NCBI GenBank assembly: GCA_028716165.1
Contig: JAQUQI010000001.1
Coordinates: forward strand, 50,458 to 114,457
Source of the DNA: Candidatus Omnitrophota bacterium
GTDB taxonomy: Bacteria > Omnitrophota > Gorgyraeia > JABMRG01
Direction of reading: 5' to 3'
DNA: 64,000 bases
Below, piece after piece: positions 1 through 64,000 of this stretch. The position numbers and the translations under genes are program-made. Each line of letters begins with the position of its first letter. Positions within the stretch are counted from its first letter, which is position 1. The notes under the pieces are model-generated. The model saw only the letters and a list, made by a program, of their open reading frames with translations. It was not told the DNA's origin and searched no databases.

Positions 1-824
1 GCTGAATACAATAGCTCTTTTAGCTCTTTTTTAGAATGTGTCCAGGTCCTAAACCTTCTGCCTTTAAGCAAAATAGAAAGCCTGTCTTGAACAAATCTCG
101 GGAGCAATGATATGAACCTTATCCCGCAGTGCTCTTCCCGCAAGCCAAGAAAATAAAATATATTGTAACGGTTTTCTATAGCCAGATAGAGGCACCCTTC
201 TTCATTTAACGAAGCGTGTAACTTCTTCAAAAAACGCCTCTGTTCATCTATGGGCCTTTCTTTTGTGTCTTTGCTGAATATTTTTTTTACATTTGTAAAC
301 AACTGCCTGCTGCCTTTTATAAAATTATTTACTTCTATGTCCCCTTGTTCAGGCAGCCACTCTAAAACACCGTTTACAATAACTTTGGAAAAAATGCCAT
401 CGTGGAAATTTATCTCTTTTAAGTTGGCCCTGACCAGGTGCATATTCTCCAGGCGCTCTTCAAGCTTTCTCTGCTTCAATAATCTTAAGCTTTCCTCGGT
501 TTGGTCAACAGCTATAACATCAGCCTTAGCCCTGGCAAGAGGCACTGATAATGCCCCCCACATGCATCCGGCATCAAGAATCGTATCAGATTCACAAATA
601 TCCAATGTTGCCATACCGCCTGCTCTTTTTAAGGGAAATATGGCATCCTCATGCTCCGGGAAATACTTTCTAACCGTCTTCTCCGAGCCCAAGGCATTGA
701 GATCTTTTAAATAATCCCTGTTTTTTGATTTATCCAGGTTAGACCAATAGCCCGAGCCCGGCCCATAATAGATGCCGTCTTTATATTCCTTTATATTTTT
801 TATAACTCGTTTTACGTCTATCAT
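1..824 (-). CDS. class I SAM-dependent methyltransferase (3' end runs off window)
   Basis: Minus-strand ATG at 824-822 overlaps the stop of the upstream gene (ATGA). The translation (MIDVKRVIKNIKEYKDG...LDAGCMWGALSVPLARA...) carries a D-x-GCG-like SAM-binding motif. The frame stays open to position 1. Confidence 0.55.
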   Translation of the reverse strand, partial: MIDVKRVIKNIKEYKDGIYYGPGSGYWSNLDKSKNRDYLKDLNALGSEKTVRKYFPEHEDAIFPLKRAGGMATLDICESDTILDAGCMWGALSVPLARAKADVIAVDQTEESLRLLKQRKLEERLENMHLVRANLKEINFHDGIFSKVIVNGVLEWLPEQGDIEVNNFIKGSRQLFTNVKKIFSKDTKERPIDEQRRFLKKLHASLNEEGCLYLAIENRYNIFYFLGLREEHCGIRFISLLPRFVQDRLSILLKGRRFRTWTHSKKELKELLYS

Positions 825-1693
825 AACAGGTCTTTAGCCTTTAACGCGAGCTGGCTGTCAATCCAGCCGGACTTTGAGACAACATAAAAAGACGCGCAAA
901 ACAACAAAAACTCTTTGGCTACAAATGCCAAAAACACAACCCATGTGATAAATACCGGAGTAAATACTTCTATGACAAGAAGCAGGCATATAAAATCCAC
1001 CGTCCTAGCCCTGTTATCCAGAAAATTATTAATAAACTCCCGCGCCTTATCAAGCCTCGGGCTCAATATGCCGGTTTTTTCCGTCCGTCCGGCGGGCCTT
1101 TCGCTGTCCCGGAGCGCGTATTTGGCCAGGGCCTTTTTATTCAGGCATGATTTAAAAAGTTCGGCCAGAGCATAGTTATGGAATTTACCCAGGAAAAAAA
1201 GCGGTAATAAAGGTATCAGATAATAATATACCGCGCACGAGGACTTTTGCGCCGCGTAAAAACCCAGGCCTATCTGAAGACCCATGGCACCCATCACAGC
1301 CCCGTATCCGTCAAGCATGGCCCCCTGGCATGATTGCCTGTTTGTCACTCTTGCCAAATGGCCGTCACTCCAGTCTAATATGCCTTTTGTAAAAAATATA
1401 AACACAGCCGACAATACGCCAATCTTTGTAGCCATTCCAAGAAATATCCCGCCTGCCAGGCCCAGCAGGCAATATAACACTGTAAGCGCGTTCGGTGTCA
1501 CGGCTGTTCCTTGCAGGGCATATACCAGCCAGGCGCTTGTCTGCATATAAAATTTCGCCTTAAAACAGGAATAGGGCGTTTTCCAGCCCTTAAAACACCC
1601 CGGGCCTAAGTAATGCTGTTCATACTGCTCTTTTTTGAGCTCGGATATCGTTTTCATTAAAAAACCCTTTCTTATTAAAGATGGTAATATCAT
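821..1693 (-). CDS. CDP-alcohol phosphatidyltransferase family membrane protein
   Basis: Motif DWSDGHLAR-x8-GAMLDGYGAV matches the D-G-x2-A-R...G-x3-D-x3-D signature. Several hydrophobic segments are present. The start could be 1693 or 1657; either way it overlaps the upstream stop. Confidence 0.6.
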   Translation of the reverse strand: MILPSLIRKGFLMKTISELKKEQYEQHYLGPGCFKGWKTPYSCFKAKFYMQTSAWLVYALQGTAVTPNALTVLYCLLGLAGGIFLGMATKIGVLSAVFIFFTKGILDWSDGHLARVTNRQSCQGAMLDGYGAVMGAMGLQIGLGFYAAQKSSCAVYYYLIPLLPLFFLGKFHNYALAELFKSCLNKKALAKYALRDSERPAGRTEKTGILSPRLDKAREFINNFLDNRARTVDFICLLLVIEVFTPVFITWVVFLAFVAKEFLLFCASFYVVSKSGWIDSQLALKAKDLL

Positions 1694-3485
1694 TTTTGAT
1701 GATCTCCGCGATCAGATCAGAAGGCCGGGGAGAATCAATCCTGAAAGCGTATTTTTCCATTAAACCCTTAGAAAACCTGGATTCAAGAGCGTCTTTTTTA
1801 TACAGGGTAAGGCAATCCTCAAGCTCTTGCCGGCAGGATACGACGTAAAATCTGGAGCAAAGGTCTTTTTCCGACGAACTTCTTAACAGGGATTTGTCTT
1901 TGAGGTATATTATTACAGGCATATCAAGCGTTAAAGACACAGGCACAAGCGCTGTTCCGATATAATCAAGGATTAGAAGCCCGTATCTGTCAATAACAGC
2001 TTCGGCCGGAATGCGGCGCATGACATCCACCCTGTCCGCTTTTTTATCATTAACCATATGCCTGAAATACCCATAATTAAACCGCTCATCGCTCGGGTGT
2101 GCCTTAACACTCATAGAAAGTCCGAGGCTTTTTACGCAGTCAATTATATCGTTATTAATCTGGAATAAATCTCTTTCAGCCGAATTTGTCATCATGTCCC
2201 TGTAATTATAAGAATTGAAAACCGATGAGCAATACAATATCTTTTTATTTCGCCGCTTTCGCTCATTTTGGCGCGCATGATAAAAATCATAGAGCCTGTC
2301 GGAACCGGGCGCGTAAGAAGGCCCGGCATTGCCTTTGTTGAAAAAATCCAATTCAACCGCGCTATGATACATATTCGTCTTATCTATAACAGGGTTCTGC
2401 TCAACGTATTCCTGATAAGGGTGTTTATAAAACATCGTGGTCCCGCCGTGCTGGAAATAATAAAGGGGGATTTTCCTTTTATTGGCTATATAGGCGTAAA
2501 TGTCCTCGCTTATCCGGCAGGCTCCTGCCGCAAAAAACAATGCTGAAGGCTTGTCAGCGTCAAACCGCTTTTGCGCGTGATTAAAAAAAGACGCGATATA
2601 ACATGCCACCTGGCGGCAATATGAATCAAAGAGCCTTTTTATATCCGGCATGAAACCGTCAAACCATTTATCGCAAAATTCCTGCACGGCCTTTAGAGAA
2701 TCCTGGCCCATTTCAAAGGCAGTAGCCTTCAAAAATCCTGGGGCAGATTTTATATCATCAAGCGGCCTTATATAATCATATCCGGGCATACGATCCTTGA
2801 TATAACCTGTTTCATAACCTGCCTGCATAATATATATGCAACCCTGGAAATTCAATTTAATGCCCCGGCGCCCTAAAAAAAACACGCAATTACCCGCTTT
2901 TCTTGCCGCCCGCGAGGCCTTATGCAAATAATAAGGCAGGTTTATGCCCTGGTAATCACGGGCGTTATGCCAATAACACTGCGGCATAAGCAGGCTCCTA
3001 ACCATGGAAACTTTATTGGCCAGGCCCGCGTTAAAACTATGAAATGCCAGGCCGTTAAGCGACATGTCCATATTGATGTCAAAAACTTTATCATAATACG
3101 AACTGCCTGCTAAATACAGCCTGTTGTAATCCTTCCTTAGGCCCTGGCATACATTATAAACATAATAGAGGTTTGTAAAAAACGTCATAAAATACAGTAT
3201 ATTGCCGCTAAAGGCACGCTCATATTCTAATGCCTTCTCGTTTTGCCTGTCAAGCAGACGCAAAAGCTCCCCTGCCTGGCGCATCATGGCCGTATTGCCT
3301 TGACGAAAACTTCCAATATCAAAAAAATCGTCAAATACCCTGTAATCCATGCCATTTTGCCTGAAAGCGTGCATGGCATCAACTGTCATGGCTACCTTGC
3401 CGATATCCCAAGGCAAAAACTTTAGCGCCGGTTTCAGGCCGGCTTTATCTATGAGTATTAACGCGTCTTTTTTTTTGGGCCCCAT
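1620..3485 (-). CDS. TagF-like (CDP-glycerol glycerophosphotransferase family) putative phosphotransferase
   Basis: The C-terminal region VKAHPSDERF...LILDYIGTALVPVSLTLDMPVIIYLKD resembles the TagB/TagF H-P and D-Y-S-S...P-I-I-F-Y region. 621 aa. Confidence 0.35.
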   Translation of the reverse strand: MGPKKKDALILIDKAGLKPALKFLPWDIGKVAMTVDAMHAFRQNGMDYRVFDDFFDIGSFRQGNTAMMRQAGELLRLLDRQNEKALEYERAFSGNILYFMTFFTNLYYVYNVCQGLRKDYNRLYLAGSSYYDKVFDINMDMSLNGLAFHSFNAGLANKVSMVRSLLMPQCYWHNARDYQGINLPYYLHKASRAARKAGNCVFFLGRRGIKLNFQGCIYIMQAGYETGYIKDRMPGYDYIRPLDDIKSAPGFLKATAFEMGQDSLKAVQEFCDKWFDGFMPDIKRLFDSYCRQVACYIASFFNHAQKRFDADKPSALFFAAGACRISEDIYAYIANKRKIPLYYFQHGGTTMFYKHPYQEYVEQNPVIDKTNMYHSAVELDFFNKGNAGPSYAPGSDRLYDFYHARQNERKRRNKKILYCSSVFNSYNYRDMMTNSAERDLFQINNDIIDCVKSLGLSMSVKAHPSDERFNYGYFRHMVNDKKADRVDVMRRIPAEAVIDRYGLLILDYIGTALVPVSLTLDMPVIIYLKDKSLLRSSSEKDLCSRFYVVSCRQELEDCLTLYKKDALESRFSKGLMEKYAFRIDSPRPSDLIAEIIKNDITIFNKKGFFNENDIRAQKRAV

Positions 3486-3493
3486 AATGGAAA

Positions 3494-4174
3494 TTATCTT
3501 ATGCTCCTTATTGTCTCAAATGCCTCCGCAAGCCCGCGGCCGCTGCAACTGCCCCATTTTTTGGCATTGGCAAGCATGGCAGACCCTGAACGCGGATGCG
3601 GAAACTTTCTCATTTCAGTTTTATACACAGCCAGCGCCATGGCCTTTGCCTTATATGACTTCGTTATATCATAAAAAATATCGGGGCAAAATTGACGGCC
3701 ATATTGCCCAAAAGACCATTCGGTTGACGAGAGGGTTTCAAAAGCGTATATATCACGGATACCGCGGTTGGCTGGCAAGGGCCTGGCGGCCGTCAGAACG
3801 GCCCTGTGCGTCAGGCAATGATCCATATTCAAATCCGCGCAATGGTGCGTAAAAATAATATTGGGTTTAAAGCGTCCGATAATATCCTCAACCTTCTTAA
3901 CGATATCAAGCAAATCAACCGAATCAAACCTGTTATCAGGCAGGTCAAAAAAAGATATTTCCCTTGAGCCGAGTATCCTGCCCGCTTTAAGCGCGGCATT
4001 CTTTATCGCGGCAGTATCAGGCTTTCGCCCGGCTTGACAACGCGCGCCAAGCCCTTCTCCCAAAATAGCAATACGGATATCATGCTTTTCATCTGCCAGC
4101 CGCCTAATCGTCCCGCCGCAGCCTAATGTCTCGTCATCCGGATGAGCGCAAACTACCAGGATCCTGTCTTTCAT
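3494..4174 (-). CDS. PIG-L/LmbE family N-acetylglucosaminyl deacetylase
   Basis: N-terminal VVCAHPDDETLGCGGT motif of LmbE-like deacetylases. Confidence 0.8.
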   Translation of the reverse strand: MKDRILVVCAHPDDETLGCGGTIRRLADEKHDIRIAILGEGLGARCQAGRKPDTAAIKNAALKAGRILGSREISFFDLPDNRFDSVDLLDIVKKVEDIIGRFKPNIIFTHHCADLNMDHCLTHRAVLTAARPLPANRGIRDIYAFETLSSTEWSFGQYGRQFCPDIFYDITKSYKAKAMALAVYKTEMRKFPHPRSGSAMLANAKKWGSCSGRGLAEAFETIRSIR

Positions 4175-4183
4175 AATTCCTCC

Positions 4184-6013
4184 TTACGGATATTGATTAT
4201 TTTTTTCTTCCCCGTGCTGGTGCCGGTAAAGCCTGGCATAAAATCCACCCTTACTTAGCAATTCATTGTGACTGCCGGTTTCAACAACCCTGCCCGCGTC
4301 CAAGACTATAATGCTGTCAGCGTTGATTACCGTTGAAAGCCTGTGCGATACACAGATAACGGTCTTTGACCTGCTTAAGCCTTCTATTGCCTCCTGTATC
4401 TTTTTTTCCGAATACGTGTCAAGCGAACTTGTGGCTTCATCAAAGATATACACCTCCGGGTCCCTGTATACGGCCCTGGCAATGGCAAGCCTCTGCCTCT
4501 GGCCGCCTGAAAGCGTCAGCCCTCTTTCCCCTACAAGCGTGTCATAACCGTCTGGAAGGCCTGCTATAAAATCGTGTATATCGGCCGCCTTAGCCGAACT
4601 GATTATGGCGCTCTTTTCAACGGCACCCGCCTCAACGGCAAAAGATATATTGTCGGCAATAGTCCCGTTAAAAATAAAGGTGTCCTGGCTTATCAAACCT
4701 ATCATCCTCCGCCATGAACGGATATCAAAATCGCGCATATCCTGCCCGTCAATTCTTATAGAACCTGTATCATATCCATAAAATCCTATCAACAAGTCTA
4801 TAAGCGTGGATTTTCCGCTTCCGGACGGGCCTACAATTCCATAAAATTTGCCTTTCTCCAATTCAAGGTTAATGCCTGAAAGCCTGAAACCGCTCTGCCC
4901 ATAAGCAAAGCCTGTATTTGAAAAAGATATTCCTTTTTTAAAACATTTAATCGCGGGCATATCTTCCCTGGGGCGGGCCAGGCACAAAAGCCCTGAAACA
5001 ATATTTATTGAAGGCAGTAAACTGGCTATCTGGATAAAACCGCTGTTAATGCCGGACATGGAAGTCATTATCCTGTAAGAGGCGCCTCCGAATATAGCGA
5101 TAGCGGCAAATATAGAGCCGGCATTTTCCTTGGCAAGGCTGGCCGCGAATAAAACAAGCAGTATGGCCAAAACCACAAGAGTCTGCATGACAGGCGTCGG
5201 CATACAGCTTATCGTCGCGTTCCTGGTATAAATACGCGCCTTTTCGCATACCGCCTGGCAAAACCGCTTCTTAAAGAAATCCTCCGCCAAAAAAGCCTTT
5301 ACCTGTCTTATGCCGGAAATTACCTCCGCGGCAAGGGAATAAGATTCTTTCTGCAATTCAGCGTGCACCCTTGAATCCGCGTAAACTTTAATCCTGGAAA
5401 CGGCATAAACAATAACCATGCTTACAGCCGAAACCGCTATCAAAGATAATGCCCATTTAACGGATACGAAAAAGAGCATTGCAAACAATAACACGACTGT
5501 AAAAATATTCCTCGCTATCTGGCACGTATACACAATGGCATTACCCGCGTTTTCCGTGTGCACCATCTGTTTCTGCAAAAGATCTCCGGCGCGGTGTTTT
5601 ATAAAATAATCATAGTCCTGGCCCATATAACTTGAAAATATGTCGTTCTGCCATTTGCTCGTCAGCCCCTGCGAAAGCTTAAATTGAGCGTAATACGACA
5701 AAACAATAAATATCCCCCTTGCTATGAAAAATATAATTACCGACAGGAACAAAACCGGGACAATCTGCTCAAGGCCAATATCAAAGGGCAGGATATTATT
5801 AATCAACTTTGCATAAACACTTCTTTTCTCATCGCTGTTAAAAATATTTAATATAGGATAAAGCGTGCCTATGCCCAATGCCTCAAAGAGCGATGTCAGG
5901 GTAATGACAACTGTAAAGACAAATAAACGCGCCCTCTGCTGGTTTATAAGATAAAAAAGATTTTTTACCGTATCCGCTTGTATCCTGGGCATAATATCCT
6001 TTTTCTCAACCAA
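4184..6013 (-). CDS. ABC transporter, fused permease/ATP-binding exporter (MsbA-like)
   Basis: Six predicted transmembrane segments are followed by Walker A GPSGSGKST, the ABC signature LSGGQRQRLAIARA and Walker B IFDEATSSLD. Confidence 0.85.
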   Translation of the reverse strand: MVEKKDIMPRIQADTVKNLFYLINQQRARLFVFTVVITLTSLFEALGIGTLYPILNIFNSDEKRSVYAKLINNILPFDIGLEQIVPVLFLSVIIFFIARGIFIVLSYYAQFKLSQGLTSKWQNDIFSSYMGQDYDYFIKHRAGDLLQKQMVHTENAGNAIVYTCQIARNIFTVVLLFAMLFFVSVKWALSLIAVSAVSMVIVYAVSRIKVYADSRVHAELQKESYSLAAEVISGIRQVKAFLAEDFFKKRFCQAVCEKARIYTRNATISCMPTPVMQTLVVLAILLVLFAASLAKENAGSIFAAIAIFGGASYRIMTSMSGINSGFIQIASLLPSINIVSGLLCLARPREDMPAIKCFKKGISFSNTGFAYGQSGFRLSGINLELEKGKFYGIVGPSGSGKSTLIDLLIGFYGYDTGSIRIDGQDMRDFDIRSWRRMIGLISQDTFIFNGTIADNISFAVEAGAVEKSAIISSAKAADIHDFIAGLPDGYDTLVGERGLTLSGGQRQRLAIARAVYRDPEVYIFDEATSSLDTYSEKKIQEAIEGLSRSKTVICVSHRLSTVINADSIIVLDAGRVVETGSHNELLSKGGFYARLYRHQHGEEKNNQYP

Positions 6014-6653
6014 GACTTTTTATCGCCCGGTCAAGGCTTGTCATATTATTAATTTTTACGCAGTCTAAACTTCCGAACATTTCCTTGTTCGCCTCGTATA
6101 CGCGGGCGATAAAATTGACGGAATTGGCCCGCGCGGCCTGCATATCGCTTAAGGCGTCTCCTACATAAGCTGTTTCATCAGGCATTAAGGCGAAACGCCT
6201 AATTATGTCATTAACAGCGTCCTCTTTTTTAACAGGCGCTCCATACAGGGCCTTAAAAAAAGCGCTTATGCCCCTTTGTTCAACTATCCACTCCATTTCA
6301 GCTTGAGGCGTGGCAGTCGTTATAAAAAAATCAAAAAAATCCTTACGGGATTGCAGGAATTCCCGCGCGCCGGTAACATACGGCGCCTTTATCACTTCTT
6401 CCTTTACCAGAGCCGAAAACCTCTTGCATAGGTCATTGAATTCAGCGTCTCTTAATTCCCTTTTTAGAAAAGTTTTGTAAAAATACCTGAATTTATCAAA
6501 CCTTGAAACACCCGTATTAGCAATATGGTAGCTTTCAACCATGTCGGCTATTTCTTTTCCTTCGTGCTCAAACAGCCTCCTGAAAGCTTTGGTCTTAATA
6601 TCCACGGACTCAACCAATACACCGTCAAAATCAAAGATTATCGCCTTAATCAT
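6006..6653 (-). CDS. HAD-superfamily hydrolase (phosphatase)
   Basis: HAD motif I, IIFDFDGVLVES, is present. 215 aa. Confidence 0.7.
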   Translation of the reverse strand: MIKAIIFDFDGVLVESVDIKTKAFRRLFEHEGKEIADMVESYHIANTGVSRFDKFRYFYKTFLKRELRDAEFNDLCKRFSALVKEEVIKAPYVTGAREFLQSRKDFFDFFITTATPQAEMEWIVEQRGISAFFKALYGAPVKKEDAVNDIIRRFALMPDETAYVGDALSDMQAARANSVNFIARVYEANKEMFGSLDCVKINNMTSLDRAIKSLG

Positions 6654-7233
6654 TTAATAATACCGCCCTGGCGGGCGCTCCGTCGGAGTCTTTTATCCTT
6701 AAGGGAAGGCAGAACAATTTGTAAAATCCGTTTTTTACCCCCTTAAGCGCGAGATTTTCCACAATCACTATCTTTTTTGAAAGCAGCCTCTTGTGAACAG
6801 GATGGGCCTTATCATCCGAGGCTTCTATGCTCATCTCTTCGGTGCCTACAAGACTGAAACCGCCTTGAATTACCATATCTGCGTCTTTTAAATCAAGGCT
6901 TGCCTTTTTAGAGCCCCTCTTAAGCAATATGGCTTTTGCCCGCTTAAGCCCCGTGCCGTTTAAAAAACCTATGCTTTTTAGATCATCAATACCGGCAACG
7001 AGCGCCCTGCAAATAAGCTTATCAATTGCAATGCCGTCCACAGGCCCGGCGCCTTCTATGATATGCCGCGGAGCGTCAATATGCGTGCCTGTATGAGTGC
7101 CCAGGCTTAAAGCGCCGAGATTACATGAAGAACCTTTCTTGATAGATTTATGGCCTCTTAAAACAAATTCCGGATCAGAGGGATAAACCCGCATACCGTT
7201 ACGCAATTGCCTGCTGATATCTATGTATTTCAA
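6646..7233 (-). CDS. putative cyclase family protein (kynurenine formamidase-like)
   Basis: GTHTGTHIDAPRH motif of the cyclase family. Confidence 0.55.
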   Translation of the reverse strand: MKYIDISRQLRNGMRVYPSDPEFVLRGHKSIKKGSSCNLGALSLGTHTGTHIDAPRHIIEGAGPVDGIAIDKLICRALVAGIDDLKSIGFLNGTGLKRAKAILLKRGSKKASLDLKDADMVIQGGFSLVGTEEMSIEASDDKAHPVHKRLLSKKIVIVENLALKGVKNGFYKLFCLPLRIKDSDGAPARAVLLND

Positions 7234-7236
7234 CGC

Positions 7237-8163
7237 CTATTTCCTCCCGATATAAGAAAGAAGATTTTCAACCGAATCTATCTCCATTTTTATTCTTGCC
7301 TCCTTAGCATAAGAACCTATATGAGGAGTAAGGATAACATTATCAAATTGAATCATTTTTCCAGTATAAGGCTCTTTATCAAACACGTCCAGGCAGGCCC
7401 CCGCTACACTGCCGTCTTTTAATGCCGCGCAAAGCGCCTGCTCGTCAATAAGCCCGGGCCGCGACGTATTGATAATATAAGCGCCTTTTTTAATCAAGCC
7501 GAATTCCTTTGGGCCTATTACAGGCCCGTTTGAAGGCGCCGGGCAATGTAAGGATATTATATCGCAACAGGATAAAAGCGTTTTAAGGTCAAGGAACTTA
7601 CAGCCGAGCCTGCGCGGCATATCTATAATATCATAATAGGCGACCTTGGCGCCGAAGGCAAGAAGCATCTGGGCAAGCCTCTGCCCTATCCTGCCAAAAC
7701 CGATGATCCCAGCATATTTACCCTGCAAAAGAGAGCCCATTTGCTTGCGCCAGAGGCCCTTTCGCATATCCCTGTCCATATGGCTTATTTTTCTTAAGAT
7801 ATTTATTATAAGACCCATGGTGAGTTCAGCCACAGCAAGCGTCGGGCCGCAGGGCGTGTTAAATACCTTTATACCAAATTCACTTGCCGTTGCCAGGTCA
7901 ACATTATCAAGCCCTGTGCCGCAACGGGATACAACTTTTAGCTTTTTTGAAGAGGTTATGACATCTCTGGTTATAGGCTCCGTGCCGGCAATAAGAAAAT
8001 CAATGTCTTGCAAAAAGCCTTTTATTTCATCTTCTTTTAATTTCCTGCCCAGCCGGTTCATTTCAACCGCCAACCCAGCCGCCTCAAGCATCTCCAGCGG
8101 TTTTTTATCATATTCGGCAAAAGAAGTCGTGGATATAAAAACCTTTTTCGTGTTCATGATCAC
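7237..8163 (-). CDS. D-isomer-specific 2-hydroxyacid dehydrogenase (glycerate/phosphoglycerate dehydrogenase-like)
   Basis: NAD-binding GIIGFGRIGQ motif, with catalytic R...E...H spacing typical of the family. Confidence 0.75.
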   Translation of the reverse strand: MIMNTKKVFISTTSFAEYDKKPLEMLEAAGLAVEMNRLGRKLKEDEIKGFLQDIDFLIAGTEPITRDVITSSKKLKVVSRCGTGLDNVDLATASEFGIKVFNTPCGPTLAVAELTMGLIINILRKISHMDRDMRKGLWRKQMGSLLQGKYAGIIGFGRIGQRLAQMLLAFGAKVAYYDIIDMPRRLGCKFLDLKTLLSCCDIISLHCPAPSNGPVIGPKEFGLIKKGAYIINTSRPGLIDEQALCAALKDGSVAGACLDVFDKEPYTGKMIQFDNVILTPHIGSYAKEARIKMEIDSVENLLSYIGRK

Positions 8164-9092
8164 TCCTTAGCCGGGTCAATAATAACGGTGTCCTGCCTTT
8201 TTTCAGCATCTATCTCATCAATCATTTCCAAAAGCCCCTGGCCGAGATCGCAATAAGTGTTCATTACTATCTTCTTGCCTATGCGCGGCATATACGAATA
8301 CGGGGTCTGTATATAATGCGATATGGATTTTTCCGGGTTTACGCGTATCTTGACTTTGCCGCCGAGTATTTCATTAATAATATCAAGCAATTCCATAAGC
8401 TTCATCCTGTGGTGGCCCGTAAGGATTAGGGTTTGGCCCTTGTATTCGTCTTCCAATACCTCAACGCATATATCGGCGGCATCACAGACATGCACATACT
8501 CGCGTATTTCCTGGCCTGTGCCCTTAAATTCTATCTTGCCTGACTTAAAGGCCTCTTGCAGATACCTGAAAACGCTGTTTGAAGAGTTCGCCCTGGTGCC
8601 GTATAGCGTGCCGAATCTTAATATCGTGTAATTAAGGCCGTATCTTTCATTATACGCTTCAAGCAGGAGCTCACAGGCATGCTTGCTGACCCGGTAAAAA
8701 GAGCCTGTCCTGCTATAGACGTATATGGTGCTGGCAAATACAACACGCCGGACATTGTTCTGCCTTGCCGCCTCCAGAACATTGGTTGTCCCGATTATAT
8801 TTATCTTCATCGTGTCAGGGGCATTGTCGCAGGCTTCATCCACATCGGCAAGCGCGGCAAGATGAAAAACAGCGTCCATGTTTTTCATGGCTTGAGAAAG
8901 CTCCTGCGGATGCAATATATCGCCTACTATCATATCCTGGCCCGGTTTTATAAAAGCTGATTTCTTTTTATCAAAAATTGCGACGTGATGCCCCGCCTCT
9001 GTCAAGGCATCGGCTATATGACTGCCCAAAAATCCTGAACCGCCGGTAACAAGGACATTTAAAGCGCCTTGTTGCTTCTTATGTTTTCCCAT
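8160..9092 (-). CDS. NAD-dependent sugar epimerase/dehydratase
   Basis: VLVTGGSGFLGSH Rossmann motif and a YxxxK region. Confidence 0.75.
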   Translation of the reverse strand: MGKHKKQQGALNVLVTGGSGFLGSHIADALTEAGHHVAIFDKKKSAFIKPGQDMIVGDILHPQELSQAMKNMDAVFHLAALADVDEACDNAPDTMKINIIGTTNVLEAARQNNVRRVVFASTIYVYSRTGSFYRVSKHACELLLEAYNERYGLNYTILRFGTLYGTRANSSNSVFRYLQEAFKSGKIEFKGTGQEIREYVHVCDAADICVEVLEDEYKGQTLILTGHHRMKLMELLDIINEILGGKVKIRVNPEKSISHYIQTPYSYMPRIGKKIVMNTYCDLGQGLLEMIDEIDAEKRQDTVIIDPAKE

Positions 9093-9095
9093 GGC

Positions 9096-10541
9096 CTATA
9101 TCTCCTTATCCTTAGAGCCGATATTGCTTAAAAATGATTTCTCAAAATCCTCTTCACATAAACGAAAATGGTTTTTGCGGGATTGTTCCGGCAGAGACGA
9201 CATGTAATCTTTATAGTTATTTCTCATCCGCTCTTCGGCATCCGCCCGGACCAAATCAAATTCATCGTCACTAAGTTCGCTCATATTTACCACCCTGCGC
9301 CAATAACCTTCGCAGATCCGCGAAAGATAAGAGTCCTCATCTTTTATAATACCCTTTCCCAGGGCATAATCATATATCTGCGAACCCGGCAGAGGGGTAA
9401 ATATACAAAAACGCCTGCCCGGATGATGCAGGCCCTTGAACATCTCAACCGTCTCATTAACGCTTTGCCGTGTTTCACCCAGATATCCAAAAATCAAGGT
9501 GAGTTTTATATGAATACCTGCCTCAAGCGTCATCCTGATGGCATTTTCTATCTTCTGCCTTGTGATCCTTTTGTTCATGCGTTTTAGCATCTCATCACTG
9601 CCGCTCTCAACACCATAACCTATGGAAACTAAGCCGTTTTCCTTATAAAAGTTCAATTTATCCAGATTGATGGTGTCAACCCTGGCCTGGCCGTTCCAGA
9701 TAAGCCCTCTTTTGCCTAATTGGACCGCGAGCTCGTCTATGCTTTTCTGTTTAAGGAATAAAAGCTCGTCCACAAAGTTAATAGCGTTTATACCGTATCT
9801 TGCCCTAAGAAAATCTATCTCTTTAATTATAGAACCCGTGGAACGTATGCGTATGTTTCTGAATGTCCTGCTGCAAAAATTGCACACAAAAGGACAGCCC
9901 CTGCCGCTTATCATAGCCATGACATTGGGCTTTTGCCGGTTTTCATATAAAGCGGCTGATTTATTGTGCACATAAAGCTTATTGGTCTTGTAAATATCCA
10001 TATTGAACAGATCATAGGCCGGGCTGGGGAGCTTATCTATGTCCGTGATAAGCGGCCGCGGGCCGGTCTTTATGACCCTGCCCAGCCTTTTAAACGCTAT
10101 GCCGTTAACATTATCAAAATCATTTATATTATTCAATATGTCTAATGCGGTCAGCTCCCCCTCGCCTATAACGCAGATATCAACATCCGTGTTTTTAAGC
10201 ACCGCGTTATAGCTGAATGTGGCCAGCTGGCCGCCCAATATTATTGTGCAAGAGCCGTTTATCCTCTTAAGCTGCCGCGACAACCATTTAATATACACAT
10301 ACTGCGTTGCCATGGCGGTTATCATAACGCAATCAAAGGATTTCTCCTCAAGGCCTTTCAATGCCTCCTGCCTGTTCCATTGATGCGCGTATATATCAAA
10401 CAGATCCATATCAAAACCGTTCTGCCTCAAAATGCCTGTTATACAGCCAAGGCCCCATGGAAAATGCGGGTCAAATATATCAGGCGGACGCTTGTCGTCG
10501 CCGGTTCCGAAAGGAGGATGAATCAATAATATTTTACTCAT
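9096..10541 (-). CDS. B12-binding-domain radical SAM enzyme (class B rSAM methyltransferase-like)
   Basis: An N-terminal B12-binding-like domain precedes the radical-SAM cysteine cluster CPFVCNFC. Confidence 0.75.
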   Translation of the reverse strand: MSKILLIHPPFGTGDDKRPPDIFDPHFPWGLGCITGILRQNGFDMDLFDIYAHQWNRQEALKGLEEKSFDCVMITAMATQYVYIKWLSRQLKRINGSCTIILGGQLATFSYNAVLKNTDVDICVIGEGELTALDILNNINDFDNVNGIAFKRLGRVIKTGPRPLITDIDKLPSPAYDLFNMDIYKTNKLYVHNKSAALYENRQKPNVMAMISGRGCPFVCNFCSRTFRNIRIRSTGSIIKEIDFLRARYGINAINFVDELLFLKQKSIDELAVQLGKRGLIWNGQARVDTINLDKLNFYKENGLVSIGYGVESGSDEMLKRMNKRITRQKIENAIRMTLEAGIHIKLTLIFGYLGETRQSVNETVEMFKGLHHPGRRFCIFTPLPGSQIYDYALGKGIIKDEDSYLSRICEGYWRRVVNMSELSDDEFDLVRADAEERMRNNYKDYMSSLPEQSRKNHFRLCEEDFEKSFLSNIGSKDKEI

Positions 10542-10561
10542 GTTATCGCCTTATAAGATAA

Positions 10562-11551
10562 TTACTTTTTGCCCTTTGAGGGGCTTTTTATAAAAAATCC
10601 TCTTAGCAAGTCCCCTTGCAAGGATTCATCAAGGATGTTTTGTATAATATTTACGCACTCTGATTCTAAATTCAATCCATTCATTTTAGATATGGTAGAC
10701 ACATCTAAACCATTGCTCAATAATTTTTTACAGGCAAACCCATTCCTTGAACACATTTCAATTAAAGAGCGCTGTGAGAATAGCATAATATGGCGCGCCG
10801 ATTCAAATGTCCTATGCGCCTCTTTGCCTGTCGCCTCACAATACCTAACTAACAGAGAATCCGCTGAAGGGACTTCGATTAATAAAAGCCCATTCTTTTT
10901 TAATAAGGCTTTGCATTTTTTAAGAAGAGAGTCGGGCGTATACACATGCTCTATAACGCCCCATAGCATAACCAGATCGTATTTTTCCTCTTCAGGCATC
11001 TTAAATATATCGCATTTTTTTATATTTAGATTGAAATTATTTTTTGCATACTCAACTGCAAAATCGTTAAAGTCTATACCATCGCTTTTCCATCCATTCT
11101 CTTTAAATACACTTAAAAGCTCCCCTAAGCCACATCCTATATCCAATACCCTGCCAGGCTTTTTAAAAAACTCCATAACCTGCTTATACTTATTTTTTGC
11201 AAGAACGTTTCTTCTATAATCTATTGTTGGCATCACTTTGTTGATATAATGCTCTTTATAACAATCCTGAGAATGTATTTTTATATTTATCTCTTGTTTA
11301 AACCTTGGAACTGCGTATACCATCTGGCATTTAAAACAGCGTCTGTAGGCAAAACGCTTTTGCTTGAATGTGCTGCCGTCTTTTGACTCACAATTAGGGC
11401 AACTTGTATATTCAATAAATAAGGGCTTGATTTGGCCGTTTTTGCCAAAATACCTGTCCAAAAACCTCTCAAATCTCTCATTTAATTCTTCGGTTTTGCC
11501 ACTTGTTAACTTCTCATCCAGTGAAAATATATTACCTTTCTTGTAAGCCAT
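10562..11551 (-). CDS. class I SAM-dependent methyltransferase with N-terminal zinc ribbon
   Basis: CPNCES...CFKC zinc ribbon followed by the VLDIGCGLGELL SAM motif. Confidence 0.7.
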   Translation of the reverse strand: MAYKKGNIFSLDEKLTSGKTEELNERFERFLDRYFGKNGQIKPLFIEYTSCPNCESKDGSTFKQKRFAYRRCFKCQMVYAVPRFKQEINIKIHSQDCYKEHYINKVMPTIDYRRNVLAKNKYKQVMEFFKKPGRVLDIGCGLGELLSVFKENGWKSDGIDFNDFAVEYAKNNFNLNIKKCDIFKMPEEEKYDLVMLWGVIEHVYTPDSLLKKCKALLKKNGLLLIEVPSADSLLVRYCEATGKEAHRTFESARHIMLFSQRSLIEMCSRNGFACKKLLSNGLDVSTISKMNGLNLESECVNIIQNILDESLQGDLLRGFFIKSPSKGKK

Positions 11552-11589
11552 AAAACATTTTTCCCTTCATTTATACGCTATATTTGATA

Positions 11590-12218
11590 TTACCCCTTAT
11601 AGATGAAACTCATTCCTGAGTCACCGTAAGGACGCCAAGAAACTAACTCAGATTTAAAACAATTATTAATAGCTCCTGCCATACCCCTCGTAAAATCTGC
11701 TCTATAATTAAAATATTCACCGGCCAGGATTACTGTACCAGATTGTAGATAAGGTTTAATAAATCTAAGAGCATCCATAGTTGATTCCCATAAATCGCAA
11801 TCTAATATAACTAATGCTGCTTTGTTTTTTAAATCTAACAATGGTATATTTGAAAAATAACCCTGCACTATAGTATAATCTGATTGCGGGATTCCTTGTT
11901 TATGCAATTTTTGGACAAGGCTTTCTTTGCTAAATGTATATTTGCCTTTATGATATTTTCCATCAAGCGTGTCCTTTGGTGCTGGTAAACCCGCAAAAGA
12001 ATCAAACAGGTAAAAGTGCCTATTAATACCTCTATGCTCTCTGTAAGCAGCTACAAAATCCGCACCAGAGCCTACACCAAAATGAAAATAATCGCCAACT
12101 ACTTTATTGCAAGATAAATATTGACTAGAATGATAATAAATACCGCTACGACTTAAATAATCAAATAATATACCACTTCTTAATCGTGATACCCCCCCCT
12201 AATCAATCTTTCTATCAT
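11590..12218 (-). pseudogene. TylF/MycF-family O-methyltransferase interrupted by a frameshift at a C8 homopolymer (possibly phase-variable)
   Basis: An AGGAGG ribosome-binding site precedes ATG at 12218; the ATG frame reaches a stop 13 codons in. A different frame continues from the C8 tract (12192-12199) through FHFGVGSGADF, FDSFAGLP and LDCDLWESTMDAL to 11590. One extra C would fuse the two frames. Confidence 0.6.
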
Positions 12219-12246
12219 CACACAACCTCCTCTTTGGTTATAATGG

Positions 12247-13701
12247 CTAATTTACCAGCTCCTTGTAAATTCTATTAGAAACTATAGAGCTATTTATGCA
12301 TATATCATCTGCATTAATAAAAACCTTGTTATCTCCAGATAATATACCCAAAACTTTATCACGAAAAATCTCATAAGATGCAACGTTAAGACCTTCAAGT
12401 AATTTATCATTATAGTCAAGCAGTATGGTAGAATGCTTGTTAGGATTAAGGAAAAATGTTAAAATCCCATGCGCATTAAGCTCATAACCCATTGTGGATC
12501 CATATGTCACAGCACATCGCGAGCCAAAAGCAATTTTATAACTATTAGCGTTTTTATCTACCGCTTCTAAGCCCGTGCTGGCAATTATTTCTTCTTCAAT
12601 CTTATCTTCTCCGGCACTTGAATGATGCTTAATTGCTATGCGATAAGAAGGATAATCATTCTTAAACCTCACAAGCCACCTAATACAGTCATAATAATCA
12701 TCTATAAACTTCGAATATGAATCCATGCGCTCATAGGCATTCATTACATTTATTCCTAACATCACTATATCCAGGTTCTTTTCCACTTTTTCCTGGTTGC
12801 TGAACCAGTAATATTCCATAAACATTGAGCCTACTGGTATAATTTTATCAATTCTAGCGCCGTATTCAAACAATCCATCAGCCGTGCGGTTACCCAAAGA
12901 AAAAAACCAATCAATATCACAGTAGTAGTACATGGCGTCCAATTGTATGATATTTTTCTGTATACACGTAGAAGCCCGTCCCCCATTTTTTTTAAATAAA
13001 TAATTTTTTACAGCATTAGTAGCATAGTGCCTTTCCTGAACAATGTAGTCAGCTTTGTTAGCACTAAACAGTTTGCTATATTTAAGATAATCGTTAATAA
13101 CAGGCGTCATAAGCAATATGAGATTTACATTTAATCGTATTGATAATATCAAATATAACCACACGCCAAAAATTATTTCATAGAAAAAAGAATAAAGTAT
13201 ATCTCTTGCATTATAATGCTTAAATTTTTTCTCATACTCAATATTATAACCTTTAAACTCGTCTTTGGCTGTCTTATATGTTGTAATTATTAAAACCTTA
13301 TCTCTGCCTATTAAATCAATCAATTTCTTAAACCTTAGCAATTCTATTTTTGATGCAATGCCATCTACTATAAGCCTGTAGTTTTTCACGTTAAAAAACC
13401 ACCTAGAGCAAATGAGGGCATACAATAACAAACCAAGGTGTTTAATAAATGACATTAGGATCCATTTTAATTTCAAGGAATCATCAAATTTGGCTTTTTT
13501 ATACATATACAGATTTGCAATGCGTTTCTTAATCCCCTGCTTTATAACATTTTCCGGTAGATTGTACCACTTCCTAAAATACGCATACAAGCTTGTTAAA
13601 GCTGGTTGATCTGCAAACCTATTAATTATATCAAGAAGATTATCGCTTGATTTCTTAAAATCCTCATCCCTGTTGTGTGAAAACTTCACGAGCTTGATCA
13701 T
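12247..13701 (-). CDS. hypothetical polysaccharide-biosynthesis protein, possibly TagF-like phosphotransferase
   Basis: 484-aa ORF. The IKHHSSAGED...AVTYGSTMGYELNAHGILTFF region weakly resembles a TagF-type C-terminus. No firm motif identified. Confidence 0.3.
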   Translation of the reverse strand: MIKLVKFSHNRDEDFKKSSDNLLDIINRFADQPALTSLYAYFRKWYNLPENVIKQGIKKRIANLYMYKKAKFDDSLKLKWILMSFIKHLGLLLYALICSRWFFNVKNYRLIVDGIASKIELLRFKKLIDLIGRDKVLIITTYKTAKDEFKGYNIEYEKKFKHYNARDILYSFFYEIIFGVWLYLILSIRLNVNLILLMTPVINDYLKYSKLFSANKADYIVQERHYATNAVKNYLFKKNGGRASTCIQKNIIQLDAMYYYCDIDWFFSLGNRTADGLFEYGARIDKIIPVGSMFMEYYWFSNQEKVEKNLDIVMLGINVMNAYERMDSYSKFIDDYYDCIRWLVRFKNDYPSYRIAIKHHSSAGEDKIEEEIIASTGLEAVDKNANSYKIAFGSRCAVTYGSTMGYELNAHGILTFFLNPNKHSTILLDYNDKLLEGLNVASYEIFRDKVLGILSGDNKVFINADDICINSSIVSNRIYKELVN

Positions 13702-14381
13702 TGCTTTTCTCCGGATACTTCTTCCTTGCGCCTTCTATACATCATTTCACAAAAATCAAAATCTTCCTGGTAATCCACATCCATTGATGTTATCCTGTCA
13801 AGAATGAAAAAATACGGCTTTTGGCCGACGCATGAACCCCATCTGACCATATCATTTCTTTTTAGAATATTTATCAAAAAACTAAGGGCGCATAATCCTT
13901 TCAGGTCTTGTGAGCGCGGCCATGGATTGGGTTTAAAATTTATCGGCTTATTATTATAAAAAATATAATCCTTAACCTCATACGCGCTCAAAAGGCAATC
14001 GTATTCCGAGCCAAGCCCGTTATAGGCTTTTATCGCGTCTTCATAATTTTTCACAAGAGCAAGAGGATTAGTCACATTCACCCACGCTATATGCTCTCCC
14101 TTTATCTGGGAGGCTACATATGAATAGACATCGCTCATGGGTATACTGCTTGTGGAATACCTGCTATCGCGCCTGTGCGTGTCAAAACCCTTTTTCCTGG
14201 CTATCTCAAGTATCCGATCATCTTCGGAGGAGACAATGATATTAGAAAAACCCTTTACCATGCTCATGTGCTCAAGCTTTAATTCATAAAGGCTTGTATC
14301 ACAAAAAGGCCGTGTATTTTTGGACTTTACCCTTTCCGAAACCCCCTTAACAGGTATCACGGCGACTATCTCTTTACCCAT
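13698..14381 (-). CDS. acylneuraminate cytidylyltransferase family protein (second CMP-sugar synthetase)
   Basis: N-terminal AVIPVKGVSERVKSKN resembles the IPARGGSKG-KN motif of the CMP-NeuAc synthetase family. Confidence 0.55.
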   Translation of the reverse strand: MGKEIVAVIPVKGVSERVKSKNTRPFCDTSLYELKLEHMSMVKGFSNIIVSSEDDRILEIARKKGFDTHRRDSRYSTSSIPMSDVYSYVASQIKGEHIAWVNVTNPLALVKNYEDAIKAYNGLGSEYDCLLSAYEVKDYIFYNNKPINFKPNPWPRSQDLKGLCALSFLINILKRNDMVRWGSCVGQKPYFFILDRITSMDVDYQEDFDFCEMMYRRRKEEVSGEKQ

Positions 14382-14397
14382 GCTTATGCTCCTAATT

Positions 14398-15111
14398 TTA
14401 TATACTAATATCCTGCTTCGTTATATTGCCGCTCATTATAATGTCAAGCGACCTGTCCGGGCCCGCGTTAAAAAGCAGGTCAATTACCGATAGATTGGCC
14501 GCAAAACCAGGCCCAAGCTGGGGGTATTGGGGATGCTTATAATCCTGGAACAAAACTTTTATACCGCGCTCTTTGAACGAAGCGATATCAGCGTATTCCT
14601 TTCCCAGCGCGCCGAATATATATATACCGGCATTCAGTTTTACGCACATATCAAGCACCAGATCTGACTTACTGCCGGCAAAATTCATATCTGACGCTTT
14701 ACAGTATTTAACATTTATATTCAATTCCTTTAGAAAAAATTTAAGCATCCATTCGTTTAAATCTGTTAAATACACCCAATCCTTAGCGTAAAGATCTTTA
14801 AAAAAATCTGAATACATATTAAAAAATGGCGCTTTTCTATAGGCATGAAATATTGACTGCCAATGTTTTTTTCTCCAATCCACGGAATTATTTATCTCAA
14901 TCTGCCTTATCGGCTTTTCTCTGTGCCCTTTTGTCAGGACAGGCACGGTAAGCCAGATAACCCCGTTTGGAGTTTTTATCATGTTTCTGTTATTCCAGTC
15001 CTTTTTCAGGTATTGGACATTATCAAAATAACAAAAAGCGTCGCTTAGGGCTATTTTATGAAATAAGCCCAGCCACGGCAAATAAACAGGTTGATGCGCT
15101 GTCAGGATCAT
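14398..15111 (-). CDS. WbqC-like family protein
   Basis: N-terminus MILTAHQPVYLPWLGLFHKI is typical of WbqC-family proteins found in O-antigen and glycan loci. Confidence 0.6.
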   Translation of the reverse strand: MILTAHQPVYLPWLGLFHKIALSDAFCYFDNVQYLKKDWNNRNMIKTPNGVIWLTVPVLTKGHREKPIRQIEINNSVDWRKKHWQSIFHAYRKAPFFNMYSDFFKDLYAKDWVYLTDLNEWMLKFFLKELNINVKYCKASDMNFAGSKSDLVLDMCVKLNAGIYIFGALGKEYADIASFKERGIKVLFQDYKHPQYPQLGPGFAANLSVIDLLFNAGPDRSLDIIMSGNITKQDISI

Positions 15112-15127
15112 GCCAATCTATCCCTAT

Positions 15128-15895
15128 CTATTCAATGACCGCGTAAGAACGCACGCTGTCAAAGGGAAAACGCTTTATCCTTAAGCCGCCTATCCCGATA
15201 GTTTCAAGCAGAGCGGCCGTTTCTCCCGGCCAGTCAGGATGATTAAGCTCATCAAAAGCGATCACTGCCCCTTTTGGCATACGCGGAAAAAATGCCTCAA
15301 TGGCCGCCTTTGTAGGCTCATACAGGTCAAGGTCAAGATATAAAAGCGAGACAACAAGATGCGGATTATCCTTAACGTATTTTTTTGCCGTCTTTGTTAT
15401 ATCGCCTTTTACAAGCTCTATCTTATTGATATGCCCGACAGGCCTGTTTTGGTCAAACAATGACCTGCATCGGAGAAGTTCTTCCATAGAATCTACGCGC
15501 ATACCGCCTTTTTTCGCATTGGGGTCTTTGTCTTTTTTGTCTTTGGCTGATATGCCGGGAAAACCTGAAAAAGTGTCAAAACCTATGACCCTCCTTGAAT
15601 AGTTGACAGGCTCAAATATCGCGCTAAACATCGCCCATGACATCAGGCCGCCGCCATAACAGACGCCGCATTCCACAATACAGCCGTGGACATTGATTAT
15701 CTGTTTGAATATCTCGTATTTGACAAGAAAAGAAGCCATACTCTGCCTGGGAACATACATCGGAAAATTCATCATCTTTTCTATGCCGGACATTCTGCTA
15801 TTGTCTAATACCCCTGCCAATTGATCAATATAATTTATCTCTTTATCAGACCTTAAAGGCATGCCCAATCTATAATGCCCCTTTGCCTTTTCCAT
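15128..15895 (-). CDS. TylF/MycF-family (macrocin O-methyltransferase-like) methyltransferase
   Basis: Motifs GCIVECGVCYGGG, FDTFSGFPG and LYLDLDLYEPTKAAIE. Confidence 0.7.
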   Translation of the reverse strand: MEKAKGHYRLGMPLRSDKEINYIDQLAGVLDNSRMSGIEKMMNFPMYVPRQSMASFLVKYEIFKQIINVHGCIVECGVCYGGGLMSWAMFSAIFEPVNYSRRVIGFDTFSGFPGISAKDKKDKDPNAKKGGMRVDSMEELLRCRSLFDQNRPVGHINKIELVKGDITKTAKKYVKDNPHLVVSLLYLDLDLYEPTKAAIEAFFPRMPKGAVIAFDELNHPDWPGETAALLETIGIGGLRIKRFPFDSVRSYAVIE

Positions 15896-15919
15896 AAAAA
15901 TCCTCCGTGTTTAGACCGC

Positions 15920-16975
15920 TTAAAGCAATCTGCCCGCGGCCTTATTACTATCGCATGCCGATATAAGGCCCTGGCATACCCTCTCTGCCCCATTGCCATC
16001 AATAAGTTTTAGCCCATTAGCCGCCATGGCTTTTCTGCGCGCCGGCTTTGCCATAAAATCCCTGACGGCCTTTTCCAGAGAGAGATCAAACAGTGTACTT
16101 TCATTGTAAAAAGCGCCGAGTATAATCTCTCTGGCCGATAATTCAGACACATTGCCAAACTGGTTCTCCCACAGGCCTATGCCGATCGTCGGACGCCCCA
16201 GAGAAACCAGCTCATATAAAGTCTGGCCTCCGGCGCAAAATGCCAGTGAACATGCCCTCATATAATTGAAAAGCCCTGAAGGCGCGAATATGAGCTTGAC
16301 ATCCTTTTTCATTAAGCCTGCCTGGGCCTCTATCGCGGCTGTATTATCATAATAAGGCCCGACTATTACCGTGACGCTAAAAGAGCCGTCAATGCCTTCA
16401 AGTATTTTAAGTATCCTGGTGCTCAAATCATAGTGGTCAACCCCGCCCATGGTAATAAGCACATTATCAATATTATCGCTCTCGCTATAAGAGGCATTAA
16501 TGCCCCAGAAATCACTGCCAAGTATCAGATATCTTATGCCTAAAAAAAGCATTGTCCCTTCGGGCGCGTCGTATTTCATCGCTTCGGCATTAAGATTGCC
16601 GTTTATAATAATATGGGAGGGTACGCGCGCGCTGGCTGTATCATCTATAGAAACTGTCAGAAATCCCTTATCCATAAGCTTTTGCCTGAATCCTTCGCCT
16701 ATCTCATATGAATCAATAATAATCATATCGGCTTTAAGCCTTTGGGCCTCTTCCATGGTCCGAAGGCAATCACCCGGCGAGCCTGTCTTAAGATCCATTG
16801 CCGTATAGCCAAAACCTTCTTTATCCAGGAATTGCCCGGCGCATTTATCATCTGCTATCAAAAAACGCGCCGAAATATTCTTTTGTCTGAATTTCTGCGC
16901 CAGGCAAAGGCATCTTTTAAGATGGCCTAAAGCAATCTCTTTTTTGGCGTCAACTCTTATCAGTGCCGTGCGCAC
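15920..16975 (-). CDS. pseG: UDP-2,4-diacetamido-2,4,6-trideoxy-beta-L-altropyranose hydrolase (PseG-like)
   Basis: N-terminal RVDAKKEIALGHLKRCLCLAQ resembles the PseG IG-GH--R-L-LA motif. The fold is MurG/GT28-like and the gene lies inside the pse cluster. Confidence 0.55.
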   Translation of the reverse strand: MRTALIRVDAKKEIALGHLKRCLCLAQKFRQKNISARFLIADDKCAGQFLDKEGFGYTAMDLKTGSPGDCLRTMEEAQRLKADMIIIDSYEIGEGFRQKLMDKGFLTVSIDDTASARVPSHIIINGNLNAEAMKYDAPEGTMLFLGIRYLILGSDFWGINASYSESDNIDNVLITMGGVDHYDLSTRILKILEGIDGSFSVTVIVGPYYDNTAAIEAQAGLMKKDVKLIFAPSGLFNYMRACSLAFCAGGQTLYELVSLGRPTIGIGLWENQFGNVSELSAREIILGAFYNESTLFDLSLEKAVRDFMAKPARRKAMAANGLKLIDGNGAERVCQGLISACDSNKAAGRLL

Positions 16976-17012
16976 AGGATATCTCCTTCTTCTTCAGGCA
17001 GTGCCTGGAATT

Positions 17013-19121
17013 TTAAGCCTTATTGTTTTTATAAACGTAAACCGTAAAATCATGCCCCATATAATCATGCCTTAATACGGCTCTTCGGCTAAGCTTCAGG
17101 CAAAAATCAAGCGTATCTCCGGCCTGGGCATAATATTCCTGCTGATTAAAAAAATCCGCTTTAACACTCATCATATTAAAACCTATGCCCAGGCGGCAGG
17201 CGTCAAACATAGCCGTAATAGTATCGCTTACATACCTTTCATGCTCCGGCACTCTGCGGTTGAAAATACCCGAACAAAGTATATAATCATAAAAAAGGCC
17301 TGCCGGAATATCGCCTATGCCGCCGTGTATAAATTCTCCTTTGGGATATTTTTGCCTTGCCCGTTCTATCATGGACAAAGAAATATCCATTCCCGTATAA
17401 TCCGCCTTTATATCAGCCTCTTTCATCCAGCCGTAAAGATCGCCAAGCCCACAGCCGAGATCAAGGACCGATTTACCGTTTAGATCAGCTATAAGAGAGA
17501 GTATTTCAAAACGCTTTTCCTGCGAAGCCTTGCTTCCCCACGCGACAGAACCTATATCAGAACCATGCTGTTTTATATTATCATCATAAAAATCAACCAA
17601 AGCCTTCACGCCGGAGGCCTTGCAAGATAAAGCCTTTGCAACAGGCTCTTCGCAGGCTTGGCATGCACCGTCATAGCGCATGGCCAGATAACCCGACGGC
17701 CTGTCTTCATATGGAAATTCGTAAAAACCACACTTAGAAAAAAGCGACACGCTCGCCCTATTATCTTTTTTCATGACAGCAATGAATACTCCGTCCGGTT
17801 TTTTCCCCCGCATAACGCGAATACCATCTAAAAGCGCGGCAGGCCCTATGCCCATGCCGGTATATTTTTCCAAAAGATATATGCTTACAATATAATGCCC
17901 TTTTGCCGACAGCTCAAACCTGACCTGGCCTGCCGGAATATCCTTATAATTGATGATAAAAAAACCAGCCTCCTGGTCTTTCAGTATGCCGTCAAACCAT
18001 GCCGAATGCTCCTGCCGCGTAACCGCCCTGCCGCTTCCGCCTAAGCCTATCAGAAACGGCGTATTTCTCCAGCCAAATATCATGTCTTTGTCTTTGGCCT
18101 CAACCGGCCTTAAAGCGATGTCCCGGCGCGCGGCCTGTCCGCCTTCTTTAAGGCAAAATGAAAGAGTGCGCGATATGCCCTCTTTAAGTTTTACGCGCGG
18201 CCTGAAATTAAAAGCCTCTGTTATTTTTTTCGTATCAGAATAAAATTTGCCTAATTCTCCCACGCGTTCCGGCCGGCTTTCAAATACCGGCTTTTTGCCG
18301 CGCGCCTGACAAAATGCCTCAAAAACATCCATAACCGATACGCCTTCTCCACAGCCTACATTAAAGGTCTGCCCGGAACCGGCATTAAAGGCCGTAATAG
18401 TCGCTTCAACGGCATCATCTATGTAAATATAATCTCTCAAATGCATGCCGTCTCCAAATATGGTAAGGGGCAGGCCCTTGGCTATGCGGTCGGCAAATAT
18501 CGCTATTACTCCAACCTCGCCGAATATAGGCTGTCTCGGGCCATAAATATTGGCATAGCGGAGTATAGTATAATCAATCCCGAAATTATCGGAATAATAC
18601 CTTATATATTCCTCGGCGCATTTTTTAGCCACCCCGTATGAATAAACAGGCACAGGCTCATCACTCTCTTTTGCCGGAAGCAGTTTCGGCCTGCCGTATA
18701 CAGCCACCGAGGACGCGTATACGATCTTTTTTACCTTAAAATCAAGGCAGGATTTTAAAAGATTTATAGTGCCTATAACACTGCTTGCTATATCCGCGGC
18801 AGGGTCTTCAAGTTTTACGTTAAGGTTTATCTTGGCAGCCTCATGCAGGACATAATCAATCTTATGGCATCCGAATATCTTCTTCAAGATACCCATATCC
18901 GATATATCCGCCTTGTAAAAAACAACGCGCTGATCAATGTTTTCCAGCCTGCCTGTGCTTAGATTGTCTACAACAATAACATCATGGCCCAGAGACAATA
19001 ATCTATCAACCGCGTGAGAGCCGATAAAACCCGCTCCGCCGGTAACAAGAAAACACGCCTTCGTAAAATTTTTTATATTATTTCCTTTTACCATGCTATT
19101 TATCTGGCCAGGTCCTGCCAT
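17013..19121 (-). CDS. tri-domain fusion: NAD-dependent epimerase/dehydratase + GNAT N-acetyltransferase (PseH-like) + class I SAM methyltransferase
   Basis: [11 protein letters not shown] with a Y-x3-K region at the N-terminus, a GNAT region in the middle, and VLDLGCGLGDL at the C-terminus. 702 aa. Confidence 0.65.
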   Translation of the reverse strand: MAGPGQINSMVKGNNIKNFTKACFLVTGGAGFIGSHAVDRLLSLGHDVIVVDNLSTGRLENIDQRVVFYKADISDMGILKKIFGCHKIDYVLHEAAKINLNVKLEDPAADIASSVIGTINLLKSCLDFKVKKIVYASSVAVYGRPKLLPAKESDEPVPVYSYGVAKKCAEEYIRYYSDNFGIDYTILRYANIYGPRQPIFGEVGVIAIFADRIAKGLPLTIFGDGMHLRDYIYIDDAVEATITAFNAGSGQTFNVGCGEGVSVMDVFEAFCQARGKKPVFESRPERVGELGKFYSDTKKITEAFNFRPRVKLKEGISRTLSFCLKEGGQAARRDIALRPVEAKDKDMIFGWRNTPFLIGLGGSGRAVTRQEHSAWFDGILKDQEAGFFIINYKDIPAGQVRFELSAKGHYIVSIYLLEKYTGMGIGPAALLDGIRVMRGKKPDGVFIAVMKKDNRASVSLFSKCGFYEFPYEDRPSGYLAMRYDGACQACEEPVAKALSCKASGVKALVDFYDDNIKQHGSDIGSVAWGSKASQEKRFEILSLIADLNGKSVLDLGCGLGDLYGWMKEADIKADYTGMDISLSMIERARQKYPKGEFIHGGIGDIPAGLFYDYILCSGIFNRRVPEHERYVSDTITAMFDACRLGIGFNMMSVKADFFNQQEYYAQAGDTLDFCLKLSRRAVLRHDYMGHDFTVYVYKNNKA

Positions 19122-20140
19122 GTTATGGGCGCGCCTTTGGCGATATCAACCTTAAGCGCGAGCCCTTTTACATTATCAATATCTTTAGGTTTTATCCCTG
19201 TGCCCGGTTTGGCGATCAGGATATCTTTTACGCCGAGCCTGCGGCCTTTTTTCATCCGCCTTGCCGCGACAAGGCTTAGCGTGAATTCCTGCCTGCATGC
19301 CATTTCGTTTTTTGCCGGGCATATAAGGGCACTGCCCATGCGTTTTTCCGCTTCCCGGATATCTTTTACATACGCCTTAAGCCCTGAAGGCGTCATGCTA
19401 AACCAGTGGTCGGGGCCGCTCATATTCCGGTCAAGGGTAAAATGCTTTTCAATAATACTCGCGCCCAGCGCCACAGATTGTACGGCCGCGGCATTGCCGA
19501 CCGTATGGTCTGAAAATCCGACAGGCAGATTAAACTTTTGCCTTAATGCCGCCATGCGCGCCAAGTTTACGTCATCTGCCTTGGCAGGATAATTACTCGT
19601 GCAATGAAGTAAAATAACCCGAGTCTTGCCCGAGGCTGAAGCCGCCTCAACCGCTTCTCTTATATCTTGCTCATAAGCCATGCCGGTAGATAAAATGATG
19701 GGCAGTCTAAAACCCGACATATATCTTAAAAGCGGAAGATGCGATAAATAGTCGGAGCCGTTTTTAAGCATTTTAACGCCCGCGCGGATAAGTTCATCAA
19801 CGCCCTTTTTTGATGTCGGCGTTGACAAAAAATCTATGCCGAGGCAATCGCAAAGTTTTTTTAATTTTTCAATCCAGCCTTTGCCCATCTGGCACCGCCT
19901 GCATAACTGCCACATGGACTGTGTCTTTTTCCTGCCGCGCTCTTTATACGTGTAGGTGATAGATCTATCTACGATAAAATCTTTTGTATCATAATTCTGG
20001 AATTTTACCGCGTCAGCGCCTGAATCAGCCGAGGTTCTGACCATATCGCATGCCGTATGCAGACTGCCGTTATGATTTATCCCGGCTTCGGAAATTATAT
20101 AGACTTTTTTGCCTTGGCGTAAATCGTAATCAGTTTTCAT
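19100..20140 (-). CDS. pseI: pseudaminic acid synthase (NeuB/PseI family) with C-terminal SAF domain
   Basis: IISEAGINHNGS motif of the NeuB family. 346 aa. Confidence 0.8.
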   Translation of the reverse strand: MKTDYDLRQGKKVYIISEAGINHNGSLHTACDMVRTSADSGADAVKFQNYDTKDFIVDRSITYTYKERGRKKTQSMWQLCRRCQMGKGWIEKLKKLCDCLGIDFLSTPTSKKGVDELIRAGVKMLKNGSDYLSHLPLLRYMSGFRLPIILSTGMAYEQDIREAVEAASASGKTRVILLHCTSNYPAKADDVNLARMAALRQKFNLPVGFSDHTVGNAAAVQSVALGASIIEKHFTLDRNMSGPDHWFSMTPSGLKAYVKDIREAEKRMGSALICPAKNEMACRQEFTLSLVAARRMKKGRRLGVKDILIAKPGTGIKPKDIDNVKGLALKVDIAKGAPITWQDLAR

Positions 20141-20855
20141 GGCCGGACTTTATTTTATTTAAATAATATTTTACCAGCGCCACGTCATCAGGCATATCAA
20201 CCTCAAGCGTATACATCATATCGCTCTGGATTACAGGAACGACATTATTGCCCAAATAAATATGGGCCTTTCTTATGCCGCGGGCTTTGTAAAGATTTTC
20301 AACCCTTAAGGCAAGCACCGATCCGTCAAGCAGATAGCGCTTCGGAAATTCCTGCCTTCTTATGCCCTTGACATCCTTTACTATCGGGACAAGCATGCCC
20401 TTTTTATTTATTATCTTCATGGCCTCGGGCACCTGATCGGCCTCATAACAGGTTACGCAGGAATCGGCCTTTGAGGCTATGAGTTTTTTGATAACCTTGT
20501 CTATAATACCCTTTTGCCTTATAGGGACATTGGCCTGCGTCCACACAACTATATCCGCGTGATAGCCGAATTGTTTCTTAAGATATTCAACCGCGTGCAG
20601 AAGGGCCTCTTCTATGGGGGAATCATCTTTGGCGAATTTGGCGGGCCGTTTTATTACTTCAATATCATAGACGCTTTTAACAATACCGGCTATCTTATCG
20701 CTATCGGTTGAGACAACCGCCTTATCTATAAGCTCGGAGGCAAGAACGTCTTCTATCGTATAACCTATAAGGGGCTTACCGTTAAAATCAACGGTATGCT
20801 TGTCTTTTACACCTTTTGACCCTCCGCGCGCCGGTATAATGCTTAATATTTTCAT
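20130..20855 (-). CDS. pseF: CMP-pseudaminic acid synthetase / acylneuraminate cytidylyltransferase
   Basis: ILSIIPARGGSKGVKDK motif. Confidence 0.75.
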   Translation of the reverse strand: MKILSIIPARGGSKGVKDKHTVDFNGKPLIGYTIEDVLASELIDKAVVSTDSDKIAGIVKSVYDIEVIKRPAKFAKDDSPIEEALLHAVEYLKKQFGYHADIVVWTQANVPIRQKGIIDKVIKKLIASKADSCVTCYEADQVPEAMKIINKKGMLVPIVKDVKGIRRQEFPKRYLLDGSVLALRVENLYKARGIRKAHIYLGNNVVPVIQSDMMYTLEVDMPDDVALVKYYLNKIKSGHEN

Positions 20856-20869
20856 CCATTCGCTCCTTT

Positions 20870-22234
20870 TTAGCTATGCCTTACCTTGTTCCAGGCCTTC
20901 AATTCATCAATCATGTTGGCCTGTATTTCATAAAGCTGTTTATCTGAAAAATTTGTAAAATTTATCCTTATCTTTTCGCCTTGCTCGCCAAGCGATAGTA
21001 TATATTCCTCTTCATTTTTTATCATACCCTTGTTTAATGCCATCTCATACAAGCGCGTGCCGGGATAGGGCGTTAAAAAGAATATAACTTCGGGGACAAG
21101 CTCTAATTCCTTGCAAAAATCAATAGTCTCTTGTATGCTCTGCTTTGTCTCGCCGGGATACCCTATCATAAACGAGGTATCGGCCCATCCGAGATGCTTT
21201 CTGGTAAGGGCTACCGCCTTTTTTGCCTGCGTGATAGTAACGCGTTTTTTGATAAAATCAAGCATGGCCTGGCTTCCGGACTCTATGCCGTATCCTATAA
21301 GAACACATCCTGCCTGCGACATGGCAATTATCATATCCTCGGTCATCAGATTCACCCTGCCGGCACAGCCCCAGGTAATGGGCGATCCTATCTCTTGTGA
21401 AAATTCCTTTACAAGCCGGCAAAACTCAAAAGTAAAATCCCTATTGACGACAAACTCATCATCAATAAAATGAAAATACTTGACCCCGTAGCGGTTATAA
21501 AGCTGTTTTATCTCTTCCATAATATTGCCAGGCGAACGGGTCCTGTATCTTGCGCCCATAAAATCATGGTAACAATACACGCACTGATAAGGACAGCCCC
21601 TTGTCCCGTATATGTTCATGGAAAGGCTTTCTCCGTCCCGCGATGAGCCGTCTATCCATTTATTCCTGTTCGGCGCGCCCACGGGGTTTTTCAGGTATAT
21701 ATCCATGGGGAAAAGATCCCATGCCGGCAAAGCTATACTGTCTAAATCCTTTACAGGTTGTCTCGGGGCGGTCCGGATTATGCCTCCTTTATCGTCTTTA
21801 TAACAAATGCCGTTTACCGAGGACAAGTCCCCGCCCGCGGCCATAACGGATATCAATTCTTTGATCGTCTCTTCTCCTTCGCCGATAACAACTATATCAA
21901 CAGGGTTTGACCCAAGCATTATAGCGGGAATAGACGAACCGACACTGCCTCCTACAATTATCTTTCTGCCGGGATGGTGTTTCTTCAAAACCGACACAAG
22001 CCATTTGACATACTTGTATATAGTAATTATGCCTCCGATACCTACGACATCGTAATCCGCCCCGCTTATCATTTCTTCTACCTTCTGCCTGTCCCATCTG
22101 TATCCGTTTATATCCATAACCCAGACATCATGGCCATCTTTAAGCAATACAGAAGCTATATAACCTAATCCAAGAGGAAATACATTAGGTTTAGACCATT
22201 CGCGTATCGGCGGATTTATCAATAATACTTTCAT
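20870..22234 (-). CDS. B12-binding-domain radical SAM enzyme (second copy)
   Basis: N-terminal B12-binding-like domain (MKVLLINPP...) followed by the radical-SAM cluster CPYQCVYC. Paralogue of 9096..10541. Confidence 0.75.
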   Translation of the reverse strand: MKVLLINPPIREWSKPNVFPLGLGYIASVLLKDGHDVWVMDINGYRWDRQKVEEMISGADYDVVGIGGIITIYKYVKWLVSVLKKHHPGRKIIVGGSVGSSIPAIMLGSNPVDIVVIGEGEETIKELISVMAAGGDLSSVNGICYKDDKGGIIRTAPRQPVKDLDSIALPAWDLFPMDIYLKNPVGAPNRNKWIDGSSRDGESLSMNIYGTRGCPYQCVYCYHDFMGARYRTRSPGNIMEEIKQLYNRYGVKYFHFIDDEFVVNRDFTFEFCRLVKEFSQEIGSPITWGCAGRVNLMTEDMIIAMSQAGCVLIGYGIESGSQAMLDFIKKRVTITQAKKAVALTRKHLGWADTSFMIGYPGETKQSIQETIDFCKELELVPEVIFFLTPYPGTRLYEMALNKGMIKNEEEYILSLGEQGEKIRINFTNFSDKQLYEIQANMIDELKAWNKVRHS

Positions 22235-23379
22235 CTTAGAGCGTCCTTTAATATTTTCACAACACGGCGTATGTCCGACGGTTTGAGCGAAACATGAAGC
22301 GGCAGTGACAGTGTACCACGGTAATATCTGTCCGCGTTAGGGTAATCAGAGCGCACTCCCAAAGACCTTTTCGCGTAATAGGGGTGCTCATAAACAGGTA
22401 TATAATGGACCTGGGCTCGTATCTTATGAAGTAAAAGTTTTTCAAATACCTGCCTGCGTTTCTTACAGTCTTTGAGCCTGATAAAAAATAAATGGCACGC
22501 GCTGCGGCAATTATCTGATTCGGGCGGCAATTGAATATCACGGCAATCGCAAAGCAATTCCCGGTAAAGCGCGGCAAGCTCATTTCGCTTACCGATAAAG
22601 GCTTTGAGTTTTTTAAGCTGTGATATGCCGAGCGAGCACTGTATATCGGTTAGCCTGTAATTAAACCCTAACTCTTTCATTTCATAATACCAGGGCCCTT
22701 TTTTGGCTAAAATATTTTTATCCTTATAAGTGCCGTGCGCGCGCAATGCGCGCAATCTCCGGTATAAATTGGCATTATTTGTCGTAATCGCCCCGCCCTC
22801 GCCGGTGGTAATAGATTTTACTGGATGAAAACTAAATACCGACATGTCAGAGTGCTGGCAGGAACCTGTCTTGTGCCATACGCCGCCGCAGCGGTATTCG
22901 GCGCCTAAAGCGTGGCAGGCGTCTTCAATTATTGTTAAAGATCTTTTAAGGGCTATCTTTTTTATGCGCTCCATATCACAGGGAAAACCCGCGAAATGCA
23001 CGGGTAGAATGGCTTTGGTCTTTCTGGTAATCTGTTTCTCTATCAAAGAGGGGTTTATATTGACCGTGATGGGGTCTATATCGGCAAATACGGGCTTTGC
23101 CCCTGTATACAATACGGCATTTGATGTCGCCAAAAAAGTAATAGGGCTGGTAATAGCCTCGTCCCCGGGCTTGAGGCCGCAGGCAATACAGGCCAGATGA
23201 AGCGCCGCTGTTCCGCTTGAAAGCGCCACGCAATAACGTGCTGTCGTGTATTTACAGATCATGGATTCAAATTCATCCACTCTCGGGCCTTGCGTAAGCC
23301 AGTCCGAACGAAGCGCGCCAACCACTTCTTCTATATCCCGGCTATCAATGCATTGTCTTCCGTAACAAAGGTTTTTCAT
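22231..23379 (-). CDS. pseC: UDP-4-amino-4,6-dideoxy-N-acetyl-beta-L-altrosamine transaminase (DegT/DnrJ/EryC1 family)
   Basis: PLP-aminotransferase fold with a lysine region and a typical PseC-like N-terminus (YGRQCI..DI..V...L.S.WLTQGP). Confidence 0.8.
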   Translation of the reverse strand: MKNLCYGRQCIDSRDIEEVVGALRSDWLTQGPRVDEFESMICKYTTARYCVALSSGTAALHLACIACGLKPGDEAITSPITFLATSNAVLYTGAKPVFADIDPITVNINPSLIEKQITRKTKAILPVHFAGFPCDMERIKKIALKRSLTIIEDACHALGAEYRCGGVWHKTGSCQHSDMSVFSFHPVKSITTGEGGAITTNNANLYRRLRALRAHGTYKDKNILAKKGPWYYEMKELGFNYRLTDIQCSLGISQLKKLKAFIGKRNELAALYRELLCDCRDIQLPPESDNCRSACHLFFIRLKDCKKRRQVFEKLLLHKIRAQVHYIPVYEHPYYAKRSLGVRSDYPNADRYYRGTLSLPLHVSLKPSDIRRVVKILKDALR

Positions 23380-24365
23380 ACCATATCTTTGAGTATTTTT
23401 TGAAGCTCATTGCGGGTAAGGTTTTTATCGTTCTTATCACTGCGATAAGCAAAGCCGGGCTCAACCGGCTTATTCTTCTTGTATCTTTCAAATGCCTTTG
23501 TGCCCTGCCTGGCAAATTGGGATATTATAACATAGATATCGTCAAGGACCTTCGTATTGCGGCTTTCATCCTCCGATATAAGCGTTTCATGCACCTTCTC
23601 TCCCGGGCGTATGCCGGTGACCTTGAATTCGCAATCAGGATCAATCGCCCTGGCAAGGTCTGTTATTTTCATTGAAGGAATCCTGGGCACAAATACTTCT
23701 CCGCCTACAGCAACCTCAAGCGCCTTTATGACAAGCCCGACGCTTTGTTTTAAAGTCATCCAGAAACGGGTCATATTAAGGTCTGTTATGGGAAATTCTT
23801 TTACGCCTTTTTGTTTCAGGTCCATAAACAAGGGTATGACACTGCCGCGTGATGCCACAACATTGCCGTATCTTACCACGGAAAATGCCGTTCTGTCTCC
23901 GCCATAAGCGTTTGCCGCGATAAATATTTTTTCAGCGGCAAGCTTCGTCGCGCCGTAAAGGTTTATCGGGTTTACCGCCTTATCCGTTGACAAAGCTATT
24001 ACTTTTTTAACTCCGGAATCTATCGCCGCGTCAACAATATTGTCGGCGCCTATAATATTGGTCTTTACAGCCTCTATCGGATTATACTCTAAAGCTGGCA
24101 CTTGCTTTAATGCCGCGGCGTGGATCACTATGTCAACGCCGTAAAAAGCCCTGCCGAGCCTGCTCCTGTCCCTGATATCTCCCAAAAAATAACGTATTGG
24201 ATATTTACCGTCGGGAAAAAGCTTTGCCATATTATACTGTTTGAACTCGTCCCTGCTGAATACTATGACCTTTTTCGGCTTATAGGAATCAAACGCGGCT
24301 TGGACAAATTCATGTCCGAATGAGCCTGTGCCGCCGGTTATTAAGACAGTGCTGTTATTTAACAT
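23376..24365 (-). CDS. pseB: UDP-N-acetylglucosamine 4,6-dehydratase (inverting), PseB/FlaA1 family
   Basis: VLITGGTGSFG N-terminus. 329 aa. Confidence 0.8.
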   Translation of the reverse strand: MLNNSTVLITGGTGSFGHEFVQAAFDSYKPKKVIVFSRDEFKQYNMAKLFPDGKYPIRYFLGDIRDRSRLGRAFYGVDIVIHAAALKQVPALEYNPIEAVKTNIIGADNIVDAAIDSGVKKVIALSTDKAVNPINLYGATKLAAEKIFIAANAYGGDRTAFSVVRYGNVVASRGSVIPLFMDLKQKGVKEFPITDLNMTRFWMTLKQSVGLVIKALEVAVGGEVFVPRIPSMKITDLARAIDPDCEFKVTGIRPGEKVHETLISEDESRNTKVLDDIYVIISQFARQGTKAFERYKKNKPVEPGFAYRSDKNDKNLTRNELQKILKDMV

Positions 24366-24768
24366 AAGTTTCTCCCGCTGTATGCTTGCGTTTTACGTTA
24401 AACCCTTTAGGCAGTGTGCCAAAAGAAGCTTCCGCCTCTTTTTTCAGGGCAAGATACTCTTCCTCCTTGCGCTTAAGGTAGTGATGGGTATAGCGAAGCT
24501 TGGTCTCTATGCCTTTCTGCGTTAAAAGATAGCCTATCTTTCTGGCCTTTTGCCCTTCCTGGGTAAAATGCTTTATGGATACAAGGCCTCTTTTGGCTAT
24601 TACCTTAAGCAGGTAATTTATCTTACCCAGAGAAACGCCAAGACAGCTTGACAGGTCTCTTTGCGTCGGCTTGCTTCCCGAATAAAGTATCCTTAATATA
24701 TTAAAAATATCTTCCCTTATATCTTCTCTTATATTGTCTTTCATATACTGCCATCTCCGGCGCGGCAA
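24355..24768 (-). CDS. winged-helix transcriptional regulator (MarR-like, EPS-associated type)
   Basis: TQRDLSSCLGVSLGKINYLLKVIAKRGLV helix-turn-helix region. Small regulator embedded in the glycan locus. Confidence 0.5.
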   Translation of the reverse strand: MPRRRWQYMKDNIREDIREDIFNILRILYSGSKPTQRDLSSCLGVSLGKINYLLKVIAKRGLVSIKHFTQEGQKARKIGYLLTQKGIETKLRYTHHYLKRKEEEYLALKKEAEASFGTLPKGFNVKRKHTAGETYVK

Positions 24769-25649
24769 GCTTTGGGGCTTTTTTTGCAGGCGCTATCTTC
24801 GCGCACGCGGCTTAATATGTATACCAGATCGCTTTTTGCAAGCCTCCTCGGCCCGTCTTTTATTCTCTTATACTTCAATATCATGCCGGCAAGCCTGTCC
24901 GGCTTAAAATCAGGCATTATTATGTTCCGGGAATATTTTCGCAATAAAGAAACCACTTGCCGGGTAGACTCTAATCCCATAAGATAGGGAAGTTTGGCAT
25001 AATCCATAAACTGGACAAAATACGGCAATAGTTTACCGCATGCCGCGGCATGGCTTAGCCCATATCGGGAGGTAAAAGGATAAGACGAGGCATGGACAAC
25101 ATTGGTCTTGGAAATCTCTATGGCCTTTCCCGCTTCGTTTCCGGCTTTTATCAAAAGATCATTGTCCTTTGACTTGATATAGCTCATAAGCATGCGTAAT
25201 GCGCGGGCGCAATATCTGCGGCTTGGGCCTGTCGCGTTAACAGACCACAAAGACTCTATCGCGTGCGCGAAAGCGTCAAGCATAGTAAGCCTTGCCGTTT
25301 CGGCAGGAAGACTTTTGGCAATGCCTGGTATAAATTTTAATATGGGCTTTGCCGTGGCAACCGATATCTTGCCGCCTGCTTTCCAAAGTGTCGCGTAAGG
25401 CGTAATAGCCGCGCCGGATGCGGTAGACGGTATGGTTATCGCGGGCTTTCTGCCCGATATAACCTTGGCCGTATCAATCGCGCTTCCGCCTCCTATGCCT
25501 ATTACGACGTCCTTATCTGTTTTAAATCTAAGCAGATCAGTGCCGGGCTGGCCCGATACTGTTAAAAAATCCGTGTCTTTATAGCCTTGGGCAATTTTTA
25601 AAGCAAGGGCCTTATTACTTTTGCTATATACTATTAACGCTGAGCGCAT
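24741..25649 (-). CDS. iron-containing alcohol dehydrogenase family protein; weak, conjectural assignment as a phosphonoacetaldehyde reductase (FomC/PhpC-like)
   Basis: GIGGGSAIDTAK motif. 302 aa, short for the Fe-ADH family, so the call is weak. It lies immediately downstream of the decarboxylase and mutase genes. Confidence 0.5.
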   Translation of the reverse strand: MRSALIVYSKSNKALALKIAQGYKDTDFLTVSGQPGTDLLRFKTDKDVVIGIGGGSAIDTAKVISGRKPAITIPSTASGAAITPYATLWKAGGKISVATAKPILKFIPGIAKSLPAETARLTMLDAFAHAIESLWSVNATGPSRRYCARALRMLMSYIKSKDNDLLIKAGNEAGKAIEISKTNVVHASSYPFTSRYGLSHAAACGKLLPYFVQFMDYAKLPYLMGLESTRQVVSLLRKYSRNIIMPDFKPDRLAGMILKYKRIKDGPRRLAKSDLVYILSRVREDSACKKSPKACRAGDGSI

Positions 25650-26109
25650 GTTTAAACCTTGTCATAATCTCGCCGGGTTTCATGGGTATACGCGGCGCCA
25701 CACCCTTGTCTTTATCAACCTTTATCACGTATGTATTGGGCGCTATAGAAGCAAAGTCAACCGCGTCCGAACATGTCGGCTGGCCGCCCGTTGAACTGCA
25801 GCAATTATTATCCAGTATATAATGCTTTAGATTGGCAGGATTAAGCTTTTTATGAAGCGCCAATGTGCCTAAAGACATAAGCACGGCCGCGTCTCCGGAT
25901 ATCACGATAACCTTGCAGGAAGAATTGATAGCTATGCCAAGGCCTATGCCCAGAGCCGACCCCATGCTTCCGAGCATATAAAAATTCCTGTCCCTGTCCA
26001 TTACAGCGTATAATTCCCTTGATATCATGCCCGTGGATGAGACTACCGCCTCATCGGTGACATTTTTCATGATAGCGCTTATCGCCTCAATTCTCTTCAT
26101 TTTCATCAA
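25624..26109 (-). CDS. phosphonopyruvate (or sulfopyruvate) decarboxylase, beta subunit (TPP-binding)
   Basis: GDxxxLM thiamin-diphosphate motif (ISGDAAVLMSLG). 161 aa. Confidence 0.65.
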   Translation of the reverse strand: MMKMKRIEAISAIMKNVTDEAVVSSTGMISRELYAVMDRDRNFYMLGSMGSALGIGLGIAINSSCKVIVISGDAAVLMSLGTLALHKKLNPANLKHYILDNNCCSSTGGQPTCSDAVDFASIAPNTYVIKVDKDKGVAPRIPMKPGEIMTRFKHALSVNSI

Positions 26110-26437
26110 ATATCCTATAATCGTCGTATTCCAGAAGTTCCAATAGTTTTATTGTAATGCTTGCCATAAAAGCGTGGTGTTCTGGCTTGTCCCTTAGGCT
26201 GACAAGAAGCCCTATCCGCATCCCATAAGGCTTGACAAGCGAGGTCACTATATCAACTATATTTCCGAGCCCGCTATTCTGCAAAAAGACAAGCGGTTTT
26301 TTACCTGCCAAATAGGCGCCCGCGGCAAGCGCCATGGCTTCGTCTTCTTTTGTGCACGGGATATAGTTCTCTATCCGGTTTATGAATTTTTTTAATTTAG
26401 AGCACGGCACGCCGAAAACGGCGTCATAATCTTTCAT
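26087..26437 (-). CDS. phosphonopyruvate (or sulfopyruvate) decarboxylase, alpha subunit (TPP pyrimidine-binding)
   Basis: 116-aa TPP N-terminal domain (EDEAMALAAGAYLAGKK). It overlaps the beta-subunit gene. Confidence 0.55.
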   Translation of the reverse strand: MKDYDAVFGVPCSKLKKFINRIENYIPCTKEDEAMALAAGAYLAGKKPLVFLQNSGLGNIVDIVTSLVKPYGMRIGLLVSLRDKPEHHAFMASITIKLLELLEYDDYRIFDENEEN

Positions 26438-27714
26438 TTTTTACCGAACCTTTTTTCAATCATTTCAGTCTCTTTTATGGGCGTAAGATATCTCATGTCG
26501 TCAAGCGTTGCCGAGAGCCCTTTTTCTATGGCTAAGGTATTGTCATTCTCCTTGATAAGCCTAAGGCCCTGGCGTATGGCCTTAATCTTTATCCTTTCCG
26601 TCTGATTGGCAAGCACTACAACGGAAAACCCCGCGTGGAACAGGCGTTTATTGTTTATCTGTGGAAATTTTGTCGGTACTATTACAAGGGGCGTATCCAA
26701 TTTCCACCTGCCGGGTATAGACAAAGCCTGCCTGCCCGTAGCCTCTCTTGTGTGTATCATCACCATGTCCGCGCCGCAAGAAGCATAATACTTGGCCCTT
26801 TTGACTGCTTCAGCCATACCGTATCCGCGTATCAATGCCTCTGTCCTTGCCACTATTATAAAATCCCTGGTATTCTGCGAGGCCTTGCCCGCCATTATTT
26901 TCATGCCATGCTCTTGCATAGACAAGAGAGGGACTTTACCGCCCCATAATGAATTCTGTTTGGGGAATATATTGTCCTCAACGCATATGCCAGCACAGCC
27001 TATCTTTTCAAATTCCTTTACCGTCCTTACAAAGTTATGCAGTCCGCCGTATCCGTTATCGGTATCCACTATCACGGGCAATGAAGTGGCATCAACAATA
27101 GGCTTGGCAACATTAAGCATATCGGTCATTGTTATAGAACCATTATCAGTCAGCCCCAGCCTGGCAGAGGCCTCAAAACCCGATACCCATATACCGTCAA
27201 AATCCGCCTCTTCCACAAGCCTTGCCGTTATCGCGTCCCCTGCGGAGACAAGCACGGCCTTTTTGCCCTTATCAACAGAAGCCTTCAGGCTCTTTCTTTG
27301 TTTTATCCTATCCAATATGGCTGTGGTTGTGACATCAGGATATGCCTCCACCTGGACTACCTTGCATAATTTTTGCTGTTTTATCTTTTTATATTCGGCA
27401 GGCAGCCAGTCATTACCGTGAACAGCTATATCAACTTTATATTTTTTGATGTTTTCGGACATAGTAGGGCGCCTGGAACCCATGCAGTCTTCCACGACCA
27501 GGTCCACACCCCTGACAGATTCTATTATGGCCTTTCTGTCTTCAAAGGGTATGACAGGGTTTCTCTTGTAGGCCTTGATAATATCATCCGGGTGAAGGCC
27601 TATGATCACAAAATCCCCAAGCGTGTTTATCTTTTTGATAAATTCTAAATGCCCGCGGTGAAAAAGATCACCTGCCATCGTGGCATATACTATCCTTTCC
27701 TTTTTATTGTGCAT
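26434..27714 (-). CDS. bifunctional cytidylyltransferase / phosphoenolpyruvate mutase (Fom1-like)
   Basis: N-terminal HxGH nucleotidyltransferase motif (AGDLFHRGHLEFIKK). The C-terminus belongs to the PEP mutase/isocitrate lyase superfamily (VIVDTDNGYG, CVEDN). 426 aa. Confidence 0.75.
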   Translation of the reverse strand: MHNKKERIVYATMAGDLFHRGHLEFIKKINTLGDFVIIGLHPDDIIKAYKRNPVIPFEDRKAIIESVRGVDLVVEDCMGSRRPTMSENIKKYKVDIAVHGNDWLPAEYKKIKQQKLCKVVQVEAYPDVTTTAILDRIKQRKSLKASVDKGKKAVLVSAGDAITARLVEEADFDGIWVSGFEASARLGLTDNGSITMTDMLNVAKPIVDATSLPVIVDTDNGYGGLHNFVRTVKEFEKIGCAGICVEDNIFPKQNSLWGGKVPLLSMQEHGMKIMAGKASQNTRDFIIVARTEALIRGYGMAEAVKRAKYYASCGADMVMIHTREATGRQALSIPGRWKLDTPLVIVPTKFPQINNKRLFHAGFSVVVLANQTERIKIKAIRQGLRLIKENDNTLAIEKGLSATLDDMRYLTPIKETEMIEKRFGKK

Positions 27715-27800
27715 AAAAAGCCCTCTTGTCTGTGGTTACTGATGCGGGAGATCGGCGCGCAAAAAGTCTTGGCGCGGGGTCATATGTTCATTTATTGAAC

Positions 27801-27829
27801 ATTATACAGGGTTAATAAAATTAATGCAA
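27801..27829 (-). promoter_or_regulatory. putative sigma70 promoter for the phosphonate/pse operon
   Basis: On the minus strand, TTGCAT, a 17-nt spacer, then TATAAT, about 85 nt upstream of the 27714 start codon. Confidence 0.4.
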
Positions 27830-27850
27830 GAGAAATATGAAAAGAAGGCT

Positions 27851-29467
27851 TTATTTGCGGGTAGCCCGCTTCGGGGCAGGTTTTGGCTTCGCGGGCAATA
27901 TTTTGCCGGATCGCAGGACATAGCGCCTGCCGCAATACGAGCAGTCCGCCTTACCGCCAACAGGCTTAATCCTTGTCCCGCACTCACAGGCCCAGCCTAT
28001 CTGGCGGGCGGGAACACCGGCAACCATGCAATAATCCGGTATATCTTTTTTTACAACCGCGCCGGCCGCCACAAAGGCATAATTGCCTATTGTAATGCCC
28101 GATATTATCGTGGCATTGGCGCCTATTGAGGCGCCCTTTTTAACAAGTGTGGGTAAAAATTCTTTTTTTCTGTCTATAAAAGCCCTCGGCGTATAAACAT
28201 TGGTAAATACGCACGACGGCCCGCAGAATACATCGTCTTCAAGGCAAACACCTTTATACACGGATACATTATTTTGTATCTTACAGCCGTTACCTATTTT
28301 AACATCAGGGCCTATGGAAACGTTTTGGCCTATTACACAGTTTTGGCCTATATCGGAACCGGAGAGTATATGCGAAAAATGCCATATCTTTGTTCCGCGG
28401 CCGATTATGGCGCCTTCTTCCACATATGAGCTCTGATGGCAAAAATAATCTTTTTCACGCAATGGCCCGCGCGCACTGCCGGTTTCTTTTCTTATCAGCA
28501 TATCCGCCTCCTCAAGAACGCTTAATACCCTTAGCCCTTCCCTGCCGTCTGTCAAAGGGGCCTTTCTCTGCCTTACACAATGCACAAAATGCGCTATCTC
28601 TTCTTTCAAAGGCTCTTTGTCTTCAATCTCTATTATCTGACAGTCCGCTTTTACGGCAATAGGCGGCCCGCCATTATTCCGTGTTATCTTGTGCGGATAG
28701 ATAAATAGCTTTTCCCGTGTCATATCGTCAAAAACCGCCATGGCCTTTGAGCCCACGACCACGAGCTTTTGTTCTTTATACGGGTTAAGCCAGCTTACGA
28801 ATATATGAGCCTTGACCTTGTTTTTGAATTCAAGAGTAGTCAGGGTAACATCATGGACTTTACTGCTTAGATAATCCTCTCCGAAACAGCCTATCTTTAC
28901 AGGCATATCATTTAAAAGCATGAGTATCACCGATATATCATGCGGGGCAAAACTCCATAGGATGTTTTCTTCAACCCTGACCTTGCCGATATTAAGCCTG
29001 TTGGAATTGACATACTGTATATCGCCCAATAAGCCCTGGCCGATAAGCTCCTTAAGTTTTATAACAGCGGGATGATATTGCAGGATATGGCCTACCATCA
29101 ATACGCGCCTCTTCTCTTCGGCAATCCGGACAAGCTCTTCACCATCTCTGGTATTGAGCGCTAACGGTTTTTCAACAAAGACGTCCTTGCCGGCAAGGAG
29201 CGCGGCCTTGGCCATATTAAAATGCGCCGCCGCGGGCGTTGATATCAGAACGGCATTAACCAGCTCGTCCTTTATGATATCGTTAAAATCATCCGTAAAT
29301 CGCACGCCGGAAAAGGCGGGTTTTTTTTCTTCAAGGGTCTTTATATCAGTATCACAGGCGGCATAAAGAAGGCCTGTCTGATAGGCATTGCGCAATATAT
29401 TCTTGCCCCAATAACCCAGGCCCGCGACCGCCAACCTTATATCTTGTTCTTGTCTTTGCATATGCAA
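27851..29467 (-). CDS. fusion of Gfo/Idh/MocA oxidoreductase and hexapeptide-repeat acyltransferase (WbpB/WbpD-like)
   Basis: N-terminal LAVAGLGYWGKN Rossmann motif. The C-terminal half has a left-handed beta-helix of hexapeptide repeats and a terminal Cys4 ribbon. Confidence 0.65.
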   Translation of the reverse strand: MHMQRQEQDIRLAVAGLGYWGKNILRNAYQTGLLYAACDTDIKTLEEKKPAFSGVRFTDDFNDIIKDELVNAVLISTPAAAHFNMAKAALLAGKDVFVEKPLALNTRDGEELVRIAEEKRRVLMVGHILQYHPAVIKLKELIGQGLLGDIQYVNSNRLNIGKVRVEENILWSFAPHDISVILMLLNDMPVKIGCFGEDYLSSKVHDVTLTTLEFKNKVKAHIFVSWLNPYKEQKLVVVGSKAMAVFDDMTREKLFIYPHKITRNNGGPPIAVKADCQIIEIEDKEPLKEEIAHFVHCVRQRKAPLTDGREGLRVLSVLEEADMLIRKETGSARGPLREKDYFCHQSSYVEEGAIIGRGTKIWHFSHILSGSDIGQNCVIGQNVSIGPDVKIGNGCKIQNNVSVYKGVCLEDDVFCGPSCVFTNVYTPRAFIDRKKEFLPTLVKKGASIGANATIISGITIGNYAFVAAGAVVKKDIPDYCMVAGVPARQIGWACECGTRIKPVGGKADCSYCGRRYVLRSGKILPAKPKPAPKRATRK

Positions 29468-29479
29468 TTTACACCTTAT

Positions 29480-30538
29480 TTAAAATGGGCAATAACTCGT
29501 CTTTGACGCCCATTCGCAAATGTCCTCTATGATCTTTTCTTTTGATGCCAGGGGAACCCAGCCAAAATCCGCCCGAATCCGGCTATTGTCAGAGATATAT
29601 ACCGGGATATCAAAAGGCCTTGTATTGGCCTGGGATAAAATACGAGTCTTATTGCCTGTCACAGCCTGGCATAATTCGGTAAGCTCAAGTAAAGACAATG
29701 AATTCTTTGCCCCTCCGCCCACATTATATACCCGGCCGCCTGCCTTACCCATGTCATCCGCCTGCATAGCTATAAGGCGGCAGAGGTCGTCAATGTGCAA
29801 GATATCTCTTACCTGTTTGCCTTTGCCCGACCATCCGATATAAGATACCGGCTTTTGAAAAAGATGGGACATGGCCCATAGGCTGATAAAACCCTGGTCT
29901 GTTTTGCCAAACTGCCACGCTCCTGCCACAACAGACATTCTGTTTATTACAGCCTTTATGCCGTAATTAGCGGCATATTCGGTAAGCAGTAATTCACAGG
30001 AAAGCTTTGTCGCCCCATAAAGGCTCCTGGCGCCTTCAAGGCTAAAACCTTCGCCTATGCCCCTTGAAGAAAAACCTGCTATCCGGCTTTTTTCATTCCA
30101 GATAAAACGCGATTTTTCCTCTTTGATCTTAAGGGCCCTTATGCCGGCATAGGGATAAACCCTGCTCGTTGATAAAAAAATAAAATCGCTTGCCTTTTTA
30201 CGGGCCAGCTCAAGGCAATTTACCATACCCATAAGATTGGTATTGATAACATATTCAGGCCCTGATGATATATCGGCAAGCACCGAAGGCTCGGCGCTGC
30301 ATTCTATGATAAGCCCGATCGGGGTTTTTATGTCAAGGTCTTCGCGGCACCTGATATCGCCGTGTAAAAAAACAATGCCGTTCTCGGACAATCGTTTAAT
30401 ATTAAGCTCCGAGCCGCGCCTTTTAAGACTATCCAATGCCATAATGCGCGCCTTTGGATACAGCTTCTTAAGATATAAGCAGATATTACTGCCGATAAAA
30501 CCCGCGCCGCCTGTTACCAGTATATTTTTATGCCCCAC
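29480..30538 (-). CDS. NAD-dependent sugar epimerase/dehydratase
   Basis: [13 protein letters not shown] motif. Confidence 0.7.
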
Positions 30539-31589
30539 TCCTGGCCTCCATTTCTTCGCACATCTGCGCTATAGTCTCATCCAGGTTGTATTCATAATCC
30601 CATTTTGGATAGTGGTTCTTGAATTTAGACACGTCTGATATATACCAGATATGGTCGCCCGTCCTCGGTTTATCGCAATATTCCATAACCGCCTTTTTAC
30701 CGGTTATGGCCTCTATCTTCTTTACCGCCTCAATTATAGAGATATTTGAATGCCTTGAACCGCCGATATTATACACCTCACCACAACGGGGATTACAATA
30801 AAAATGATAAAAGGCATTCACCAGATCGTGGGAGTGTATATTATCCCTTACCTGCTTGCCCTTGTAACCATTGATAATGTATTTTTTGCCGCAAAGCGCG
30901 CATTGGATAAGATAGGCGAGAAAACCGTGTAAAATCGCCGCGCTGTGACGAGGGCCCGTAAGACAACCTCCTCTAAAAACAGCTGTCTTTAATCCGAAAT
31001 ACCTGCCGTATTCCTGCACAAGAAGGTCGGCCGAGGCTTTTGAAACACCGAATAAGCTGTGCGTGGACATGTCAATACTCATGGTCTCGTTTATACCCTG
31101 ATAAAATTTGTGGCCTTGCGGTATTTCGTATCTTGTATCAAGCTCTACAAAAGGCAGGGTATTGGGGCTGTCTCCATAGACCTTGTTTGTGGAAGTAAAT
31201 ATAAAAACCGCTTCAGGGCAATACCTGCGAAAAACCTCAAGGAGCAAAAGCGTGGCAAAGGCGTTAACGCTAAAATCAGTCTCGGGGTCTGTTGCCGCCC
31301 AATCATGCGAAGGCTGGGCAGCGGCATGAATGATAAGGTTGAATTTATTTTTTTTAAATATGGCTTCTATGCCGGGCTTATCCCTTATATCAATATCTAT
31401 GTGCCTGAAGCCCGGGCAGTCCTTTATGAGAAGTTCTTTATTCCACGAAGTCCCGGCAGTAGGCCCAAAAAAAGAGCTTCTCATGTCATTATCAATTCCC
31501 GTGACAAGAAACCCTCTTTCAGAGAAAAATCTGACGGCCTCTGAACCGACTAATCCGCTGGAACCTGTTACAAGTACATTTGGGGTCAT
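30528..31589 (-). CDS. NAD-dependent sugar epimerase/dehydratase
   Basis: [13 protein letters not shown] motif and YGVSKAS catalytic region. Confidence 0.7.
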
Positions 31590-31637
31590 TTGGACTTCAT
31601 AAACGGTTAAATTAGCGTAAAAAACATTATGATGAAT

Positions 31638-31665
31638 ATTATCACATTTGCGCTGTTTTTGTCAA
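31638..31665 (-). promoter_or_regulatory. putative sigma70 promoter upstream of the epimerase operon
   Basis: On the minus strand, TTGACA, a 16-nt spacer, then GATAAT, about 45 nt upstream of the start at 31589. Confidence 0.45.
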
Positions 31666-31756
31666 CACCGGGAATGCAATTAGGCGCGTATATCAAAAAG
31701 ATCCAATAATATACGCTTATCCGGCCTGCGTTATTCAGACAATTAGCTTTTGAAAA

Positions 31757-33028
31757 TTAAAACTTGTGGATAACAAGGCCGGTAATGGGCTTGGGGTAAA
31801 AATAGGTGGATTTATGCGGCATCCTTTCGCCATTTTTTGCAAGCGCTATCACATCATCCATCGTGGAAGGATTTAATAATATTCCAAGGCCGTATCTGCC
31901 GTCATTAACATGGGTTATAAGTTCTTTGCTGTCTTTGTAATAATAAATATTACGCTCTTTTTTAACGCGCTCTTTTATTTTCAAAAACCTTTTAAGCACG
32001 AGATTATGCAGGATAGAAACATCAAGGCCTTTCCATCTAAGGCTGGCTCCCTTAGGCTCCATGCCCTTTATGATGGTTTTGTCTTTAAGTGATATAAAAA
32101 TATATTTATTTTCATAATACATGACAAAAGAACATCTTTTGGCTAAAAACGCCCGTTTCATAAGCCTGTCCGCACAGGAAGGCTTAATCTGCCTGACATC
32201 AAAATGCGGGCTCAATCTGTCCTTTATATAATCAATGCCAAAACCCGAGGGCAATTGCCTGACAGCGCGGTGCGTGGGAAGTATCTTAAGGCCTTTATCG
32301 CGCGAGCTTACAAAATACGCCAGGGTAAATCTGTGCCCGCCGGGGGCTCTATACCTTGAATCAAAATAATCCCTTGTCATCACCGATGCCTTGAAGCGAT
32401 GATGGCCGTCGGCAATAAAAGTCCGTGAACGGTCAAGCTTGCGCTGTATTCCAAAGACCAATTCCTTATCGTTAAGGCGCCATAGCCTATGCCTGCAGTT
32501 GTCGGCGCGTATATCAAGGTCGGGCTTTATCTTTTTAATAATCTTCTTTAGCCGGGCCTGGCATAAACCGCCTTTGTCATCAAAAACCATGAACACAGGG
32601 CTAAGATGGGCGCGGACAGCCTTCATCAGGCTTACCCTGTCAAGCAAGGGTTTTAAAAATACATTTTCATGCGGCAGTGGGGACTTATCTTTTGAACTCT
32701 CAAGCCCGAGCAGTGAAATAAATCCAAGCCTTTTAGATAATTTTCCGGCAAGGGTAAATTCCTGCTCATAAATATATAATGATTCCGCGCTGTCCTGGCA
32801 AAAAATACCTTTGTCTATCCACGACGACAACTCGTTCCCGGCCCCGACATATCCGCCGTTACCTGCCCTGCGTTCGGGAAGGACTATCCTTACGATATTA
32901 TAAGCGGATTTTTTTAAAAACTCACTGCGCTGCTGCCTGTTTATCACGTCATACGGCGGGCAAACCGCCTTGTCTAATTTTATACGTTTGTCATATCTTA
33001 GAGCCTTGAAAGGGATTATCCTGGCCAT
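31757..33028 (-). CDS. DUF1015 family protein
   Basis: N-terminus MARIIPFKALRY is characteristic of the family. 423 aa. Confidence 0.5.
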   Translation of the reverse strand: MARIIPFKALRYDKRIKLDKAVCPPYDVINRQQRSEFLKKSAYNIVRIVLPERRAGNGGYVGAGNELSSWIDKGIFCQDSAESLYIYEQEFTLAGKLSKRLGFISLLGLESSKDKSPLPHENVFLKPLLDRVSLMKAVRAHLSPVFMVFDDKGGLCQARLKKIIKKIKPDLDIRADNCRHRLWRLNDKELVFGIQRKLDRSRTFIADGHHRFKASVMTRDYFDSRYRAPGGHRFTLAYFVSSRDKGLKILPTHRAVRQLPSGFGIDYIKDRLSPHFDVRQIKPSCADRLMKRAFLAKRCSFVMYYENKYIFISLKDKTIIKGMEPKGASLRWKGLDVSILHNLVLKRFLKIKERVKKERNIYYYKDSKELITHVNDGRYGLGILLNPSTMDDVIALAKNGERMPHKSTYFYPKPITGLVIHKF

Positions 33029-33037
33029 ATACTCCTC

Positions 33038-33406
33038 TTATTTTCTCTTTCTAAAATTAAAAAACAAAACTCCTGACAAGGCGCCGGCAGTATTAAAAAA
33101 AATATCCAATATCTCCAAAGACCTGTAAGGCAGTAACAATTGGCAAATCTCCATTAAGGCCCCGTACGCGAATACCGCGCCGAAAGCCCTGACAGCCGGC
33201 CCACCTGCCGCGGGCCTGGCGCCTGTATTGTAAAAAGCCCTGAAAAACAAAAACGCCAATGCCGCGTAAGCTGAAAAATGGAATATCTTATCAGGGCATA
33301 TTTCAAGCCCTATTTCCTGCGGAATAGCTGACAATGACAGGATAAAAATGGCAAGCGCGCATACAATTACAGGAAACCAGTATCTGAAAAAAACTTTCTT
33401 TACCAC
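33038..33406 (-). CDS. VanZ-like family membrane protein
   Basis: 122-aa multi-pass membrane protein with VanZ-like hydrophobic architecture. Confidence 0.45.
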   Translation of the reverse strand: MVKKVFFRYWFPVIVCALAIFILSLSAIPQEIGLEICPDKIFHFSAYAALAFLFFRAFYNTGARPAAGGPAVRAFGAVFAYGALMEICQLLLPYRSLEILDIFFNTAGALSGVLFFNFRKRK

Positions 33407-33409
33407 GCC

Positions 33410-33685
33410 TTATTTCCCGGAATTCGGACAGTTGGCGCATGATGATTTTTTACCGGCAGGGCATGTTCCGGCCGCTTCCTTTTGGGCCTGGCGCTTGTAA
33501 TCAGGTTTGCGGTAATCAGTGGCGTAAAAACCATTGCCCTTCAATATAAAACCCGCGCCCGGGCTTATAAGGCGGCGCACCTTGCCGGAACAAAACTTAC
33601 ATTTTTTAACAGGCTCGGCAGTGATAGAGTGAAACTCTTCAAAAATCTTACCGCACTTTTCGCACTTATACTCATATGTCGGCAT
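33410..33685 (-). CDS. FmdB-family zinc-ribbon protein
   Basis: MPTYEYKCEKCG...CKFCSG double CxxC zinc ribbon. Confidence 0.6.
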   Translation of the reverse strand: MPTYEYKCEKCGKIFEEFHSITAEPVKKCKFCSGKVRRLISPGAGFILKGNGFYATDYRKPDYKRQAQKEAAGTCPAGKKSSCANCPNSGK

Positions 33686-33723
33686 ATCAATTTCCCTTCC
33701 CTTGACGGCTTAAAAAAACCAGG

Positions 33724-34881
33724 TCAACGAAACGCTCCTTTTATTTTGTCCATAAAGGAATTTATGCCCGGCGTTGATCTGCCGCCAAGGGCGTCAAATT
33801 CCTTTAATAATTCTTTTTGCCTGGCGGAAAGCTTGACCGGCACGTCAATAACAATCCTGACCAGCTGGTCTCCTTTGCCATAACCATGCACGTCCACGAT
33901 ACCTTTTTCGCGCAGTCTAAATGTCTTTCCGGGCTGTGTCCCGGCGGGTATCTTCATCTTTACATTGCCGTAAAGAGTCGGGACATCCGTCTCATCCCCT
34001 AATACCGCTTGAGAAAAACTAATGGGCAGTTCGCATATAACATTATTTCCGTCGCGCTTATATAAAGGATGTTTTTTTACGTAAATAAGTATATAAAGAT
34101 CGCCGCGGCCGCCGCCTTTGGCTCCGGCCTCCCCCTCGCCATGCACCCTTACCCTTGTGCCTGTATCAACGCCGGCGGGTATATGGACGTCTATTTTTCT
34201 CTCTTGTTTTATCCTGCCTGTGCCGCGGCATTCAGTGCAAGGCGATGATATAATCTCTCCTTCTCCCTGACAACGGGGGCATACCCTTGCTATGCTCAAA
34301 AAACCCGACTGGCTTCTTATCTGCCCACTGCCGCCGCAATAAGAACATCGTGATTTGCCTGTGCCGGGCTTGGCCCCCTGGCCTTTGCAGGCAGGGCACG
34401 CTTCATACCTCGGAAGTTTTATCTTTTTCTCAACGCCGAAAGCAGACTCCTCAAACTCTATCTCCATGCTCATCTCAATGTCATTTCCGCGCCTTGGCCC
34501 CTGCCTGCGCCCGGAGGAAACCCCCTCGCCGAAGATGCCGTCAAATATATCGCCGAAAATTCCGCCGCCCGCGCCGCCAAAGCCGCTCATAAAATCACGG
34601 AAAACCTCTTCGGCATGTTCCATATTGCCGGGACCTGCGCCAAAGCCGTTCTGGAAAGCGCTATGCCCGTATTGGTCATACTGGGCCTTCTTCTTGGTGT
34701 CACCTAATACCTCGTATGCCTCTGTGGCTTCCTTGAATTTTTCGCTGGCCTGTTTCTTTTCAGATTCCTGCACCCTGTCAGGATGATATTTTAAAGCAAG
34801 CTTTCTATATGCCTTCTTTATCTCATCCTCGGAAGCTGACCGGGCGACACCAAGTATTTCATAGTAATCACGTTTTGACAA
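33724..34881 (-). CDS. dnaJ: molecular chaperone DnaJ
   Basis: J domain (YYEILGV...HPD), G/F-rich region and four CxxCxGxG zinc-finger repeats. Confidence 0.9.
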
Positions 34882-34907
34882 TATAAGGCCCTTAACCCTT
34901 CCTTGTT

Positions 34908-36812
34908 TTAATTACCTTTATCCTCTTTGTATTCGGCATCAACAACATCATCCTTGCCGGACGGCTGGTTATTATCCGCTCCCGGATTAGCCTGCGCGGC
35001 ATCAGGGCCCGGCTGGGCGCCTGGCTGCTGCTGTTGCTTGGCTGACTGGGCCTTATATATCTCTTCGGCAAGTTTATGCGATGCGGCGGCAAGCGCGTCC
35101 ATGGACTTTTTTATGGCCTGCGTATCATCGGTCTTCACCTTTTCCTTTAGGTCATTTATGCCCGACTCTATGGCCTTTTTCTCTGCGTCAGAGACCTTGT
35201 CCGCGTAATCTTTAAGCGCCTTTTCCGTTGAATAGATAAGAGTATCCGCCTGGTTTTTCATCTCCACGGCCTCTTTTCTCTTTTTATCATCTTCGGCAAA
35301 ACGCTCGGCGTCTTTTACCATTTTTTCTATCTCTTCTTCGCTAAGCTTCTTGGGCGCCGATATCCTGATAGACTGTTCTTTGCCTGTGCCAAGGTCTTTG
35401 GCGCCTACATGAACAATGCCGTTCTGGTCTATATCAAATGTAACCTCTATCTGCGGCACGCCTCTTGGGGCAGGGGGTATGCCGACTAAGTCAAACCTGC
35501 CAAGCTCAACATTGTCATTGGCCATCTGCCGCTCGCCCTGAAGGACGCGTATGGTAACTGCCGGCTGATTATCCGCTGCTGTTGAAAATGTCTGGCTCTT
35601 TTTTGTCGGCACAGTAGTATTTCTTTCAATCAACTTGGTAAAAACCTGGCCGAGTGTTTCAATGCCCAAAGAAAGCGGCGTTACGTCCAGCAAAAGAACG
35701 TCTTTGGCGTCGCCTTTGATAATAGCCGCCTGGGCGGCAGCGCCAAGAGCCACGCACTCCATAGGGTCTATGCCGCGCTCTATCTTTTTGCCGACATAAT
35801 CCTCAAGGAATTTCTGCACTATGGGCATACGCGTAGGCCCGCCTACCATTATTATCTTATCTATGTCCCTTACCCTTAATTTCGCGTCGTCTATGGCCTG
35901 CTGTAAAGGATGTTTACACCTTTCAATGATTGAGGCCACAAGCTCTTCAAGCCTGGCCCTGTTAATGGTCATCGTAAGATGTTTAGGCCCTGAAGCGTCA
36001 GCCGTAATAAAAGGCAGATTGATATCGGTGGTTAAAGCGCTTGACAGCTCAACCTTGGCCTTTTCGGCGGCCTCCCGCAATCTCTGCATGGCCATCTTGT
36101 CTTTTCTAAGGTCAATGCCGGACTGCTTTTTAAAATCATCGGCGATATACTCTATGAACACATTGTCCATATCCGTCCCGCCGAGTTTTGTATCACCGCT
36201 TGTTGACTTTACCTCAAAGGTAGCGGCCTTGTGCTCATCGTCCCAGCCCATTTCAAGTATAGTCACGTCAAGCGTTCCGCCGCCGAAATCAAACACCATT
36301 ATCATCTGTTCTTTACCGGCCTTGTCAAGCCCATAAGCAAGGCAGGCGGCTGTAGGCTCATTGATTATCCTCAATACCTCAAGCCCTGCTATCTTTCCGG
36401 CGTCCTTTGTAGCCTGGCGCTGATTATCGTTAAAATAAGCCGGTACCGTTATAACAGCCTCTTTTACCTCTTCTCCGAGATAGCTCTCGGCATCCTGCTT
36501 TACCTTTTGCAGGATAAAAGCGGATATCTGTTGAGGCGTATATTTTTTACCGTAAGCGTTAAAATGAAAATCCTCTCCCATTCTCCTTTTCGCGGCCTGT
36601 ATCGTGCCTTCGGGATTTACAGATGCCTGCCTTCTGGCAGGTTCTCCGACGAGCTTCTGGCCGTCTTTCGTAAAAGCCACTACCGAAGGAAACGCCTTGC
36701 CGCTGGCAACGCCGGCGCCTTCTGCCGAAGGTATTATAGTAGGCCTTCCGCCTTCCATTACAGCCGCCGCTGAATTTGATGTCCCAAGATCAATTCCTAT
36801 TACTCTTGCCAT
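34908..36812 (-). CDS. dnaK: molecular chaperone DnaK (Hsp70)
   Basis: [18 protein letters not shown] and the rest of an Hsp70 signature. 634 aa. Confidence 0.95.
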
Positions 36813-36881
36813 TTTTTGTCCCTCCTGAATTTTTTAAATTACCGTCTGTCCGCGCCGATAAAGCGCTGTCTGGCCTAAAAA

Positions 36882-37574
36882 CTAATCCTGCGTGTTTGGG
36901 CCTTTTTCCGTTTCTTCCATATTCTCTTTGCCGCCTTTTTTATTGCTCTCTTCATCGCCCGACTGCGGTTCTTTGCCGCTTTCGGCCTGCGTGCAGGCGG
37001 CCTGCTGTTTGTTGTTTTTGGCAACCTTTACCATGGCAGGCCTTATAATCTTATCATTTAACATATAACCCGGCTGGAATTCTTCCAATACGGCCCCGTC
37101 ATCGGCATCTGCGGACTCAACAACCTCAATGGCATCATGCCTTACCGGGTCAAATTTCTCTCCAAGGCTGTTTATCCTTCTAAGCCCTTTTTCTTCAAGC
37201 AGTTTGTGGAGCTGTTTGGATATCATGTCAACACCCTGATGGAGTAATTTAAAATCCTGCTTTTGGTCAGCGGCCTTTATACTGCGCTCAAAGTTATCAA
37301 GCATGCCGACAAGCTCTATTATAAGCGCCTCATTGGCATATTTTATAAACTCCTGCTTCTCGCGGGCCGAGCGCTTCCTGAAATTATCAAATTCCGCCTG
37401 CAGTCTCAATAACCTGTCCTGAAAGGCGTCTTTTTTTAAAAGCTCCTCGCGCAGGACTTTAAGCTCTGCCTCAATATCCTTTATGTCAGCTCTAACAGCA
37501 GGCCCTTGCGCGCCTGTCTCGCTATCCTGATTTTTGTCTTTGTTCTTATCGTCTTTTTTGTCTTTGGCTGTCAT
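36882..37574 (-). CDS. grpE: nucleotide exchange factor GrpE
   Basis: LRLQAEFDNFRKR region. It lies between hrcA and dnaK. Confidence 0.85.
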   Translation of the reverse strand: MTAKDKKDDKNKDKNQDSETGAQGPAVRADIKDIEAELKVLREELLKKDAFQDRLLRLQAEFDNFRKRSAREKQEFIKYANEALIIELVGMLDNFERSIKAADQKQDFKLLHQGVDMISKQLHKLLEEKGLRRINSLGEKFDPVRHDAIEVVESADADDGAVLEEFQPGYMLNDKIIRPAMVKVAKNNKQQAACTQAESGKEPQSGDEESNKKGGKENMEETEKGPNTQD

Positions 37575-38599
37575 TTTAATATCCGGCTTAGTTTTTCCGC
37601 TACATAATCAACTATGGAGACGAGCCTCGCGTATTCCATACGCTTGGGCCCTATTATTCCAAGTATGCCGCACGGTATATCGCCAACGCGGTAATCACTG
37701 GCTATCATACTGCAGTCTGAAAACTCTTCGCCCAATTCGGAACCTATGTAAACGCCAGGCGCTTCCCTGTCGCTTATTTTTTTAAGCAAAGAGAACAGGA
37801 AATCCTTGCTCTCAAGGTGCTTTAAAAGGCTTTTAACCTTTTCCACGTTCTCAAATTCGGGCTGTTCCGTTATATGAAACCTGCCGTCAAGATATATCCT
37901 GTTCTCTTTTACCACATCCAGTATAATATCTATGATGGCCTTGGCGCGTTCCAGCACATAAAAAAAAGAATCTCTCTCGGCTATAAGCTTGCGGACAATC
38001 TCCTGCCTGATCTCGTTTAAAGAGTTCTTGCCCATATATTTATTGATAAAATTATTTATACGCGACAACTCCTGGGCCTGTATATCATCGTCAAGGAAGA
38101 CCACAAAATCCTTCGTAACTCCTGATGACATTATAAGCACGGCGAGTATCTCATTGGGGCCGAGTTTTACCAGCTCCACATGCCTGAAGGGGCTTTTCTG
38201 CAATAGAGGCAGAAATACAACCCCGGCCTGATTAGTTATTGACGACAATATACCCGATGTCTTGTCAAGAAGGCTGTTAAGCTCGCTTACTTTGGCATCA
38301 AACTCTTTGTCCACAAGCCTTTTCTCTTCTTCGGTAAGAAGAGATGCTCTCATCAGCTTGTCTATATAATGCCTATAACCTTTCTCGGTAGGCATCCTGC
38401 CTGCCGAGGTATGCGGATGCATTATAAGGCCCTGCTCCTCAAGGTCGCTCATGATATTTCTAACGCTGGCAGGGCTTAAGCTCATGCGCAGTTTCTTGCT
38501 TATGGCCCTTGAGGCTATAGGCTCGGCTGTGCTGATATAGCTATCAATTATCATAGCTAATATTTTATCTTTTCTGATATGTGTATCTTTCTGCGCCAT
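37571..38599 (-). CDS. hrcA: heat-inducible transcription repressor HrcA
   Basis: N-terminal winged helix (RKDKILAMIIDSYISTAEPIASRAIS). 342 aa. A CIRCE element lies directly upstream. Confidence 0.85.
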   Translation of the reverse strand: MAQKDTHIRKDKILAMIIDSYISTAEPIASRAISKKLRMSLSPASVRNIMSDLEEQGLIMHPHTSAGRMPTEKGYRHYIDKLMRASLLTEEEKRLVDKEFDAKVSELNSLLDKTSGILSSITNQAGVVFLPLLQKSPFRHVELVKLGPNEILAVLIMSSGVTKDFVVFLDDDIQAQELSRINNFINKYMGKNSLNEIRQEIVRKLIAERDSFFYVLERAKAIIDIILDVVKENRIYLDGRFHITEQPEFENVEKVKSLLKHLESKDFLFSLLKKISDREAPGVYIGSELGEEFSDCSMIASDYRVGDIPCGILGIIGPKRMEYARLVSIVDYVAEKLSRILK

Positions 38600-38633
38600 A
38601 TTGTGACCTTTGGGTTTTTCAGGCCGCGGATAT

Positions 38634-38660
38634 TAGCACTCTATTATTAAGAGTGCTAAC
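38634..38660. promoter_or_regulatory. CIRCE operator (HrcA binding site)
   Basis: Perfect TTAGCACTC, 9-nt spacer, GAGTGCTAA inverted repeat, 35 nt upstream of the hrcA start. Confidence 0.85.
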
Positions 38661-38671
38661 ACGGAAGCCAA

Positions 38672-38699
38672 TTCTATCACTTTTGCAATTTTTGTCAAG
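38672..38699 (-). promoter_or_regulatory. sigma70 promoter of the hrcA-grpE-dnaK-dnaJ operon
   Basis: On the minus strand, TTGACA, a 16-nt spacer, then TAGAAT. CIRCE starts 11 nt downstream of the -10 element. Confidence 0.55.
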
Positions 38700-38752
38700 A
38701 ATTATTTTGCGAATTTTTTCTCAATTTATTTTGCGGAGTTTTCTATCCGGGA

Positions 38753-40030
38753 TCAGGCCTTTAACTTAGCCTTTAGATGATGGGGCACAACCGCTTTTAT
38801 CCTGATGCCTTCAGGGACATCTTTTCTTTCAAGAACACGGCCCTGCTCATATATAGAGCTTAAAAGGCCCATTTTATCATGCGGGATAAGGATATCAATT
38901 TTTTCAACAAGCATCGTCATCCTTGACTTTATCATATCAACCAGGGTCTTAAGTGACGTGCCTTCTTTTGCCGATATAAGAACAGAATCTTCAATATTGC
39001 GGCGAAAATGCCCTGCTTCAAAATTATCGCTGACAAGGTCTATCTTGTTAAGGGCGGTTATAATGGGCTTCTCATATGAATCTATCTCCTTTAACACGCC
39101 CATTACAGCCTCCAGATGTTCGCCTGCCTTGGGACTGCTTATATCAAGAACATGAAGTAAAAGGTCGGCCTCTTTTACCTCTTCAAGGGTCGCCTTAAAA
39201 GCCTCAATAAGATTATGCGGCAGTTTATGTATAAAACCGACGGTATCAACAAGCAGTATCTTTTGATTATTCGGCAATACCAGCCTGTGCGCCGTAAGGT
39301 CTAATGTGCAAAATAACCTGTTATCAGAAAGAACATCGGAACCTGTAAGCTTGTTTATAAGGGTTGATTTGCCGGCATTGGTATATCCTATTACCGCGAC
39401 GGTAGCCACGGAATGTTCCATCCTGTTCTGCCGCAGTTTTTTTCTCCTTTTGCTAAGCTTGGCAAGCTCTGATTTGGCATATTTTATCTTGCGCATTATG
39501 CCGCGACGGTCTGTTTCAAGCATTTGCTCACCAGGGCCCCTTGTGCCTATGCCGCCGCCAAGCCTTGACAGCTTGACGCCTAATCCGGAAAGCCTGGGAA
39601 GCATATATTCAAGCCGGGCAAGCTCAACCTGAAGTTTTCCTTCATTGGTATGCGCGCGCTGTGAGAAGATATCAAGTATAAGCTGCGTCCTGTCAATAAC
39701 CTTGACTCCCAGGGCGTGTTCTATGTTTCTCTGCTGTGTGCTTGAGAGGTTTTCGCTAAATATCACCGAATCAATACCACTGCCGAATGATTCAACCATG
39801 GTATGTATTTCTTCTATCTTGCCTTTTCCAAGAAACAGATTGGCTGTGGGCTCATCCAGCCTGACTACAATATGGCCCAGCACCTTTGCCCCGCTTGAAA
39901 GGGCAAGCTCTTCAAACTCGGCACTGCTGTCTTCAGGCGACCAGCCCTTTTGCCTGTCTTCATATAGGCTTATTGTGACAAGAAGGCACCTGTTGCTCAA
40001 GGGCCCTTTTACTTCATAAGTTTTTTGCAT
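38753..40030 (-). CDS. hflX: GTPase HflX
   Basis: HflX N-terminal domain plus G-domain motifs (GYTNAGKST, DTVGF, NKID). Confidence 0.85.
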   Translation of the reverse strand: MQKTYEVKGPLSNRCLLVTISLYEDRQKGWSPEDSSAEFEELALSSGAKVLGHIVVRLDEPTANLFLGKGKIEEIHTMVESFGSGIDSVIFSENLSSTQQRNIEHALGVKVIDRTQLILDIFSQRAHTNEGKLQVELARLEYMLPRLSGLGVKLSRLGGGIGTRGPGEQMLETDRRGIMRKIKYAKSELAKLSKRRKKLRQNRMEHSVATVAVIGYTNAGKSTLINKLTGSDVLSDNRLFCTLDLTAHRLVLPNNQKILLVDTVGFIHKLPHNLIEAFKATLEEVKEADLLLHVLDISSPKAGEHLEAVMGVLKEIDSYEKPIITALNKIDLVSDNFEAGHFRRNIEDSVLISAKEGTSLKTLVDMIKSRMTMLVEKIDILIPHDKMGLLSSIYEQGRVLERKDVPEGIRIKAVVPHHLKAKLKA

Positions 40031-40923
40031 AATATCCTTGCCGCCTGGGCGGGGGAAAGTCCGTCAATATCAACCCGCTCAAACCTTTTGTCGTTTCTAA
40101 ACCAAGACAATTGCCTCTTGGCATAATTTCTTGTCCTCTGCTTTATCAATTCCCTGGCCCTGTCCAGGCTTATTTTATTATCAAGATAATCAAATACCTC
40201 CACGTAACCTAAGGCCTGGCGCGCTGTCATGGAAAGCTCTTCTTTCTTAAGCCTTCGGCATTCAGCCACAAAGCCTCTCCTGAACATGGCGTCCACTCTT
40301 TTATTTATTATATCATATAAGGCCTGCCTGTTCCTGTTAAGGTAAAATATCTTTATATCATATTTATCCTTAAGGCCTCTGGTATTTTTTCTAAGCTCTG
40401 ATATCGGGGAATGGGCTTTTATGCATACCTCCAAAGCCCTGATGACGCGGCGCGTATCGTTAGGATGCAGTTTATCGGCAGTCTCATGGTCAATAGCCGA
40501 TAATTTTTTATGAAGAAATCCCCTGCCGTTTAAGGCTTCCTGTTTTGACAATTCTTCTCTTAAAGCATAATCAGCCGGGGGGGAGACAAAAAGCCCGTCC
40601 ACCAATGATTTTATATAAAGCGCGGTGCCTCCGGTAATCAATGCCCGGCGGCCTTTTTTTTCAATGGCATCAAGGCATTTTAAAGCATGCTTACAAAAAT
40701 CGGCCGCGCTGAAATTTATTGAAGGCGCGGCTATATCAATCATGTGATGTATTATGCCGCGTCTCTGGCAGGGGGTGGGTTTCTGCGTGCCTATGTCCAT
40801 GCCTTTATATATCTGCATGGAATCGCAGGATATTATCTCGGCCCTTAATCGTTTTGCCAATGACAATGAAACCGCCGTCTTGCCCACTGCTGTAGGCCCG
40901 GTTATGAATACTATTGAGTCCAA
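40009..40923 (-). CDS. miaA: tRNA dimethylallyltransferase
   Basis: P-loop ITGPTAVGKT and a DSMQIYKGMDIGT region. Confidence 0.85.
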   Translation of the reverse strand: MDSIVFITGPTAVGKTAVSLSLAKRLRAEIISCDSMQIYKGMDIGTQKPTPCQRRGIIHHMIDIAAPSINFSAADFCKHALKCLDAIEKKGRRALITGGTALYIKSLVDGLFVSPPADYALREELSKQEALNGRGFLHKKLSAIDHETADKLHPNDTRRVIRALEVCIKAHSPISELRKNTRGLKDKYDIKIFYLNRNRQALYDIINKRVDAMFRRGFVAECRRLKKEELSMTARQALGYVEVFDYLDNKISLDRARELIKQRTRNYAKRQLSWFRNDKRFERVDIDGLSPAQAARILCKKLMK

Positions 40924-40949
40924 TAAATAAACCCTCTTTCGGAATACCT

Positions 40950-41705
40950 CTAACTTATTATCGTGCCGGAAAATCCGTCTTTTTTAAGGCGCGCCAATTC
41001 GGACTCGGCAGATGCCAATGTGCTAAAATTTCCTCTCTTAATCTTATACAGCACATTATTGCCTTCCATCTCCTTATCCACCGAGACGGCATAGCCTTTT
41101 GCCTCAAGGGCCTCGGCGTATCTTAAGGCGTTTTCCCTTTTTGAAAATGCCCCCAGCTGTATGGTAAAAAATGACTGCCTTCTGTAATAATCTCCGGCCT
41201 CCTTTGCTTCAAGGCTTGAAGGGTATTGCTGTATAATCTTATTAAAACATCCCCGCGCAAGCTCCCATTTACCCTGTTTGCGCAAGGCCTTGCCTGACCC
41301 AAGATATGCCAAAGCGGCATAGTCTGATGAAGGGTATTTATCCAGCATAGCCTTATAGGCTTTTCCTGCCCTGTCAAAATCTTTTTCCAGAAAATATGAA
41401 TCCGCGATACCAAGTAAAAGCAATTCATCCAACCCTGACCGCGGATAATACTTTACGACAAATTCAAAATTTTCTCTTGCCGCCTCTGCCTGGCCAAGCG
41501 CTAAAAAAGCAAGCCCCATGATATACCTGCCCTGGTCGCCTAAGGAGGCATTGCCCGCGATAGAGCGGCATATGCTAATCGTCTGTTTATAATCTCCGCG
41601 CAGATAATACGCCCATGCCCCATCAATACCCTGCCCGGCGCAATACCCGGGACTGGAGGCAAAAAATAAAGCGCACGCCAAAATAATTGTTAAGGGCTTT
41701 TTCAT
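40950..41705 (-). CDS. TPR-repeat protein with C-terminal SPOR domain (signal peptide)
   Basis: N-terminal signal sequence, TPR-like repeats, and a C-terminal FTIQLGAFSKRENA...YKIKRGNFST segment typical of SPOR domains. Confidence 0.5.
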   Translation of the reverse strand: MKKPLTIILACALFFASSPGYCAGQGIDGAWAYYLRGDYKQTISICRSIAGNASLGDQGRYIMGLAFLALGQAEAARENFEFVVKYYPRSGLDELLLLGIADSYFLEKDFDRAGKAYKAMLDKYPSSDYAALAYLGSGKALRKQGKWELARGCFNKIIQQYPSSLEAKEAGDYYRRQSFFTIQLGAFSKRENALRYAEALEAKGYAVSVDKEMEGNNVLYKIKRGNFSTLASAESELARLKKDGFSGTIIS

Positions 41706-43135
41706 ACAATATTTCCCACAAGAGTATTATCCTGGACGCCTGTTATTTTAACATCAAATATCTTTCCTATCAAAGATTTATCCGCCTTGCAGACTATTTG
41801 ATAATTTTTCATTGTCCGGGCCTTTATATAATAATCCTGCGCGCAAGCCAAACTATCGGGCGGCCTTTTAGCCGGCGAAAGCCCCAAAACGCTTTCAACG
41901 TTTCCGATAAACCCGACGATGTTTTCCCTCATTTTCCGCGCCTGAAGGTTAAGCAAATCCTGGTTGCGCCGCCTCTTGGCATCTTCGCTGACATCATCTT
42001 GCATCTTAAAAGATTCCGCGAAAGGCCTGGGTGAATATTTGAATATAAAAGCGCCGTCAAAACCTATTCTGTCCATAATATCGCGCGTATGCCCAAAGTC
42101 TTCTTCGGTTTCAGAGGGAAAGCCGACAATGATATCTGTCGTGATCGCGCATTCAGGCGCTATCTTTCTCATATCATCTACGAGCTTTTGATAATGCTTT
42201 GAACTATAGCCTCTGTTCATAAGCTTTAATATCCTGTCAGAACCCGACTGCAGGGGCAGATGCAGATGCTGGCAAACCTTATCAAGGCCTGCTATGGCCT
42301 TAAAAAGCTCAAGGTTGGCATCTTTAGGATGAGATGTCATAAACCTTATTCTCTCAAGCCCCGAAATCCTGTTTACCGATTGGAGCAATTTCACAAAATC
42401 ATTCTTGCCGCCTAATAAGGCCCTGCCCGAAGATTTGTAGGAATTCACGTTTTGGCCTAAAAGTGTTACTTCTTTAATACCCCTGTCAACAAGGTATTTT
42501 ATCTCTTCAATTACGCATCCGCGCGGGCGGCTTACTTCTCTGCCCCTTACATAAGGCACAATGCAATACGAACAAAAATTATTACAGCCATAGCTGATAT
42601 TGACGAATGAGCTGACATTATTTTCTCTATATAAATATAATGACTCGGCAGAGCCTTTTAAACCCTTCTCCCTGTCCAAAGGCCTACTTTCTTTTGAAAC
42701 AGAACAAATATGGCGCTTGCCGGAAGAAACCTTTTCAACCAAAGCGGGTATATCATAGATATTGGAAGGCCCGCAGACAAAGTCAACATGCTCAAGCCTT
42801 TTAAATACGTCCTTGCCATAGGCCTTGCCCATACAGCCTGCAAGCCCTATAATAATATCTCTATCAGGCATATCCTGCGCCAGGCCTGCTTTATTTGCCG
42901 GGCATTTACTACTTTCCTTGACCTTGAGGCGCTTCAGCTCGCTTAGCTTGCCCCAAACCCTGTCCTCGGCGTGCTTTCTAACAGCGCAGGTATTAAATAT
43001 TATGATATCCGCATCCTCGTATGACTGGGCAGGGACATAGCCTTTTCGTATCATCAGGCTATAAATGATCTCCGAATCCCGCTCATTCATCTGGCATCCG
43101 AACGTCTTTATATACACTCGTTTTAATTTATCCAT
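41702..43135 (-). CDS. miaB: tRNA-2-methylthio-N6-dimethylallyladenosine synthase
   Basis: N-terminal MTTase cluster (KTFGCQMNERDSE), radical-SAM CNNFCSYC cluster, and TRAM-like C-terminus. Confidence 0.9.
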   Translation of the reverse strand: MDKLKRVYIKTFGCQMNERDSEIIYSLMIRKGYVPAQSYEDADIIIFNTCAVRKHAEDRVWGKLSELKRLKVKESSKCPANKAGLAQDMPDRDIIIGLAGCMGKAYGKDVFKRLEHVDFVCGPSNIYDIPALVEKVSSGKRHICSVSKESRPLDREKGLKGSAESLYLYRENNVSSFVNISYGCNNFCSYCIVPYVRGREVSRPRGCVIEEIKYLVDRGIKEVTLLGQNVNSYKSSGRALLGGKNDFVKLLQSVNRISGLERIRFMTSHPKDANLELFKAIAGLDKVCQHLHLPLQSGSDRILKLMNRGYSSKHYQKLVDDMRKIAPECAITTDIIVGFPSETEEDFGHTRDIMDRIGFDGAFIFKYSPRPFAESFKMQDDVSEDAKRRRNQDLLNLQARKMRENIVGFIGNVESVLGLSPAKRPPDSLACAQDYYIKARTMKNYQIVCKADKSLIGKIFDVKITGVQDNTLVGNIV

Positions 43136-43212
43136 AACATGGATACTCCGTTAGAGTTATGCGTAATTTTCACACAACTGAATTTATCCACAGAACCGTA
43201 CGTTAGTGAGAC

Positions 43213-43909
43213 TTATAAATCCAAGTCAACAATAACCAGCATATGATCACCATATCTTAACCACTCTGAATTTCTACCTATTTTCATATGGCTAGCTTTT
43301 TTTGCGATACCCCTATCCGCAAAGATGTAATCTATATGGTATGGCTTATTCTTATTTCTTTGCAAATACAAAGTGGATCTCGTCTCCTTGCCCTGCTTTT
43401 CGTCGAAATATTCATGGTATAAGCTTTTAATCCCTAATTCTTTCAATTCTCTAACTACATCTGAATGATTCCACCATCTATCCCACTTATCCCAGATAAC
43501 ATTGCTATTAAAATCACCAGCAATGACGGCTTTTTTTAATTTTCTTTTATGTAGCTGAAGATATTTCCAAAACTGGCCTATATAGCCAAATGTTGGAGAA
43601 TTTGCGCCGTGACACCACACTCCAACAAGATTAAATGAACCGTTCACCCTACAGGGTATAAAATATTTTAGCCCCTTATTGTCCCAACCTAATTGTTCTA
43701 TCTTTATGTCCTCTTTAGCAAAAATGCCTAACCCTTTATTCTGGTTTTCCCCTGTCCAAATGTAATTATTAGCCCACCCTCTGAAATCATCATCCTTATT
43801 CTTTGCTGGGTTTTCACACTCCTGAATTACAACAATATCGGCTTTTATTTTTTTAAATATACAAATTTTTTCTTAACGCGCCGTTACAATTCCAAGTGAT
43901 TATTCTCAT
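43213..43909 (-). pseudogene. endonuclease/exonuclease/phosphatase (EEP) family gene disrupted by a frameshift in a T6/A6 run
   Basis: ATG at 43909 gives MRIITWNCNGALRKNLYI then a stop. A different frame continues FKKIKADIVVIQECENP...GDHMLVIVDLDL. Removing one base from the homopolymer at 43866-43871 restores a full EEP ORF. Confidence 0.6.
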
Positions 43910-44092
43910 TTAAAACCTTTGCCACTATTCACGTTCGGTTCCTTCTTTGCCCAGTATCATAACTCATTTTTCTGCAAACAATTAACCCTTATCGTACCAA
44001 TCTCTCAACGAGTGTATAATCCGAGTGTAGCAATTTGTCCATCTGGCAGCCCAGAGTCCGTATAAAAACTTTCTTCACATTATTTATCCTAT

Positions 44093-44214
44093 TAAACCCC
44101 TTCCAATACGATAGCATTCATTTTTGTTGCTTTTTCACGTAATGGCGCGATCGCACGATACTCATCTGAATCCCACCAAGCTTGGAATCTATCCATAGAA
44201 TCGAACTCTACCAT
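44093..44214 (-). pseudogene. possible C-terminal remnant of a DUF1330-like gene
   Basis: 40-codon ORF (MVEFDSMDRFQAWWDSDEYRAIAPLREKATKMNAIVLEGV). It is cut off at its 5' side by repeat copy 1. The family assignment is from memory only. Confidence 0.2.
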
Positions 44215-44216
44215 GA

Positions 44217-44334
44217 TAACATACGTAGACGTCCTATTTGGTAACACCCTACATATAGCGGGGCGCTAAAAGTAAAAAGTTTTTTATATCCATTTGGCAG
44301 GGTGTAACTAAATAGGACGCCTGCTGATACCTAC
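44217..44334. repeat. copy 1 of a ~118-bp repeat with ~26-bp terminal inverted repeats (MITE-like)
   Basis: Near-identical copies at 58036-58152, 59220-59335 and 63213-63337. Termini are GTAGACGTCCTATTTGGTAACACCCT and AGGGTGTAACTAAATAGGACGCCTGC. Confidence 0.85.
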
Positions 44335-44452
44335 TTGAATACCTCAAGACCTTCGCGCTTAGTAAATGATTCAAGATATTCTCTCTGCACCTCAAGAGAA
44401 TATCCCTCTTTGGCTTGATCTTTTGTTGGTACCCGAATATAGAAGGCAATTT

Positions 44453-45052
44453 TCATTTGTTAGATTCTCTTTCCTTTGCTTTAAGCAACCGTTCTCTTGC
44501 TTTTGCAAAAATCTCTAATAATTTTGGTTGCATACCACTATTGAAAGTTCCACGCATATTAAAATGTCCATTAATTTCATTTACCATGGACTCGTATATT
44601 AATTTCTCAGCATCTTTCCATTCTTCAAAGCTAAAATAACTTGGGATTTTACCAGTTTCTGTATGATAGGCAGTTATCCACTCCCGTGTATTTTTTCCTC
44701 CAGAAAATTTTAAAGTTCTATCTATACTTTCTAAATAACGAGTAATATATAAATAATACTCATTTGGTGTTAATAAGCCTTTCTTTTCTTTTTCTTTTAA
44801 TTCCTTAAGGTCTTTGGACATCTCTGTTTGTCCTTGCAGTGTTTGATCTTGATATAATTCATTTCTGAAATCTTTATAATCTGTCGCCTTTTTCTCTCTC
44901 CAACCATACCATCCTTGGAATATTAAGCATAAGAAGATTATGGCAAATAACCCGATCTTAAATTCTTTAGTAATGCGATGTTCAGGAACAAAGCTGATAG
45001 CAGCACTGATTAGAGCAACAACAGCTATTGAAATAAAAAATGTCTTATCCAT
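44453..45052 (-). CDS. hypothetical membrane-anchored protein
   Basis: 199-aa ORF with two N-terminal hydrophobic segments and a charged coiled-coil-like C-terminus. No motif recognised. Confidence 0.4.
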   Translation of the reverse strand: MDKTFFISIAVVALISAAISFVPEHRITKEFKIGLFAIIFLCLIFQGWYGWREKKATDYKDFRNELYQDQTLQGQTEMSKDLKELKEKEKKGLLTPNEYYLYITRYLESIDRTLKFSGGKNTREWITAYHTETGKIPSYFSFEEWKDAEKLIYESMVNEINGHFNMRGTFNSGMQPKLLEIFAKARERLLKAKERESNK

Positions 45053-45058
45053 TTTAAA

Positions 45059-45247
45059 TTACTCCTTTAATTCACCACGCCACTTTTCAATATTTTTAAT
45101 ATCTTCTTTAGTAAAGACTGGATAATTGCGGTAATCACGTTTAGGTTTAACCCACCCCTTCTCTATCCAATTATAAAGAGTCTGACGGGTAATACCTAAT
45201 TCCCTTGCGGCATGAGTGATGTTATATATCTTATTCATAATGAGCAT
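45059..45247 (-). CDS. small helix-turn-helix DNA-binding protein (excisionase/AlpA- or MerR-like)
   Basis: 62 aa with ITHAARELGITRQTLYNWIEKGW, a typical excisionase-type HTH. Adjacent to repeat A. Confidence 0.5.
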   Translation of the reverse strand: MLIMNKIYNITHAARELGITRQTLYNWIEKGWVKPKRDYRNYPVFTKEDIKNIEKWRGELKE

Positions 45248-45299
45248 ATTTTACAGTATTAGACATTAATAGTCAATCTAAACTTTAGGTGGGAATAAA

Positions 45300-46010
45300 T
45301 TGGCTCGTAGCGCAAGGAGCGGAAACCGAAGGTTAACGCCTGAGCAACGAGACAATTTTTCGGGTGGGTGGGGGTTTCTCTTTCCACTGCTTTTTACTGG
45401 CAATTAGGGAATTGACAGACGGATTGCGAGCCGTGCGGGCGAGCAAGACGGAAAACATCAAAATCGCCCCCGCCATCGGCGGGGCATTACCCCCAAAAAG
45501 AATTTCTTTTTCTTTCTTTGCCCTCTTTAATTTTTTATTTTCGGAAACAGAAAAGAAACTGCAAGGCCAAAAAAATCAAAAAGGTTATAAAAATATGTCA
45601 AAAAAAATCTACATCCACACCTTCGGCTGACCCTTGGTTTGTTCTTTACAAGTTGGCTAAACCGTTCTTTTTCACGGCTTTTCAGGTTGAGTTGGCTGAA
45701 TAATGCACCGCCCGCTTCCGCCTCCTGAACGTCGGCTCCAGCGGGCTGCGTGGGTGGTGTTGGCACCGTTCGCCCCGCCTTGGGACGTGGCTCACTTGGC
45801 GGCCGCCTAGGCCGGCGGTCTTCGTGGTTGTGCAAGAGTACGATTCGGCTTTCCGTGTTTGGCGGATTTTGGACGGCGGCGAAAAATTTATAAAATGTGT
45901 TTTTGCTCTTCTTTAAGGGTGGGTGAGGCAAACGCACAAAGGGCGATGCGTAAATCCGAAGGATTAAAGCCGCCCGATTGCAATTGCCGAGGGAGGGAAA
46001 TTAGTACTAT
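45300..46010. repeat. mosaic repeat A (~0.7 kb, non-coding)
   Basis: 45620-45712 and 45801-45868 match the reverse complement of 57174-57279 and 57001-57152. 45895-45936 and 45307-45330 match 56595-56639 and 56981-57010 in direct orientation. Confidence 0.8.
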
Positions 46011-46031
46011 GTCCCCTGATTTAATGTTTTC

Positions 46032-46895
46032 TTATGTTTGTTTCTCTGGCTTATGGACTAAAATTCTATCTCCAGCAAACATTACTTCTTCTGGCTGGCC
46101 ACGAATAACTGCAATTGCATACCATTTCCATTCGCTTTCAACTCCGGCCAGTTTTCTTCTACCTTTCATTTTACTTCCGTATATAGTCCAACCTGAAGTT
46201 TCTAATTCACCCACCATATCAGAGACACGACTTGTAGCTTTCATTTGGCCAGGAATATCTATGTCATCCCAGATATCGCACCAATCTCGCAATTCTTGAA
46301 GGAAACCACCGACAAGATCGATTTCTGCATCATTATTAGGCTCGTCATTAAATGAATAAGAAAAATGACAGCTGGTTACAACATCAATAACTTCTCGGCC
46401 GGTGGTCAACCGTGGCATTACGGTTATTCGCTTTTGCCACGCTTCAATTATCCCGGGTTTTATTACTTCAATCAACTTTGCTAAAACAACATAGATACCC
46501 TCTTCCCATCTCCCTGCTATTCGATCTGCCAAAGTAGGCGAAAAAGATCTAATTTGCTTTGCGTCCATCTTAACCCAAATAGGGAGAATTACCTTCTCTC
46601 CATCTACTTCCCTTTGTGCCAACCCATCAAGTTCAAGCTTCGTATAGTGCTTATCAAAAAAAGCCGGGGACAAAACTGCAATACCGTAGCGGCTTTTCTT
46701 CAACCCTTCATCTATTTTATGTCGAAGGCTATCTCCAATTTTTAAATCAAACTGATCAAACCATACGCTTATTCCTAAAGAAGACAATAGCTGAGCAAGT
46801 GGTTTTGCAACTACCTCCCGATCTTCCGAGGCATATGAAATAAATACATCTTTCTCTACTGTAGAAGAATTATTCATTAAGCAATCCCATCTCAA
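46032..46895 (-). CDS. TIR-domain protein with uncharacterised C-terminal domain
   Basis: N-terminal TIR signature DVFISYASEDRE...SVWFD...GDSL...IAVLSP.F. It overlaps the 3' end of gajB by 26 nt, suggesting one operon. Confidence 0.65.
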   Translation of the reverse strand: MRWDCLMNNSSTVEKDVFISYASEDREVVAKPLAQLLSSLGISVWFDQFDLKIGDSLRHKIDEGLKKSRYGIAVLSPAFFDKHYTKLELDGLAQREVDGEKVILPIWVKMDAKQIRSFSPTLADRIAGRWEEGIYVVLAKLIEVIKPGIIEAWQKRITVMPRLTTGREVIDVVTSCHFSYSFNDEPNNDAEIDLVGGFLQELRDWCDIWDDIDIPGQMKATSRVSDMVGELETSGWTIYGSKMKGRRKLAGVESEWKWYAIAVIRGQPEEVMFAGDRILVHKPEKQT

Positions 46896-48816
46896 TCAAA
46901 AATCTTGAAGGCGTTTTACTCCATCCTCGATATTTTTCAGAATAGCTAAGTGTTAAACTTTTTATTGCCCGCGTAATCGCGACAAAGCAATTCCTCCGCT
47001 CTTCTTCCATTTCAGGACTCTTCTCGCCTTTTTGTTTACTCTGAAAAGATGGCAACTCATCTTCAACTAGACCAATCAAATATACATGATCAAATTCTTT
47101 GCCCTTTGCTCCATGTATTGACATAAGAACTACAGTATCGGGTTTTATCTTTGATTCTTTCGAGTGCAATTGTAATTCTTGCAAAAAGACCTCCAAAGAT
47201 AATTCTGTTCCAAGAGAAGCCGCTATTTCCTTAACAAGATCGTCCCAGACGGCGCGCTCTTCGTCATATCCCGCAAATACTTCTATACCTTGAGCGTTTG
47301 AAGCCACGTCTGGATTTTTTATCAGCTTGTCAAACCAGCTGATTGCATTCTTACAAAATAAACGGAAGTTCTTTTCGCCACCAATGAAGGCGAATACCTC
47401 AGCAATAATCTCTTTGGTTAAAACATCGCTACTCTTCTGCTCAGCAAATCTCATCCAATTTTGCAAGAAACCCAACGTCGAAGATTGCGCTTGCGTTACA
47501 ACTTCATCGGGGTCAATCTCAATGCCAACAAGTTGCTTAAATGCACCACACAAGGAATCTAAACTTGCCTTATCCTGCCGATTACTAGCAAGCCTTAAGA
47601 CCGAATGTAACCATACAAAAGGCGAACTAATAAACTCATCTTTCCTCTGCGCCACAACCGCAGGAATACCTTGATCTTGCAGTCCCTTAAAGGCCCCGTC
47701 TAATAACTTTCTGTTTCTGGCTAAAATAACAACAGATCCAAGCTGATTCGAGTAGCATTTTTTAATATCTTCACCAACGCCTTTTGCTTCTGTTTCAAAT
47801 TCAGGGAAGCGAGACAACAAACGCACCACATCCGCGCACTTACTAATTGGCTTATCTGCTAAAAGTGGTTTCTTCCCCGGAGATCTTAAAAAGTTATTAC
47901 TGATCAAATTATTCGCAATTGAAACAACCTCCGGAGGGCATCGATAATTCGTGGGCAACTGTAAAATTTCAGGGGAATAATCTTGAACAAATTGCTCGAT
48001 TCGCTTATGGCTCGCGCCGTTCCACTGATAAATAATCTGGTCATCATCAGCCACAATAAAAAAGTTTTTGTACTGATCCTCGGATAACGCTCTAATTAAT
48101 TTGTATTGTGCCTCATTTGTATCTTGAAATTCGTCTATGCATATGTAAGGATAAACTGTTCTATAACGTTTGGCAAAAGCCGGGAATTTCGTAAAAAGCC
48201 GGTAGGCCTGGAAAATCAACGAACTAAAATCTAAAGAATTTCGTCTTGATAATGCTTCTTCATAGGCTGGATAAACAACGGCCATGCGTTTTCCGAATTC
48301 CTTATCTCGAAAAACATCAACACACTGAGATGGCTCAATAAGAAACGATTTTAATCTTTGTATAACCGGCAATGTTTTCTTGTCGAGGTCAGATATTATA
48401 TCGCTTGTCTTCTTTGCTTCAGTTACCGCATCATCTAAAACGGCTTGAAGATCATAATCTTGAGAATAAATCTGAAAGTTTGGATTAATCCCTAAATGCA
48501 CTCCATGTTGACGTAATACATCCGCACAAAACGAATGGAATGTTCCTAAAAATAATCTGCTTTCTTGCCCCGGAACAAGATTAGCCACTCTTAAGCGCAT
48601 TTCGTCTGCGGCTTTATTAGTAAAAGTCAGGCCAAGAATTCTAAAATTCTTATCCTGACTTTTATCAAGAATCTTCGCTATACGACAGGTTAAAACTCTC
48701 GTCTTCCCAGACCCGGGGCCTGCAAGCACCAATAATGCCTCATCACCCCACTCAGCGGCTTTCTTCTGAACAAGACTTAATTTCTGCCATGCATTATCCA
48801 AGTCATTATTCGCCAT
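46870..48816 (-). CDS. gajB: UvrD/PcrA-like SF1 helicase (Gabija GajB-like)
   Basis: Walker A AGPGSGKT and helicase motifs (DEFQDTN, YRCPPEV). Immediately downstream of the OLD-family gene. Confidence 0.6.
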   Translation of the reverse strand: MANNDLDNAWQKLSLVQKKAAEWGDEALLVLAGPGSGKTRVLTCRIAKILDKSQDKNFRILGLTFTNKAADEMRLRVANLVPGQESRLFLGTFHSFCADVLRQHGVHLGINPNFQIYSQDYDLQAVLDDAVTEAKKTSDIISDLDKKTLPVIQRLKSFLIEPSQCVDVFRDKEFGKRMAVVYPAYEEALSRRNSLDFSSLIFQAYRLFTKFPAFAKRYRTVYPYICIDEFQDTNEAQYKLIRALSEDQYKNFFIVADDDQIIYQWNGASHKRIEQFVQDYSPEILQLPTNYRCPPEVVSIANNLISNNFLRSPGKKPLLADKPISKCADVVRLLSRFPEFETEAKGVGEDIKKCYSNQLGSVVILARNRKLLDGAFKGLQDQGIPAVVAQRKDEFISSPFVWLHSVLRLASNRQDKASLDSLCGAFKQLVGIEIDPDEVVTQAQSSTLGFLQNWMRFAEQKSSDVLTKEIIAEVFAFIGGEKNFRLFCKNAISWFDKLIKNPDVASNAQGIEVFAGYDEERAVWDDLVKEIAASLGTELSLEVFLQELQLHSKESKIKPDTVVLMSIHGAKGKEFDHVYLIGLVEDELPSFQSKQKGEKSPEMEEERRNCFVAITRAIKSLTLSYSEKYRGWSKTPSRFLIEMGLLNE

Positions 48817-48817
48817 T

Positions 48818-50734
48818 TTATCTCCCCAATGCCATGGAATCTTTTACTAAAGCAGAAAGAAAGTCGGGTACCCGATCTCCCTGCATATTTTTTCCCCGAA
48901 GTTTAGAAATCAACGCGTATGCATAGCCCACTTTATCTTTTCGGATAAGCGCTAATATTTCATTCCCATATTCAGCATCACCGGGCTTATTTTTTAACTT
49001 ATTGCCATTCCCCGTGATGAGCTCCGCATACTCAGCAACAAAACCATTTTTAATTAAGAATTCTTCTAAATCTTTACACGAATTAGGCCACAGCCTAATC
49101 GCGGTCTTAATTTGATCATCGCTGACACCACGATTCTTTACTTCTTTGATCGAATTCTTCCCCTGTTCATCGGTATCACACAGCATTAACCACGGAAAGG
49201 CAAATATTCGTGCTAACCCTACAAACAAACCAGCCGATCCATTATTTCTGTAATCAATTAAAGCAATGCCGTTGCAATCGAAAGACTGACCTAAAACTTC
49301 CGAGAAATAACGTACTATTGGATATTCTGATTGCCCTTCGCATAGAAGCCATGCCCGAGCAAAAAGAATTTCGCCTCTGATCCGCTTGACACATGTTTCT
49401 AACTTAATGAGATCTTGATCTGTTAAATGCAGACATGACTCCTCATATAAACTTTTGAGGTTTCCATGCAAATCAGTTTCGCCAGAATACATTGTTAAAA
49501 GCGACCGATATTCACTCTCTTCCATTTTCCCATTCAACGTTAATATCGATGTGGTCGAATCATAATGATACTTGGCAGATGATTGAGAACAAAAATTTTC
49601 TAATCCATCTTTGACCGGAAGCTTCACTGAAAATGAACGTTTAATACAATAAACATTAGATGCATTGTCGCCTCTCCTGAACAATCTAATGTCTTGGAAA
49701 GGAATTTCTTGAATAAAGTGGGGCGAATGAGAGGATATTATTTTTTGTGTCTTCAATTCGCATAAATTAGCGGCAAGCGCACGAATAGCTTGCGGATGCA
49801 AATGCGCCTCTGGCTCTTCCAATGTCAAAATAGCCTCTGTTTCTGATTCAAATGATGGCTTCAAAAGAATTTCAATATAAGCATAAAAAAGAAATAATAC
49901 AGTTAGACTTTGAATTCCTTGGCCATGACGGAGTAAAGGAATATCAATATCACTGCCCTTGGGCTTAATAACTACCTCTGATTTCGACATCAAATCCCAA
50001 GGCTTTAAAGGCACCGCCTGAATTGATGTATTACTGCCATCTCCAAAAGCCATAATTTTTTGGGCATTAGCAAAAGACGATCTAAATTTCTCAAGTCGAG
50101 GATCTGCCTTTAATAGATCCTTATTAATTTTCAGCAGATCTTCTCCGAGCGTTCTTCGCTGTTCATCACTAATCTTTAAATCTTTAAGAAATTTTCCCCA
50201 GTACTGCGACCTGACGGAAAACTCCTCGTCAGCATCCCGCAAAGCAGATAATGCGAATATTCGGATATAAGTTAAGAAGGCGGTAACATTACTGGCTTTT
50301 ACCTTTAAGACTTGTCCATCGATAGACAAAAATTCCACTCGGGGAGTGATAGTTTTGGTGACGGTGTCAGCTTTACTAGATAATCGTATACCGATAGAAT
50401 CGATATCTTTTATTGGATCCGTCTGGATAATGTCCTGAAGCGATTGAGATAACGATTCCGGCCATTCATCAGACTTGTCCTCGCGAAACCATAGCTCTAT
50501 TTCAATGCCTTCACTTGATAAAGGAGAATCCCCTGCTTTTGACATATAATAATCGTATTCATCGAATACAACGTTTTTCCCGTAAGAAGCCCGAGTCAAT
50601 ACGATTCGAATAGCCTCCAATAAAGCAGTTTTGCCGCTATTATTTTCTCCAATCAGAACGCAAGTGTCCGTAACGGACATCCGCATATCCTTAAGGCATC
50701 TAAAATTTTTTATAAAAATCTCTCTGAGTTTCAC
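48818..50734 (-). CDS. gajA: OLD-family ABC ATPase with C-terminal TOPRIM nuclease domain (Gabija GajA-like)
   Basis: N-terminus MKLREIFIKNFRCL...GENNSGKT is an OLD/RecF-like ATPase. The C-terminal Toprim has a glutamate in LLCEGQSE and a DTDEQG motif. 638 aa. Confidence 0.6.
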   Translation of the reverse strand: MKLREIFIKNFRCLKDMRMSVTDTCVLIGENNSGKTALLEAIRIVLTRASYGKNVVFDEYDYYMSKAGDSPLSSEGIEIELWFREDKSDEWPESLSQSLQDIIQTDPIKDIDSIGIRLSSKADTVTKTITPRVEFLSIDGQVLKVKASNVTAFLTYIRIFALSALRDADEEFSVRSQYWGKFLKDLKISDEQRRTLGEDLLKINKDLLKADPRLEKFRSSFANAQKIMAFGDGSNTSIQAVPLKPWDLMSKSEVVIKPKGSDIDIPLLRHGQGIQSLTVLFLFYAYIEILLKPSFESETEAILTLEEPEAHLHPQAIRALAANLCELKTQKIISSHSPHFIQEIPFQDIRLFRRGDNASNVYCIKRSFSVKLPVKDGLENFCSQSSAKYHYDSTTSILTLNGKMEESEYRSLLTMYSGETDLHGNLKSLYEESCLHLTDQDLIKLETCVKRIRGEILFARAWLLCEGQSEYPIVRYFSEVLGQSFDCNGIALIDYRNNGSAGLFVGLARIFAFPWLMLCDTDEQGKNSIKEVKNRGVSDDQIKTAIRLWPNSCKDLEEFLIKNGFVAEYAELITGNGNKLKNKPGDAEYGNEILALIRKDKVGYAYALISKLRGKNMQGDRVPDFLSALVKDSMALGR

Positions 50735-50776
50735 TGCTAATCCTCTTTAATACGGAGGTGATTCCTTTTCCCTAAT

Positions 50777-51304
50777 CTACACCGCCTCAAATACTCTTAT
50801 CTTATTCCGTACTTCTTCGAACATAACGTATTCGGGCCCCTTTGCCGTATCCCAATCGATTCCCTTATTCTTAAACCTTGGATCTGCACCTATCTCTATG
50901 TACATTTGATGATTACTTAGTTTGAACAAGACTTTACTTGCTTTTTCCAACAAAAAGAGATTCCGCGCAATTTCTTGAGTTTGCAATTTGTGCGCAATAT
51001 TGTGCGCTAAATCATTGCGATGTTCCCTCAATTCCTGAATAATCGAAACGTCATCAGAATCTATAATCTTCATAAAATCACGTAAATATAAAAGACAAGC
51101 TTCAAACTCATTCTTATGCCGAATTAAAACATCGTCTTCGTAAGACTTAAACGGCCCCCCTTCAGAAAACGTCATGTGCCAATAGAACGTTTTAATTGGC
51201 TTTACGATGAGACTTTTAACTAGTTCGAACGCAACTAAGATCAACCCAGCATAAGCGAGTGTTTGTGTAATCTCTCCATTTGTCAAATCACTAATTTTAT
51301 TCAT
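50777..51304 (-). CDS. hypothetical protein with N-terminal TM helix and HEPN-like Rx4H motif
   Basis: 175 aa with EHRNDLAHN. Sits between res and gajA. Confidence 0.35.
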   Translation of the reverse strand: MNKISDLTNGEITQTLAYAGLILVAFELVKSLIVKPIKTFYWHMTFSEGGPFKSYEDDVLIRHKNEFEACLLYLRDFMKIIDSDDVSIIQELREHRNDLAHNIAHKLQTQEIARNLFLLEKASKVLFKLSNHQMYIEIGADPRFKNKGIDWDTAKGPEYVMFEEVRNKIRVFEAV

Positions 51305-51482
51305 CGTTACTTTTATCTATCATCCTTCCGGAATTTCTTCTCGCATTTTGGACATTCGACTTCGTTATCGAAAAACAGGCTGCACGGCACATCGGCGCCG
51401 CAGTGCGGGCATTTCACGACGTCTGCGCCCATGGTGAAATCGTAGCCTAGAAACTCATTGAACGAATCATCGCCGGGCATTG

Positions 51483-54398
51483 TTAAAACAGGGTGCCCTG
51501 AATCATATTCTTGGTTATCTTTAGATAATTAAAAATCTCAAGAATGTTGGCTCCCTGATCCCGCATGCTATAGAACGTATTTTCGCCCACCAGCACATAT
51601 TCCCACTCCGCACCCATCCGGTCCTCCGGCTTCAGCTGATTGATCCTCTCGACCCAGTCGATGGTTGCCAGCTGCTTGAGCTTTACGTTTTCAACCGAAA
51701 TCTTATCCTGCCCCTTGGTTTCGACGATATAACTCCTGCCCTTGGTCTTTACTATGAAATCGGGAGAATAAGACGCCAGCATCCCATCGGATCGCACGTA
51801 ATTGATGCGGGCGAAATAGTGATAATTTTCATTAACCTTAACGAACGCCTCTACGTTGGTATCGCTATCGCAAAACTCCATAAAGGCTTTTTCCAGCCCG
51901 CCTTTATTCGAAGGATATGACTGCTTCTCATAAATCGTTTTGACAATATCAAGGCAATACTTCTCTCTCATTCTCAACGTCGCGATTTCCGAGAAGTGCC
52001 GCTTGATAATCGTTGCCTCGGAAATATCAATATTATTCTGCAGTTCAAAAATTGCCTTGCTTATCTGTTTGATAATATGTTCCACAATGCCGGTTTGCGA
52101 AAGCAATAATACGCGCCAATTATTCTCAAAAAAAGGGTCGAACTCCTGCTTGAATAACTTTTCCCGGACAAATTTATCAATCGCCCTGGCAACCTCGACC
52201 TGATTAACCTGCATAGAGGGATATTCTTTTGTCTTGCGCGCGCTTACCTTAACAATCATTGTAGAAACAGCATTAACGATCTTCCCGATAAACTCGTTAT
52301 AGCTCTTTGAATTAAAAACGTCTGCCTTGACCTCATAATCACCGAAGCGGGTCTTGACCGTCATCTCTTCGGAGTAAAAGATATCGCCGCCCTTAGGCAC
52401 CATCTTTTTGAGCTGTTCCAACCCATAAAAATCGAACGATGCCAGTTTGTCAGCGTCGATCTCCGTAGGCATAAGGTTCTCTTCCCGGTCAATAAGAATA
52501 ATCGGGAAATACAAATCGTAGTCCTTGTAATTGCTCTTGAGCCCTACGTTTATGATGTCGCCCAGGACATCCGTTCTGTCTTTGGGTTCGGTCTCGATCA
52601 CTGGCGCCTCTTTGATTAACTCATCATAAAATTCTATGAATGCCGGATGCTCAATAATACTTAAAATATCCATGCAATTCTTAGGCTCTTGTTTCTTCTG
52701 AAGAAGAGCAGTTCTATTTTCGTCCTTGCTTTCCTGATATTCCGGCTCGCGCCACATAAGCCGTAGGCCCCGCCCAATAACCTGCTCAAGAAGAATAGGC
52801 GCCTGGCTTGAGCGCAAAGGCACGGTAACGCAAATATTGTTGATATCAAACCCCTCACGTAACATCAAAACCGAAATAATCACTTTCGGCTGAGGATGCT
52901 TGTCCACATTAAAAAGCCGCTGCTTCAGCTGAAACCACTCATCCTGCGGCACGGACCCTTTTTTATCAGAGTCGATCTGCGCTACGTCCTTTTCATCCAG
53001 GCCCTCGTACTTTGTCAGATACTCCACGACATGCGGCGTAACTTTAGTATCCTCGCAAACAACGAACATCTTGGGATATTTTGAACATTCGGCCCCATCT
53101 GTTAACGAGGTAAAATGTTCCTCCAGTTTTTTAAGCTTGGCTAAACCCGCCCTCAGCATTGTCTTTTGTCCATTAGATAATCCTACGACCTCCCGACCGT
53201 CACGCTCCGCCTTGAAATCCAAAGGCAACGAGGCAATCTCCTTGCGACGGTCAAGCGCTATGGTCTTGACAAGGCCCATGTGGATTGCCGTACGAAGGTC
53301 GAAATCAATCACTATGTGTGGGAAATAGTGCTTCGTTCTTTTCTGACCGCTCCCGGTCACATCATATGGTGTAGCTGAAAAGTCTATCTGGATAAATTTC
53401 GATCCTTTGTCTGAACTGATATAAGAAAGGCTTCGCTGCCACTCAACCTCCTGAATATCGCCATACGTCTTGTTCTCATGGATATGGTGGGCTTCATCAT
53501 TGATAACAACTAAATCTTTTAACCTCTTCAAAAACTCAAGCTCATTGCCTTTAAGATACTGATTGTCCAGCGTCTCCAAGGAATGACCTGCGGATATTCC
53601 CGGCCGTATCGGCAGAATATCATCAACGATTTTGCTCGGATCTTCTAATGGTGAAATCTCGACAGATTCTTCATCATCAAGGCCTGACAGCAAATGCCAG
53701 TTTGTTATGGCGATAAGGCCGTCGCCCGTAACTTTTCTGCCGATTTCTTCCTTCCTGCAAACACTGCTCTGGATAAAGCCAAAAATCTCCTCGCTAAACC
53801 AGGGAGGAATAAATAAGGCCTCGTACTGCTTGAAGTCCGAAGATAAGAAACTACGCTGCCCTTCCTCATCCTCCTTGCCCAGATACGCATCCAATAGCCG
53901 CTCGTAAACAATCAGCCCCGGAGCCACAAGAAGAAAATTCTTGGAATACCAGCCGCTTAGCGCTTCTTCATGTTTCGCGTTTAGATACTGCCAAATGAGA
54001 AGCGCGTGCATTACCCAGGTTTTTCCGGTTCCGGTAGCCATTTTCATCGCGTACTTGGGATGCTGATATTTTGCCTTTTTAAGCTCGACCTTGTCCATCT
54101 CGGCAAGTATCTCGTCATCCACAAGGGAATACATATCAAAGACCGTTGCGGGCTTCAAAACCTCATGCACATAAATGGTATTCATGATGGCCTGCTTCTG
54201 GCCGATATGAAAGTTGATATTGCGGTTCTCGCAGAAATTATCCTCAAACCAGAACCGTAAGAGATCCCTGGTTACGGGGGTGAATTTTTCGATAAAAGCA
54301 GGGTCCTTAAGATTGAACTGGCTGTTAATGCTATCGGTAAGCCTTCTGGCAAAACGAAGCGGGATGTCCCGGGTGCCGATGTTAAGAGGCGTGGGCAT
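51483..54398 (-). CDS. res: Type III restriction enzyme, Res subunit (SF2 helicase-nuclease)
   Basis: Walker A TGTGKT and DEAH box VINDEAHH. 971 aa. Its start overlaps the mod stop. Confidence 0.8.
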   Translation of the reverse strand: MPTPLNIGTRDIPLRFARRLTDSINSQFNLKDPAFIEKFTPVTRDLLRFWFEDNFCENRNINFHIGQKQAIMNTIYVHEVLKPATVFDMYSLVDDEILAEMDKVELKKAKYQHPKYAMKMATGTGKTWVMHALLIWQYLNAKHEEALSGWYSKNFLLVAPGLIVYERLLDAYLGKEDEEGQRSFLSSDFKQYEALFIPPWFSEEIFGFIQSSVCRKEEIGRKVTGDGLIAITNWHLLSGLDDEESVEISPLEDPSKIVDDILPIRPGISAGHSLETLDNQYLKGNELEFLKRLKDLVVINDEAHHIHENKTYGDIQEVEWQRSLSYISSDKGSKFIQIDFSATPYDVTGSGQKRTKHYFPHIVIDFDLRTAIHMGLVKTIALDRRKEIASLPLDFKAERDGREVVGLSNGQKTMLRAGLAKLKKLEEHFTSLTDGAECSKYPKMFVVCEDTKVTPHVVEYLTKYEGLDEKDVAQIDSDKKGSVPQDEWFQLKQRLFNVDKHPQPKVIISVLMLREGFDINNICVTVPLRSSQAPILLEQVIGRGLRLMWREPEYQESKDENRTALLQKKQEPKNCMDILSIIEHPAFIEFYDELIKEAPVIETEPKDRTDVLGDIINVGLKSNYKDYDLYFPIILIDREENLMPTEIDADKLASFDFYGLEQLKKMVPKGGDIFYSEEMTVKTRFGDYEVKADVFNSKSYNEFIGKIVNAVSTMIVKVSARKTKEYPSMQVNQVEVARAIDKFVREKLFKQEFDPFFENNWRVLLLSQTGIVEHIIKQISKAIFELQNNIDISEATIIKRHFSEIATLRMREKYCLDIVKTIYEKQSYPSNKGGLEKAFMEFCDSDTNVEAFVKVNENYHYFARINYVRSDGMLASYSPDFIVKTKGRSYIVETKGQDKISVENVKLKQLATIDWVERINQLKPEDRMGAEWEYVLVGENTFYSMRDQGANILEIFNYLKITKNMIQGTLF

Positions 54399-56305
54399 TA
54401 CTTCACCTCCTCGATAACCGCGCTTTCAAAGCCAAAGACATCAACGGCTTTTATGCAAACCCTGCGCTTATGTTTCAGTTTCGGGACGCGCAGTTTGGTG
54501 TTTCTTACCACGCGCATCGGGTCATCATCCACCTCGGTATTGCCGCGATAATCCTGCCACTTGCTCCTAAAAACCTCTCCGTCATAATCCGGGTCTATAC
54601 TCCAATACTCGATCAGGGCCAGGGGATCCCTGGCGATTATTTCCTGCAATTTCTCCTTGTCTTTCTCCTCAAGCGGCAGCGCATCCGGAGAAAGAAGCAC
54701 ATAATTATCAAGCTTGACGGAAATTTCCTCTTCTTCCTTATTGAGCTCTTCCATATGAACCGGCTTAACGGAAAGATACTGCAGTGATGAAAAGCGTATT
54801 TTCCCACCCTTGATTAATTTCTGGTATGATGACTTGGTTTTAAGCCTATCAAGTAAATCTGGAGGAATAACAAGCACTTCAATATGCGGGTCATTAAGAT
54901 TTGCTATAACCTGCCCGATATCGGTTACGAAATTCCATCCCAGCACCACGACCTTCTTCCATCCGCCCATAAAGCTTGCGCGCAATTCCTGTGCCCTCTT
55001 AAGCGTTCCATAGCCGGTTAGCTTTGATGGCGAATCTACCATTACAAGCGTCCGGGACTCCTTAATGTATCCCAGGTTTCTCTGGGTAGGCTCTACATCC
55101 GAGAAGGGAATGGCACCATATAGATTGAGTACCACATGAGCAAGGTCGCTTACACGTCGGAACTCGCTTTTTTCGAATTGCTCTTTCTGGTAATCGCCAA
55201 TGCATTGGTATAAGAATGGTTTTGCGTCTTGATCAATAAGGCGTTTCCGCATAACCATACAGGATGGCTTGCCAATATCAACCGTAATCCAACGTCGCCC
55301 AAGTTTTTCTGCAACAGATCCAGTCGTTCCTGACCCGGCAAAGAAATCCGCGATAATCGAACCTTCTTTTGATGATGCTTTAATTATTCTTTCCAATAGC
55401 CTCTCGGGTTTTTGTGTTTGAAATCCTAAGTGCTCTGGTAATGCATGAAAAACTTGAACTATATTATTTTCTTTTCTATCAATCCATGTCCATACATCAT
55501 CGGCTTTTCTTCCTTCATCTGCATAATAACGCGTTGCGTTATTATTGCCTGACATCCGATATTTTCTACCCTTCTCATCTGTAAAAGGATAGATAGATTC
55601 ATCCTTAACCATTAGACGAATTTCGTTAAAAACATTCTCCGTTCCTTTACAATAAAATAATAGATTATCATGTTTTTTCGCAAATCCATTTTGAGGAGCT
55701 GTTCCTGCCTGATAGTGCCAAATAATTTCATTTCTAAAATTATTTTTCCCAAAAATATCATCCATCAATACTTTTACATAGTGCCCAACATGCCAATCTA
55801 AATGAACATATATTGAACCTTGCTCCGATAAAAGTTCTCGCATCAAGCAAATCCTCGGATAAAGCATCTTAAGATAACTCGCCGTTCCATCCTTCCAAGT
55901 ATCAGAATACGCAAATTGTTCAATGACTGTTGGCTTTTGTTCAATATCGCCGTTAGGCAAGGTAATTTTTGTGCGATAATCAGCTTTGGAATCAAACGGC
56001 GGGTCAATATAAATAAGATCTATTTTGCCGCGCATAGAGGGAAAGGCGGTTGACGGATCACCCGAGAGAAGTGCCTGCATCACTAAAAGATTATCGCCGT
56101 AAATCAAACGATTAAACCACTCCTTTTTATCAATCTCCCTGACGGCACCGCGGAAGAGTCCAGAACGCTCTTTGGACGGCAAAACATATTCATTTGTCTG
56201 CAAAACAATTCTTTCCTTTTCGGAAAGCTCGTTTAAAATCCTCTCCGCCTCCTTTTTTCCTTCGGCTACAATTTTTGGCAGTTGTTCAATTAATGATTCA
56301 GGCAT
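54398..56305 (-). CDS. mod: Type III R-M DNA methyltransferase, Mod subunit
   Basis: DPPF motif (IYIDPPFDSKADY) and a SAM-binding region (FFAGSGTTG). Confidence 0.8.
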   Translation of the reverse strand: MPESLIEQLPKIVAEGKKEAERILNELSEKERIVLQTNEYVLPSKERSGLFRGAVREIDKKEWFNRLIYGDNLLVMQALLSGDPSTAFPSMRGKIDLIYIDPPFDSKADYRTKITLPNGDIEQKPTVIEQFAYSDTWKDGTASYLKMLYPRICLMRELLSEQGSIYVHLDWHVGHYVKVLMDDIFGKNNFRNEIIWHYQAGTAPQNGFAKKHDNLLFYCKGTENVFNEIRLMVKDESIYPFTDEKGRKYRMSGNNNATRYYADEGRKADDVWTWIDRKENNIVQVFHALPEHLGFQTQKPERLLERIIKASSKEGSIIADFFAGSGTTGSVAEKLGRRWITVDIGKPSCMVMRKRLIDQDAKPFLYQCIGDYQKEQFEKSEFRRVSDLAHVVLNLYGAIPFSDVEPTQRNLGYIKESRTLVMVDSPSKLTGYGTLKRAQELRASFMGGWKKVVVLGWNFVTDIGQVIANLNDPHIEVLVIPPDLLDRLKTKSSYQKLIKGGKIRFSSLQYLSVKPVHMEELNKEEEEISVKLDNYVLLSPDALPLEEKDKEKLQEIIARDPLALIEYWSIDPDYDGEVFRSKWQDYRGNTEVDDDPMRVVRNTKLRVPKLKHKRRVCIKAVDVFGFESAVIEEVK

Positions 56306-56484
56306 TATCTCTCCCTTTTATTTTTATCTTTCTGCATCGCCTGGTTAATAAATCCCCTGATGATAGACACAACGGATGCGTTCTTATTTTGCTTCTGCAA
56401 CTCGAGGGCTTTTTCTTTCAGAAAAAAATACTGGTCTTGCGTGATTTCAATTGTCGTTTTCTTTATGCGTTTATTGGCAGGCAT
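56305..56484 (-). CDS. small ribbon-helix-helix-like protein, candidate controller of the Type III R-M operon
   Basis: 59-codon ORF (MPANKRIKKTTIEITQDQYFFLKEKALELQ...). Its stop overlaps the mod ATG (TAATG). Shorter than the ORF-track cutoff. Confidence 0.35.
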   Translation of the reverse strand: MPANKRIKKTTIEITQDQYFFLKEKALELQKQNKNASVVSIIRGFINQAMQKDKNKRER

Positions 56485-56559
56485 GTTTCGCTCCTTGATT
56501 GTTGCTTGACTATTTTACCCGTATACCCATATTTATGGATTATAGCACAATACATTGCT

Positions 56560-57290
56560 TTTGGAAACAAAAAAACCTCTAAGGGACAAGTAATCACACA
56601 AAGGGCGTTGCGGAAGCCCAAAGGGCTGAAGCCGCCCGGCTGTGACTGTTGGGCGGAGTTTTTTAAAATCCAAATATTCATCAAAGCAACGCGAACCCGA
56701 AGGGCAAAAGTCTTTCCGCCGAAGGCGGAATGTCTTTTGGCGGTGCGATCTGTTCTGGTTTTTTGAAAAAAAGACAGAAGTGTTGATGAATATTTGATAC
56801 AAGGTTTCTTTTCCTTTTTGGGGAAAAGTAGGCTTTGAGCGCAGGCAACGGAAGCCCGAAGGGCTGAAGTCCGAGCACAAAGACTGCTTTAGGTGGGTGG
56901 GGTATATAGAACCACCTCTGTTACCAAGATAGATTCGGCTTTGCCCCGACAAGCGATGTCCCGAAATGAATACGGGACAATCGCGCAGGCGGGGCGCGGA
57001 CGAAACCGAACAAAAACACCTTTTATAAATTTTTCGCGGCCGCCGATATAAAAAAGGAATAATTTAAGAGAATTTTTGCGAGGTTGAGGACGCTAAAGTG
57101 TTTGGCGAATTTTGGGTGGGGGCAAAATTCGCCAAACACGAAAAGCCGAATCGAACCCTTGCATAGGAAATGCTGGCGGTGCATCATTACCCCTTACATT
57201 GCCGTTAACTCAACTTGAAAAGCCGTAAAAAAGAACGGTTTAGCGAACTTGTAAAGAACAAACCAAGGGTCAGCCGAAAGTCCTCAGAAA
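56560..57290. repeat. mosaic repeat B (~0.7 kb, non-coding), partner of repeat A
   Basis: See repeat A. It contains two copies (56603-56639, 56843-56880) of a hairpin motif also present at 45901-45936. Confidence 0.8.
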
Positions 57291-57393
57291 AACTCGCTTT
57301 TTTGTATCAGTTTTATTCGTCATAAATTATGAAATATCTTTAGTCGTATATAAATCCCAATTTAGTCATGGTCGTTCATCGGTTCTATTAGCG

Positions 57394-58041
57394 TTAAATT
57401 TCTTTATTGATGTGGTAGTACGAAAATAATTTCCTATTTTTGTCTTTTGGTTCAAATAGTACGAGCATTGAATCATTGCAAGGGCCGAGTATGCCATTAA
57501 TCGAAGTGCAAGGTTTGTATAAAATGCCATCAAAGCCCATATTAAGTAGATATTCTGCAAATTCACCACTTTTTTTATATGACTGTTCGTTTCTTTGAAA
57601 CAAAATATCGAGCGCACTTTGATTTTGAATATCTTTATCAAAGTTAAATATTTTAGCAGATTGGTTAATCTTGAAAGCACCTTTGATTTCCTGTATTGGT
57701 TCTGGAGATGCAATCTGACTTGTCATTCTAGGCCATAAGTCTTGATTAAAATCAGGTTTATTATTATCAACTTTATAGTTCTTGAAATATTCTCCTATTT
57801 CAAAATCGATACGAGCGCAATCTTTAGCAAGATAACATACAGCTTGTTCTTTCGGAGCAAATCGAGTCTTCTTAGAATCTCTTTTAAAGTAAGGCTTCCA
57901 GTTTTTTGATGTTGTTCCACTATACCATTGAGAAACATAAACATGATCATTATGGCCTAATACATATTCTTTAAGATTTGATTCAATAAAAATTTCTTTG
58001 AATTGTGAGTTTTTCATGCTTGTAATCTTATTTGATAACAT
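57394..58041 (-). CDS. RES-domain protein (putative NAD+-targeting toxin)
   Basis: TRFAPKEQAVCYLAKDCARIDFEI (R, E) and GFDGILYKPCTSING...SMLVLFEP (S) resemble the RES domain's three conserved regions. Start taken as ATG at 58041, which lies inside repeat copy 2. Confidence 0.4.
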   Translation of the reverse strand: MLSNKITSMKNSQFKEIFIESNLKEYVLGHNDHVYVSQWYSGTTSKNWKPYFKRDSKKTRFAPKEQAVCYLAKDCARIDFEIGEYFKNYKVDNNKPDFNQDLWPRMTSQIASPEPIQEIKGAFKINQSAKIFNFDKDIQNQSALDILFQRNEQSYKKSGEFAEYLLNMGFDGILYKPCTSINGILGPCNDSMLVLFEPKDKNRKLFSYYHINKEI

Positions 58042-58152
58042 ACGTGGACGTCCTATTTGGTAACACCCTACATATGGCGGGGCGCTAAAAGTAAGAAGTT
58101 TTTTATATCTATTTGGCAGGGCGTAACTAAATAGGACGCCTGCTGATACCTC
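58036..58152. repeat. copy 2 of the ~118-bp repeat
   Basis: Alignment to the 44217-44334 copy. Confidence 0.85.
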
Positions 58153-58183
58153 TATTCTCATATTCACTGTTAAACGATTAATC

Positions 58184-59152
58184 TTATTTTTTTAAACGCT
58201 TCTCGATATCTAAAATGGTTGACCATTCTCGATCATCCAAACAATCAGGCTTTTCTAATGGTAATACTTGATTGCTAAAAATCATATTAAGCAAGCCAAA
58301 CAACTCGCTAAACTTGTATTGCTTAACAACTCTTTGGGCAGTATTTTTTAATGTTTCATAATCTTCTAGTTTCATCCACTGAGGCTTTTCAGCTTTAAGA
58401 AAGTCTATAGCAGATACATAATCGAAGCGACTTTCGGTATTTTGAAACATTACCCTGTAAGCCTCATCTCTCAACTCACGCTTATCTGCCTCTTTGTGTA
58501 AGATTTCATCTAATTTAACTTCTGTCAAATACACAAAAGGTTTCTTTTTGGATATTATTTCACGATAACTTTTAAATTCTGATTTCCCCGTCCAGTAACC
58601 TCTAAGAAATGAACAAATGAGAATAAATAATATATGTATAAGATAAATAACTGATAATAAAAGGATAGACAAAATAGTAGATGAATTTGACTGCGAAAGA
58701 GCTGGTTTACACAAACCATTCTGGTCAGCTATAGTAATATTTTCATCCTGAACATCTGCACCAATTGAGCTAAATATCAGAGTAAAATTACCATCCGGCG
58801 GAAGTTCAGGGTACAGTAAACTGAATTCTGCATCTTTCTTAATTATTTCAGGTTTGTCGGAAGCAAAATTTCTATTAACATCATATTTAATAACTTTTCG
58901 CTTAATAGTTACGCGAACATTTTCTGCTTTTAAGTTACCTAAGTTTTTAATGACTAGCTCTTGGGCAATTACTTTCGCATCTTCTGGTTTAATAGTCTCG
59001 CCCTGAAATGAAGTAATTGATATGCCTTTGGACAAAGTATAACTAACATTGGGTGACTTTTTGTTTAACGCAAATGACAAAATGACAGCGATTAAAGGAA
59101 CTATAATACTTATATTTTTCACAATTTTCATATAACCCTCCTCAAAAATCAT
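58184..59152 (-). CDS. hypothetical membrane protein
   Basis: 322 aa with an N-terminal signal/TM segment and an internal TM. A GAGGAGGG ribosome-binding site precedes an internal ATG (MKIVKNI). Confidence 0.4.
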   Translation of the reverse strand: MIFEEGYMKIVKNISIIVPLIAVILSFALNKKSPNVSYTLSKGISITSFQGETIKPEDAKVIAQELVIKNLGNLKAENVRVTIKRKVIKYDVNRNFASDKPEIIKKDAEFSLLYPELPPDGNFTLIFSSIGADVQDENITIADQNGLCKPALSQSNSSTILSILLLSVIYLIHILFILICSFLRGYWTGKSEFKSYREIISKKKPFVYLTEVKLDEILHKEADKRELRDEAYRVMFQNTESRFDYVSAIDFLKAEKPQWMKLEDYETLKNTAQRVVKQYKFSELFGLLNMIFSNQVLPLEKPDCLDDREWSTILDIEKRLKK

Positions 59153-59219
59153 ACTAAATCATTCATCCATTTTTTTATCTTTCCGATATCAACATCCGTG
59201 AACACAGGATAATTTCTAT

Positions 59220-59335
59220 TAACATACGTAGACATCCTATTTGGTGACACCCTACATATAGCGGGGCGCTAAAAGTAAGGTGTTTTTTATATCCATTTGG
59301 CAGAGTGTAACTAAATAGGACGCCTGCTGATATCT
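59220..59335. repeat. copy 3 of the ~118-bp repeat
   Basis: Alignment to the other copies. Confidence 0.85.
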
Positions 59336-59370
59336 GCAAATCCTTTTTTAAAACCGTTCATTGGCACCCC

Positions 59371-59583
59371 CTATTCGTTACCTTGAATATTTAAACTTTT
59401 AATTTCTTCCAACCCTATGTTTTTATATTCTTCGGGAAGAATCAAATGTTCTGCATTTAAAACAACTATATTTTTGATTATCTGGCCGGACTTTAACACA
59501 ATATCTACTTTTTGATACCCCATGCCGGTTTCTGGGTATTTAAGTAAATATTCAGTCCAGTATTTATTTAGTTTCAGTTTCAT
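59371..59583 (-). CDS. small protein paralogous to the N-terminal domain of the adjacent TNT-like protein
   Basis: 70 aa sharing the PETGMGYQ motif and flanking residues with residues 1-60 of 59584..60246. Confidence 0.4.
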   Translation of the reverse strand: MKLKLNKYWTEYLLKYPETGMGYQKVDIVLKSGQIIKNIVVLNAEHLILPEEYKNIGLEEIKSLNIQGNE

Positions 59584-60246
59584 TTAATTCGCTGGGATTG
59601 TATTGGGTCCAGTTACAGTCTTTTTGGGAGATCCATTTTCAAATAACACCTCTACTCCACCACCAGGTTTTCCATTCGCTGGTTCTACAACTCCAACTCG
59701 AACAGACGTTTTTTCAGGAGGCTGAATAGTAAAAACATAAATTGCAGGCTCATCACTAGGCAAGGCATATCTGTTCATTGCATCACTTCCCGTTCTAACA
59801 TTTCGAGCATCTGCTTCTGTAGTTGCATAAGCTCCGGGTAGTAAACTGCCATCCTCCCCAATACGACGGTCATTCCTATAGGGTGAGAACCTTTTAAAAA
59901 CTTGATCTTTGCCTGTTAAAGAACTAGCGGCTTGACAAGCAGGCACTCCTGCAGATTTTGCAAAATGCCTAGTTTCTCCAAGTTGAAGTCGGCTTCGTCC
60001 AACAACTTTTAATGTTCGAATGTACCCAGGCCTTTCTGCTTCGTTAAGAATTGCTGAATATGTAAGAAATCGCCTACCCATAATTTTTTCAATTCTTTCT
60101 TCGGGAATAAAAACTTCTGAATTCAGCACTACGCCTTGCGAGGTAGATAAATTACTCATTGAGGCTTCGACATATTGATACCCCATCCCTGTCTCTGGTT
60201 GACTAACTAATTCTCGAATTTGTGTATCAGATAATTTGTACGGCAT
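59584..60246 (-). CDS. two-domain protein: N-terminal PETGMGYQ-motif domain + C-terminal TNT-like (NAD+ glycohydrolase toxin-like) domain
   Basis: The C-terminal region (YRNDRRIGEDGSLLPGAYATTEADARNVRTGSDAMNRYALP...GKPGGGVEVLF) resembles the TNT/DUF4237 pattern ending in G-Q-P-G-G-G. This is recalled from memory, not searched. Confidence 0.35.
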   Translation of the reverse strand: MPYKLSDTQIRELVSQPETGMGYQYVEASMSNLSTSQGVVLNSEVFIPEERIEKIMGRRFLTYSAILNEAERPGYIRTLKVVGRSRLQLGETRHFAKSAGVPACQAASSLTGKDQVFKRFSPYRNDRRIGEDGSLLPGAYATTEADARNVRTGSDAMNRYALPSDEPAIYVFTIQPPEKTSVRVGVVEPANGKPGGGVEVLFENGSPKKTVTGPNTIPAN

Positions 60247-60258
60247 ATCATCCCTCCT

Positions 60259-62058
60259 TCAATTTTTCTCTTGCTGTCTTTTAGTTACACAAACTAAAAG
60301 GCAAATACTGAGCCATAAAAGAAATAACGATGAATTACTGCTTATATCTAACGAATTTATCAGACCATGGCAAACCCTATTCCTTAAATTTGGGCCATAC
60401 TTTTTTATGAGGAGCGAACGCATTTCCCATACTAAATCTTTTCCAAAGATAGCTTCTGCGCTCTGGTCATTTAATAATTGATTTAAGTCGCGTTCCTCTT
60501 GCACCCCGCTCGACGAAACCGATGTTGTTTTAAGCCCATTTAAGCCAAAAAGCATCCTTATAGAATTCTCAATCTGGGGGACAATAAAGTGAATAAATGT
60601 CAGATAGTCGCCCTCAAATCCGGCAATCAAAGCCCTCTCAAAGATATCCGTTCGATCTTTTGGCACAAAGATGCTCTTTCCAACTAATTCCTTTATAGTA
60701 TCCCGCCATGATTCCTCTGATTGAAGAAATAAGTCAACACCTCTTTTTATCGTCGTACAAGCCGAAAGACTTTGACCGAGATTATATCCTTTGATTATTT
60801 GCGCCTTAAGGCTACCTTCATAATCCTCAGTCATGCCAGGTATTTTCGCAGTAACGTTTCCCTCATCTTCAATTATGTGGGCACCAATAATTCCTTGCAG
60901 CGGATGCTCTTTAAGCATTTTTTCAGCAGACGCTTTCTCCTGGTCGTAATTAAATGGTCTGTGCAAGGCGGCAAAAGCCTCGATTGCCTCGATTCCTTTC
61001 TTGCCCTGTATTAAGTCGTCAGCGATTTTTATTAATGGGCCTGCGTCAATAGTTGGACTTTTTATCACCTTCATTTGACTGATTGAAATTTTGTTTGCTT
61101 CCTTCAATTCATGTACTAACTCTTCCGCTCGCTTTTTGTCACCTGCCGCTCGGTATGCGTGAATAGCTTGCTCAATCCTATGTGCCAAGTTTAAGCCGTC
61201 ACAACCTTGAGGAGTCTTAAAAGCCTGTGCTTCGTCTTCCCAATGTTTAGCTATGGCTAACTTTGCTTCCTTTGCCTTTTCAGGCTTGTCCGCATAACTA
61301 TAACATGTTGCCGCATATTCATAGTATTTTCGAGGGGCATCACAACCGGGAGAAATTGGAAAACCTTTGGCAATTTCTACCGCCTTCCCAGCAAGCTCTT
61401 CCCAATTGTCAACAAGCTTATTCTCGATTAAAAGCTCTAAAAGCGAAGACGGCCAATAATCCTGTTTCGCATTAAAGCATGTCTTCATGCTTTCTTCAAA
61501 GAGACTCAGAATCTTATCTCGGACAGTCTGCCTTTCTTGAGCTTTCTCACCCAACTCCATAGCTATTTGCGTAGCTCGTTTAAGCCATTCACTTCTCGGC
61601 ACCCAACACTCATCCTTATCCTCGTCAACAGATTGCAAATATGCCTTTACGGCTTTCTGCGCAAACAAATAATTTCTGCGTCTTATCCAAAGGACATCAC
61701 TAATTCTGGCAACAAATTGAAGATTAGTAAATACAGTTAATACTTCTTCAAGTTCCGACAATTCTGTGTCGCTCAAATCTTCAGGCATCATTGTTCTTCC
61801 CTGTGGCCCTGACATAAGTGGCCCAAATGGCTGTTTCTCGCCCCATTGAAAAAACATCGAGAAAACGCCCCAAAGTAGCCGCATAAATTCTTCCAATTCC
61901 TTATCATCAGCCTTCTTAGCGGCATCTTGCCTCTGCCTAAACGAAGATAAAAAATCGGTAAACTTCTTTCCCTGAACATCGGCAATAGCCTCTTTACAAG
62001 CACATATTAACTTTTCACTTAATTTTGACATCTTCTTTATCCATCTGCTAAATCTCAT
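60259..62058 (-). CDS. large hypothetical protein with C-terminal HEPN-like motif (DUF4209-like)
   Basis: 599 aa. The C-terminal GPNLRNRVCHGL fits the HEPN Rx4-6H motif. Confidence 0.35.
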   Translation of the reverse strand: MRFSRWIKKMSKLSEKLICACKEAIADVQGKKFTDFLSSFRQRQDAAKKADDKELEEFMRLLWGVFSMFFQWGEKQPFGPLMSGPQGRTMMPEDLSDTELSELEEVLTVFTNLQFVARISDVLWIRRRNYLFAQKAVKAYLQSVDEDKDECWVPRSEWLKRATQIAMELGEKAQERQTVRDKILSLFEESMKTCFNAKQDYWPSSLLELLIENKLVDNWEELAGKAVEIAKGFPISPGCDAPRKYYEYAATCYSYADKPEKAKEAKLAIAKHWEDEAQAFKTPQGCDGLNLAHRIEQAIHAYRAAGDKKRAEELVHELKEANKISISQMKVIKSPTIDAGPLIKIADDLIQGKKGIEAIEAFAALHRPFNYDQEKASAEKMLKEHPLQGIIGAHIIEDEGNVTAKIPGMTEDYEGSLKAQIIKGYNLGQSLSACTTIKRGVDLFLQSEESWRDTIKELVGKSIFVPKDRTDIFERALIAGFEGDYLTFIHFIVPQIENSIRMLFGLNGLKTTSVSSSGVQEERDLNQLLNDQSAEAIFGKDLVWEMRSLLIKKYGPNLRNRVCHGLINSLDISSNSSLFLLWLSICLLVCVTKRQQEKN

Positions 62059-62127
62059 TTAAATACTTTACGATAGTCATGCAACACTGCATTCCTTAAA
62101 AGCGCCACCTTTTAGGGTTTTTATTTT

Positions 62128-63099
62128 TCACCAAGCTGTTACACGATAATCTTTCCCGTCCTTTCCAGTCCCTTCAAAAGTGCGAGGGATTGTCAGGTTA
62201 AAGTTTCTCAATCCTTTTGTAATTTCCATTTTTAAAGATTTGCGCCTTTTCTCATCAAGCAAGGCATAATCAAGTTCTTGCAAAATATATTTTTTTCTGT
62301 CCGCGCTCTTTTGATTGCGTCTTTTTTGATCCCTTAGCAATATTAAAAGTATTATAATTGCTTTTCTTGTATATCGTGAGATAAGGCTTCGATCAGGGTC
62401 ATACGATAAAGATCCTCCTCCATGAACTAATGTGCTTCGTTTATTATAAAATGATTTTAGCTTTTCAAAACTTTCTATCGGGTCGATACCACAAAAGCTG
62501 AGTAAAAAACTCGCTCGTTGTGCTAATTTGTATTTGATATCTATAGGCGCATCATTAAATAGCGCCTCCATGCTAATCATCGCATTAACGAAGCCTTCGT
62601 CACTATGAATAGATTTTTTATTTGCTTCGTGGAAGTATTCTAAGGCCACAGCTAAAAATTTGTTCTGATTAACAATATCAATATACTTATCATGAAGCTT
62701 ACCAATGAACCCCAAGAACTTGTGAGCATATTTTTCTATACCATCCACAGCTTCATTAGGTATAGATGTAGTGATTGAACAGGAAAAAAGTGGTTTCTTT
62801 CCAAGCTCACTTTCGGAAGATATTGATCTCCCACCACCACAAGTTAAATCAGGAGAATTCGGCGTTATCAAACAAGATACCCATAAATAGGGGATTATTT
62901 TATTCTCGTTATCTGTCGTTTTATTATCATCACCTAACAGATAGGCAATAAGATTGTCGCCCTTTTTCTCTAGCAACAACTCGCCTTTTTTTAACCAGAC
63001 TTTTTTCTTCAGATGTACCTGTCTAGGAATTAGCCCATCTATCGTAAAATTCCACTGGTATAACTTTGAATTAACTTTTCCACTCATACCATGCATCAT
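62128..63099 (-). CDS. hypothetical HEPN-motif protein (Abi-like)
   Basis: 323 aa. YNKRSTLVHGGG fits the Rx4-6H HEPN motif. Confidence 0.35.
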   Translation of the reverse strand: MMHGMSGKVNSKLYQWNFTIDGLIPRQVHLKKKVWLKKGELLLEKKGDNLIAYLLGDDNKTTDNENKIIPYLWVSCLITPNSPDLTCGGGRSISSESELGKKPLFSCSITTSIPNEAVDGIEKYAHKFLGFIGKLHDKYIDIVNQNKFLAVALEYFHEANKKSIHSDEGFVNAMISMEALFNDAPIDIKYKLAQRASFLLSFCGIDPIESFEKLKSFYNKRSTLVHGGGSLSYDPDRSLISRYTRKAIIILLILLRDQKRRNQKSADRKKYILQELDYALLDEKRRKSLKMEITKGLRNFNLTIPRTFEGTGKDGKDYRVTAW

Positions 63100-63212
63100 A
63101 TAATTCTGCCTCGCCTTCTTCTGCCAAATCCTGTTTTATCCCTATTAATCTCTATCGCCCTTTCTACCCATTACGAATATCAACGGCTTCCGTTTACCAG
63201 ATGGTGCTTAAA

Positions 63213-63337
63213 TAACATACGTAGACGTCCTATTTGGTAACACCCTACATACTACATATAGCGGGGCGCTAAAAGTAAAAAGTTTTTTATATCCATTTGG
63301 CAGGGTGTAACTAAATAGGACGCCTGCTAATACCTAC
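63213..63337. repeat. copy 4 of the ~118-bp repeat (with 7-bp internal duplication)
   Basis: Alignment to the other copies. ACATACT is duplicated at 63247-63260. Confidence 0.85.
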
Positions 63338-63443
63338 TGCATAATCCGAATCATTGGTGATAAACCGAAAAATGTTCTTAGGCTCATGGTTCTCCAAGAA
63401 CTTCTCGAATTCACCTTTATTTCCAGCGAGAACAAGAATCATT

Positions 63444-64000
63444 TTAGCTCTTTCCATTAGCCATACGCAGTAGATCGTTCTGTGTCTCATAAACGCATGA
63501 TGCTATCAACTTAATAAAATCCGTGTCGCTTTTATGCGCTTTTTCAAGAGCGCTGATGTATTCCGACCGTTTAAGCGGCGGGATTATTGCAATGATGTAT
63601 CCTGCCTGCATAAGCGCCACATTCATTAAAAGTCTGGCCACTCGTCCATTGCCGTCAACAAACGGATGAATAAACACAAATTCTTTATGAAACTTGGCGG
63701 CATAGACAACAGGATGGGTGTCTTTCTTCAAACGGGGCAAATCCTTAATAAATTTCTGCATAATCCCGGGAAGCGCGTCTGGTGTAGGCAAAGGATATTG
63801 AGAACCCGTAATAATAGCCTGAACCTTCCGATACACACCGGCATCTTCTTCTTTGATGCGGTGATAAAAAAGCGCGTGCAACTTTTTGATATCTTCTTCC
63901 GTTATTGTTTTCCCGGTAGCAAGCGCATACATATGATCAAACGCGTCACTGTGCCCCGTGGCCTCGTAATGATCTCTAAGCGGCTTTCCGGCAATGGTGA
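63444..64000 (-). CDS. Fic/DOC family protein (5' end outside window)
   Basis: Fic motif HPFVDGNGRVARL. The frame stays open upstream of the annotated ATG at 63932 to the window edge. Confidence 0.8.
   Translation of the reverse strand, partial: TIAGKPLRDHYEATGHSDAFDHMYALATGKTITEEDIKKLHALFYHRIKEEDAGVYRKVQAIITGSQYPLPTPDALPGIMQKFIKDLPRLKKDTHPVVYAAKFHKEFVFIHPFVDGNGRVARLLMNVALMQAGYIIAIIPPLKRSEYISALEKAHKSDTDFIKLIASCVYETQNDLLRMANGKS

Follow-up and report, generated by a model that had tools for sequence, protein, structure and literature searches.

In an uncultured Omnitrophota bacterium, a gene predicted to encode a TylF-family sugar O-methyltransferase is interrupted by a frameshift that falls exactly at a run of eight G residues close to its start. 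We consider it probable that this is a real OFF allele of the slippage type in a dispensable glycan-tailoring gene, reversible in principle, and not an artefact. The gene lies in the window, by which we mean the whole 64,000-nucleotide stretch of DNA analysed here. The argument is built on the tract and its reading frames, the family of the encoded enzyme, the ancestral spacing of nine G, the recurrence of the same tract in a second assembly, and the accessory status of the cassette that carries the gene. Whether the allele is one state of an evolved switch or the first lesion of a nascent pseudogene is, on this evidence, a roughly even choice.

The events that we propose are as follows. Slipped-strand mispairing at replication would have shortened a nine-G run at codons 7–9 by one G. 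On the resulting G8 allele, ribosomes recruited by a strong Shine-Dalgarno sequence and ATG would stop after 12 codons, and no enzyme would be made; a methyl group on a nonulosonic-acid-type surface glycan would presumably then be missing, and about 600 nt of untranslated mRNA may weaken the expression of the downstream genes by polarity. A +1 slip back to G9 would restore the gene, in which case the window holds an ON/OFF toggle caught in the OFF state.

Reading frames around the poly-G tract

All genes around the tract are encoded on the minus strand. The CCCCCCCC found on the plus strand is G8 on the coding strand, where the sequence reads AAAGAGGAGGttgtgtgATGATAGAAAGATTGATTAGGGGGGGGTATCACGATTAA, and every other G/C homopolymer in the window is shorter (Table 1). 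The start ATG of the methyltransferase (12218–12216, minus strand) follows a Shine-Dalgarno sequence graded as strong, and the preliminary description, which had this ribosome-binding site and ATG open a frame of 13 codons, is correct to the base when the terminal TAA is counted. The enzyme frame opens inside the G run at 12198 and runs to a stop codon at 11590–11592, so that the second frame from within the tract, proposed earlier to encode an otherwise intact enzyme, is indeed present with 202 open codons. The tract, a G/C homopolymer of more than 7 inside the ORF, sets the reading frame by its length: G8 gives a truncated product, and the repair predicted earlier, by one base more or two bases fewer, works as stated, with G9 yielding 209 aa and G6 yielding 208 aa.

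Table 1. Coordinates in the window of the features discussed in the text.
Feature	Position	Strand	Remarks
G8 homopolymer (C8 on plus strand)	12192..12199	-	codons 7–9 of the ancestral gene; frameshift site; identical in Logan contig L101
Shine-Dalgarno region AAAGAGGAGG	12226..12235	-	core AGGAGG at 12231–12226; 7-nt spacer to ATG; read from sequence
Residual ORF MIERLIRGGYHD + TAA	12180..12218	-	12 sense codons; TAA 12182–12180; 13 codons with stop
TylF-family methyltransferase body (predicted)	11590..12198	-	-1 frame; 202 codons + stop, uninterrupted
ATT start in NCBI annotation MDD5503739.1	12139..12141	-	without Shine-Dalgarno; 3' of invariant Arg24
484-aa cassette partner, family without name	12247..13701	-	stop 28 nt before TylF ATG
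Swapped low-GC cassette, 2.25 kb	11482..13728	-	no nucleotide similarity to sister lineage
EEP (Exo_endo_phos) gene	43213..43909	-	frameshift in A6 run (T6 on plus strand) 43866–43871

Identity of the encoded enzyme

The earlier assignment to the TylF-like methyltransferases is upheld by Pfam score, by fold and by a homolog with 68% identity. The repaired product scores 49.2 bits against Pfam TylF (PF05711; cutoff 23; E 5.6e-13), and a profile made from this product and its homologs matches in the PDB only the TylF-family sugar O-methyltransferases SpnH, NovP, CalS11 and MycF. An AlphaFold model of the frame from tract to stop (pLDDT 87.3, pTM 0.86) leads to the same family, its best Foldseek matches being NovP, SpnH, MycF and CalS11 at TM 0.75–0.77. 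The likeness extends to the glycine-rich SAM motif and the D-x-D-x-x-E-S-T metal/catalytic motif: FGVGSG and LDCDLWEST, both invariant among the homologs, align to GV..G and LDGDLYEST of SpnH, and all residues that are invariant in family alignments, together with the motifs of the solved TylF enzymes, are retained. The third acidic motif reads GEY where DDY is expected. A further difference from the antibiotic enzymes of this family, which are 250–280 aa long and act in macrolide or aminocoumarin biosynthesis, is that the protein here is compact (209 aa) and that its gene, currently frameshifted, belongs to a nonulosonic-acid surface-glycan locus. Profile matches and the structural model thus place the frameshifted gene among the TylF-family sugar O-methyltransferases, and from family membership and the glycan-locus context its product would be expected to methylate a sugar hydroxyl.

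The ancestral state of the tract

The closest homolog, P0001 (217 aa), aligns without a gap across the tract when its MIEKLIRGAISRLRS is set against MIERLIRGGVSRLRS of the G9 product, and the conserved N-terminus MIE(R/K)LIRG is encoded upstream of the tract. This gap-free alignment indicates that the first 8 residues of the 12-codon ORF are the true N-terminus of the methyltransferase and that G9, judged from alignment spacing, is the ancestral in-frame state. At the same codons the DNA of P0001 reads AGG GGT GCA ATA (AGGGGTGCAATA), which holds an interrupted G4 only, and the long G run is thus specific to the lineage of the window. Measured against AGGGGTGCAATA the tract is derived by four changes towards G, and the codon pair GGG-GGG, the sequence of the tract's own pair, makes up 1 of 79 Gly-Gly pairs; both observations favour a tract that selection has kept as a switch. 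An interrupted ancestor, for example GGGGTGGGG minus its T, may have given rise to the same sequence without a slippage-prone tract. Family-profile scans of genome contigs and metagenome contigs returned nothing above 33–38% identity. The comparison of the tract in relatives that the preliminary description had called for thus has two outcomes, the interrupted G4 of the nearest homolog and a sister lineage without the gene (see below), and the tract is conserved in neither; both count against an evolved switch.

A lesion or an assembly artefact

Homopolymer error in the assembly was the alternative raised from the outset: the true sequence would be G9 and the gene intact. We now regard it as improbable, as the same G8 comes from an independent assembler, the rest of the window is free of homopolymer errors, and the other frameshift of the window recurs in two runs. 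Logan contig SRR22315506_21466 (L101), assembled from run SRR22315506, agrees with window positions 3590–17062 at all 13,473 bp (100% identity), G8 included. The NCBI and Logan contigs come from different assemblers and probably from the same reads, with one run covering the tract, and to that extent a systematic undercall of G9 at the read level is conceivable; an artefact would also fit the tract being the window's longest G/C homopolymer and G9 giving a perfect alignment to the homolog. The agreement of two assemblers on G8 speaks against it, and a k-mer assembly that is 100% identical over 13.5 kb implies accurate short reads. A census of homopolymers inside intact ORFs of the window points the same way: about 180 runs of at least 6 (130 A6/T6, 41 A7/T7, 7 A8/T8, one T9 and one G7) lie within uninterrupted frames, and a general homopolymer error was rejected on this count.

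The other frameshift is in the EEP gene, where the preliminary description had reported a break in a T6 run; the break is confirmed and lies in A6 on the coding strand. One added base restores a 232-aa Exo_endo_phos protein. The frameshift is reproduced exactly in Logan contigs of two runs, SRR18595300 and SRR22315506, and the truncated 144-aa product is also called in a JGI assembly. Around the gene are other fragments, among them a truncated serine recombinase, and the island as a whole is decaying. The EEP gene is thus a real pseudogene, neither a sequencing error nor part of a switch: the proposed analogy with the methyltransferase frameshift fails, since A6 is too short for a switch and the surrounding gene remnants mark it as a plain pseudogene.

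Several further observations concern this region. The decaying insertion occupies 43139–45640 beside miaB (41702–43135). Apart from the EEP gene it contains what is left of the serine recombinase, 41 aa of its N-terminus (44331–44456), and a DUF1330-like fragment (44092–44247), the latter assigned to its family by eye on its translation. The 5' coding end of miaB is present in two further short copies, at 43989–44117 (minus strand) and about 45590–45630 (plus strand), which look like integration scars. A defence island adjoining miaB (46032–62058) comprises Gabija GajA (48818–50734) and GajB (46870–48816), with PADLOC E-values of 1e-201 and 1e-258, a TIR ThsB-like/PDC-S66 gene (46032–46895), PDC-S39 (60259–62058), and a Type III restriction-modification pair (res 51483–54398, mod 54398–56305). 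Elsewhere, additional frameshifts had been suspected in the phosphonate genes (24741–26433) and were rejected, as this is a natural two-subunit decarboxylase with overlapping stop and start, split in the same way in the sister lineage, and Fe-ADH is one ORF.

Expression from the G8 allele

The enzyme frame was scanned for ATG, GTG and TTG, and none occurs before the TTG at 11907, a position past both the SAM-binding and the FDSF motif. The gene therefore carries what is expected of a pseudogene, a disabling lesion (the stop after 12 codons) with no alternative start. The NCBI annotation MDD5503739.1 nevertheless describes a 183-aa 'macrocin O-methyltransferase' that begins MYYHSS (window 11590–12141). 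Taken at its word, this annotation would have the gene expressed as it stands from the ATT codon; expression by -1 ribosomal frameshifting, for which G GGG GGG has the form of a slippery heptamer, or by transcriptional slippage would have the same effect. We judge all of this very improbable. No Shine-Dalgarno sequence precedes the ATT, the 183-aa form would miss the invariant Arg24 and two-thirds of the N-terminal helix, and the conserved N-terminus MIE(R/K)LIRG is encoded upstream of the tract. A stimulatory RNA structure was sought downstream of the run, where folding is no better than in shuffles (z = 0.04), and programmed frameshifting was rejected for want of such a structure. G/C runs are poor substrates for slippage by RNA polymerase, which argues against the transcriptional route. 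From the missing start in the enzyme frame, the ATT start without a Shine-Dalgarno sequence and the missing signal for programmed frameshifting, we conclude that G8 is OFF. The annotation hides the frameshift behind the ATT start, and the gene is thus silently mis-annotated as a 183-aa enzyme with no frameshift or pseudogene flag.

The glycan locus and its swappable cassette

The gene belongs to an array of minus-strand genes, about 30 kb long, that serves a heavily tailored nonulosonic acid glycan of the pseudaminic/legionaminic type. The array contains PseB- and PseC-like enzymes, NeuB, two cytidylyltransferases, two B12-radical SAM enzymes, an ABC exporter, a first TylF paralog, WbqC, several methyltransferases, PEP mutase, a decarboxylase and Fe-ADH. 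Gene content and gene order are shared with a sister lineage, and the two are collinear, with nucleotide identity of about 78%, over window positions 21715–13729 and 11481–3549. Between these two blocks, window 11482–13728 shows no similarity in nucleotide sequence to the 1.58 kb that take its place in the sister (L107, 7978–9559), and the GC content of the window's version is 28–36% vs 43–47% in the flanks. In the sister, a 496-aa gene runs directly into an MT23 methyltransferase, and the second TylF gene is absent. The 484-aa protein encoded next to the frameshifted gene is 41% identical to this 496-aa allele and 59% identical to the product of the gene upstream of P0001, and in the lineage of P0001 the 484-like gene (59%) and the TylF gene (68%) adjoin again. 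Absence from the collinear sister, the swapped low-GC cassette and the recurrent 484-like/TylF pairing together indicate that the frameshifted gene codes for an accessory tailoring enzyme and travels together with the gene of the 484-aa protein as one swappable cassette.

Both lineages come from one place. The DnaK of the window is 100% identical to MDD5503763.1 of a Candidatus Omnitrophica/Omnitrophota MAG, encoded on a 301-kb contig with locus tags PHV77_. IMG 3300037067, from leachate well LW3 of a landfill in Southern Ontario, also contains this population at low coverage, and IMG 3300029288, from well LW4 of that landfill, contains the sister lineage, whose DnaK is 93% identical. A JGI contig with an identical WbqC is 1.2 kb long and ends short of the tract.

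Other members of the array deserve mention. The 484-aa family is widespread, consists of proteins of about 490 aa with no usable Pfam annotation, has 150 matches at E ≤1e-5, including marine Alphaproteobacteria, and in the neighbourhoods retrieved its genes adjoin a cytidylyltransferase. Because of this neighbour the 484-aa protein is a candidate nonulosonic-acid transferase of unknown type. In the phosphonate branch (25624–26437 and 26434–27714) the PEP mutase carries a fused cytidylyltransferase, the stop and start of the two phosphonopyruvate decarboxylase subunits overlap, and the Fe-ADH (24741–25649) is short. This arrangement, conserved in the sister lineage (L100), suggests that a cytidylylated hydroxyethyl- or aminoethyl-phosphonate may decorate the glycan. 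In the same locus an A9 run (3468–3476) occupies codons 4–6 (MGPKKKD...) of a 621-aa unknown protein (1620–3485), which is currently in frame.

Evolved switch or nascent pseudogene

The OFF allele can be read in two ways. One is an evolved contingency locus, in which selection keeps the tract and G8 OFF and G9 ON states flip at high frequency, producing methylated and unmethylated glycan variants that would serve, for example, in phage evasion or in contact with a host or prey. The other is a nascent pseudogene, in which an accessory methyltransferase was no longer needed, its most mutable site was hit first, and the allele is fixed and will decay. We hold the contingency locus to be possible, at a tentative level of confidence, and we would give the nascent pseudogene similar standing, as a credible possibility that falls short of an even chance.

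The anatomy of the gene is what one would look for in a contingency locus. The tract lies at codons 7–9 of 209, a typical 5' placement; a methyltransferase that tailors a surface glycan in a hypervariable cassette is a classic gene class for such control; and a run of eight G is of a length at which switching occurs (PMC3401435). The defence island in the window hints at possible phage pressure as well. The remainder of the gene is in good order: further decay was sought, and there is no second lesion in 202 codons, with invariant residues and the AGGAGG kept. Such preservation suggests that the loss is recent or reversible. It supports the contingency locus and counts against the pseudogene, as does the position of the frameshift at a reversible site, with the proviso that both are also expected if the loss is very recent.

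The run by itself is within chance. Dinucleotide shuffles of the window contain a mean of 1.98 G8 runs, with at least one in 79 of 100, and the single run observed is at or below this expectation, which weighs against selection for the tract. What makes the case more than trivial is the position of the frameshift, exactly at the run and in codons 7–9 of a glycan gene. The surroundings give no sign of a wider strategy: G/C runs of at least 7 are absent from 31 kb of sister-lineage DNA and the window has one other (G7 at 40577–40583, in-frame in miaA), and no other simple-sequence repeats that could act as switches were found in the window. Over the 64 kb of genome available, neither conservation of the tract in orthologs nor an excess of such tracts in the clade was seen. 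These counts speak against the contingency locus, and the lack of a poly-G strategy in the clade fits a nascent pseudogene. So does the sister lineage, whose version of the locus lacks the gene and marks it as dispensable, and so does the company the gene keeps, since the window holds another real frameshift pseudogene together with recombinase and other remnants.

Evidence for a second allele was looked for in two ways. G8 is the only tract length seen, both in the contig from NCBI and in Logan contig L101, and the exact G6, G9 and G12 products are absent among about 15 billion proteins; as a test of length polymorphism this is weak, since one run covers the tract. The homolog search, which listed no near-identical ON alleles, is weaker evidence than these exact look-ups, as the window's own truncated products (P0135, P0136) were also unlisted. 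As they stand, one length and no ON product among those proteins count against a locus that flips, and an OFF allele that is the only one on record is what a nascent pseudogene would leave. The proposal of a phase-variation switch thus survives in part: gene family, frameshift anatomy and repair rule hold, whereas the single tract length, the missing ON allele, the unconserved tract, the absence of the gene in the sister and the lack of G/C-tract enrichment go against it, and the locus is a candidate only.

Comparison with known systems and implications

That poly-G frameshifts control glycan-modifying genes is textbook knowledge. The Omnitrophota are very small bacteria, possibly dependent on hosts, that form an uncultured phylum, and our literature search found no paper joining this phylum with phase variation. 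The closest parallel is with the poly-G/C glycan genes of Campylobacter jejuni in capsule, LOS and flagellar loci (cj1139 has G8; PMC3401435), which likewise carry an intragenic 5' run of G8–9, in frame at one length and truncated at the next. The type of locus is also shared, as both serve pseudaminic/legionaminic-type sugars, represented here by NeuB, PseB/PseC-like enzymes and cytidylyltransferases. In C. jejuni, G8 tracts switch at 2–7 x 10^-4 per division, mostly by insertion, and meningococcal switching occurs at 10^-4 to 10^-5 (PMC3401435). The differences are substantial: tract length in C. jejuni varies within and between strains, its genome has tens of tracts, and mismatch repair is absent, whereas here one length has been seen, a single tract of at least 8 occurs in 64 kb (about 95 kb with the sister DNA), and the organism is an uncultured MAG from a different phylum.

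A second parallel is the 5' poly(A) of inlA in Listeria monocytogenes (Orsi et al. 2010, PMC2831843). There too a homopolymer near the start leaves a peptide of about 8–12 aa, the change is reversible by slippage, and the OFF allele is natural. The run of inlA is poly(A) and the one here poly(G), and for inlA the frequency of reversion has been measured and the frameshift shown to have independent origins. A general role as an inactivation device has been argued for homopolymers at 5' ends (PMC2831843).

The fullest version of the switch would be a working poly-G contingency locus in Omnitrophota that toggles O-methylation of a nonulosonic-acid surface glycan and maybe, through polarity, damps the tailoring genes that follow; its cassette is one in which two lineages of the same landfill differ. 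Taken as a whole this picture is rather doubtful at present. The mechanism is known already, so a confirmed case would be new for Omnitrophota only, and what is in hand is a candidate with one allele; if the gene is only a nascent pseudogene, the finding is routine. If the picture is true, it would be the first sign of simple-sequence surface phase variation in such bacteria, presumably directed against phages or used for partner recognition, and if the tract switches, a mechanism known almost wholly from cultured host-adapted pathogens would reach into an uncultured environmental phylum. Whatever the role of the tract, the locus is a case of cassette-level glycan diversification between two co-occurring Omnitrophota lineages.

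Follow-up and report, generated by a model that had tools for sequence, protein, structure and literature searches.

What does a phosphonate-type gene cassette make, and where does its product go, when it stands in a long cell-surface sugar operon of an uncultured Omnitrophota bacterium and not, as the fosfomycin genes do, in an antibiotic cluster? The question is raised by four minus-strand genes at 24741-27714 of the window (the whole 64,000-nucleotide stretch analysed here; Table 1), all lying where a sequence-only reading had placed them: a cytidylyltransferase–PEP mutase (PepM) fusion, two subunits of a phosphonopyruvate decarboxylase (Ppd) and a short Fe-dependent alcohol dehydrogenase (Fe-ADH). 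The reading favoured here, with a probability of roughly 0.7 and built from sequence comparison, is that the cassette would make CMP-2-hydroxyethylphosphonate (CMP-HEP), from which the phosphonate would then be transferred to an envelope glycan or glycolipid.

Table 1. Genes and gene groups of the window that bear on the cassette
Feature	Position	Strand	Basis
HxGH cytidylyltransferase (residues ~1-135) + PEP mutase (~140-426)	26434..27714	minus	Pfam, NCBIfam, PDB scores
Ppd alpha, minimal PYR domain	26087..26437	minus	TPP_enzyme_N; NCBIfam; 9iz3_A
Ppd beta, PP domain	25624..26109	minus	TPP_enzyme_C; NCBIfam; 9iz3_B
Short Fe-ADH, putative phosphonoacetaldehyde reductase to 2-HEP	24741..25649	minus	Fe-ADH domains, TIGR03405
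MarR-family, EPS-associated regulator	24355..24768	minus	TIGR04176 86.2 vs cut-off 88
Pseudaminic-acid sub-operon	15920..24365	minus	profile matches + synteny in L001
pseB	23376-24365	minus	NCBIfam equivalog 474 vs cut-off 408
pseC	22231-23379	minus	NCBIfam equivalog 472 vs cut-off 424
B12-rSAM within pse sub-operon	20870-22234	minus	B12-binding + Radical_SAM domains
PseF-like CMP-transferase	20130-20855	minus	under NCBIfam equivalog cut-off
NeuB-family synthase	19100-20140	minus	under NCBIfam equivalog cut-off
Epimerase + GNAT + methyltransferase fusion	17013-19121	minus	
pseG	15920-16975	minus	NCBIfam equivalog 175 vs cut-off 154
Glycan operon, first genes	27851..31589	minus	domain matches
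SDR epimerase/dehydratase	30528-31589	minus	
SDR epimerase/dehydratase	29480-30538	minus	
GFO/IDH/MocA dehydrogenase fused to hexapeptide acyltransferase	27851-29467	minus	
Second B12-rSAM	9096..10541	minus	B12-binding + Radical_SAM domains
ABC exporter (transmembrane + ATPase domains), candidate flippase/exporter of product	4184..6013	minus	domain matches
PIG-L-family de-N-acetylase	3494..4174	minus	homologue in L030
LIC12162-family (PF27859) putative transferase	1620..3485	minus	precomputed Pfam of identical protein P0390
CDP-alcohol phosphotransferase-family membrane protein, candidate CMP-HEP:acceptor phosphonyltransferase	821..1693	minus	PF01066 43 bits vs cut-off 22

The 426-aa fusion carries a CTP_transf_like domain with an HRGH motif at residues 16-122 (PF01467, E 3e-12) and a PEP_mutase domain at residues 149-386 (PF13714, E 3e-49), and its top NCBIfam match is TIGR02320 PEP_mutase (232 bits, under the cut-off of 319.55). 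Scores against PDB entries are highest for PepM (1m1b, 178 bits; 5unc, 175), followed by PPH (153) and the lyases (at most 93), and a neighbour-joining tree places the fusion clade inside the PepM/PPH radiation, nested among PepMs with the EDK motif; the mutase therefore groups with PepM, and not with carboxy-PEP mutase or isocitrate lyase. For the cytidylyltransferase domain, the best single-domain PDB match is the Fom1 CyTase 5x3d (66 bits), and the Fom1-like fusion that had been proposed is borne out. Overlooked at that stage was the non-canonical motif of the mutase, E246-D-N248-IFPK252-Q-N254-S255, which reads EDNX5NS and lacks Lys116 of the canonical EDKX5NS. All Mytilus PepM catalytic residues that were checked are nevertheless retained: W176, S178, D190, D217, D219, E246, K252, N254, S255, R290 and H321 of the fusion, aligned in this order with Mytilus W44, S46, D58, D85, D87, E114, K120, N122, S123, R159 and H190, are invariant among 22 homologues. 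The N-S pair is also kept, PPH having T-S instead, and replacement of the lysine by N, S or Q recurs across several PepM lineages.

The decarboxylase is split, as had been claimed, into a TPP_enzyme_N/TPP_enzyme_C pair. The alpha subunit (116 aa), whose start overlaps the PepM stop (ATGA), scores 88 bits with the NCBIfam model Ppyr-DeCO2ase vs 77 with sulfopyruvate decarboxylase alpha, and conserves E31 and a QNSG motif among 23 sequences (dN/dS 0.05 against locus L001). In the beta subunit (161 aa; dN/dS 0.07 against L001), the thiamine-diphosphate motif G72-D73...N101-N102 is conserved, and the score is 134 bits with both Ppyr-DeCO2ase and sulfopyruvate decarboxylase beta. Both subunits find their best PDB match in the split Ppd 9iz3 (alpha, 47 bits; beta, 81 bits), which likewise has two subunits with separate PYR and PP domains but is larger (181 and 186 aa), about 27 N-terminal and 33 C-terminal residues falling outside the core aligned with the window alpha subunit. 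The Fe-ADH (302 aa) has as its top NCBIfam match the phosphonate-associated TIGR03405 (85 bits vs a cut-off of 424) and conserves all four metal ligands, D125, H129, H186 and H200. While its presence and length stand as first described, its reductase role, then called conjectural, is more than conjecture, since the gene is conserved as the fourth of the cassette, being present in most loci whose DNA extends past Ppd-beta.

Although the Ppd subunits and the dehydrogenase fall well short of characterised homologues in length and score under curated cut-offs, these short genes are real: the four cassette genes show translational coupling and purifying selection (dN/dS 0.05-0.17 against L001), the short ones keep their lengths both in a sister MAG and in distant genomes, and the residues checked, both catalytic and ligand, are kept across 21-23 loci. 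A pathway without phosphonates may be considered, in which K116N altered or abolished the mutase and the TPP enzyme and Fe-ADH act on another 2-oxo acid, for instance from sulfopyruvate via sulfoacetaldehyde to isethionate. The departure from EDKX5NS, the tie of the beta subunit, a weak match of the dehydrogenase to sulfoacetaldehyde reductase and the fact that all curated cut-offs are missed would fit it, but it is highly improbable given the retained catalytic residues, the position of the clade among EDK PepMs with their recurrent loss of the lysine, and a nearest solved decarboxylase that is a Ppd. Moreover, no coenzyme-M or sulfolactate genes occur in the array among the window ORFs scanned, and canonical EDK PepM sets have the same transferase partners.

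As had been suggested, the gene set fits a route from PEP to CMP-HEP. The PepM domain would convert PEP to phosphonopyruvate, the two-subunit mini-Ppd would irreversibly decarboxylate this to phosphonoacetaldehyde, the short Fe-ADH would reduce the aldehyde to 2-hydroxyethylphosphonate (2-HEP), and the HxGH domain would couple HEP with CTP, as Fom1 does. The fosfomycin system of Streptomyces wedmorensis (Fom1/FomC) shares the N-terminal HxGH cytidylyltransferase fused to PepM and the passage through Ppd and Fe-ADH to 2-HEP and then CMP-HEP. It differs in having an EDK rather than an EDN PepM, a Ppd that is neither split nor miniaturised and an ADH about 70 residues longer, and the window has no demonstrable Fom3 orthologue; in agreement with the sequence-only reading, a scan of the ORFs from 800 to 33000 showed neither a DUF402/FomD-like protein nor an HppE-like cupin. 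The Pnt system (PntC/CMP-AEP; Rice et al. 2019, PMC6697681) also combines a PepM–cytidylyltransferase fusion with a CMP-activated phosphonate, which LicD-like or other phosphotransferases are presumed to transfer to surface glycans or lipids, and PF01467 fusions make up 23.6% of the Ppm sequences surveyed there; its branch point is an AEP transaminase, in contrast to the alcohol dehydrogenase (HEP) of the window.

A B12-radical-SAM enzyme (rSAM) might extend this route, methylating CMP-HEP in a Fom3-like manner so that CMP-2-hydroxypropylphosphonate or another C- or P-methylated phosphonate would be attached. In many loci a B12-rSAM gene is found no more than 10 kb from the cassette or a related HEP set, and in L029 and L030 such genes are interleaved with PepM, Ppd and ADH; both window rSAMs weakly match the P-methyltransferase models PhpK and Sden_1168. 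The earlier label "Fom3-class" holds for them in the generic sense of class B (B12-binding) but not in a phosphonate-specific one: their best family matches are BchE and HpnJ, no phosphonate-specific rSAM model scores above these, and among solved structures AprD4 and 9ccb are nearest. Furthermore, neither gene adjoins the cassette or the transferase module described below, the one at 20870-22234 lies between pseC and pseF and stays with those genes in L001, and several cassette loci contain no rSAM. Since the cassette-near rSAMs of other genomes share only 22-37% identity with one another and with the window pair, they form no conserved cassette partner, which leaves methylation unsupported and rather unlikely.

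The operon opens, behind a promoter-like TTGACA-16-GATAAT at 31665-31638, with sugar-modifying genes, and continues past the cassette with a MarR-family regulator (likely start ATG 24744, overlapping the ADH stop; 129 aa in L001) and the pseudaminic-acid sub-operon, whose order is syntenic in L001 and whose pseB, pseC and pseG are bona fide, bearing out the pseudaminic-acid locus initially recognised. The mobility of the cassette had gone unnoticed: it is conserved and horizontally spread, occurring in Omnitrophota, Elusimicrobia, Planctomycetia- and Woesearchaeota-labelled MAGs and tailed-phage contigs, generally with Ppd and Fe-ADH after the mutase, although near one close fusion homologue (L017) neither Ppd nor ADH occurs within 18 kb. 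Just three independent loci (window/L001, L013/L019 and L027) have NulO-type or pseB-like genes next to the cassette, the others being ordinary polysaccharide loci; a Pse glycan as the specific acceptor is unproven, and envelope decoration rather than an antibiotic, as first proposed, agrees with the gene neighbourhoods of about 20 loci. A CDP-alcohol-type phosphotransferase (PF01066, TagF-like PF04464 or LicD PF04991) lies near 14 of the 18 non-truncated cassette loci.

In the window, such an enzyme probably belongs to a transfer module at the 3' end of the array (821-4174), likewise missed before and 23 kb from the cassette. The membrane protein at 821-1693, whose family signature lacks the fourth Asp, has homologues (40-51% identity) that are only a few genes away from a PepM-Ppd-Fe-ADH set in all six contexts sampled, each time accompanied by a LIC12162-family gene (PF27859 annotated in four, a homologue in the other two); the three PepMs checked there (L029-L031) are canonical EDK...NS. 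The product of 1620-3485 is 32-37% identical to the proteins encoded immediately before PepM in L029 and L030, a PIG-L homologue (55% identity over the part present) adjoins the LIC12162-like gene at the 5' edge of L030, and a 607-aa ABC protein precedes the LIC12162-like gene in L029. Being structurally analogous to a CDP-alcohol, CMP-HEP could serve the membrane protein as substrate, the LIC12162-family protein and the deacetylase being probable partners; the three would attach HEP by an ester bond to a glycan or glycolipid of the envelope, made by the operon and exported by the ABC transporter at 4184-6013.

Both the activation of phosphonates with CMP and the presence of CDP-OH partners have precedent (PMC6697681, PMC8942020). 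The "Burkholderiales_CDP-OH" group (Li & Horsman 2022, PMC8942020) likewise joins a phosphonate core to cytidylyltransferases and CDP-OH genes, with AEP or hydroxy-AEP and predicted phosphonolipids, in contrast to the HEP type, glycan operon, LIC12162-family partner and divergent CDP-OH subfamily of the window. Transfer of HEP to diacylglycerol or another membrane lipid is accordingly conceivable, PF01066 enzymes normally making lipid head groups and an LPG_synthase_TM gene following the CDP-OH gene in L003, yet it seems unlikely: the window gene and its six sampled relatives are all surrounded by genes for sugar nucleotides, glycosyltransferases, flippases or Wzy, the enzymes at other cassette loci are of the glycan-decorating TagF-like or LicD-like kinds, and phages carry Ppd-beta fused to a GT2 glycosyltransferase. 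Glycan attachment also has parallels in the Stackebrandtia/Glycomyces HEP phosphonoglycan and Nitrosopumilus methylphosphonate clusters, which, as far as they are cited in PMC8942020, use PepM-Ppd-Fe-ADH to supply HEP for exopolysaccharide, although with full-length enzymes and in other lineages and architectures; Nitrosopumilus adds MpnS, no dioxygenase being present here, and the attachment enzymes are uncharacterised in all of them, the window included.

The chemistry proposed here would thus be of a known kind. What sets this version apart is the changed signature motif: because published inventories filter PepM sequences on EDKX5NS (PMC6697681), the EDNX5NS clade is dropped from standard phosphonate gene surveys.

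When considered as a whole, the genes of interest form one array on the minus strand, within which a cassette of four genes occupies positions 24741-27714 (see table). Domain scans with Pfam and NCBIfam recovered the three components that the sequence-only reading had placed there, namely a cytidylyltransferase-PEP mutase fusion, a split decarboxylase and a short iron-dependent alcohol dehydrogenase-like (Fe-ADH) gene. Start and stop codons overlap as ATGA at the PepM/PpdA and ADH/MarR junctions, so that the cassette genes are translationally coupled with their neighbours. Upstream of the array lie hrcA-grpE-dnaK-dnaJ and a promoter-like site (31665-31638) preceding the first sugar gene, and the cassette carries no compositional sign of recent insertion, its GC content of 0.46 being that of its flanks. 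In their domains and catalytic residues, the proteins belong to the PepM, phosphonopyruvate decarboxylase (Ppd) and Fe-ADH superfamilies; they fall short of the curated equivalog cut-offs and lack the EDK signature.

Table. Features of the window and of related loci in other metagenome-assembled genomes (MAGs) and viral contigs (L numbers).
Feature	Position or locus	Strand	Description
Cytidylyltransferase-PEP mutase fusion	26434-27714	-	426 aa; PF01467 N-terminal, PF13714 C-terminal (Pfam, NCBIfam)
PpdA (Ppd alpha)	26087-26437	-	116 aa; TPP_enzyme_N
PpdB (Ppd beta)	25624-26109	-	161 aa; TPP_enzyme_C
Fe-ADH	24741-25649	-	302 aa; top model TIGR03405 (phosphonate-associated)
Three-domain protein	17013-19121	-	702 aa; SDR epimerase/dehydratase, GNAT acetyltransferase, SAM methyltransferase; in pse sub-operon
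PF01066 CDP-OH_P_transf partners	window 821-1693, L003, L004, L008, L012, L024, L026
TagF-like PF04464 partners	L013/L019, L014, L017
LicD PF04991 partners	L011, L020, L022, L028
TIR-domain protein	46032-46895		PDC-S66/ThsB-like
GajB, of a complete Gabija pair	46870-48816		857 bits
GajA, of the same pair	48818-50734		668 bits
Type III restriction-modification, Res	51483-54398
Type III restriction-modification, Mod	54398-56305
PDC-S39 candidate	60259-62058

The mutase half of the fusion matches PF13714 (E 3e-49) and, when compared with PDB structures, scores highest against PEP mutases (1m1b, 178 bits; 5unc, 175 bits), ahead of phosphonopyruvate hydrolase (PPH, 153 bits), petal death protein (93 bits) and carboxy-PEP mutase (82 bits), with methylisocitrate lyases also falling below the PepMs. 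In a neighbour-joining (NJ) tree rooted on a lyase, which is only indicative as it was built without bootstrap, the window clade falls inside the PepM/PPH radiation, between the groups holding 5unc and 1m1b. Ranking and placement together bear out the assignment to PepM rather than to carboxy-PEP mutase or lyase. In Mytilus PepM, catalysis and Mg binding involve D58, D85, D87, E114, K120, N122, S123, R159 and H190; these residues correspond to D190, D217, D219, E246, K252, N254, S255, R290 and H321 of the window protein, and all of them are invariant in 22 homologues. The signature motif, however, reads EDNIFPKQNS and does not match the canonical EDKX5NS; EDN replaces EDK in 117 of the 120 nearest homologues, while the N-S pair that distinguishes PepM from PPH (EDKTFPKDTS) is retained. 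The top NCBIfam model, TIGR02320, scores 231.8 bits, below its equivalog cut-off of 319.55. An exhaustive HMMER search of 1.84 billion representatives, with motifs read in the best 150, separates the window clade (362-265 bits) from all other sequences (228 bits or less). Among these best 150, EDK…NS occurs in 99, and in about two dozen the K position is taken by N, S, Q, H or T with N-S kept. In about 17 others the motif is EDNxFPKRCS, in which Cys stands in place of the essential Asn122 of PepM; this group (P0123, P0126-P0129, P0142, P0144 and others), in which many proteins are fusions of 500-560 aa, branches near the NJ root. Both published inventories of PEP mutases used EDKX5NS as a filter (PMC6697681, PMC8942020), and thus the window clade would be discarded from them.

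The N-terminal domain of the fusion (PF01467, E 3e-12) carries its HxGH motif as H19-R-G-H22, and its closest single-domain structure is the Fom1 cytidylyltransferase 5x3d (66 bits), with TagD (62 bits) and ECT (48 bits per domain) scoring near it. It is expected to act as a 2-hydroxyethylphosphonate (HEP) cytidylyltransferase, a specificity for HEP and CTP that we infer only from the co-conserved Fe-ADH and the lack of a transaminase for 2-aminoethylphosphonate (AEP). As regards the decarboxylase, NCBIfam ranks the Ppd model TIGR03297 above sulfopyruvate decarboxylase for PpdA (87.8 vs 77.4 bits) and cannot separate the two for PpdB (133.8 vs 133.7 bits), the TIGR03297 cut-off being 312.5. 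The best PDB matches of the two subunits are the two chains of the split Ppd 9iz3. Across 22-23 sequences, full-length relatives included, PpdA E31 and QNSG are kept, as is G72-D73...N101-N102 of PpdB, which fits GDx(24-27)NN. Nothing in the array suggests coenzyme M, and on this context the sulfopyruvate decarboxylase reading was rejected; Ppd is the probable type, favoured by the 9iz3 match, with the PpdB NCBIfam scores level. The Fe-ADH keeps all four metal ligands (D125, H129, H186 and H200) across 21-23 sequences. It shows the Group III fold, the ligands and, in most loci, the adjacency to PepM/Ppd of a PhpC/FomC-type enzyme, but not the full-length architecture, since about 40 N-terminal residues and a loop of ~20 residues after the GGGS motif are absent relative to 1vhd; against TIGR03405 it reaches 85.2 bits (cut-off 423.7) over only profile positions 126-286 of 355. 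The end product of PepM, Ppd and Fe-ADH would be HEP. Among the scanned ORFs of the array we saw no AEP transaminase, HEPD/MpnS-like, HppE-like or FomD-like gene, in line with the earlier claim for the latter two, and a fosfomycin-like antibiotic was rejected as the product on gene context.

The short Ppd and ADH genes might be suspected of being pseudogenes or products of frameshifts, an origin that was rejected given lengths conserved across phyla and dN/dS values of 0.05-0.17. In the sister MAG (L001) gene lengths and order are equal and the fusion is 88% identical, with dN/dS relative to the window of 0.07 for PepM, 0.05 for PpdA, 0.07 for PpdB and 0.17 for ADH. The four genes recur at 46-78% identity with sizes that hardly differ (for the two Ppd subunits and the ADH, 112-119, about 158 and 285-302 aa) in MAGs of Omnitrophota and Elusimicrobia and in others labelled Planctomycetia, ‘uncultured archaeon’ and Woesearchaeota, always within otherwise unrelated polysaccharide loci. 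In the window and most related loci the Ppd subunits directly follow the PepM gene. The exception is an Endomicrobiales MAG (L017 10001-12477), whose fusion, at 69% identity, lies between two TagF-like glycerophosphotransferase genes; neither Ppd nor Fe-ADH is encoded in the 18 kb examined. The Elusimicrobia MAG UBA5214 has the cassette twice, on two contigs (L013, L014), and in both copies a TagF-like gene comes next. EDN-PepM, mini-Ppd and short-ADH genes are also found on predicted viral contigs of IMG/VR (L020 8551-14411; L021/L023 9123-13779; L022 10001-13297; L028 10001-12513), where DNA polymerase B, SbcCD-like genes or a major head protein stand beside the cassette in at least L020 and L021, Ppd-beta is fused to a GT2 glycosyltransferase in the same two (722 aa), and LicD-like genes adjoin it in L020, L022 and L028. 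Taken together, recurrence, conserved sizes, dN/dS and conserved ligands argue for a compact, horizontally mobile cassette rather than for gene decay. The inventory that applied the EDK filter counted 0 PEP mutases in 364 huge-phage genomes (PMC8942020). The Omnitrophota, Elusimicrobia and tailed-phage systems described here show that this filter drops real-looking PepM systems, and the range of phosphonate producers, among taxa as well as viruses, is therefore probably underestimated.

Two B12-binding radical-SAM (rSAM) genes of the array, 20870-22234 and 9096-10541, had been termed Fom3-class. Of this designation the class-B architecture (PF02310 plus PF04055) stands, while a conserved linkage to the Fom1-like cassette does not, since the rSAMs share 22-37% identity across non-syntenic loci (tblastn, all-against-all blastp) and no conserved rSAM partner of the cassette emerged from these comparisons. 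A methylated phosphonate, to be made by one of these enzymes, would fit the frequent occurrence of rSAMs near HEP gene sets, with which they are even interleaved in L029 and L030, two of the contexts found through homologues of the window's 821-1693 gene; however, nothing ties the window rSAMs to Fom3, their best NCBIfam models being BchE, HpnJ and ApyD, with the PhpK-type P-methylase far below cut-off, in a model set that lacks Fom3. Taken with the low identities between non-syntenic loci, this leaves methylation in the window without specific support. The nearest structures are the sugar diol dehydratase AprD4 and 9ccb, and rSAM 20870 lies between pseC and pseF and is conserved together with them. 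In L029 (2220-10915) and L030 (2218-10912), two B12-rSAM genes are placed among canonical PepM, Ppd, Fe-ADH and a separate nucleotidyltransferase, and for methylation of a phosphonate, Fom3-like or otherwise, they are more suitable candidates than the rSAMs of the window.

If the cassette supplies CMP-HEP, candidates for its transfer are found close to it: 14 of the 18 non-truncated loci encode a phosphotransferase for CDP-activated alcohols near the cassette, often directly adjacent, of one of three types (see table). The window representative matches PF01066 with 43 bits (gathering score 22). A reciprocal search was made with this protein, and six contexts of homologues with 40-51% identity were inspected. 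In all six the homologue shares a cluster with a PepM fused to a nucleotidyltransferase, a Ppd that is not split, an Fe-ADH of full length and a LIC12162-type protein of ~600 aa, annotated as PF27859 in four of them; in the three checked (L029, L030 and L031) the PepM motif is the canonical EDK…NS. The window counterpart of the LIC12162-type protein, encoded by 1620-3485 (621 aa), also bears PF27859 in precomputed annotation and has homologues of 32-37% identity in L029 and L030. For this protein, a Pfam scan at E up to 1 yielded nothing beyond faint polysialyltransferase matches, a word-indexed search only three homologues, and the AlphaFold2 model from a three-sequence alignment has a mean pLDDT of 39. 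It is 100% identical to an NCBI MAG protein, as is the 821-1693 product when read from its second Met. The same conserved neighbourhood includes a PIG-L deacetylase, to which a partial homologue at the L030 edge is 55% identical, and an ABC exporter with a counterpart in a 607-aa ABC protein of L029. Thus, given the reciprocal PF01066/LIC12162 linkage and this neighbourhood, positions 821-6013 at the 3' end of the array look like the system's module for transfer and export, and the miniaturised EDN cassette, which lies 21 kb upstream within this operon array, would serve it. The PF01066 proteins depart from the CDP-alcohol signature D-x2-D-G-x2-A-R-x8-G-x3-D-x3-D, the window reading DWSDGHLARVTNRQSCQGAMLDGYGA, with Ala for the fourth Asp. 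The subfamily signature is DxxDGxxARx8Gx3Dx3A, with the fourth Asp, the proposed catalytic base, replaced by Ala in 109 of 120 homologues (P0270-P0389), by Gly in 7 and by Ser in 4. For this reason the regular expression for the full canonical signature returned 0 matches, whereas the relaxed pattern matched, and the HEP-linked PF01066 subfamily can be regarded as a distinct subgroup.

As to the glycan that would be decorated, the pseudaminic-acid (Pse) locus named in the sequence-only reading is indeed present downstream of the cassette. PseB, PseC and PseG exceed their NCBIfam equivalog cut-offs; a NeuB-family synthase and a PseF-like cytidylyltransferase, both below theirs, a GNAT-containing fusion and the B12-rSAM accompany them. 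All of PseB, PseC, PseH, PseG, PseI and PseF are accounted for, the PseH function being presumably supplied by the GNAT domain of the fusion at 17013-19121. Next to the cassette, genes of nonulosonic-acid or pseB-like type are found in the window and L001, in UBA5214 (L013/L019) and in L027, and are absent from the other loci. The cassette behaves as a plug-in module with which various glycans would be decorated. One of the two UBA5214 copies adjoins NeuB and CTP_transf_3 nonulosonic-acid genes.

Elsewhere in the window, a defence island (46032-62058) lies upstream of housekeeping genes. A segment at 10000-14000 has a GC content of 0.34-0.38 against about 0.45, and contains, directly downstream of a second CTP_transf_3 gene, an orphan ORF of 484 aa (12247-13701) with no Pfam (E up to 1) or NCBIfam match, as well as a TylF-like fragment of 105 aa (11590-11907) that looks like a gene remnant.

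The most far-reaching reading, to which we give roughly one chance in five, concerns a PepM lineage with EDNX5NS that current surveys miss and that is borne by a mobile cassette of four genes, in several uncultured phyla as well as in tailed phages. This lineage would provide CMP-HEP for a dedicated subfamily of CDP-alcohol phosphotransferases that lacks the fourth Asp and is paired with a LIC12162-family protein. Here the outcome would be a phosphonate-esterified, Pse-containing envelope glycan, or a teichoic-acid-like polymer linked through HEP wherever the CDP-alcohol enzyme is replaced by TagF-like partners. The CMP-HEP logic is that of Fom1/FomC and would serve to tailor the cell surface, as is the case for the PntC/CMP-AEP pathways and HEP phosphonoglycans. 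In the open-access literature we found no description of the EDN clade, the phage cassettes or the PF01066/LIC12162 linkage.

In the phosphonyl tailoring pathway, the attachment of activated phosphonates to cell surfaces is still an open step (PMC6697681), and the tight reciprocal linkage of HEP gene sets with the PF01066 subfamily and LIC12162-family proteins provides specific candidates amenable to cloning and assay. As natural minimal scaffolds, the Ppd alpha subunit of 116 aa and the Fe-ADH of ~290 aa are useful as well. If the far-reaching reading is true, with these candidates the phosphonyl transferases of that pathway would be identified for the first time, and environmental and viral phosphonate producers would have been undercounted.

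Follow-up and report, generated by a model that had tools for sequence, protein, structure and literature searches.

What is the short sequence that recurs four times among the accessory genes of a Candidatus Omnitrophica MAG, and how did it come to lie where it does? Within the whole stretch of DNA analysed (64,000 nucleotides, hereafter the window), the repeat occupies positions 44217-44333 (copy 1, 117 nt), 58036-58152 (copy 2, 117 nt), 59220-59335 (copy 3, 116 nt, the most diverged of the four) and 63213-63337 (copy 4, 125 nt, with a tandem 7-bp duplication, TATGTAG), on the minus strand in every case. Pairwise identities range from 91.4 to 99.1%, and one base plus the 7-bp duplication are the sole differences between copies 1 and 4 (99% identical). 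Two sub-patterns of 35-36 nt, allowed up to three mismatches, each matched exactly the four repeat sites (chance expectation of 0 in 100 shuffles), and the ends of the unit are the same at all four sites, with sharp boundaries. The four-copy repeat is real and non-random, as an earlier note on this DNA had proposed in describing four copies of over 90% identity in one orientation, an internal 7-bp duplication in copy 4, and inverted arms on what it took to be a novel small element among accessory genes. All known copies (n=4) lie within 19 kb in a single orientation, which is that of every gene in the co-directional array, and none occurs in the window's 43 kb of core genes. Pattern scans of public genome, metagenome and viral collections recovered no copy outside this population, and nothing in the collections searched resembles the repeat in sequence; it is a new, orphan family with no match in any of these databases.

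The repeat is built around inverted arms of 24-26 bp (with two mismatches and two G.T pairs) that begin 10-12 nt inside each end and enclose a core of ~50 nt holding a 5-bp GC hairpin. Outside the arms lie conserved, non-complementary tails of 10-12 nt (left TAGGTATCAGC, right ACGTATGTTA), and a weaker complementarity (38 nt, 76%) reaches the termini. Of the ~26-bp terminal inverted repeats and ~55-bp core originally described, the arms therefore stand at 24-26 bp, their terminal position gives way to a subterminal one, and the core is slightly shorter. The DNA fold of the arms reaches -19.6 kcal/mol (z -3.8), and the RNA fold suggested as a check yields a strong hairpin of -41 kcal/mol (z -4.2), with equal fold strength on both strands; the predicted hairpin contains symmetric mismatches (A.C, T.T) and G.T pairs only, with no bulged bases. 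The five single stem changes among the four copies lead to G.U (three) or A.C (two), none is compensatory, stems and loops are substituted at similar density, and the substitutions form no mosaic pattern. At 116-125 bp and with stops in five of six frames, the repeat falls within the size and non-coding range of MITEs (~50-500 bp); the single frame that stays open found no relative in a set of 5.8 billion proteins, and its sole match in a representative library is a spurious eukaryotic repeat protein. Membership of a known ncRNA family, which would have spoken against novelty, finds no counterpart in Rfam: there is no gathering-level match within the window, and the repeat alone retrieves only generic plant miRNA-precursor hairpin models (<=24 bits vs thresholds of 50-139). 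No sigma-70-like promoter or intrinsic terminator site was found inside any copy.

The flanks are more telling than the repeat itself. Exactly at the left end of copy 1, after ...EVFK, homology to the intact serine recombinase genes of relatives breaks off: a pseudogene at 44331-44456 (minus strand; Pfam Resolvase positions 2-34, E 2.7e-4) retains codons 1-41 of a large serine recombinase gene, its TAG stop codon is formed by the first 3 nt of copy 1, and a tblastn search with the 592-aa recombinase of the related locus L086 matched residues 1-40 only, anywhere in the window. Its catalytic Ser has become Pro (YIRVPTKDQ, compared to RVSTEDQ in intact relatives). Directly after copy 1 follows the C-terminal fragment of a DUF1330 gene (44092-44216, minus; PF07045 positions 49-94 of 94, E 2e-12), with no gene start there, so that the junction joins a serine recombinase N-terminus to a DUF1330 C-terminus. 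Between this fragment and the adjoining chromosomal gene miaB (41702-43135, minus) lies a frameshifted endonuclease/exonuclease/phosphatase pseudogene (43213-43913, minus), in which a stop after MRIITWNCNGALRKNLYI is followed by resumption of the frame and a 144-aa C-terminal ORF (Pfam Exo_endo_phos, E 5.8e-4). At copy 3, the C-terminal ~22-25 codons (about one third) and stop of a second MerR/excisionase-like HTH gene (59149-59217, minus) begin 2 nt beyond the right end, an unassigned fragment lying on the other side; residues 36-56 of the L086 HTH protein match 59217-59155 (tblastn, E 8e-4), and the fragment is a paralogue of the HTH gene at 45059-45247 (minus, 62 aa, Pfam MerR_1).

Because gene fragments stop or start within 0-2 nt of the repeat ends at copies 1 and 3, these copies mark breakpoints between unrelated fragments and not clean intergenic insertions, contrary to the earlier placement of every copy in a spacer immediately 5' of an accessory gene. 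The 58184-59152 ORF ends 25 nt ahead of copy 2, and 18 nt separate this copy from the ATG at 58017. From repeat end to next start codon we measured 18, ~67-87 and 113 nt, and copy 1 is followed by no start, which replaces the proposed gap of 40-140 nt. The suggested search for target-site duplications gave no consistent 2-10 bp duplication at the copies, even with boundaries shifted by up to 6 nt, a weak test because chimeric flanks would erase a duplication, and no clean empty site was found. All four left flanks are readable as ending in AG, a reading that depends on the alignment of the indel-bearing left end. Furthermore, the copies are far more alike than the paralogous genes adjoining them: against 91-99% identity among copies, amino-acid identity to the L086 HTH protein is just 57% for the HTH fragment and likewise for the full-length gene. 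Spread or homogenisation of the repeat is therefore later than the divergence of the modules.

The surroundings, a context absent from the earlier note, are those of a decayed large-serine-recombinase island at miaB. The HTH gene and the adjacent 199-aa gene (44453-45052, minus, 47 homologues) form a conserved pair (44453-45247) found ahead of the serine recombinase in related islands, where the order primase...HTH-196aa-large serine recombinase directly adjoins miaB. The order HTH-196aa-recombinase-miaB was seen in L085-L088, L090 and L092, and in relatives the recombinase stop overlaps the miaB start. Given this intact module in relatives, positions 43.2-64 kb represent a decayed recombinase-type integrative island with defence genes. 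Between copies 2 and 1 lies a block of 11.66 kb (45619-57281) bounded by 75-bp inverted repeats (95%) and carrying TIR, GajB, GajA, HEPN and type III res and mod; it is separate from the repeat family, and its insertion accounts for the 13.8-kb spacing of copies 1 and 2. The island part of the window holds no live recombinase, the sole one being cut short by the repeat itself, and no tyrosine recombinase occurs among the island ORFs scanned, in an array that continues past the window edge at 64000. There is likewise no transposase or related full-length IS in the annotated parts of the window, and no RAYT gene in the window.

The likeliest identity of the repeat is that of a parasitic small mobile element and not of a translation-signal device, and the small mobile element entertained in the earlier note is still the best reading. 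Tentatively, and with slightly less than even confidence, we favour a lineage-restricted, non-coding, non-autonomous MITE/REPIN-like element whose direct copies drove deletions. A transposase with its gene in another part of the genome would recognise the subterminal arms (24-26 bp), and the repeat would have invaded an already non-essential integrative defence island of the large-serine-recombinase type beside miaB. Recombination between copies, or transposase-mediated adjacent deletions, would then have removed the DNA in between, which would be lost because the surviving copies are direct repeats, and single copies would have been left behind at the joins of unrelated gene fragments. The island itself may have become immobile in one such deletion, through the loss of codons 42-592 of its own recombinase gene. 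Transposition, the trans-acting enzyme and the deletion steps are what we infer; discrete ends, the hairpin, the breakpoints, the intact module of relatives, late spread and assembly breaks speak for this history, and MITEs are known as hotspots of homologous recombination able to mobilise DNA that they flank (PMC10969869). Against it stand the lack of a consistent target duplication, the subterminal position of the strongest inverted repeat, the restriction of four copies to 19 kb in one orientation with no clean empty site, the lack of a transposase or full-length IS in the annotated window parts and of any copy beyond this population, and the many insertion-deletion events within a small region that would be needed if all four junctions were chimeric.

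The chimeric flanks could themselves be questioned, in that the repeat may be real while some of its junctions, especially those of copies 1 and 4, are short-read misjoins across 117 bp. All the short-read assemblies examined are broken or scaffolded at the repeat: Logan contigs end ~30 nt into copies (L081 begins 30 nt inside the right end of copy 4, a k-mer break at the repeat), as expected of a multi-copy sequence, in JGI scaffold L082 the final 12 nt of copy 1 are immediately followed by Ns, and a single base and the 7-bp duplication are all that separates copies 1 and 4. However, the copy 1 junction also appears in L082, where scaffolding links the same two flanks, and in Logan contigs L083/L084; the independent JGI scaffold L093 runs gap-free through copies 2 and 3, the latter of them chimeric, and its flanking sequence is the same as that of the window; and re-pairing the window's four left with its four right flanks, in whatever combination, mends no broken gene. 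We consider misjoining very improbable. Least credible of all, to the point of being scarcely tenable, is the functional idea of the earlier note, a portable translation-initiation module from which the next gene would receive its Shine-Dalgarno (SD) sequence and ATG. The AGGA-N9-ATG at the 3' end of the repeat is present in all copies, and at copy 2 the in-element ATG (58041) is in frame with the next ORF, as had been reported. Delivery of translation signals is nevertheless poorly compatible with the remaining observations: the SD is buried in the 3' arm of the long stem, only one of the four ATGs is in frame with a real gene (the frames opened in copies 1, 3 and 4 run for 4, 16 and 12 codons), and the gene after copy 3 has its own SD, GAGGAGGG. 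At copy 2, homologues of the extended 257-aa ORF align from query residue 52-54 (residue 52 to residue 2 of P0168), that is, they begin at the downstream Met, the ATG at 58017 of a 207-aa gene (57394-58017, minus). The label of RES toxin given to this gene weakens to a sub-threshold Pfam match (E 0.015, 15.8 bits vs a cut-off of 23.2).

Two further explanations are unlikely to a similar degree. The repeat might be the site of a dedicated non-IntI recombinase encoded outside the window, with the segments as cassettes that excise as circles with one copy and re-insert at another, an integron-like capture array of a new kind. Consistent with this are the direct orientation of the four copies and their co-orientation with every gene, segment sizes of 1.2, 4.0 and 13.8 kb (the last only 2.1 kb without the 11.66-kb block), the tight packing at copy 2, the imperfect hairpin with conserved mismatches and asymmetric conserved tails, the lack of a target duplication, and cargo of defence/toxin type. 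Sites of the attC type, including the ~120-bp repeats of sedentary chromosomal integrons, resemble the repeat in length, imperfect hairpin and direct orientation, lie between co-oriented accessory or toxin genes, and are highly similar within one array. Yet when each copy was scanned by regular expression together with the adjoining 15 nt on each side, no RYYYAAC/GTTRRRY core was found on either strand, which upholds the earlier report that R''/R' cores are missing, and with no extrahelical bases and with 10-12 nt conserved tails outside the stem, the repeat was rejected as an integron attC. Compared to attC arrays, no IntI is visible, the segments hold several genes and end in gene fragments (for which capture would need a prior insertion step), and the setting is a serine-recombinase island with no tyrosine or live recombinase in the island part of the window; the copies also show no mosaic substitution pattern, and four other samples have the same arrangement, with no alternative seen. 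That the repeat belongs to a gene-cassette system unrelated to integrons, with its recombinase beyond the window, we regard as a shade more doubtful still. Alternatively, and also improbably, the repeat may be a passive boundary whose hairpin acts in mRNA processing or stability between co-transcribed genes, spread and homogenised by homologous recombination or gene conversion instead of transposition, with an effect like that of ERIC or the PeSLs of T4-type phages. The sense orientation of all copies in one long co-directional array and the strong RNA hairpin fit, as do the PeSLs themselves: in hyperplastic regions these short, conserved sequences recur at the borders between genes, module shuffling via short regulatory repeats is documented, and recombination between them deletes, replaces and circularises gene modules (PMC2839356). 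PeSLs, however, are defined by a strong sigma-70 promoter and a terminator stem-loop (PMC2839356), and the repeat, having neither signal in any copy, was rejected as a PeSL-type cassette. Nor do the stem changes or the equal folding of both strands give any sign of selection on the fold, and the abutment to mid-gene breakpoints is left without explanation.

Should the mobile-element history be correct, this would be the first small mobile repeat described for the Omnitrophota, a poorly known candidate phylum, and a clean case of repeats pruning and immobilising an integrative defence island, bearing on how defence islands turn into fixed chromosomal features. Were the repeat a cassette site instead, an Omnitrophota defence island would have been built cassette by cassette at a structured DNA site without attC cores, and gene-cassette capture would have arisen a second time, independently of integrons. 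Under either reading the repeat is a practical hazard: since the short-read assemblies examined break or scaffold at it, the island structure in these MAGs needs long-read confirmation.

Among known small elements, the MITEs Correia/NEMIS (Neisseria), ERIC/IRU (enterobacteria) and RUP (pneumococcus) are the closest in form to the favoured mobile element: ~100-150 bp with inverted arms of ~25 bp, non-coding, folding into one long hairpin, and lying between co-directional genes. These MITEs promote recombination and rearrangement. In those families, however, the inverted repeats are genuinely terminal, the target (TA or other) is duplicated, and the copies are dispersed and number from tens to hundreds, compared to subterminal arms, no detectable duplication and four known, clustered copies here. 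The shape of arms plus spacer is REPIN-like, but the arms are not palindromes and the copies abut mid-gene breakpoints. IS200/IS605-derived PATEs carry a separate small hairpin per end, and REPINs, which are strictly extragenic, pair two inverted REP palindromes of 20-40 nt, neither of which is seen in the repeat, and both are served by an identifiable Y1 transposase or RAYT, none of which accompanies the repeat in the window. PATEs and REP/REPIN-RAYT systems nonetheless share with the repeat asymmetric ends, subterminal structure, a lack of target duplication and one constant orientation with respect to the strand skewed by replication, the GC skew being negative across the whole window.

The most useful new fact to come from this analysis is that a decayed defence island of the serine-recombinase type lies at miaB and that the copies of the repeat mark its breakpoints. 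A repeat search of the window returned a single family with four copies in direct orientation, ~119 nt each, at 44217–44333 (copy 1), 58036–58152 (copy 2), 59220–59335 (copy 3) and 63213–63337 (copy 4), all on the minus strand, as is every gene of the region. The reality of this four-copy repeat, first pointed out in the earlier note, is confirmed by copy boundaries that are sharp on both sides in a MAFFT alignment including the flanks, by pairwise identities of 91.4–99.1%, and by a scan with two 35–36-nt sub-patterns (≤3 mismatches) that matched exactly the four copies, with 0 matches expected from 100 dinucleotide-preserving shuffles. Within the window, profile (nhmmer) and covariance-model searches likewise matched only the four copies. 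Copies 1 and 4, 99% identical, are one base and a 7-bp tandem duplication apart. Read along the minus strand, the element runs from TAGGTATCAGC through a left arm (AGGCGTCCTATTTAGTTACACCCTGC), a ~50-nt core and a right arm (GTAGGGTGTTACCAAATAGGACGTCT) to ACGTATGTTA, its termini reading TAGGTATCAGCAGGCGTCC ... GGACGTCTACGTATGTTA. The core is A/T-rich and holds a 5-bp GC hairpin (TAGCG-CCC-CGCTA), and pairing of the arms spans 24 positions, two of them G.T, with two symmetric mismatches (A.C and T.T) and no bulges. The outer 10–12 nt of each side are kept among the copies yet are not mutually complementary, which places the strong inverted repeat in a subterminal position.

Predicted fold energies are nearly equal on both strands (DNA, −19.6/−20.5 kcal/mol; RNA, −41.0/−40.9 kcal/mol; z ~ −4). 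Five single substitutions fall in the stem over the four copies, three producing G.U and two A.C, with none compensatory; nothing shows selection on the fold. An apparent G.U bias of stem substitutions on the coding-sense strand (3/3 in an early count) was dropped once the full count stood at three G.U and two A.C. Five of the six reading frames of the element contain stops. The earlier note had further proposed that the element donates a Shine-Dalgarno sequence and start codon to the downstream accessory gene, a function that is not supported. The AGGA-N9-ATG falls within the hairpin's 3′ arm and tail, and in copies 1, 3 and 4 its ATG opens frames of 4, 16 and 12 codons. The ATG of copy 2 is indeed in frame with the next ORF, but homologues align from a downstream Met (query residue 52 corresponds to residue 2 of the best match), and the RES label given to the copy 2 gene corresponds to a sub-threshold Pfam match. 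The gene past copy 3 has its own GAGGAGGG: the longest ORF there (58184–59152) is 322 aa, the start is probably the second ATG at 59132, preceded by this sequence and giving about 315 aa, and the JGI call is 328 aa, a difference in start that caused an exact-sequence look-up of the protein to fail.

The copies lie in an accessory island that extends from 43.2 kb to the window end, with cargo comprising Gabija GajA/GajB, a ThsB-like TIR protein, HEPN, type III restriction res and mod, a PDC-S39 protein (DUF7380/DUF4209), an Apea-like HEPN protein and a Fic protein. On its other side lies miaB (41702–43135), whose product is matched by an identical NCBI protein from a Candidatus Omnitrophica MAG and beyond that by relatives of only 62–63% identity. 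Relatives with longer contigs show the order D5-type primase ... HTH (58 aa), 196-aa protein, large serine recombinase (LSR; 592 aa, with Resolvase, Recombinase and Zn_ribbon_recom domains) and miaB, with the LSR stop overlapping the miaB start; an HTH-199aa-recombinase order likewise occurs in closer relatives, and the 199-aa gene of the window (44453–45052) has 47 homologues. This module order makes the window island kin to a serine-recombinase integrative element at miaB. In the related, Omnitrophota-like contigs with an intact module (L085–L088, e.g. L086:1-13640), the integrative element also carries an nSTAND NTPase, DUF4062 and DUF6933. The overlap of the LSR stop with the miaB start suggests that the 5′ end of miaB is a conserved attachment site for this integrative-element family.

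At copy 1, the LSR on the left is cut down to 41 codons (44331–44456; Pfam Resolvase positions 2–34), and DNA homology to intact LSR genes ends after ...GAGGTATTCAAG, the next base being the first base of the copy. The remnant reads YIRVPTKDQ (RVPTKDQ, versus RVSTEDQ in relatives), so that its catalytic serine has become proline and decay must have continued after truncation; a tblastn search with the full-length LSR found nothing in the window besides this remnant. Directly adjoining copy 1 on the right is a DUF1330 fragment (profile positions 49–94 of 94), followed by a frameshifted endonuclease/exonuclease/phosphatase pseudogene and then miaB. The frameshift of this gene (43213–43913) falls in an A-run (MRIITWNCNGALRKNLYI*, after which the frame resumes) and reflects either a pseudogene or a homopolymer error; its 144-aa C-terminal ORF is called likewise in L082, a JGI scaffold of the same population. 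Two nt past the right end of copy 3 begin the last ~25 codons of a further HTH gene (tblastn E 8e-4), and no HTH N-terminus is found in the left flank. At least copies 1 and 3 therefore separate unrelated gene fragments. Copy 2 begins 25 nt past a stop codon and ends 18 nt ahead of the ATG of a 207-aa gene, and copy 4 is entered by a short ORF (no match by tblastn against phages and plasmids), the next gene being 113 nt away.

Several known identities were considered for the element. Across the region, no Rfam family was matched at gathering level and none at E below 1; the element alone drew only generic plant miRNA-precursor hairpin models with scores far under threshold. The absence of attC cores reported in that note holds, with neither RYYYAAC nor GTTRRRY present on either strand. 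No consistent target-site duplication was found (boundaries shifted by up to 6 nt), nor any sigma-70-like promoter or intrinsic terminator inside any copy. A diversity-generating retroelement was ruled out, as copy differences are not adenine-specific and no reverse transcriptase lies nearby. A dif/XerCD-like site, considered for the 3′ tail TATGTTA(A/T), was likewise rejected: GC skew shows no switch, the locus is at miaB and, set against the dif consensus, the element has no matching XerC arm or inner palindrome. An attachment site of the island LSR was also discarded: its half-sites would have to be separated by 50 nt, the element does not resemble the sequence where recombinase and miaB meet in relatives, and divergence among the copies is far smaller than among the module genes.

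In the collections covered, only this lineage carries the family. Scanned as an exact pattern, the two arms separated by a variable core gave no match in 185,579 species (one genome each) or in JGI metagenome contigs; the metagenome scan missed L082, which carries this pattern, the scanned collection thus being incomplete for this population. No matches were obtained with a 20-mer of the element in metagenomes, with a 17-mer in IMG/VR, or by blastn of the element against plasmid and phage collections. A protein search with the element's one open frame yielded no candidate among 5.8 billion proteins, and the sole match of the extended ORF among 1.84 billion representatives was a spurious eukaryotic sushi-repeat. 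Searches by nhmmer and covariance model across the window and up to 92 fetched loci gave no credible copies beyond the four; the one extra match, in L085–L087, corresponds to a common type of intrinsic terminator (AAAGACGTCC...GGACGTCTTTTTTTT) and was taken as chance.

JGI metagenome 3300037067 and three SRA runs (SRR22315506, SRR18595300 and SRR22315503) contain this population too, and in none of them was an alternative arrangement or empty site seen. A second JGI scaffold (L093) passes ungapped through copies 3 and 2 with the same flanks as the window, independently confirming both junctions. Those of copies 1 and 4 are supported by the MAG contig plus scaffolding. L082 has an N run directly past the last 12 nt of copy 1. 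The Logan contigs stop about 30 nt into copies, as k=31 assembly breaks at a repeat. Mis-assembly of the flanks, possible for copies 1 and 4 and not for copies 2 and 3, appears very improbable overall, and swapping the four left with the four right flanks restored no broken gene in any combination.

The repeat family is real, previously undescribed and of a known general kind. We tentatively place first, at somewhat less than even confidence, a MITE-like non-autonomous element combined with deletions. The exact element ends abut arbitrary positions inside genes and must at some time have been inserted there, as one expects of a transposable element and not of a designed cassette site. Furthermore, the copies are 91–99% alike, whereas the HTH protein of L086 shares only 57% amino-acid identity with the HTH fragment and likewise with the full HTH gene; the divergence of those modules therefore came before the spread or homogenisation of the element, which is not an inherited end of the island. 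The chimeric flanks could be leftovers of recombination between direct copies or of transposase-mediated adjacent deletions, MITEs being documented recombination hotspots (PMC10969869). Against the MITE-like reading stand the lack of a target duplication, the subterminal position of the inverted repeat, the clustering and co-orientation of only four known copies, the failure to find a parent element and the many events needed. A structured recombination site bounding mobile segments, as in a non-integron cassette system, would fit the copy orientation, tight packing and absent duplication, but it leaves the gene fragments unexplained with no recombinase visible, and we regard it as unlikely. 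Equally doubtful is a boundary hairpin acting at the RNA level and spread via homologous recombination, with an effect resembling that of PeSLs (PMC2839356) or ERICs; the copies are without the promoter and terminator that define PeSLs and show no structural selection.

Other features were observed along the window. An 11.66-kb block (45619–57281) is bounded by inverted repeats of 75 bp (95% complementary), and each of its ends has additional subterminal inverted repeats across about 290 bp. It encodes the ThsB-like TIR protein, gajB, gajA, HEPN, type III res and mod and a small RHH-like ORF, has no transposase or obvious target duplication, and looks like a non-autonomous transposon with defence cargo; it is common to the 98%-identical JGI strain (L082) and had no match in the plasmid collection. 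GC-rich hairpin motifs (GGCTTCAGCCCTTCGGGCTTCCG; 45921–45976, 56583–56638 and 56690–56900) recur several times in its about 700-bp non-coding ends and match no tRNA or Rfam family. Genes for glycan and nonulosonic-acid biosynthesis are found in window 1–22 kb, which has no transposase; within this cluster, a low-GC patch (10000–14000; 0.34–0.38 versus about 0.45) contains a 484-aa ORF (12247–13701) that matches no Pfam family and may be a polymerase or flippase-type gene replaced by horizontal transfer. A 70-aa ORF (59371–59583) and the adjacent 220-aa ORF (59584–60246) share a similar N-terminal segment, with a direct repeat (59504–59547 / 60167–60210) that is 75% identical; a faint TNT-toxin-like match (E 0.014) was obtained for the 220-aa protein, and the two ORFs may represent a toxin accompanied by a truncated paralogue or immunity-like partner. 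The 599-aa DUF7380/DUF4209 protein (60259–62058) is a full-length match to the candidate defence family PDC-S39 (E 3e-118) and is adjoined by a 323-aa protein that weakly matches Apea-like HEPN.

Follow-up and report, generated by a model that had tools for sequence, protein, structure and literature searches.

Known systems and the present locus

Large serine recombinase (LSR) elements insert into protein-coding genes, as phiC31 and Bxb1 do, SPbeta in spsM, skin in sigK and SCCmec at rlmH. An island may also enter the 5' end of a gene and restore that gene, as SXT does in prfC with a tyrosine integrase. A118 in comK is a further LSR element inserted into a protein-coding gene (PMC3556126). 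Islands with dusA-specific integrases, which are tyrosine integrases as well, enter the 5' end of dusA and restore it (PMC4482086). In the mycobacteriophages BPs and Brujita, whose immunity is integration-dependent, attP lies inside a coding sequence and integration removes a C-terminal degradation tag (PMC3694055).

A comparison of these systems with the locus analysed here, in a 64-kb stretch of Omnitrophota DNA (the window), points to an element of a known kind, an LSR integrative element, with new architectural features. The family to which it belongs shares with phiC31, Bxb1, A118, SPbeta, skin and SCCmec a recombinase with Resolvase, Recombinase and zinc-ribbon domains, a short common core inside a conserved gene, an attB/attP/attL/attR quartet and a small HTH gene nearby. 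Unlike in those elements, attP here lies inside the 3' end of the recombinase gene itself, which also re-supplies the start of the target gene; there is an extra inverted attP-like copy and a structured non-coding arm of 0.6-1 kb, and the cargo is defensive, with no phage or conjugation genes seen. As with the dusA islands and SXT, the 5' end of a tRNA-modification or translation gene is targeted and the element would bring a new 5' end and promoter, but here the enzyme is a serine recombinase and the surrogate 5' end overlaps its ORF in another frame. As in BPs and Brujita, an att site within a coding sequence leads to different C-termini, there in the viral and integrated states; in those phages a repressor is affected and the integrase is a tyrosine integrase, whereas here the recombinase itself loses a 27-aa tail. 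The non-coding arm of this island family, conserved and structured, is unusually long.

Two inverted repeat blocks enclose the defence genes

The defence segment is bracketed by two repeat blocks, A and B, which a preliminary description had proposed as the ends of a mobile or invertible cassette, recombination sites, or a structured RNA family. The repeats are real: when both blocks were compared with the entire window by blastn, three collinear, inverted matches appeared, the best of 72 nt at 96% (45622-45693 vs 57278-57207, E 6e-29) and the others at 90% (45831-45871 vs 57163-57123, E 4e-8) and 94% (45874-45905 vs 57042-57011, E 2e-7), with no further copy of either block in the 64 kb. A direct match between 45307-45330 and 56981-57010, the weakest of those claimed, was not significant on blastn. 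The repeats are not fragments of an annotated IS or rRNA, nor do they belong to an Rfam family. The blocks had been called non-coding but are not purely so, containing mini-ORFs that are a truncated miaB start (45595-45630, plus strand; 57323-57270, minus strand), a 3' fragment of a serine-recombinase gene in block A (45452-45697) and a conserved tail ORF of 27-28 codons. The features between the blocks, with genes assigned by Pfam and PADLOC, are as follows.

46032..56305, minus strand, whole cargo
54398-56305, minus strand, Type III mod
51483-54398, minus strand, Type III res
50777-51304, minus strand, HEPN-like
48818-50734, minus strand, GajA
46870-48816, minus strand, GajB
46032-46895, minus strand, TIR protein
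56539..56567, minus strand, promoter-like site for the cargo operon, TTTCCA-17-TATAAT plus TG, conserved with locus L040

The cargo varies between loci while the flanks are conserved; in L040 the promoter-like site is followed by a CCATAA-TATGG palindrome. Comparative data bear out the proposal of recombination sites: very probably, a genomic island was integrated by an LSR into the miaB 5' end and has since decayed, and the two blocks represent its recombination sites, as attL and an inverted attP-like copy.

A common core in the start of miaB

Omnitrophota MAGs and metagenomes yielded about 40 homologous copies, the D-bearing ones all gathered by one exact 21-mer, which biases the sample to conserved cores. 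Every copy opens with M..KK(I/V)(Y/F)I(R/K)TFG followed by TGA. This is where the UPF0004 domain of MiaB starts; MiaB in the window reads MDKLKRVYIKTFGCQMN, and its Pfam UPF0004 match begins at residue 6. TGA replaces the first Cys codon of the miaB start at a common core, TTCGGCTG.

41702..43135, minus strand, miaB, the target gene, intact; its codons TFGC at 43102-43095 hold an attB-type core, TTCGGATG; by Pfam and comparison
45595..45630, plus strand, N_A, miaB start brought by the element (MSKKIYIHTFG before a TGA), core TTCGGCTG at 45622-45629
57270..57323, minus strand, N_B, truncated miaB 5' end (MTNKTDTKKRVFLRTFG, then TGA), the B arm of attL, core TTCGGCTG at 57278-57271
57324..57390, minus strand, leader preceding the B mini-ORF, interpreted as native miaB upstream sequence that has been displaced, containing the motif GAACCGATGAACG

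Four junction types align on one core, TTCGG(C/A)TG, although they are drawn from different genomes rather than from a single lineage observed prior to and following integration. The attB type, N-core-CQMN, is found in the window miaB, L037 and L022; the attR type, U-N-core-CQMN, in L042-L044; the attP-like type, U-N-core-D, in window A and L026; and the attL type, native N-core-D, in window B and others. The N of B-type copies is variable, comes with host-specific upstream sequence that differs from copy to copy, and matches native miaB starts: the miaB of L037 (gtctttatccggactttcgg) equals the N of L002, L008 and L030. An older attL adjoins a GIY-YIG remnant, and GIY-YIG is the native upstream context of miaB in L022. 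N_A matches the N with which miaB actually starts in L042 and L043. On the three long contigs L042-L044 the LSR overlaps the miaB start, the sequence reading ...ATGCCAAAAAAAATCTACATCCGTACCTTCGGCTG up to the junction and TCAAATGAATGAG after it, and TPR/SPOR, miaA and hflX follow; the window has the same miaB-TPR/SPOR-miaA-hflX synteny. The B leader contains a promoter-like TTTATA-17-CATAAT at 57354-57326, in a promoter scan that overall was not above chance.

In the explanation that we favour, and hold with good confidence as a whole, an LSR integrated an island carrying Gabija, TIR and restriction genes into the miaB 5' end, with crossover in or next to TTCGGCTG, the codons for Thr-Phe-Gly-Cys. 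Sequence comparison shows that the LSR gene of the element provides, with its 3' end, the P arm, which in a second reading frame holds the start codon and first ~11 codons of MiaB; because it supplies this start, attR (LSR-U-N-core-miaB) keeps miaB intact. The displaced native start (N0) is fused to the other arm and forms attL (N0-core-D), where a TGA ends its reading frame immediately. In that arm the opening ~85 nt (P') encode a 27-aa tail, which the LSR possesses only if joined to D, as at an attP-type junction. In the window, B (57390-56590, minus strand) is attL, heading the cargo (Type III R-M, HEPN, Gabija, TIR), and A (45281-45989) is the attP-like copy, internal and inverted (U-N-core-D1 and the hairpin), which members of this family have immediately upstream of their HTH-X-LSR operon. 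Transcription from the displaced miaB promoter after integration may turn D into a structured RNA leader, the tail switch may tune how active or stable the recombinase is, and the homology between A and B, being inverted, may have let the cargo segment flip during evolution.

Several observations count against this island model. The window miaB start is native-type with no U upstream and so is not a clean attR, which obliges the model to assume that something was deleted or replaced later; simple integration does not predict the inverted copy A; a motif resembling the miaB codons 3' of the core sits upstream of some B-type copies; and the window holds no intact recombinase, only fragments (45452-45697, 57206-57277 and 44334-44459 by tblastn). 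Among the assembled MAG and metagenome contigs, no empty site, circular form, excision product or circular contig was observed.

The recombinase and its alternative tail

45281..45594, plus strand, U, LSR 3'-end pseudogene fragment (aa ~499-550, ..NIKIAPAIGGALPPKRISF..), tblastn 57-82% identity
44331..44456, minus strand, LSR N-terminal pseudogene (MKIAFYIRVPTKDQ...EVFK*), tblastn aa 9-50 at 76% and translation
44453..45052, minus strand, p199, at the variable 'X' position between HTH and LSR, by position only
45059..45247, minus strand, HTH gene (MerR_1/HTH_17 type by Pfam), first of the conserved HTH-X-LSR operon
57194..57277, minus strand, P' arm and alternative LSR C-terminal tail (SADPWFVLYKFAKPFFFTAFQVELTAM*), containing the 72-nt inverted repeat
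45630..45905, plus strand, D1_A: P' arm, tail ORF (45623-45703, SADPWFVLYKLAKPFFFTAFQVELAE*) and shortened D1, 91% identical to L006 over 433 nt

Intact LSR ORFs of 569-581 aa with Resolvase, Recombinase and Zn_ribbon_recom domains traverse U-N-core in L026 and L025; the L025 ORF (4813-6522) matches PF00239 (6.8e-41), PF07508 (6e-22) and PF13408 (2.2e-9) in Pfam, the domain set of an LSR, and has 915 homologues at E<=1e-30. Database LSRs diverge exactly after ..STS.PSA into miaB-joined (553-559 aa), D-joined (576-583 aa) and other forms. The D-joined proteins end in the alternative tail, to which the window tail ORF is 92% identical (LSR aa 556-579, tblastn), and those joined to miaB have two residues (VK, AK or AR) in place of the 27 aa. 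The tail ORF is intact in 32 of 32 distinct copies and its minor-allele counts by codon position, 54/61/131, are of the coding type. The 72-nt inverted repeat is conserved because it is an att arm and encodes the alternative tail, and not as the product of recent duplication. Relative to L006, D1_A has lost ~107 nt, including half of the Pc hairpin of D.

The HTH gene, noted earlier as an excisionase-type gene adjoining repeat A, proved to head a conserved operon, with a promoter-like TTGACT-17-TAAAAT ahead of it at 45276-45248. Its homologues adjoin U in L017, L025, L032, L038 and L040 and lie upstream of the LSR in L043, L045 and L046; it is a candidate regulator or directionality factor. 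The neighbouring p199 resembles none of the X genes in L025, L043 and L044. The window LSR pseudogene has Pro at the position of the catalytic Ser and runs into a stop after 41 codons, so the window island is probably fixed.

The structured arm and its hairpins

56652..57193, minus strand, D (D1b-D2), conserved structured non-coding arm, by alignment A2, RNAalifold and pair counts
57139-57098, minus strand, Pc hairpin inside D, by alignment A2 and RNAalifold
57152-57143 with 56941-56932, minus strand, long-range helix inside D, by RNAalifold and pair counts
inside D, minus strand, helix GCAAAAAT/GTTTTTGT and Pd2 hairpin, by RNAalifold
56889-56828, minus strand, R1-type hairpin inside D, CM 36.3 bits
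56590..56651, minus strand, R1 hairpin D3_B, outermost in D and immediately ahead of the promoter of the cargo, CM 81.1 bits, covariation
45928..45989, minus strand, R1 hairpin D3_A, downstream of the TIR gene, CM 84.7 bits, a direct repeat of 56590-56651

The helices of D contain 11 pairs with compensatory change, against 4.1±1.1 in shuffles (alignment A2, RNAalifold). The long-range helix covaries, with arms ~210 nt apart in the window copy, and C(UUCG)G loops occur on one strand only. Rfam 15 gave no gathering-score match in the window and only chance-level matches for the two blocks at E up to 10; L040 and L038 had none at E<=1. D resembles the large ornate bacterial RNAs GOLLD, ROOL, OLE and HEARO in its length, conservation and many helices, in its variable inserted hairpins and in a link to mobile elements. 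It differs from them in that it matches no Rfam model and is always one arm of a recombination junction.

A covariance model finds exactly three copies of the 62-nt hairpin (R1) in the window, all on the minus strand. The preliminary description had this number and the second and third positions right; it placed the first, at 45901-45936, ~40 nt too low, the stem core being 45942-45976. Its apical stem difference, AATCC/GGATT vs AGCCC/GGGCT, is confirmed in the same register. Across 24 distinct homologous hairpins, in an alignment fitted to the covariance model and hence biased towards structure, 17 of 20 pairs show compensatory change with 92% of cells paired; shuffles give 8.3±1.6 (0/500 reach the observed value) and slid registers 2-5. 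The hairpin is a real family whose structure is conserved. An intrinsic terminator would have a free U tract after its GC-rich hairpin; here the TTTGTGTG that comes next is engaged with the 5' flank in an outer stem, which covaries, and the hairpin is absent from the minus-strand terminator-scan list.

Distribution and mobility

The island family is widespread in uncultivated Omnitrophota. Between hosts the LSR is 81-91% identical, vs 41-49% for MiaB, 43-52% for MiaA and 44-50% for HflX, a difference which argues that the element moves horizontally. The two scans by which the collection was made came with no estimate of how many matches chance would give; L034, a metagenome locus, was rejected as a chance match, sharing the 21-mer only in unrelated surroundings.

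Other explanations

The inverted N-core-D1 repeats could instead serve phase variation, flipping the 10.6-kb defence segment or the HTH-X-LSR module by recombinase or homologous recombination. For the 10.6-kb segment, programmed inversion is possible: the repeats form inverted copies of 72-280 bp, serine integrases invert DNA between inverted sites, and two inverted attP-like or attR sites always surround the LSR module in the family. Head-inverted variants exist (L022 copy 2), and L040 and L038 are arranged as if the window's core-to-core segment had been flipped, with HTH divergent from U-N-core-full D-R-M genes. Such alternative arrangements occur between different lineages only, however, and two orientation isomers of one lineage were never seen. 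The cargo promoter would flip with the cargo, leaving no obvious ON/OFF effect, the window LSR is dead, and an attP-type A and attL-type B are not canonical partners, so that a programmed invertible cassette is an unlikely account of the locus. Somewhat less likely still is that D is primarily an independent large structured ncRNA gene in two copies, with the recombinase and miaB features incidental. The covarying helices, including the long-range one, the one-strand loops, the strong hairpin covariation and the lack of an Rfam match would all suit such a gene; it would leave unexplained why the edge of homology coincides exactly with the att core in each of the four junction types, why the first ~85 nt are protein-coding and why D is found only as one arm of LSR junctions, and large deletions of D occur in many copies (window A, L008, L014, L020, L035).

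The hairpins recall integron attC sites in being imperfect, ~60 nt long and more conserved in structure than in sequence, and in flanking cargo in direct orientation; in L044, too, a HigB-M78-Beta_protein module lies between two hairpins. A cassette array at a resident platform beside miaB is nevertheless very improbable: Pfam shows no IntI-type tyrosine recombinase among the main ORFs of 38.7-64 kb, the hairpin consensus CAGCAGTCACAG...TTTGTGTGCTTGC by inspection lacks the R''/R' core sequences RYYYAAC...GTTRRRY (R/L boxes), one hairpin lies inside the non-coding arm, and an LSR so much more conserved than host genes speaks for a mobile element. Least credible of all is an IS, composite transposon or MITE of which remnants with terminal inverted repeats survive. 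Inverted repeats do bracket the cargo and contigs break at them, but Pfam found no transposase in or near the blocks or among the flanking or enclosed ORFs, only two copies occur in the 64 kb, and the ends match a gene-internal, site-specific core. For the LSR island that we favour, contigs that often end inside the element are what repeated flanks around variable cargo would lead one to expect.

A probable serine-integrase island with a defence cargo

The puzzling repeat mosaic is best explained as the trace left by a defined family of mobile elements: a serine-integrase genomic island with a defence cargo, a system of a known kind. The preliminary description had reported repeats shared by two non-coding blocks, here block A (45281-45989) and block B (57390-56590, minus strand), and blastn of each block against the whole window shows that they are real. 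Three inverted matches are collinear, pairing 45622-45693 with 57278-57207 (96%, 72 nt, E 6e-29), 45831-45871 with 57163-57123 (90%) and 45874-45905 with 57042-57011 (94%), and there is no further copy elsewhere in the 64 kb. The hairpin reported with them does occur three times, always on the minus strand; its first copy had been placed about 40 nt too low. Pfam and PADLOC also agree with the enclosed defence genes, namely Type III mod and res, a HEPN-like protein, GajA, GajB and a TIR protein.

Features of the window, in minus-strand order, followed by individual features
57394-64000, beyond repeat B: accessory genes, including PDC-S39 and Fic
57390-56590: attL (block B)
56567-56539: promoter-like site
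Next in order: mod, res, HEPN, GajA, GajB, TIR
45989-45928: R1 hairpin
Next in order: reversed attP-like copy (block A)
Next in order: HTH, p199, pseudogene of a large serine recombinase (LSR), phosphatase-fold fragment
Next in order: miaB, TPR/SPOR, miaA, hflX
45928-45989, 56590-56651 and 56828-56889, all minus strand: hairpin copies
60259-62058: PDC-S39 candidate (PADLOC), DUF7380 and DUF4209
62128-63099: weak HEPN_Apea-like ORF
63444-63932: Fic gene
45452-45697, block A: C-terminal 80 residues of the LSR (tblastn)
57206-57277, block B: last 24 residues of the LSR, 92% (tblastn)
44334-44459: N-terminus of the LSR, 76% (tblastn), with the catalytic Ser changed to Pro and a stop after codon 41

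Rfam returned no match at gathering or permissive thresholds for the window, the two blocks and the homologous loci L040 and L038, and a search of the window found no tRNA or tmRNA genes; a known RNA, an rRNA fragment and an intron model are thereby ruled out as the identity of the blocks. Promoter and terminator scans stayed at chance level overall. Exact-protein look-ups of the window TIR and MiaB proteins gave nothing, and GajB led to one 3.6-kb contig only. The window holds no further att copy. The accessory and defence-like genes past repeat B, among them several further ORFs without a family (57394-64000), may be remains of older cargo. Between the LSR pseudogene and miaB, a 144-aa ORF (43213-43647) matches Exo_endo_phos only in part and below threshold; it is probably a fragment of a gene. 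The segment 11000-14000 is AT-rich (GC 0.33-0.35 vs ~0.45 around it).

Homologous copies and modular layout

Relatives were collected by one exact 21-mer from the best repeat, CGGCTGACCCTTGGTTTGTTC, and the sampling of downstream-arm (D) copies rests on that 21-mer. It matched 9 loci in species-representative genomes, all of them Omnitrophota or MAGs with doubtful labels, and 31 loci in metagenomes, many of the matches lying at contig ends. One metagenome locus (L034) was discarded as a chance match because it shares the 21-mer alone, with no similarity in its surroundings. The scan of viral contigs gave zero matches, and a viral origin was rejected on this result.

When all copies are mapped on each other, the element proves modular. 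A conserved upstream module, U, is present in some copies, while a short ORF (N), the core and D occur in all. D extends up to ~0.8 kb and has three subdivisions, D1, D2 and D3, the last being a terminal hairpin. Window copy A, which shares 91% identity with L006, has the layout U-N-core-D1 with a shortened D1, after which comes a D3-type hairpin in inverted orientation; window copy B reads N-core-D1-D2-D3 after unique upstream sequence.

The gene order of the window is found again in L022, L037, L043 and L044, and the reversed copy also lies beside HTH-X-LSR, X being the variable position that p199 occupies in the window, in L025, L038, L040, L045 and L046. The cargo varies between loci. The inverted attP-like copy A is a constant feature of the family, though simple integration does not require it. 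With such a copy, an element could integrate either way round, or its LSR module or cargo could flip. A programmed inversion of the cargo segment would fit L040 and L038, which have the arrangement expected from a flipped window cargo; no orientation isomers of one lineage were seen, and we consider such inversion unlikely.

Several smaller features accompany these copies. GC-rich palindromic insertions (…CCTGAGCGAAGTCGAAGG…, read 'PERSRR') break up U, N and D at L022 4180-4260, L026 1650-1700 and elsewhere, lie in frame inside the LSR ORF, and resemble a small repeat scattered through these genomes. Small GIY-YIG ORFs recur in seven loci in all (e.g. L022 4393-4665 and 1963-2298), one within the P1 hairpin of D1 and another directly upstream of miaB. 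A related island in L045 (981-2796, 5954-6973) carries a diversity-generating retroelement (RVT_1 and bAvd) in its cargo and an IS110-family transposase inserted in its D arm.

The large serine recombinase

All-against-all ORF clustering of the loci revealed a 581-aa ORF in L026 that spans U, N and the core before ending ~95 nt inside D1. This ORF is an LSR, whose L025 homologue has Resolvase, Recombinase and Zn_ribbon_recom domains. Searching the window with it by tblastn recovered the three fragments listed in the table. These identify U as the 3' end of an LSR gene and show that the window LSR, which follows the HTH and p199 genes, is a pseudogene. The p199 protein shows no similarity to its positional counterparts in relatives. 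An earlier idea, that U is an RNA 5' domain pairing with D (G-box/C-box), was dropped, U being coding in L025 and L026. LSR homologues number 915 at E<=1e-30, mostly labelled Omnitrophota; several hundred close relatives whose att sites can be inferred have practical interest as tools for genome integration. Some LSR genes (L025 4813-4870; proteins P0001 and P0002) join other sequences at the core (GCCGTTGGGTGCAG…, with tails GRWVQYYTTIVPYLSRIR or ELSLRFYDILFSLFSVS), which suggests secondary target sites or variant arms.

The start of miaB as the probable target

In every copy, N reads M..KK(I/V)(Y/F)I(R/K)TFG and ends at a TGA stop inside the core TTCGGCTGA. This motif is the canonical start of MiaB (window MiaB, MDKLKRVYIKTFGCQMN; Pfam UPF0004 from residue 6), and ORF N is truncated precisely at the first Cys codon of MiaB. 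The genuine miaB lies 1.5-5.5 kb from U-bearing copies, in divergent orientation, in the window, L021, L022 and L037. Aligning the junctions on the core yields the full quartet.

Junction types
attB type: native N-core-CQMN; window, L037, L022; miaB site …TATATAAAGACGTTCGGATGCCAGATGAATGAG…; the truncated miaB 5' end of block B with its core, joined to CAGATGAA, would give a restored attB
attR: U-N-core-CQMN; L042-44
attP type: U-N-core-D; window A, L026; site …ATCTACATCCGTACCTTCGGCTGACCCTTGGTTTGTTCTTTACAAG…
attL: native N-core-D; window B and other U-less copies

The family now has a recombinase, a target (the miaB TFGC codons) and a sequence for each of the four junctions. On three long contigs (289, 69 and 146 kb), an LSR of 553-559 aa overlaps the called miaB start by 4 nt, with the junction sequence …ATGCCAAAAAAAATCTACATCCGTACCTTCGGCTG|TCAAATGAATGAG, and is followed by TPR/SPOR, miaA and hflX, the order of window 43135-38753; the gene order in L043 is HTH-170 aa-LSR-miaB. 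The overlap and the junction sequence show that a chimeric miaB has the element-borne N as its working start, embedded out of frame in the LSR 3' end. Window miaB lacks an upstream U, for which one has to suppose later decay or replacement.

The N of attL-type copies is variable and matches native miaB starts; that of L037, gtctttatccggactttcgg, is the N of L002, L008 and L030. Contig Ga0272441 has a second, older attL beside a GIY-YIG remnant, which is the native miaB upstream context in L022. LSR identity between hosts is 81-91%, against 41-52% for MiaB, MiaA and HflX, a disparity that marks the element as spreading horizontally and not as a resident platform. The family shows a route by which defence genes spread among very divergent, uncultivated Omnitrophota.

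Two other accounts of the truncated N were considered. Its position behind TFG and the TG that opens the Cys codon first led to the element being read as an intron in a miaB paralogue. This was rejected, since no locus has a 3' exon, the hallmarks of group I/II introns are missing, and the 'upstream' sequence is the recombinase ORF. Selenocysteine recoding of the TGA fails because the downstream frame is not MiaB. Integration at the miaB start is the reading retained. Some attL-type copies carry a 'C-fragment' motif, GAACCGATGAACG (TGTCAGATGAACG in L011), ~100 nt upstream of the core (window 57355-57390; upstream of N in L003, L007, L011 and L012), which resembles the miaB codons immediately 3' of the core (CAGATGAAC).

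A recombinase tail predicted to follow integration

The 72-nt inverted repeat belongs to the first ~85 nt after the core, which are almost invariant from copy to copy. Translated in the frame of the LSR, this stretch gives SADPWFVLYKL(S/A)KPFFFTAFQVELA.., with a fixed stop position in most of 32 distinct copies and variation mostly at third codon positions (54/61/131). Database LSRs split exactly after ..STS.PSA into miaB-joined proteins of 553-559 aa ending VK, AK or AR, D-joined proteins of 576-583 aa with the tail, and a few others. P0004 (576 aa) bears the tail, and P0005 (553 aa) has the miaB-joined form. These classes place attP, by prediction, inside the recombinase gene, where integration would alter the recombinase C-terminus. 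The closest analogy found is mycobacteriophage integration-dependent immunity (PMC3694055), in which the gene containing attP encodes the repressor, and the protein loses a degradation tag upon integration; here the gene is that of the recombinase.

The miaB-start target, the recombinase/target coding overlap, the tail switch, the internal inverted att copy and the long structured arm appear to be new. Three features appear unusual among serine integrases: the recombinase 3' end is the target-gene start, the C-terminus follows the integration state, and an extra inverted attP-like copy lies inside the element. Literature searches found no description of this island variant or of these three features.

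The structured arm D and the R1 hairpins

Beyond the tail, D shows RNA-like conservation. RNAalifold on nine long D copies predicts 92 pairs, 95.9% paired. Compensatory changes affect 11 pairs vs 4.1±1.1 in shuffles (0/500) and 0-2 in slid registers.

Helices of D
P1 and P2: supported helices
57139-57098: Pc hairpin, 17 bp, four covarying positions
GCAAAAAT/ATTTTTGC: supported helix
Pd2 hairpin: stems very different by eye, CCCAGCCGCC/GGCGGCTGGG, CCCTGCCTGCAGC/…, GCCCCG/CGGGGC
57152-57143 with 56941-56932: long-range helix GATTCGGCTT/AAGCCGAATC, compensated in L040 (GCTTCGGCTTC/GAAGCCGAAGC)

Model R1, which describes the 62-nt hairpin family, matches 25 times across 320 kb of related loci. The compensatory stem changes first noted in the window hairpins recur across the family, with 17/20 pairs compensated and 92% of cells paired in a model-fitted alignment. 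C(UUCG)G loops in inserted and repeat hairpins occur on the mini-ORF strand only. G-U vs A-C counts also favour that strand (36 vs 11) and carry little weight, since the structure was predicted on it.

Supported by covariation, D is a candidate for a new large structured RNA. Many copies have large deletions in D, and for this reason we put its function as RNA at roughly even chances. Such an RNA might be a leader that starts at the displaced miaB promoter, or else form the 3' UTR of the mRNA for the tail-bearing LSR. A conserved D2 segment, AAGCCGAA, is complementary to TTCGGCT of the att core and to its copy in D1. In keeping with this complementarity it is conceivable, though improbable, that the structured arm D, 0.6-1 kb long, and its hairpins are transcribed from the displaced miaB promoter and join in or control serine-recombinase recombination. 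Combined with both inverted attP-like sites and a recombinase tail that can be switched, they would make up a reversible, RNA-assisted system that captures and flips defence cargo at miaB.

In L044 (2749-2815) an R1-type hairpin separates two cargo modules, with a PDDEXK gene preceding it and HigB-M78-Beta_protein following; R1 hairpins may punctuate cargo units. In L022 (8960-9360) the head of a copy (N-core-first 25 nt of D1) is inverted relative to the rest of D, with its junction in the Pc palindrome loop; the N of this copy and the start of the resident miaB agree exactly over ~40 nt.
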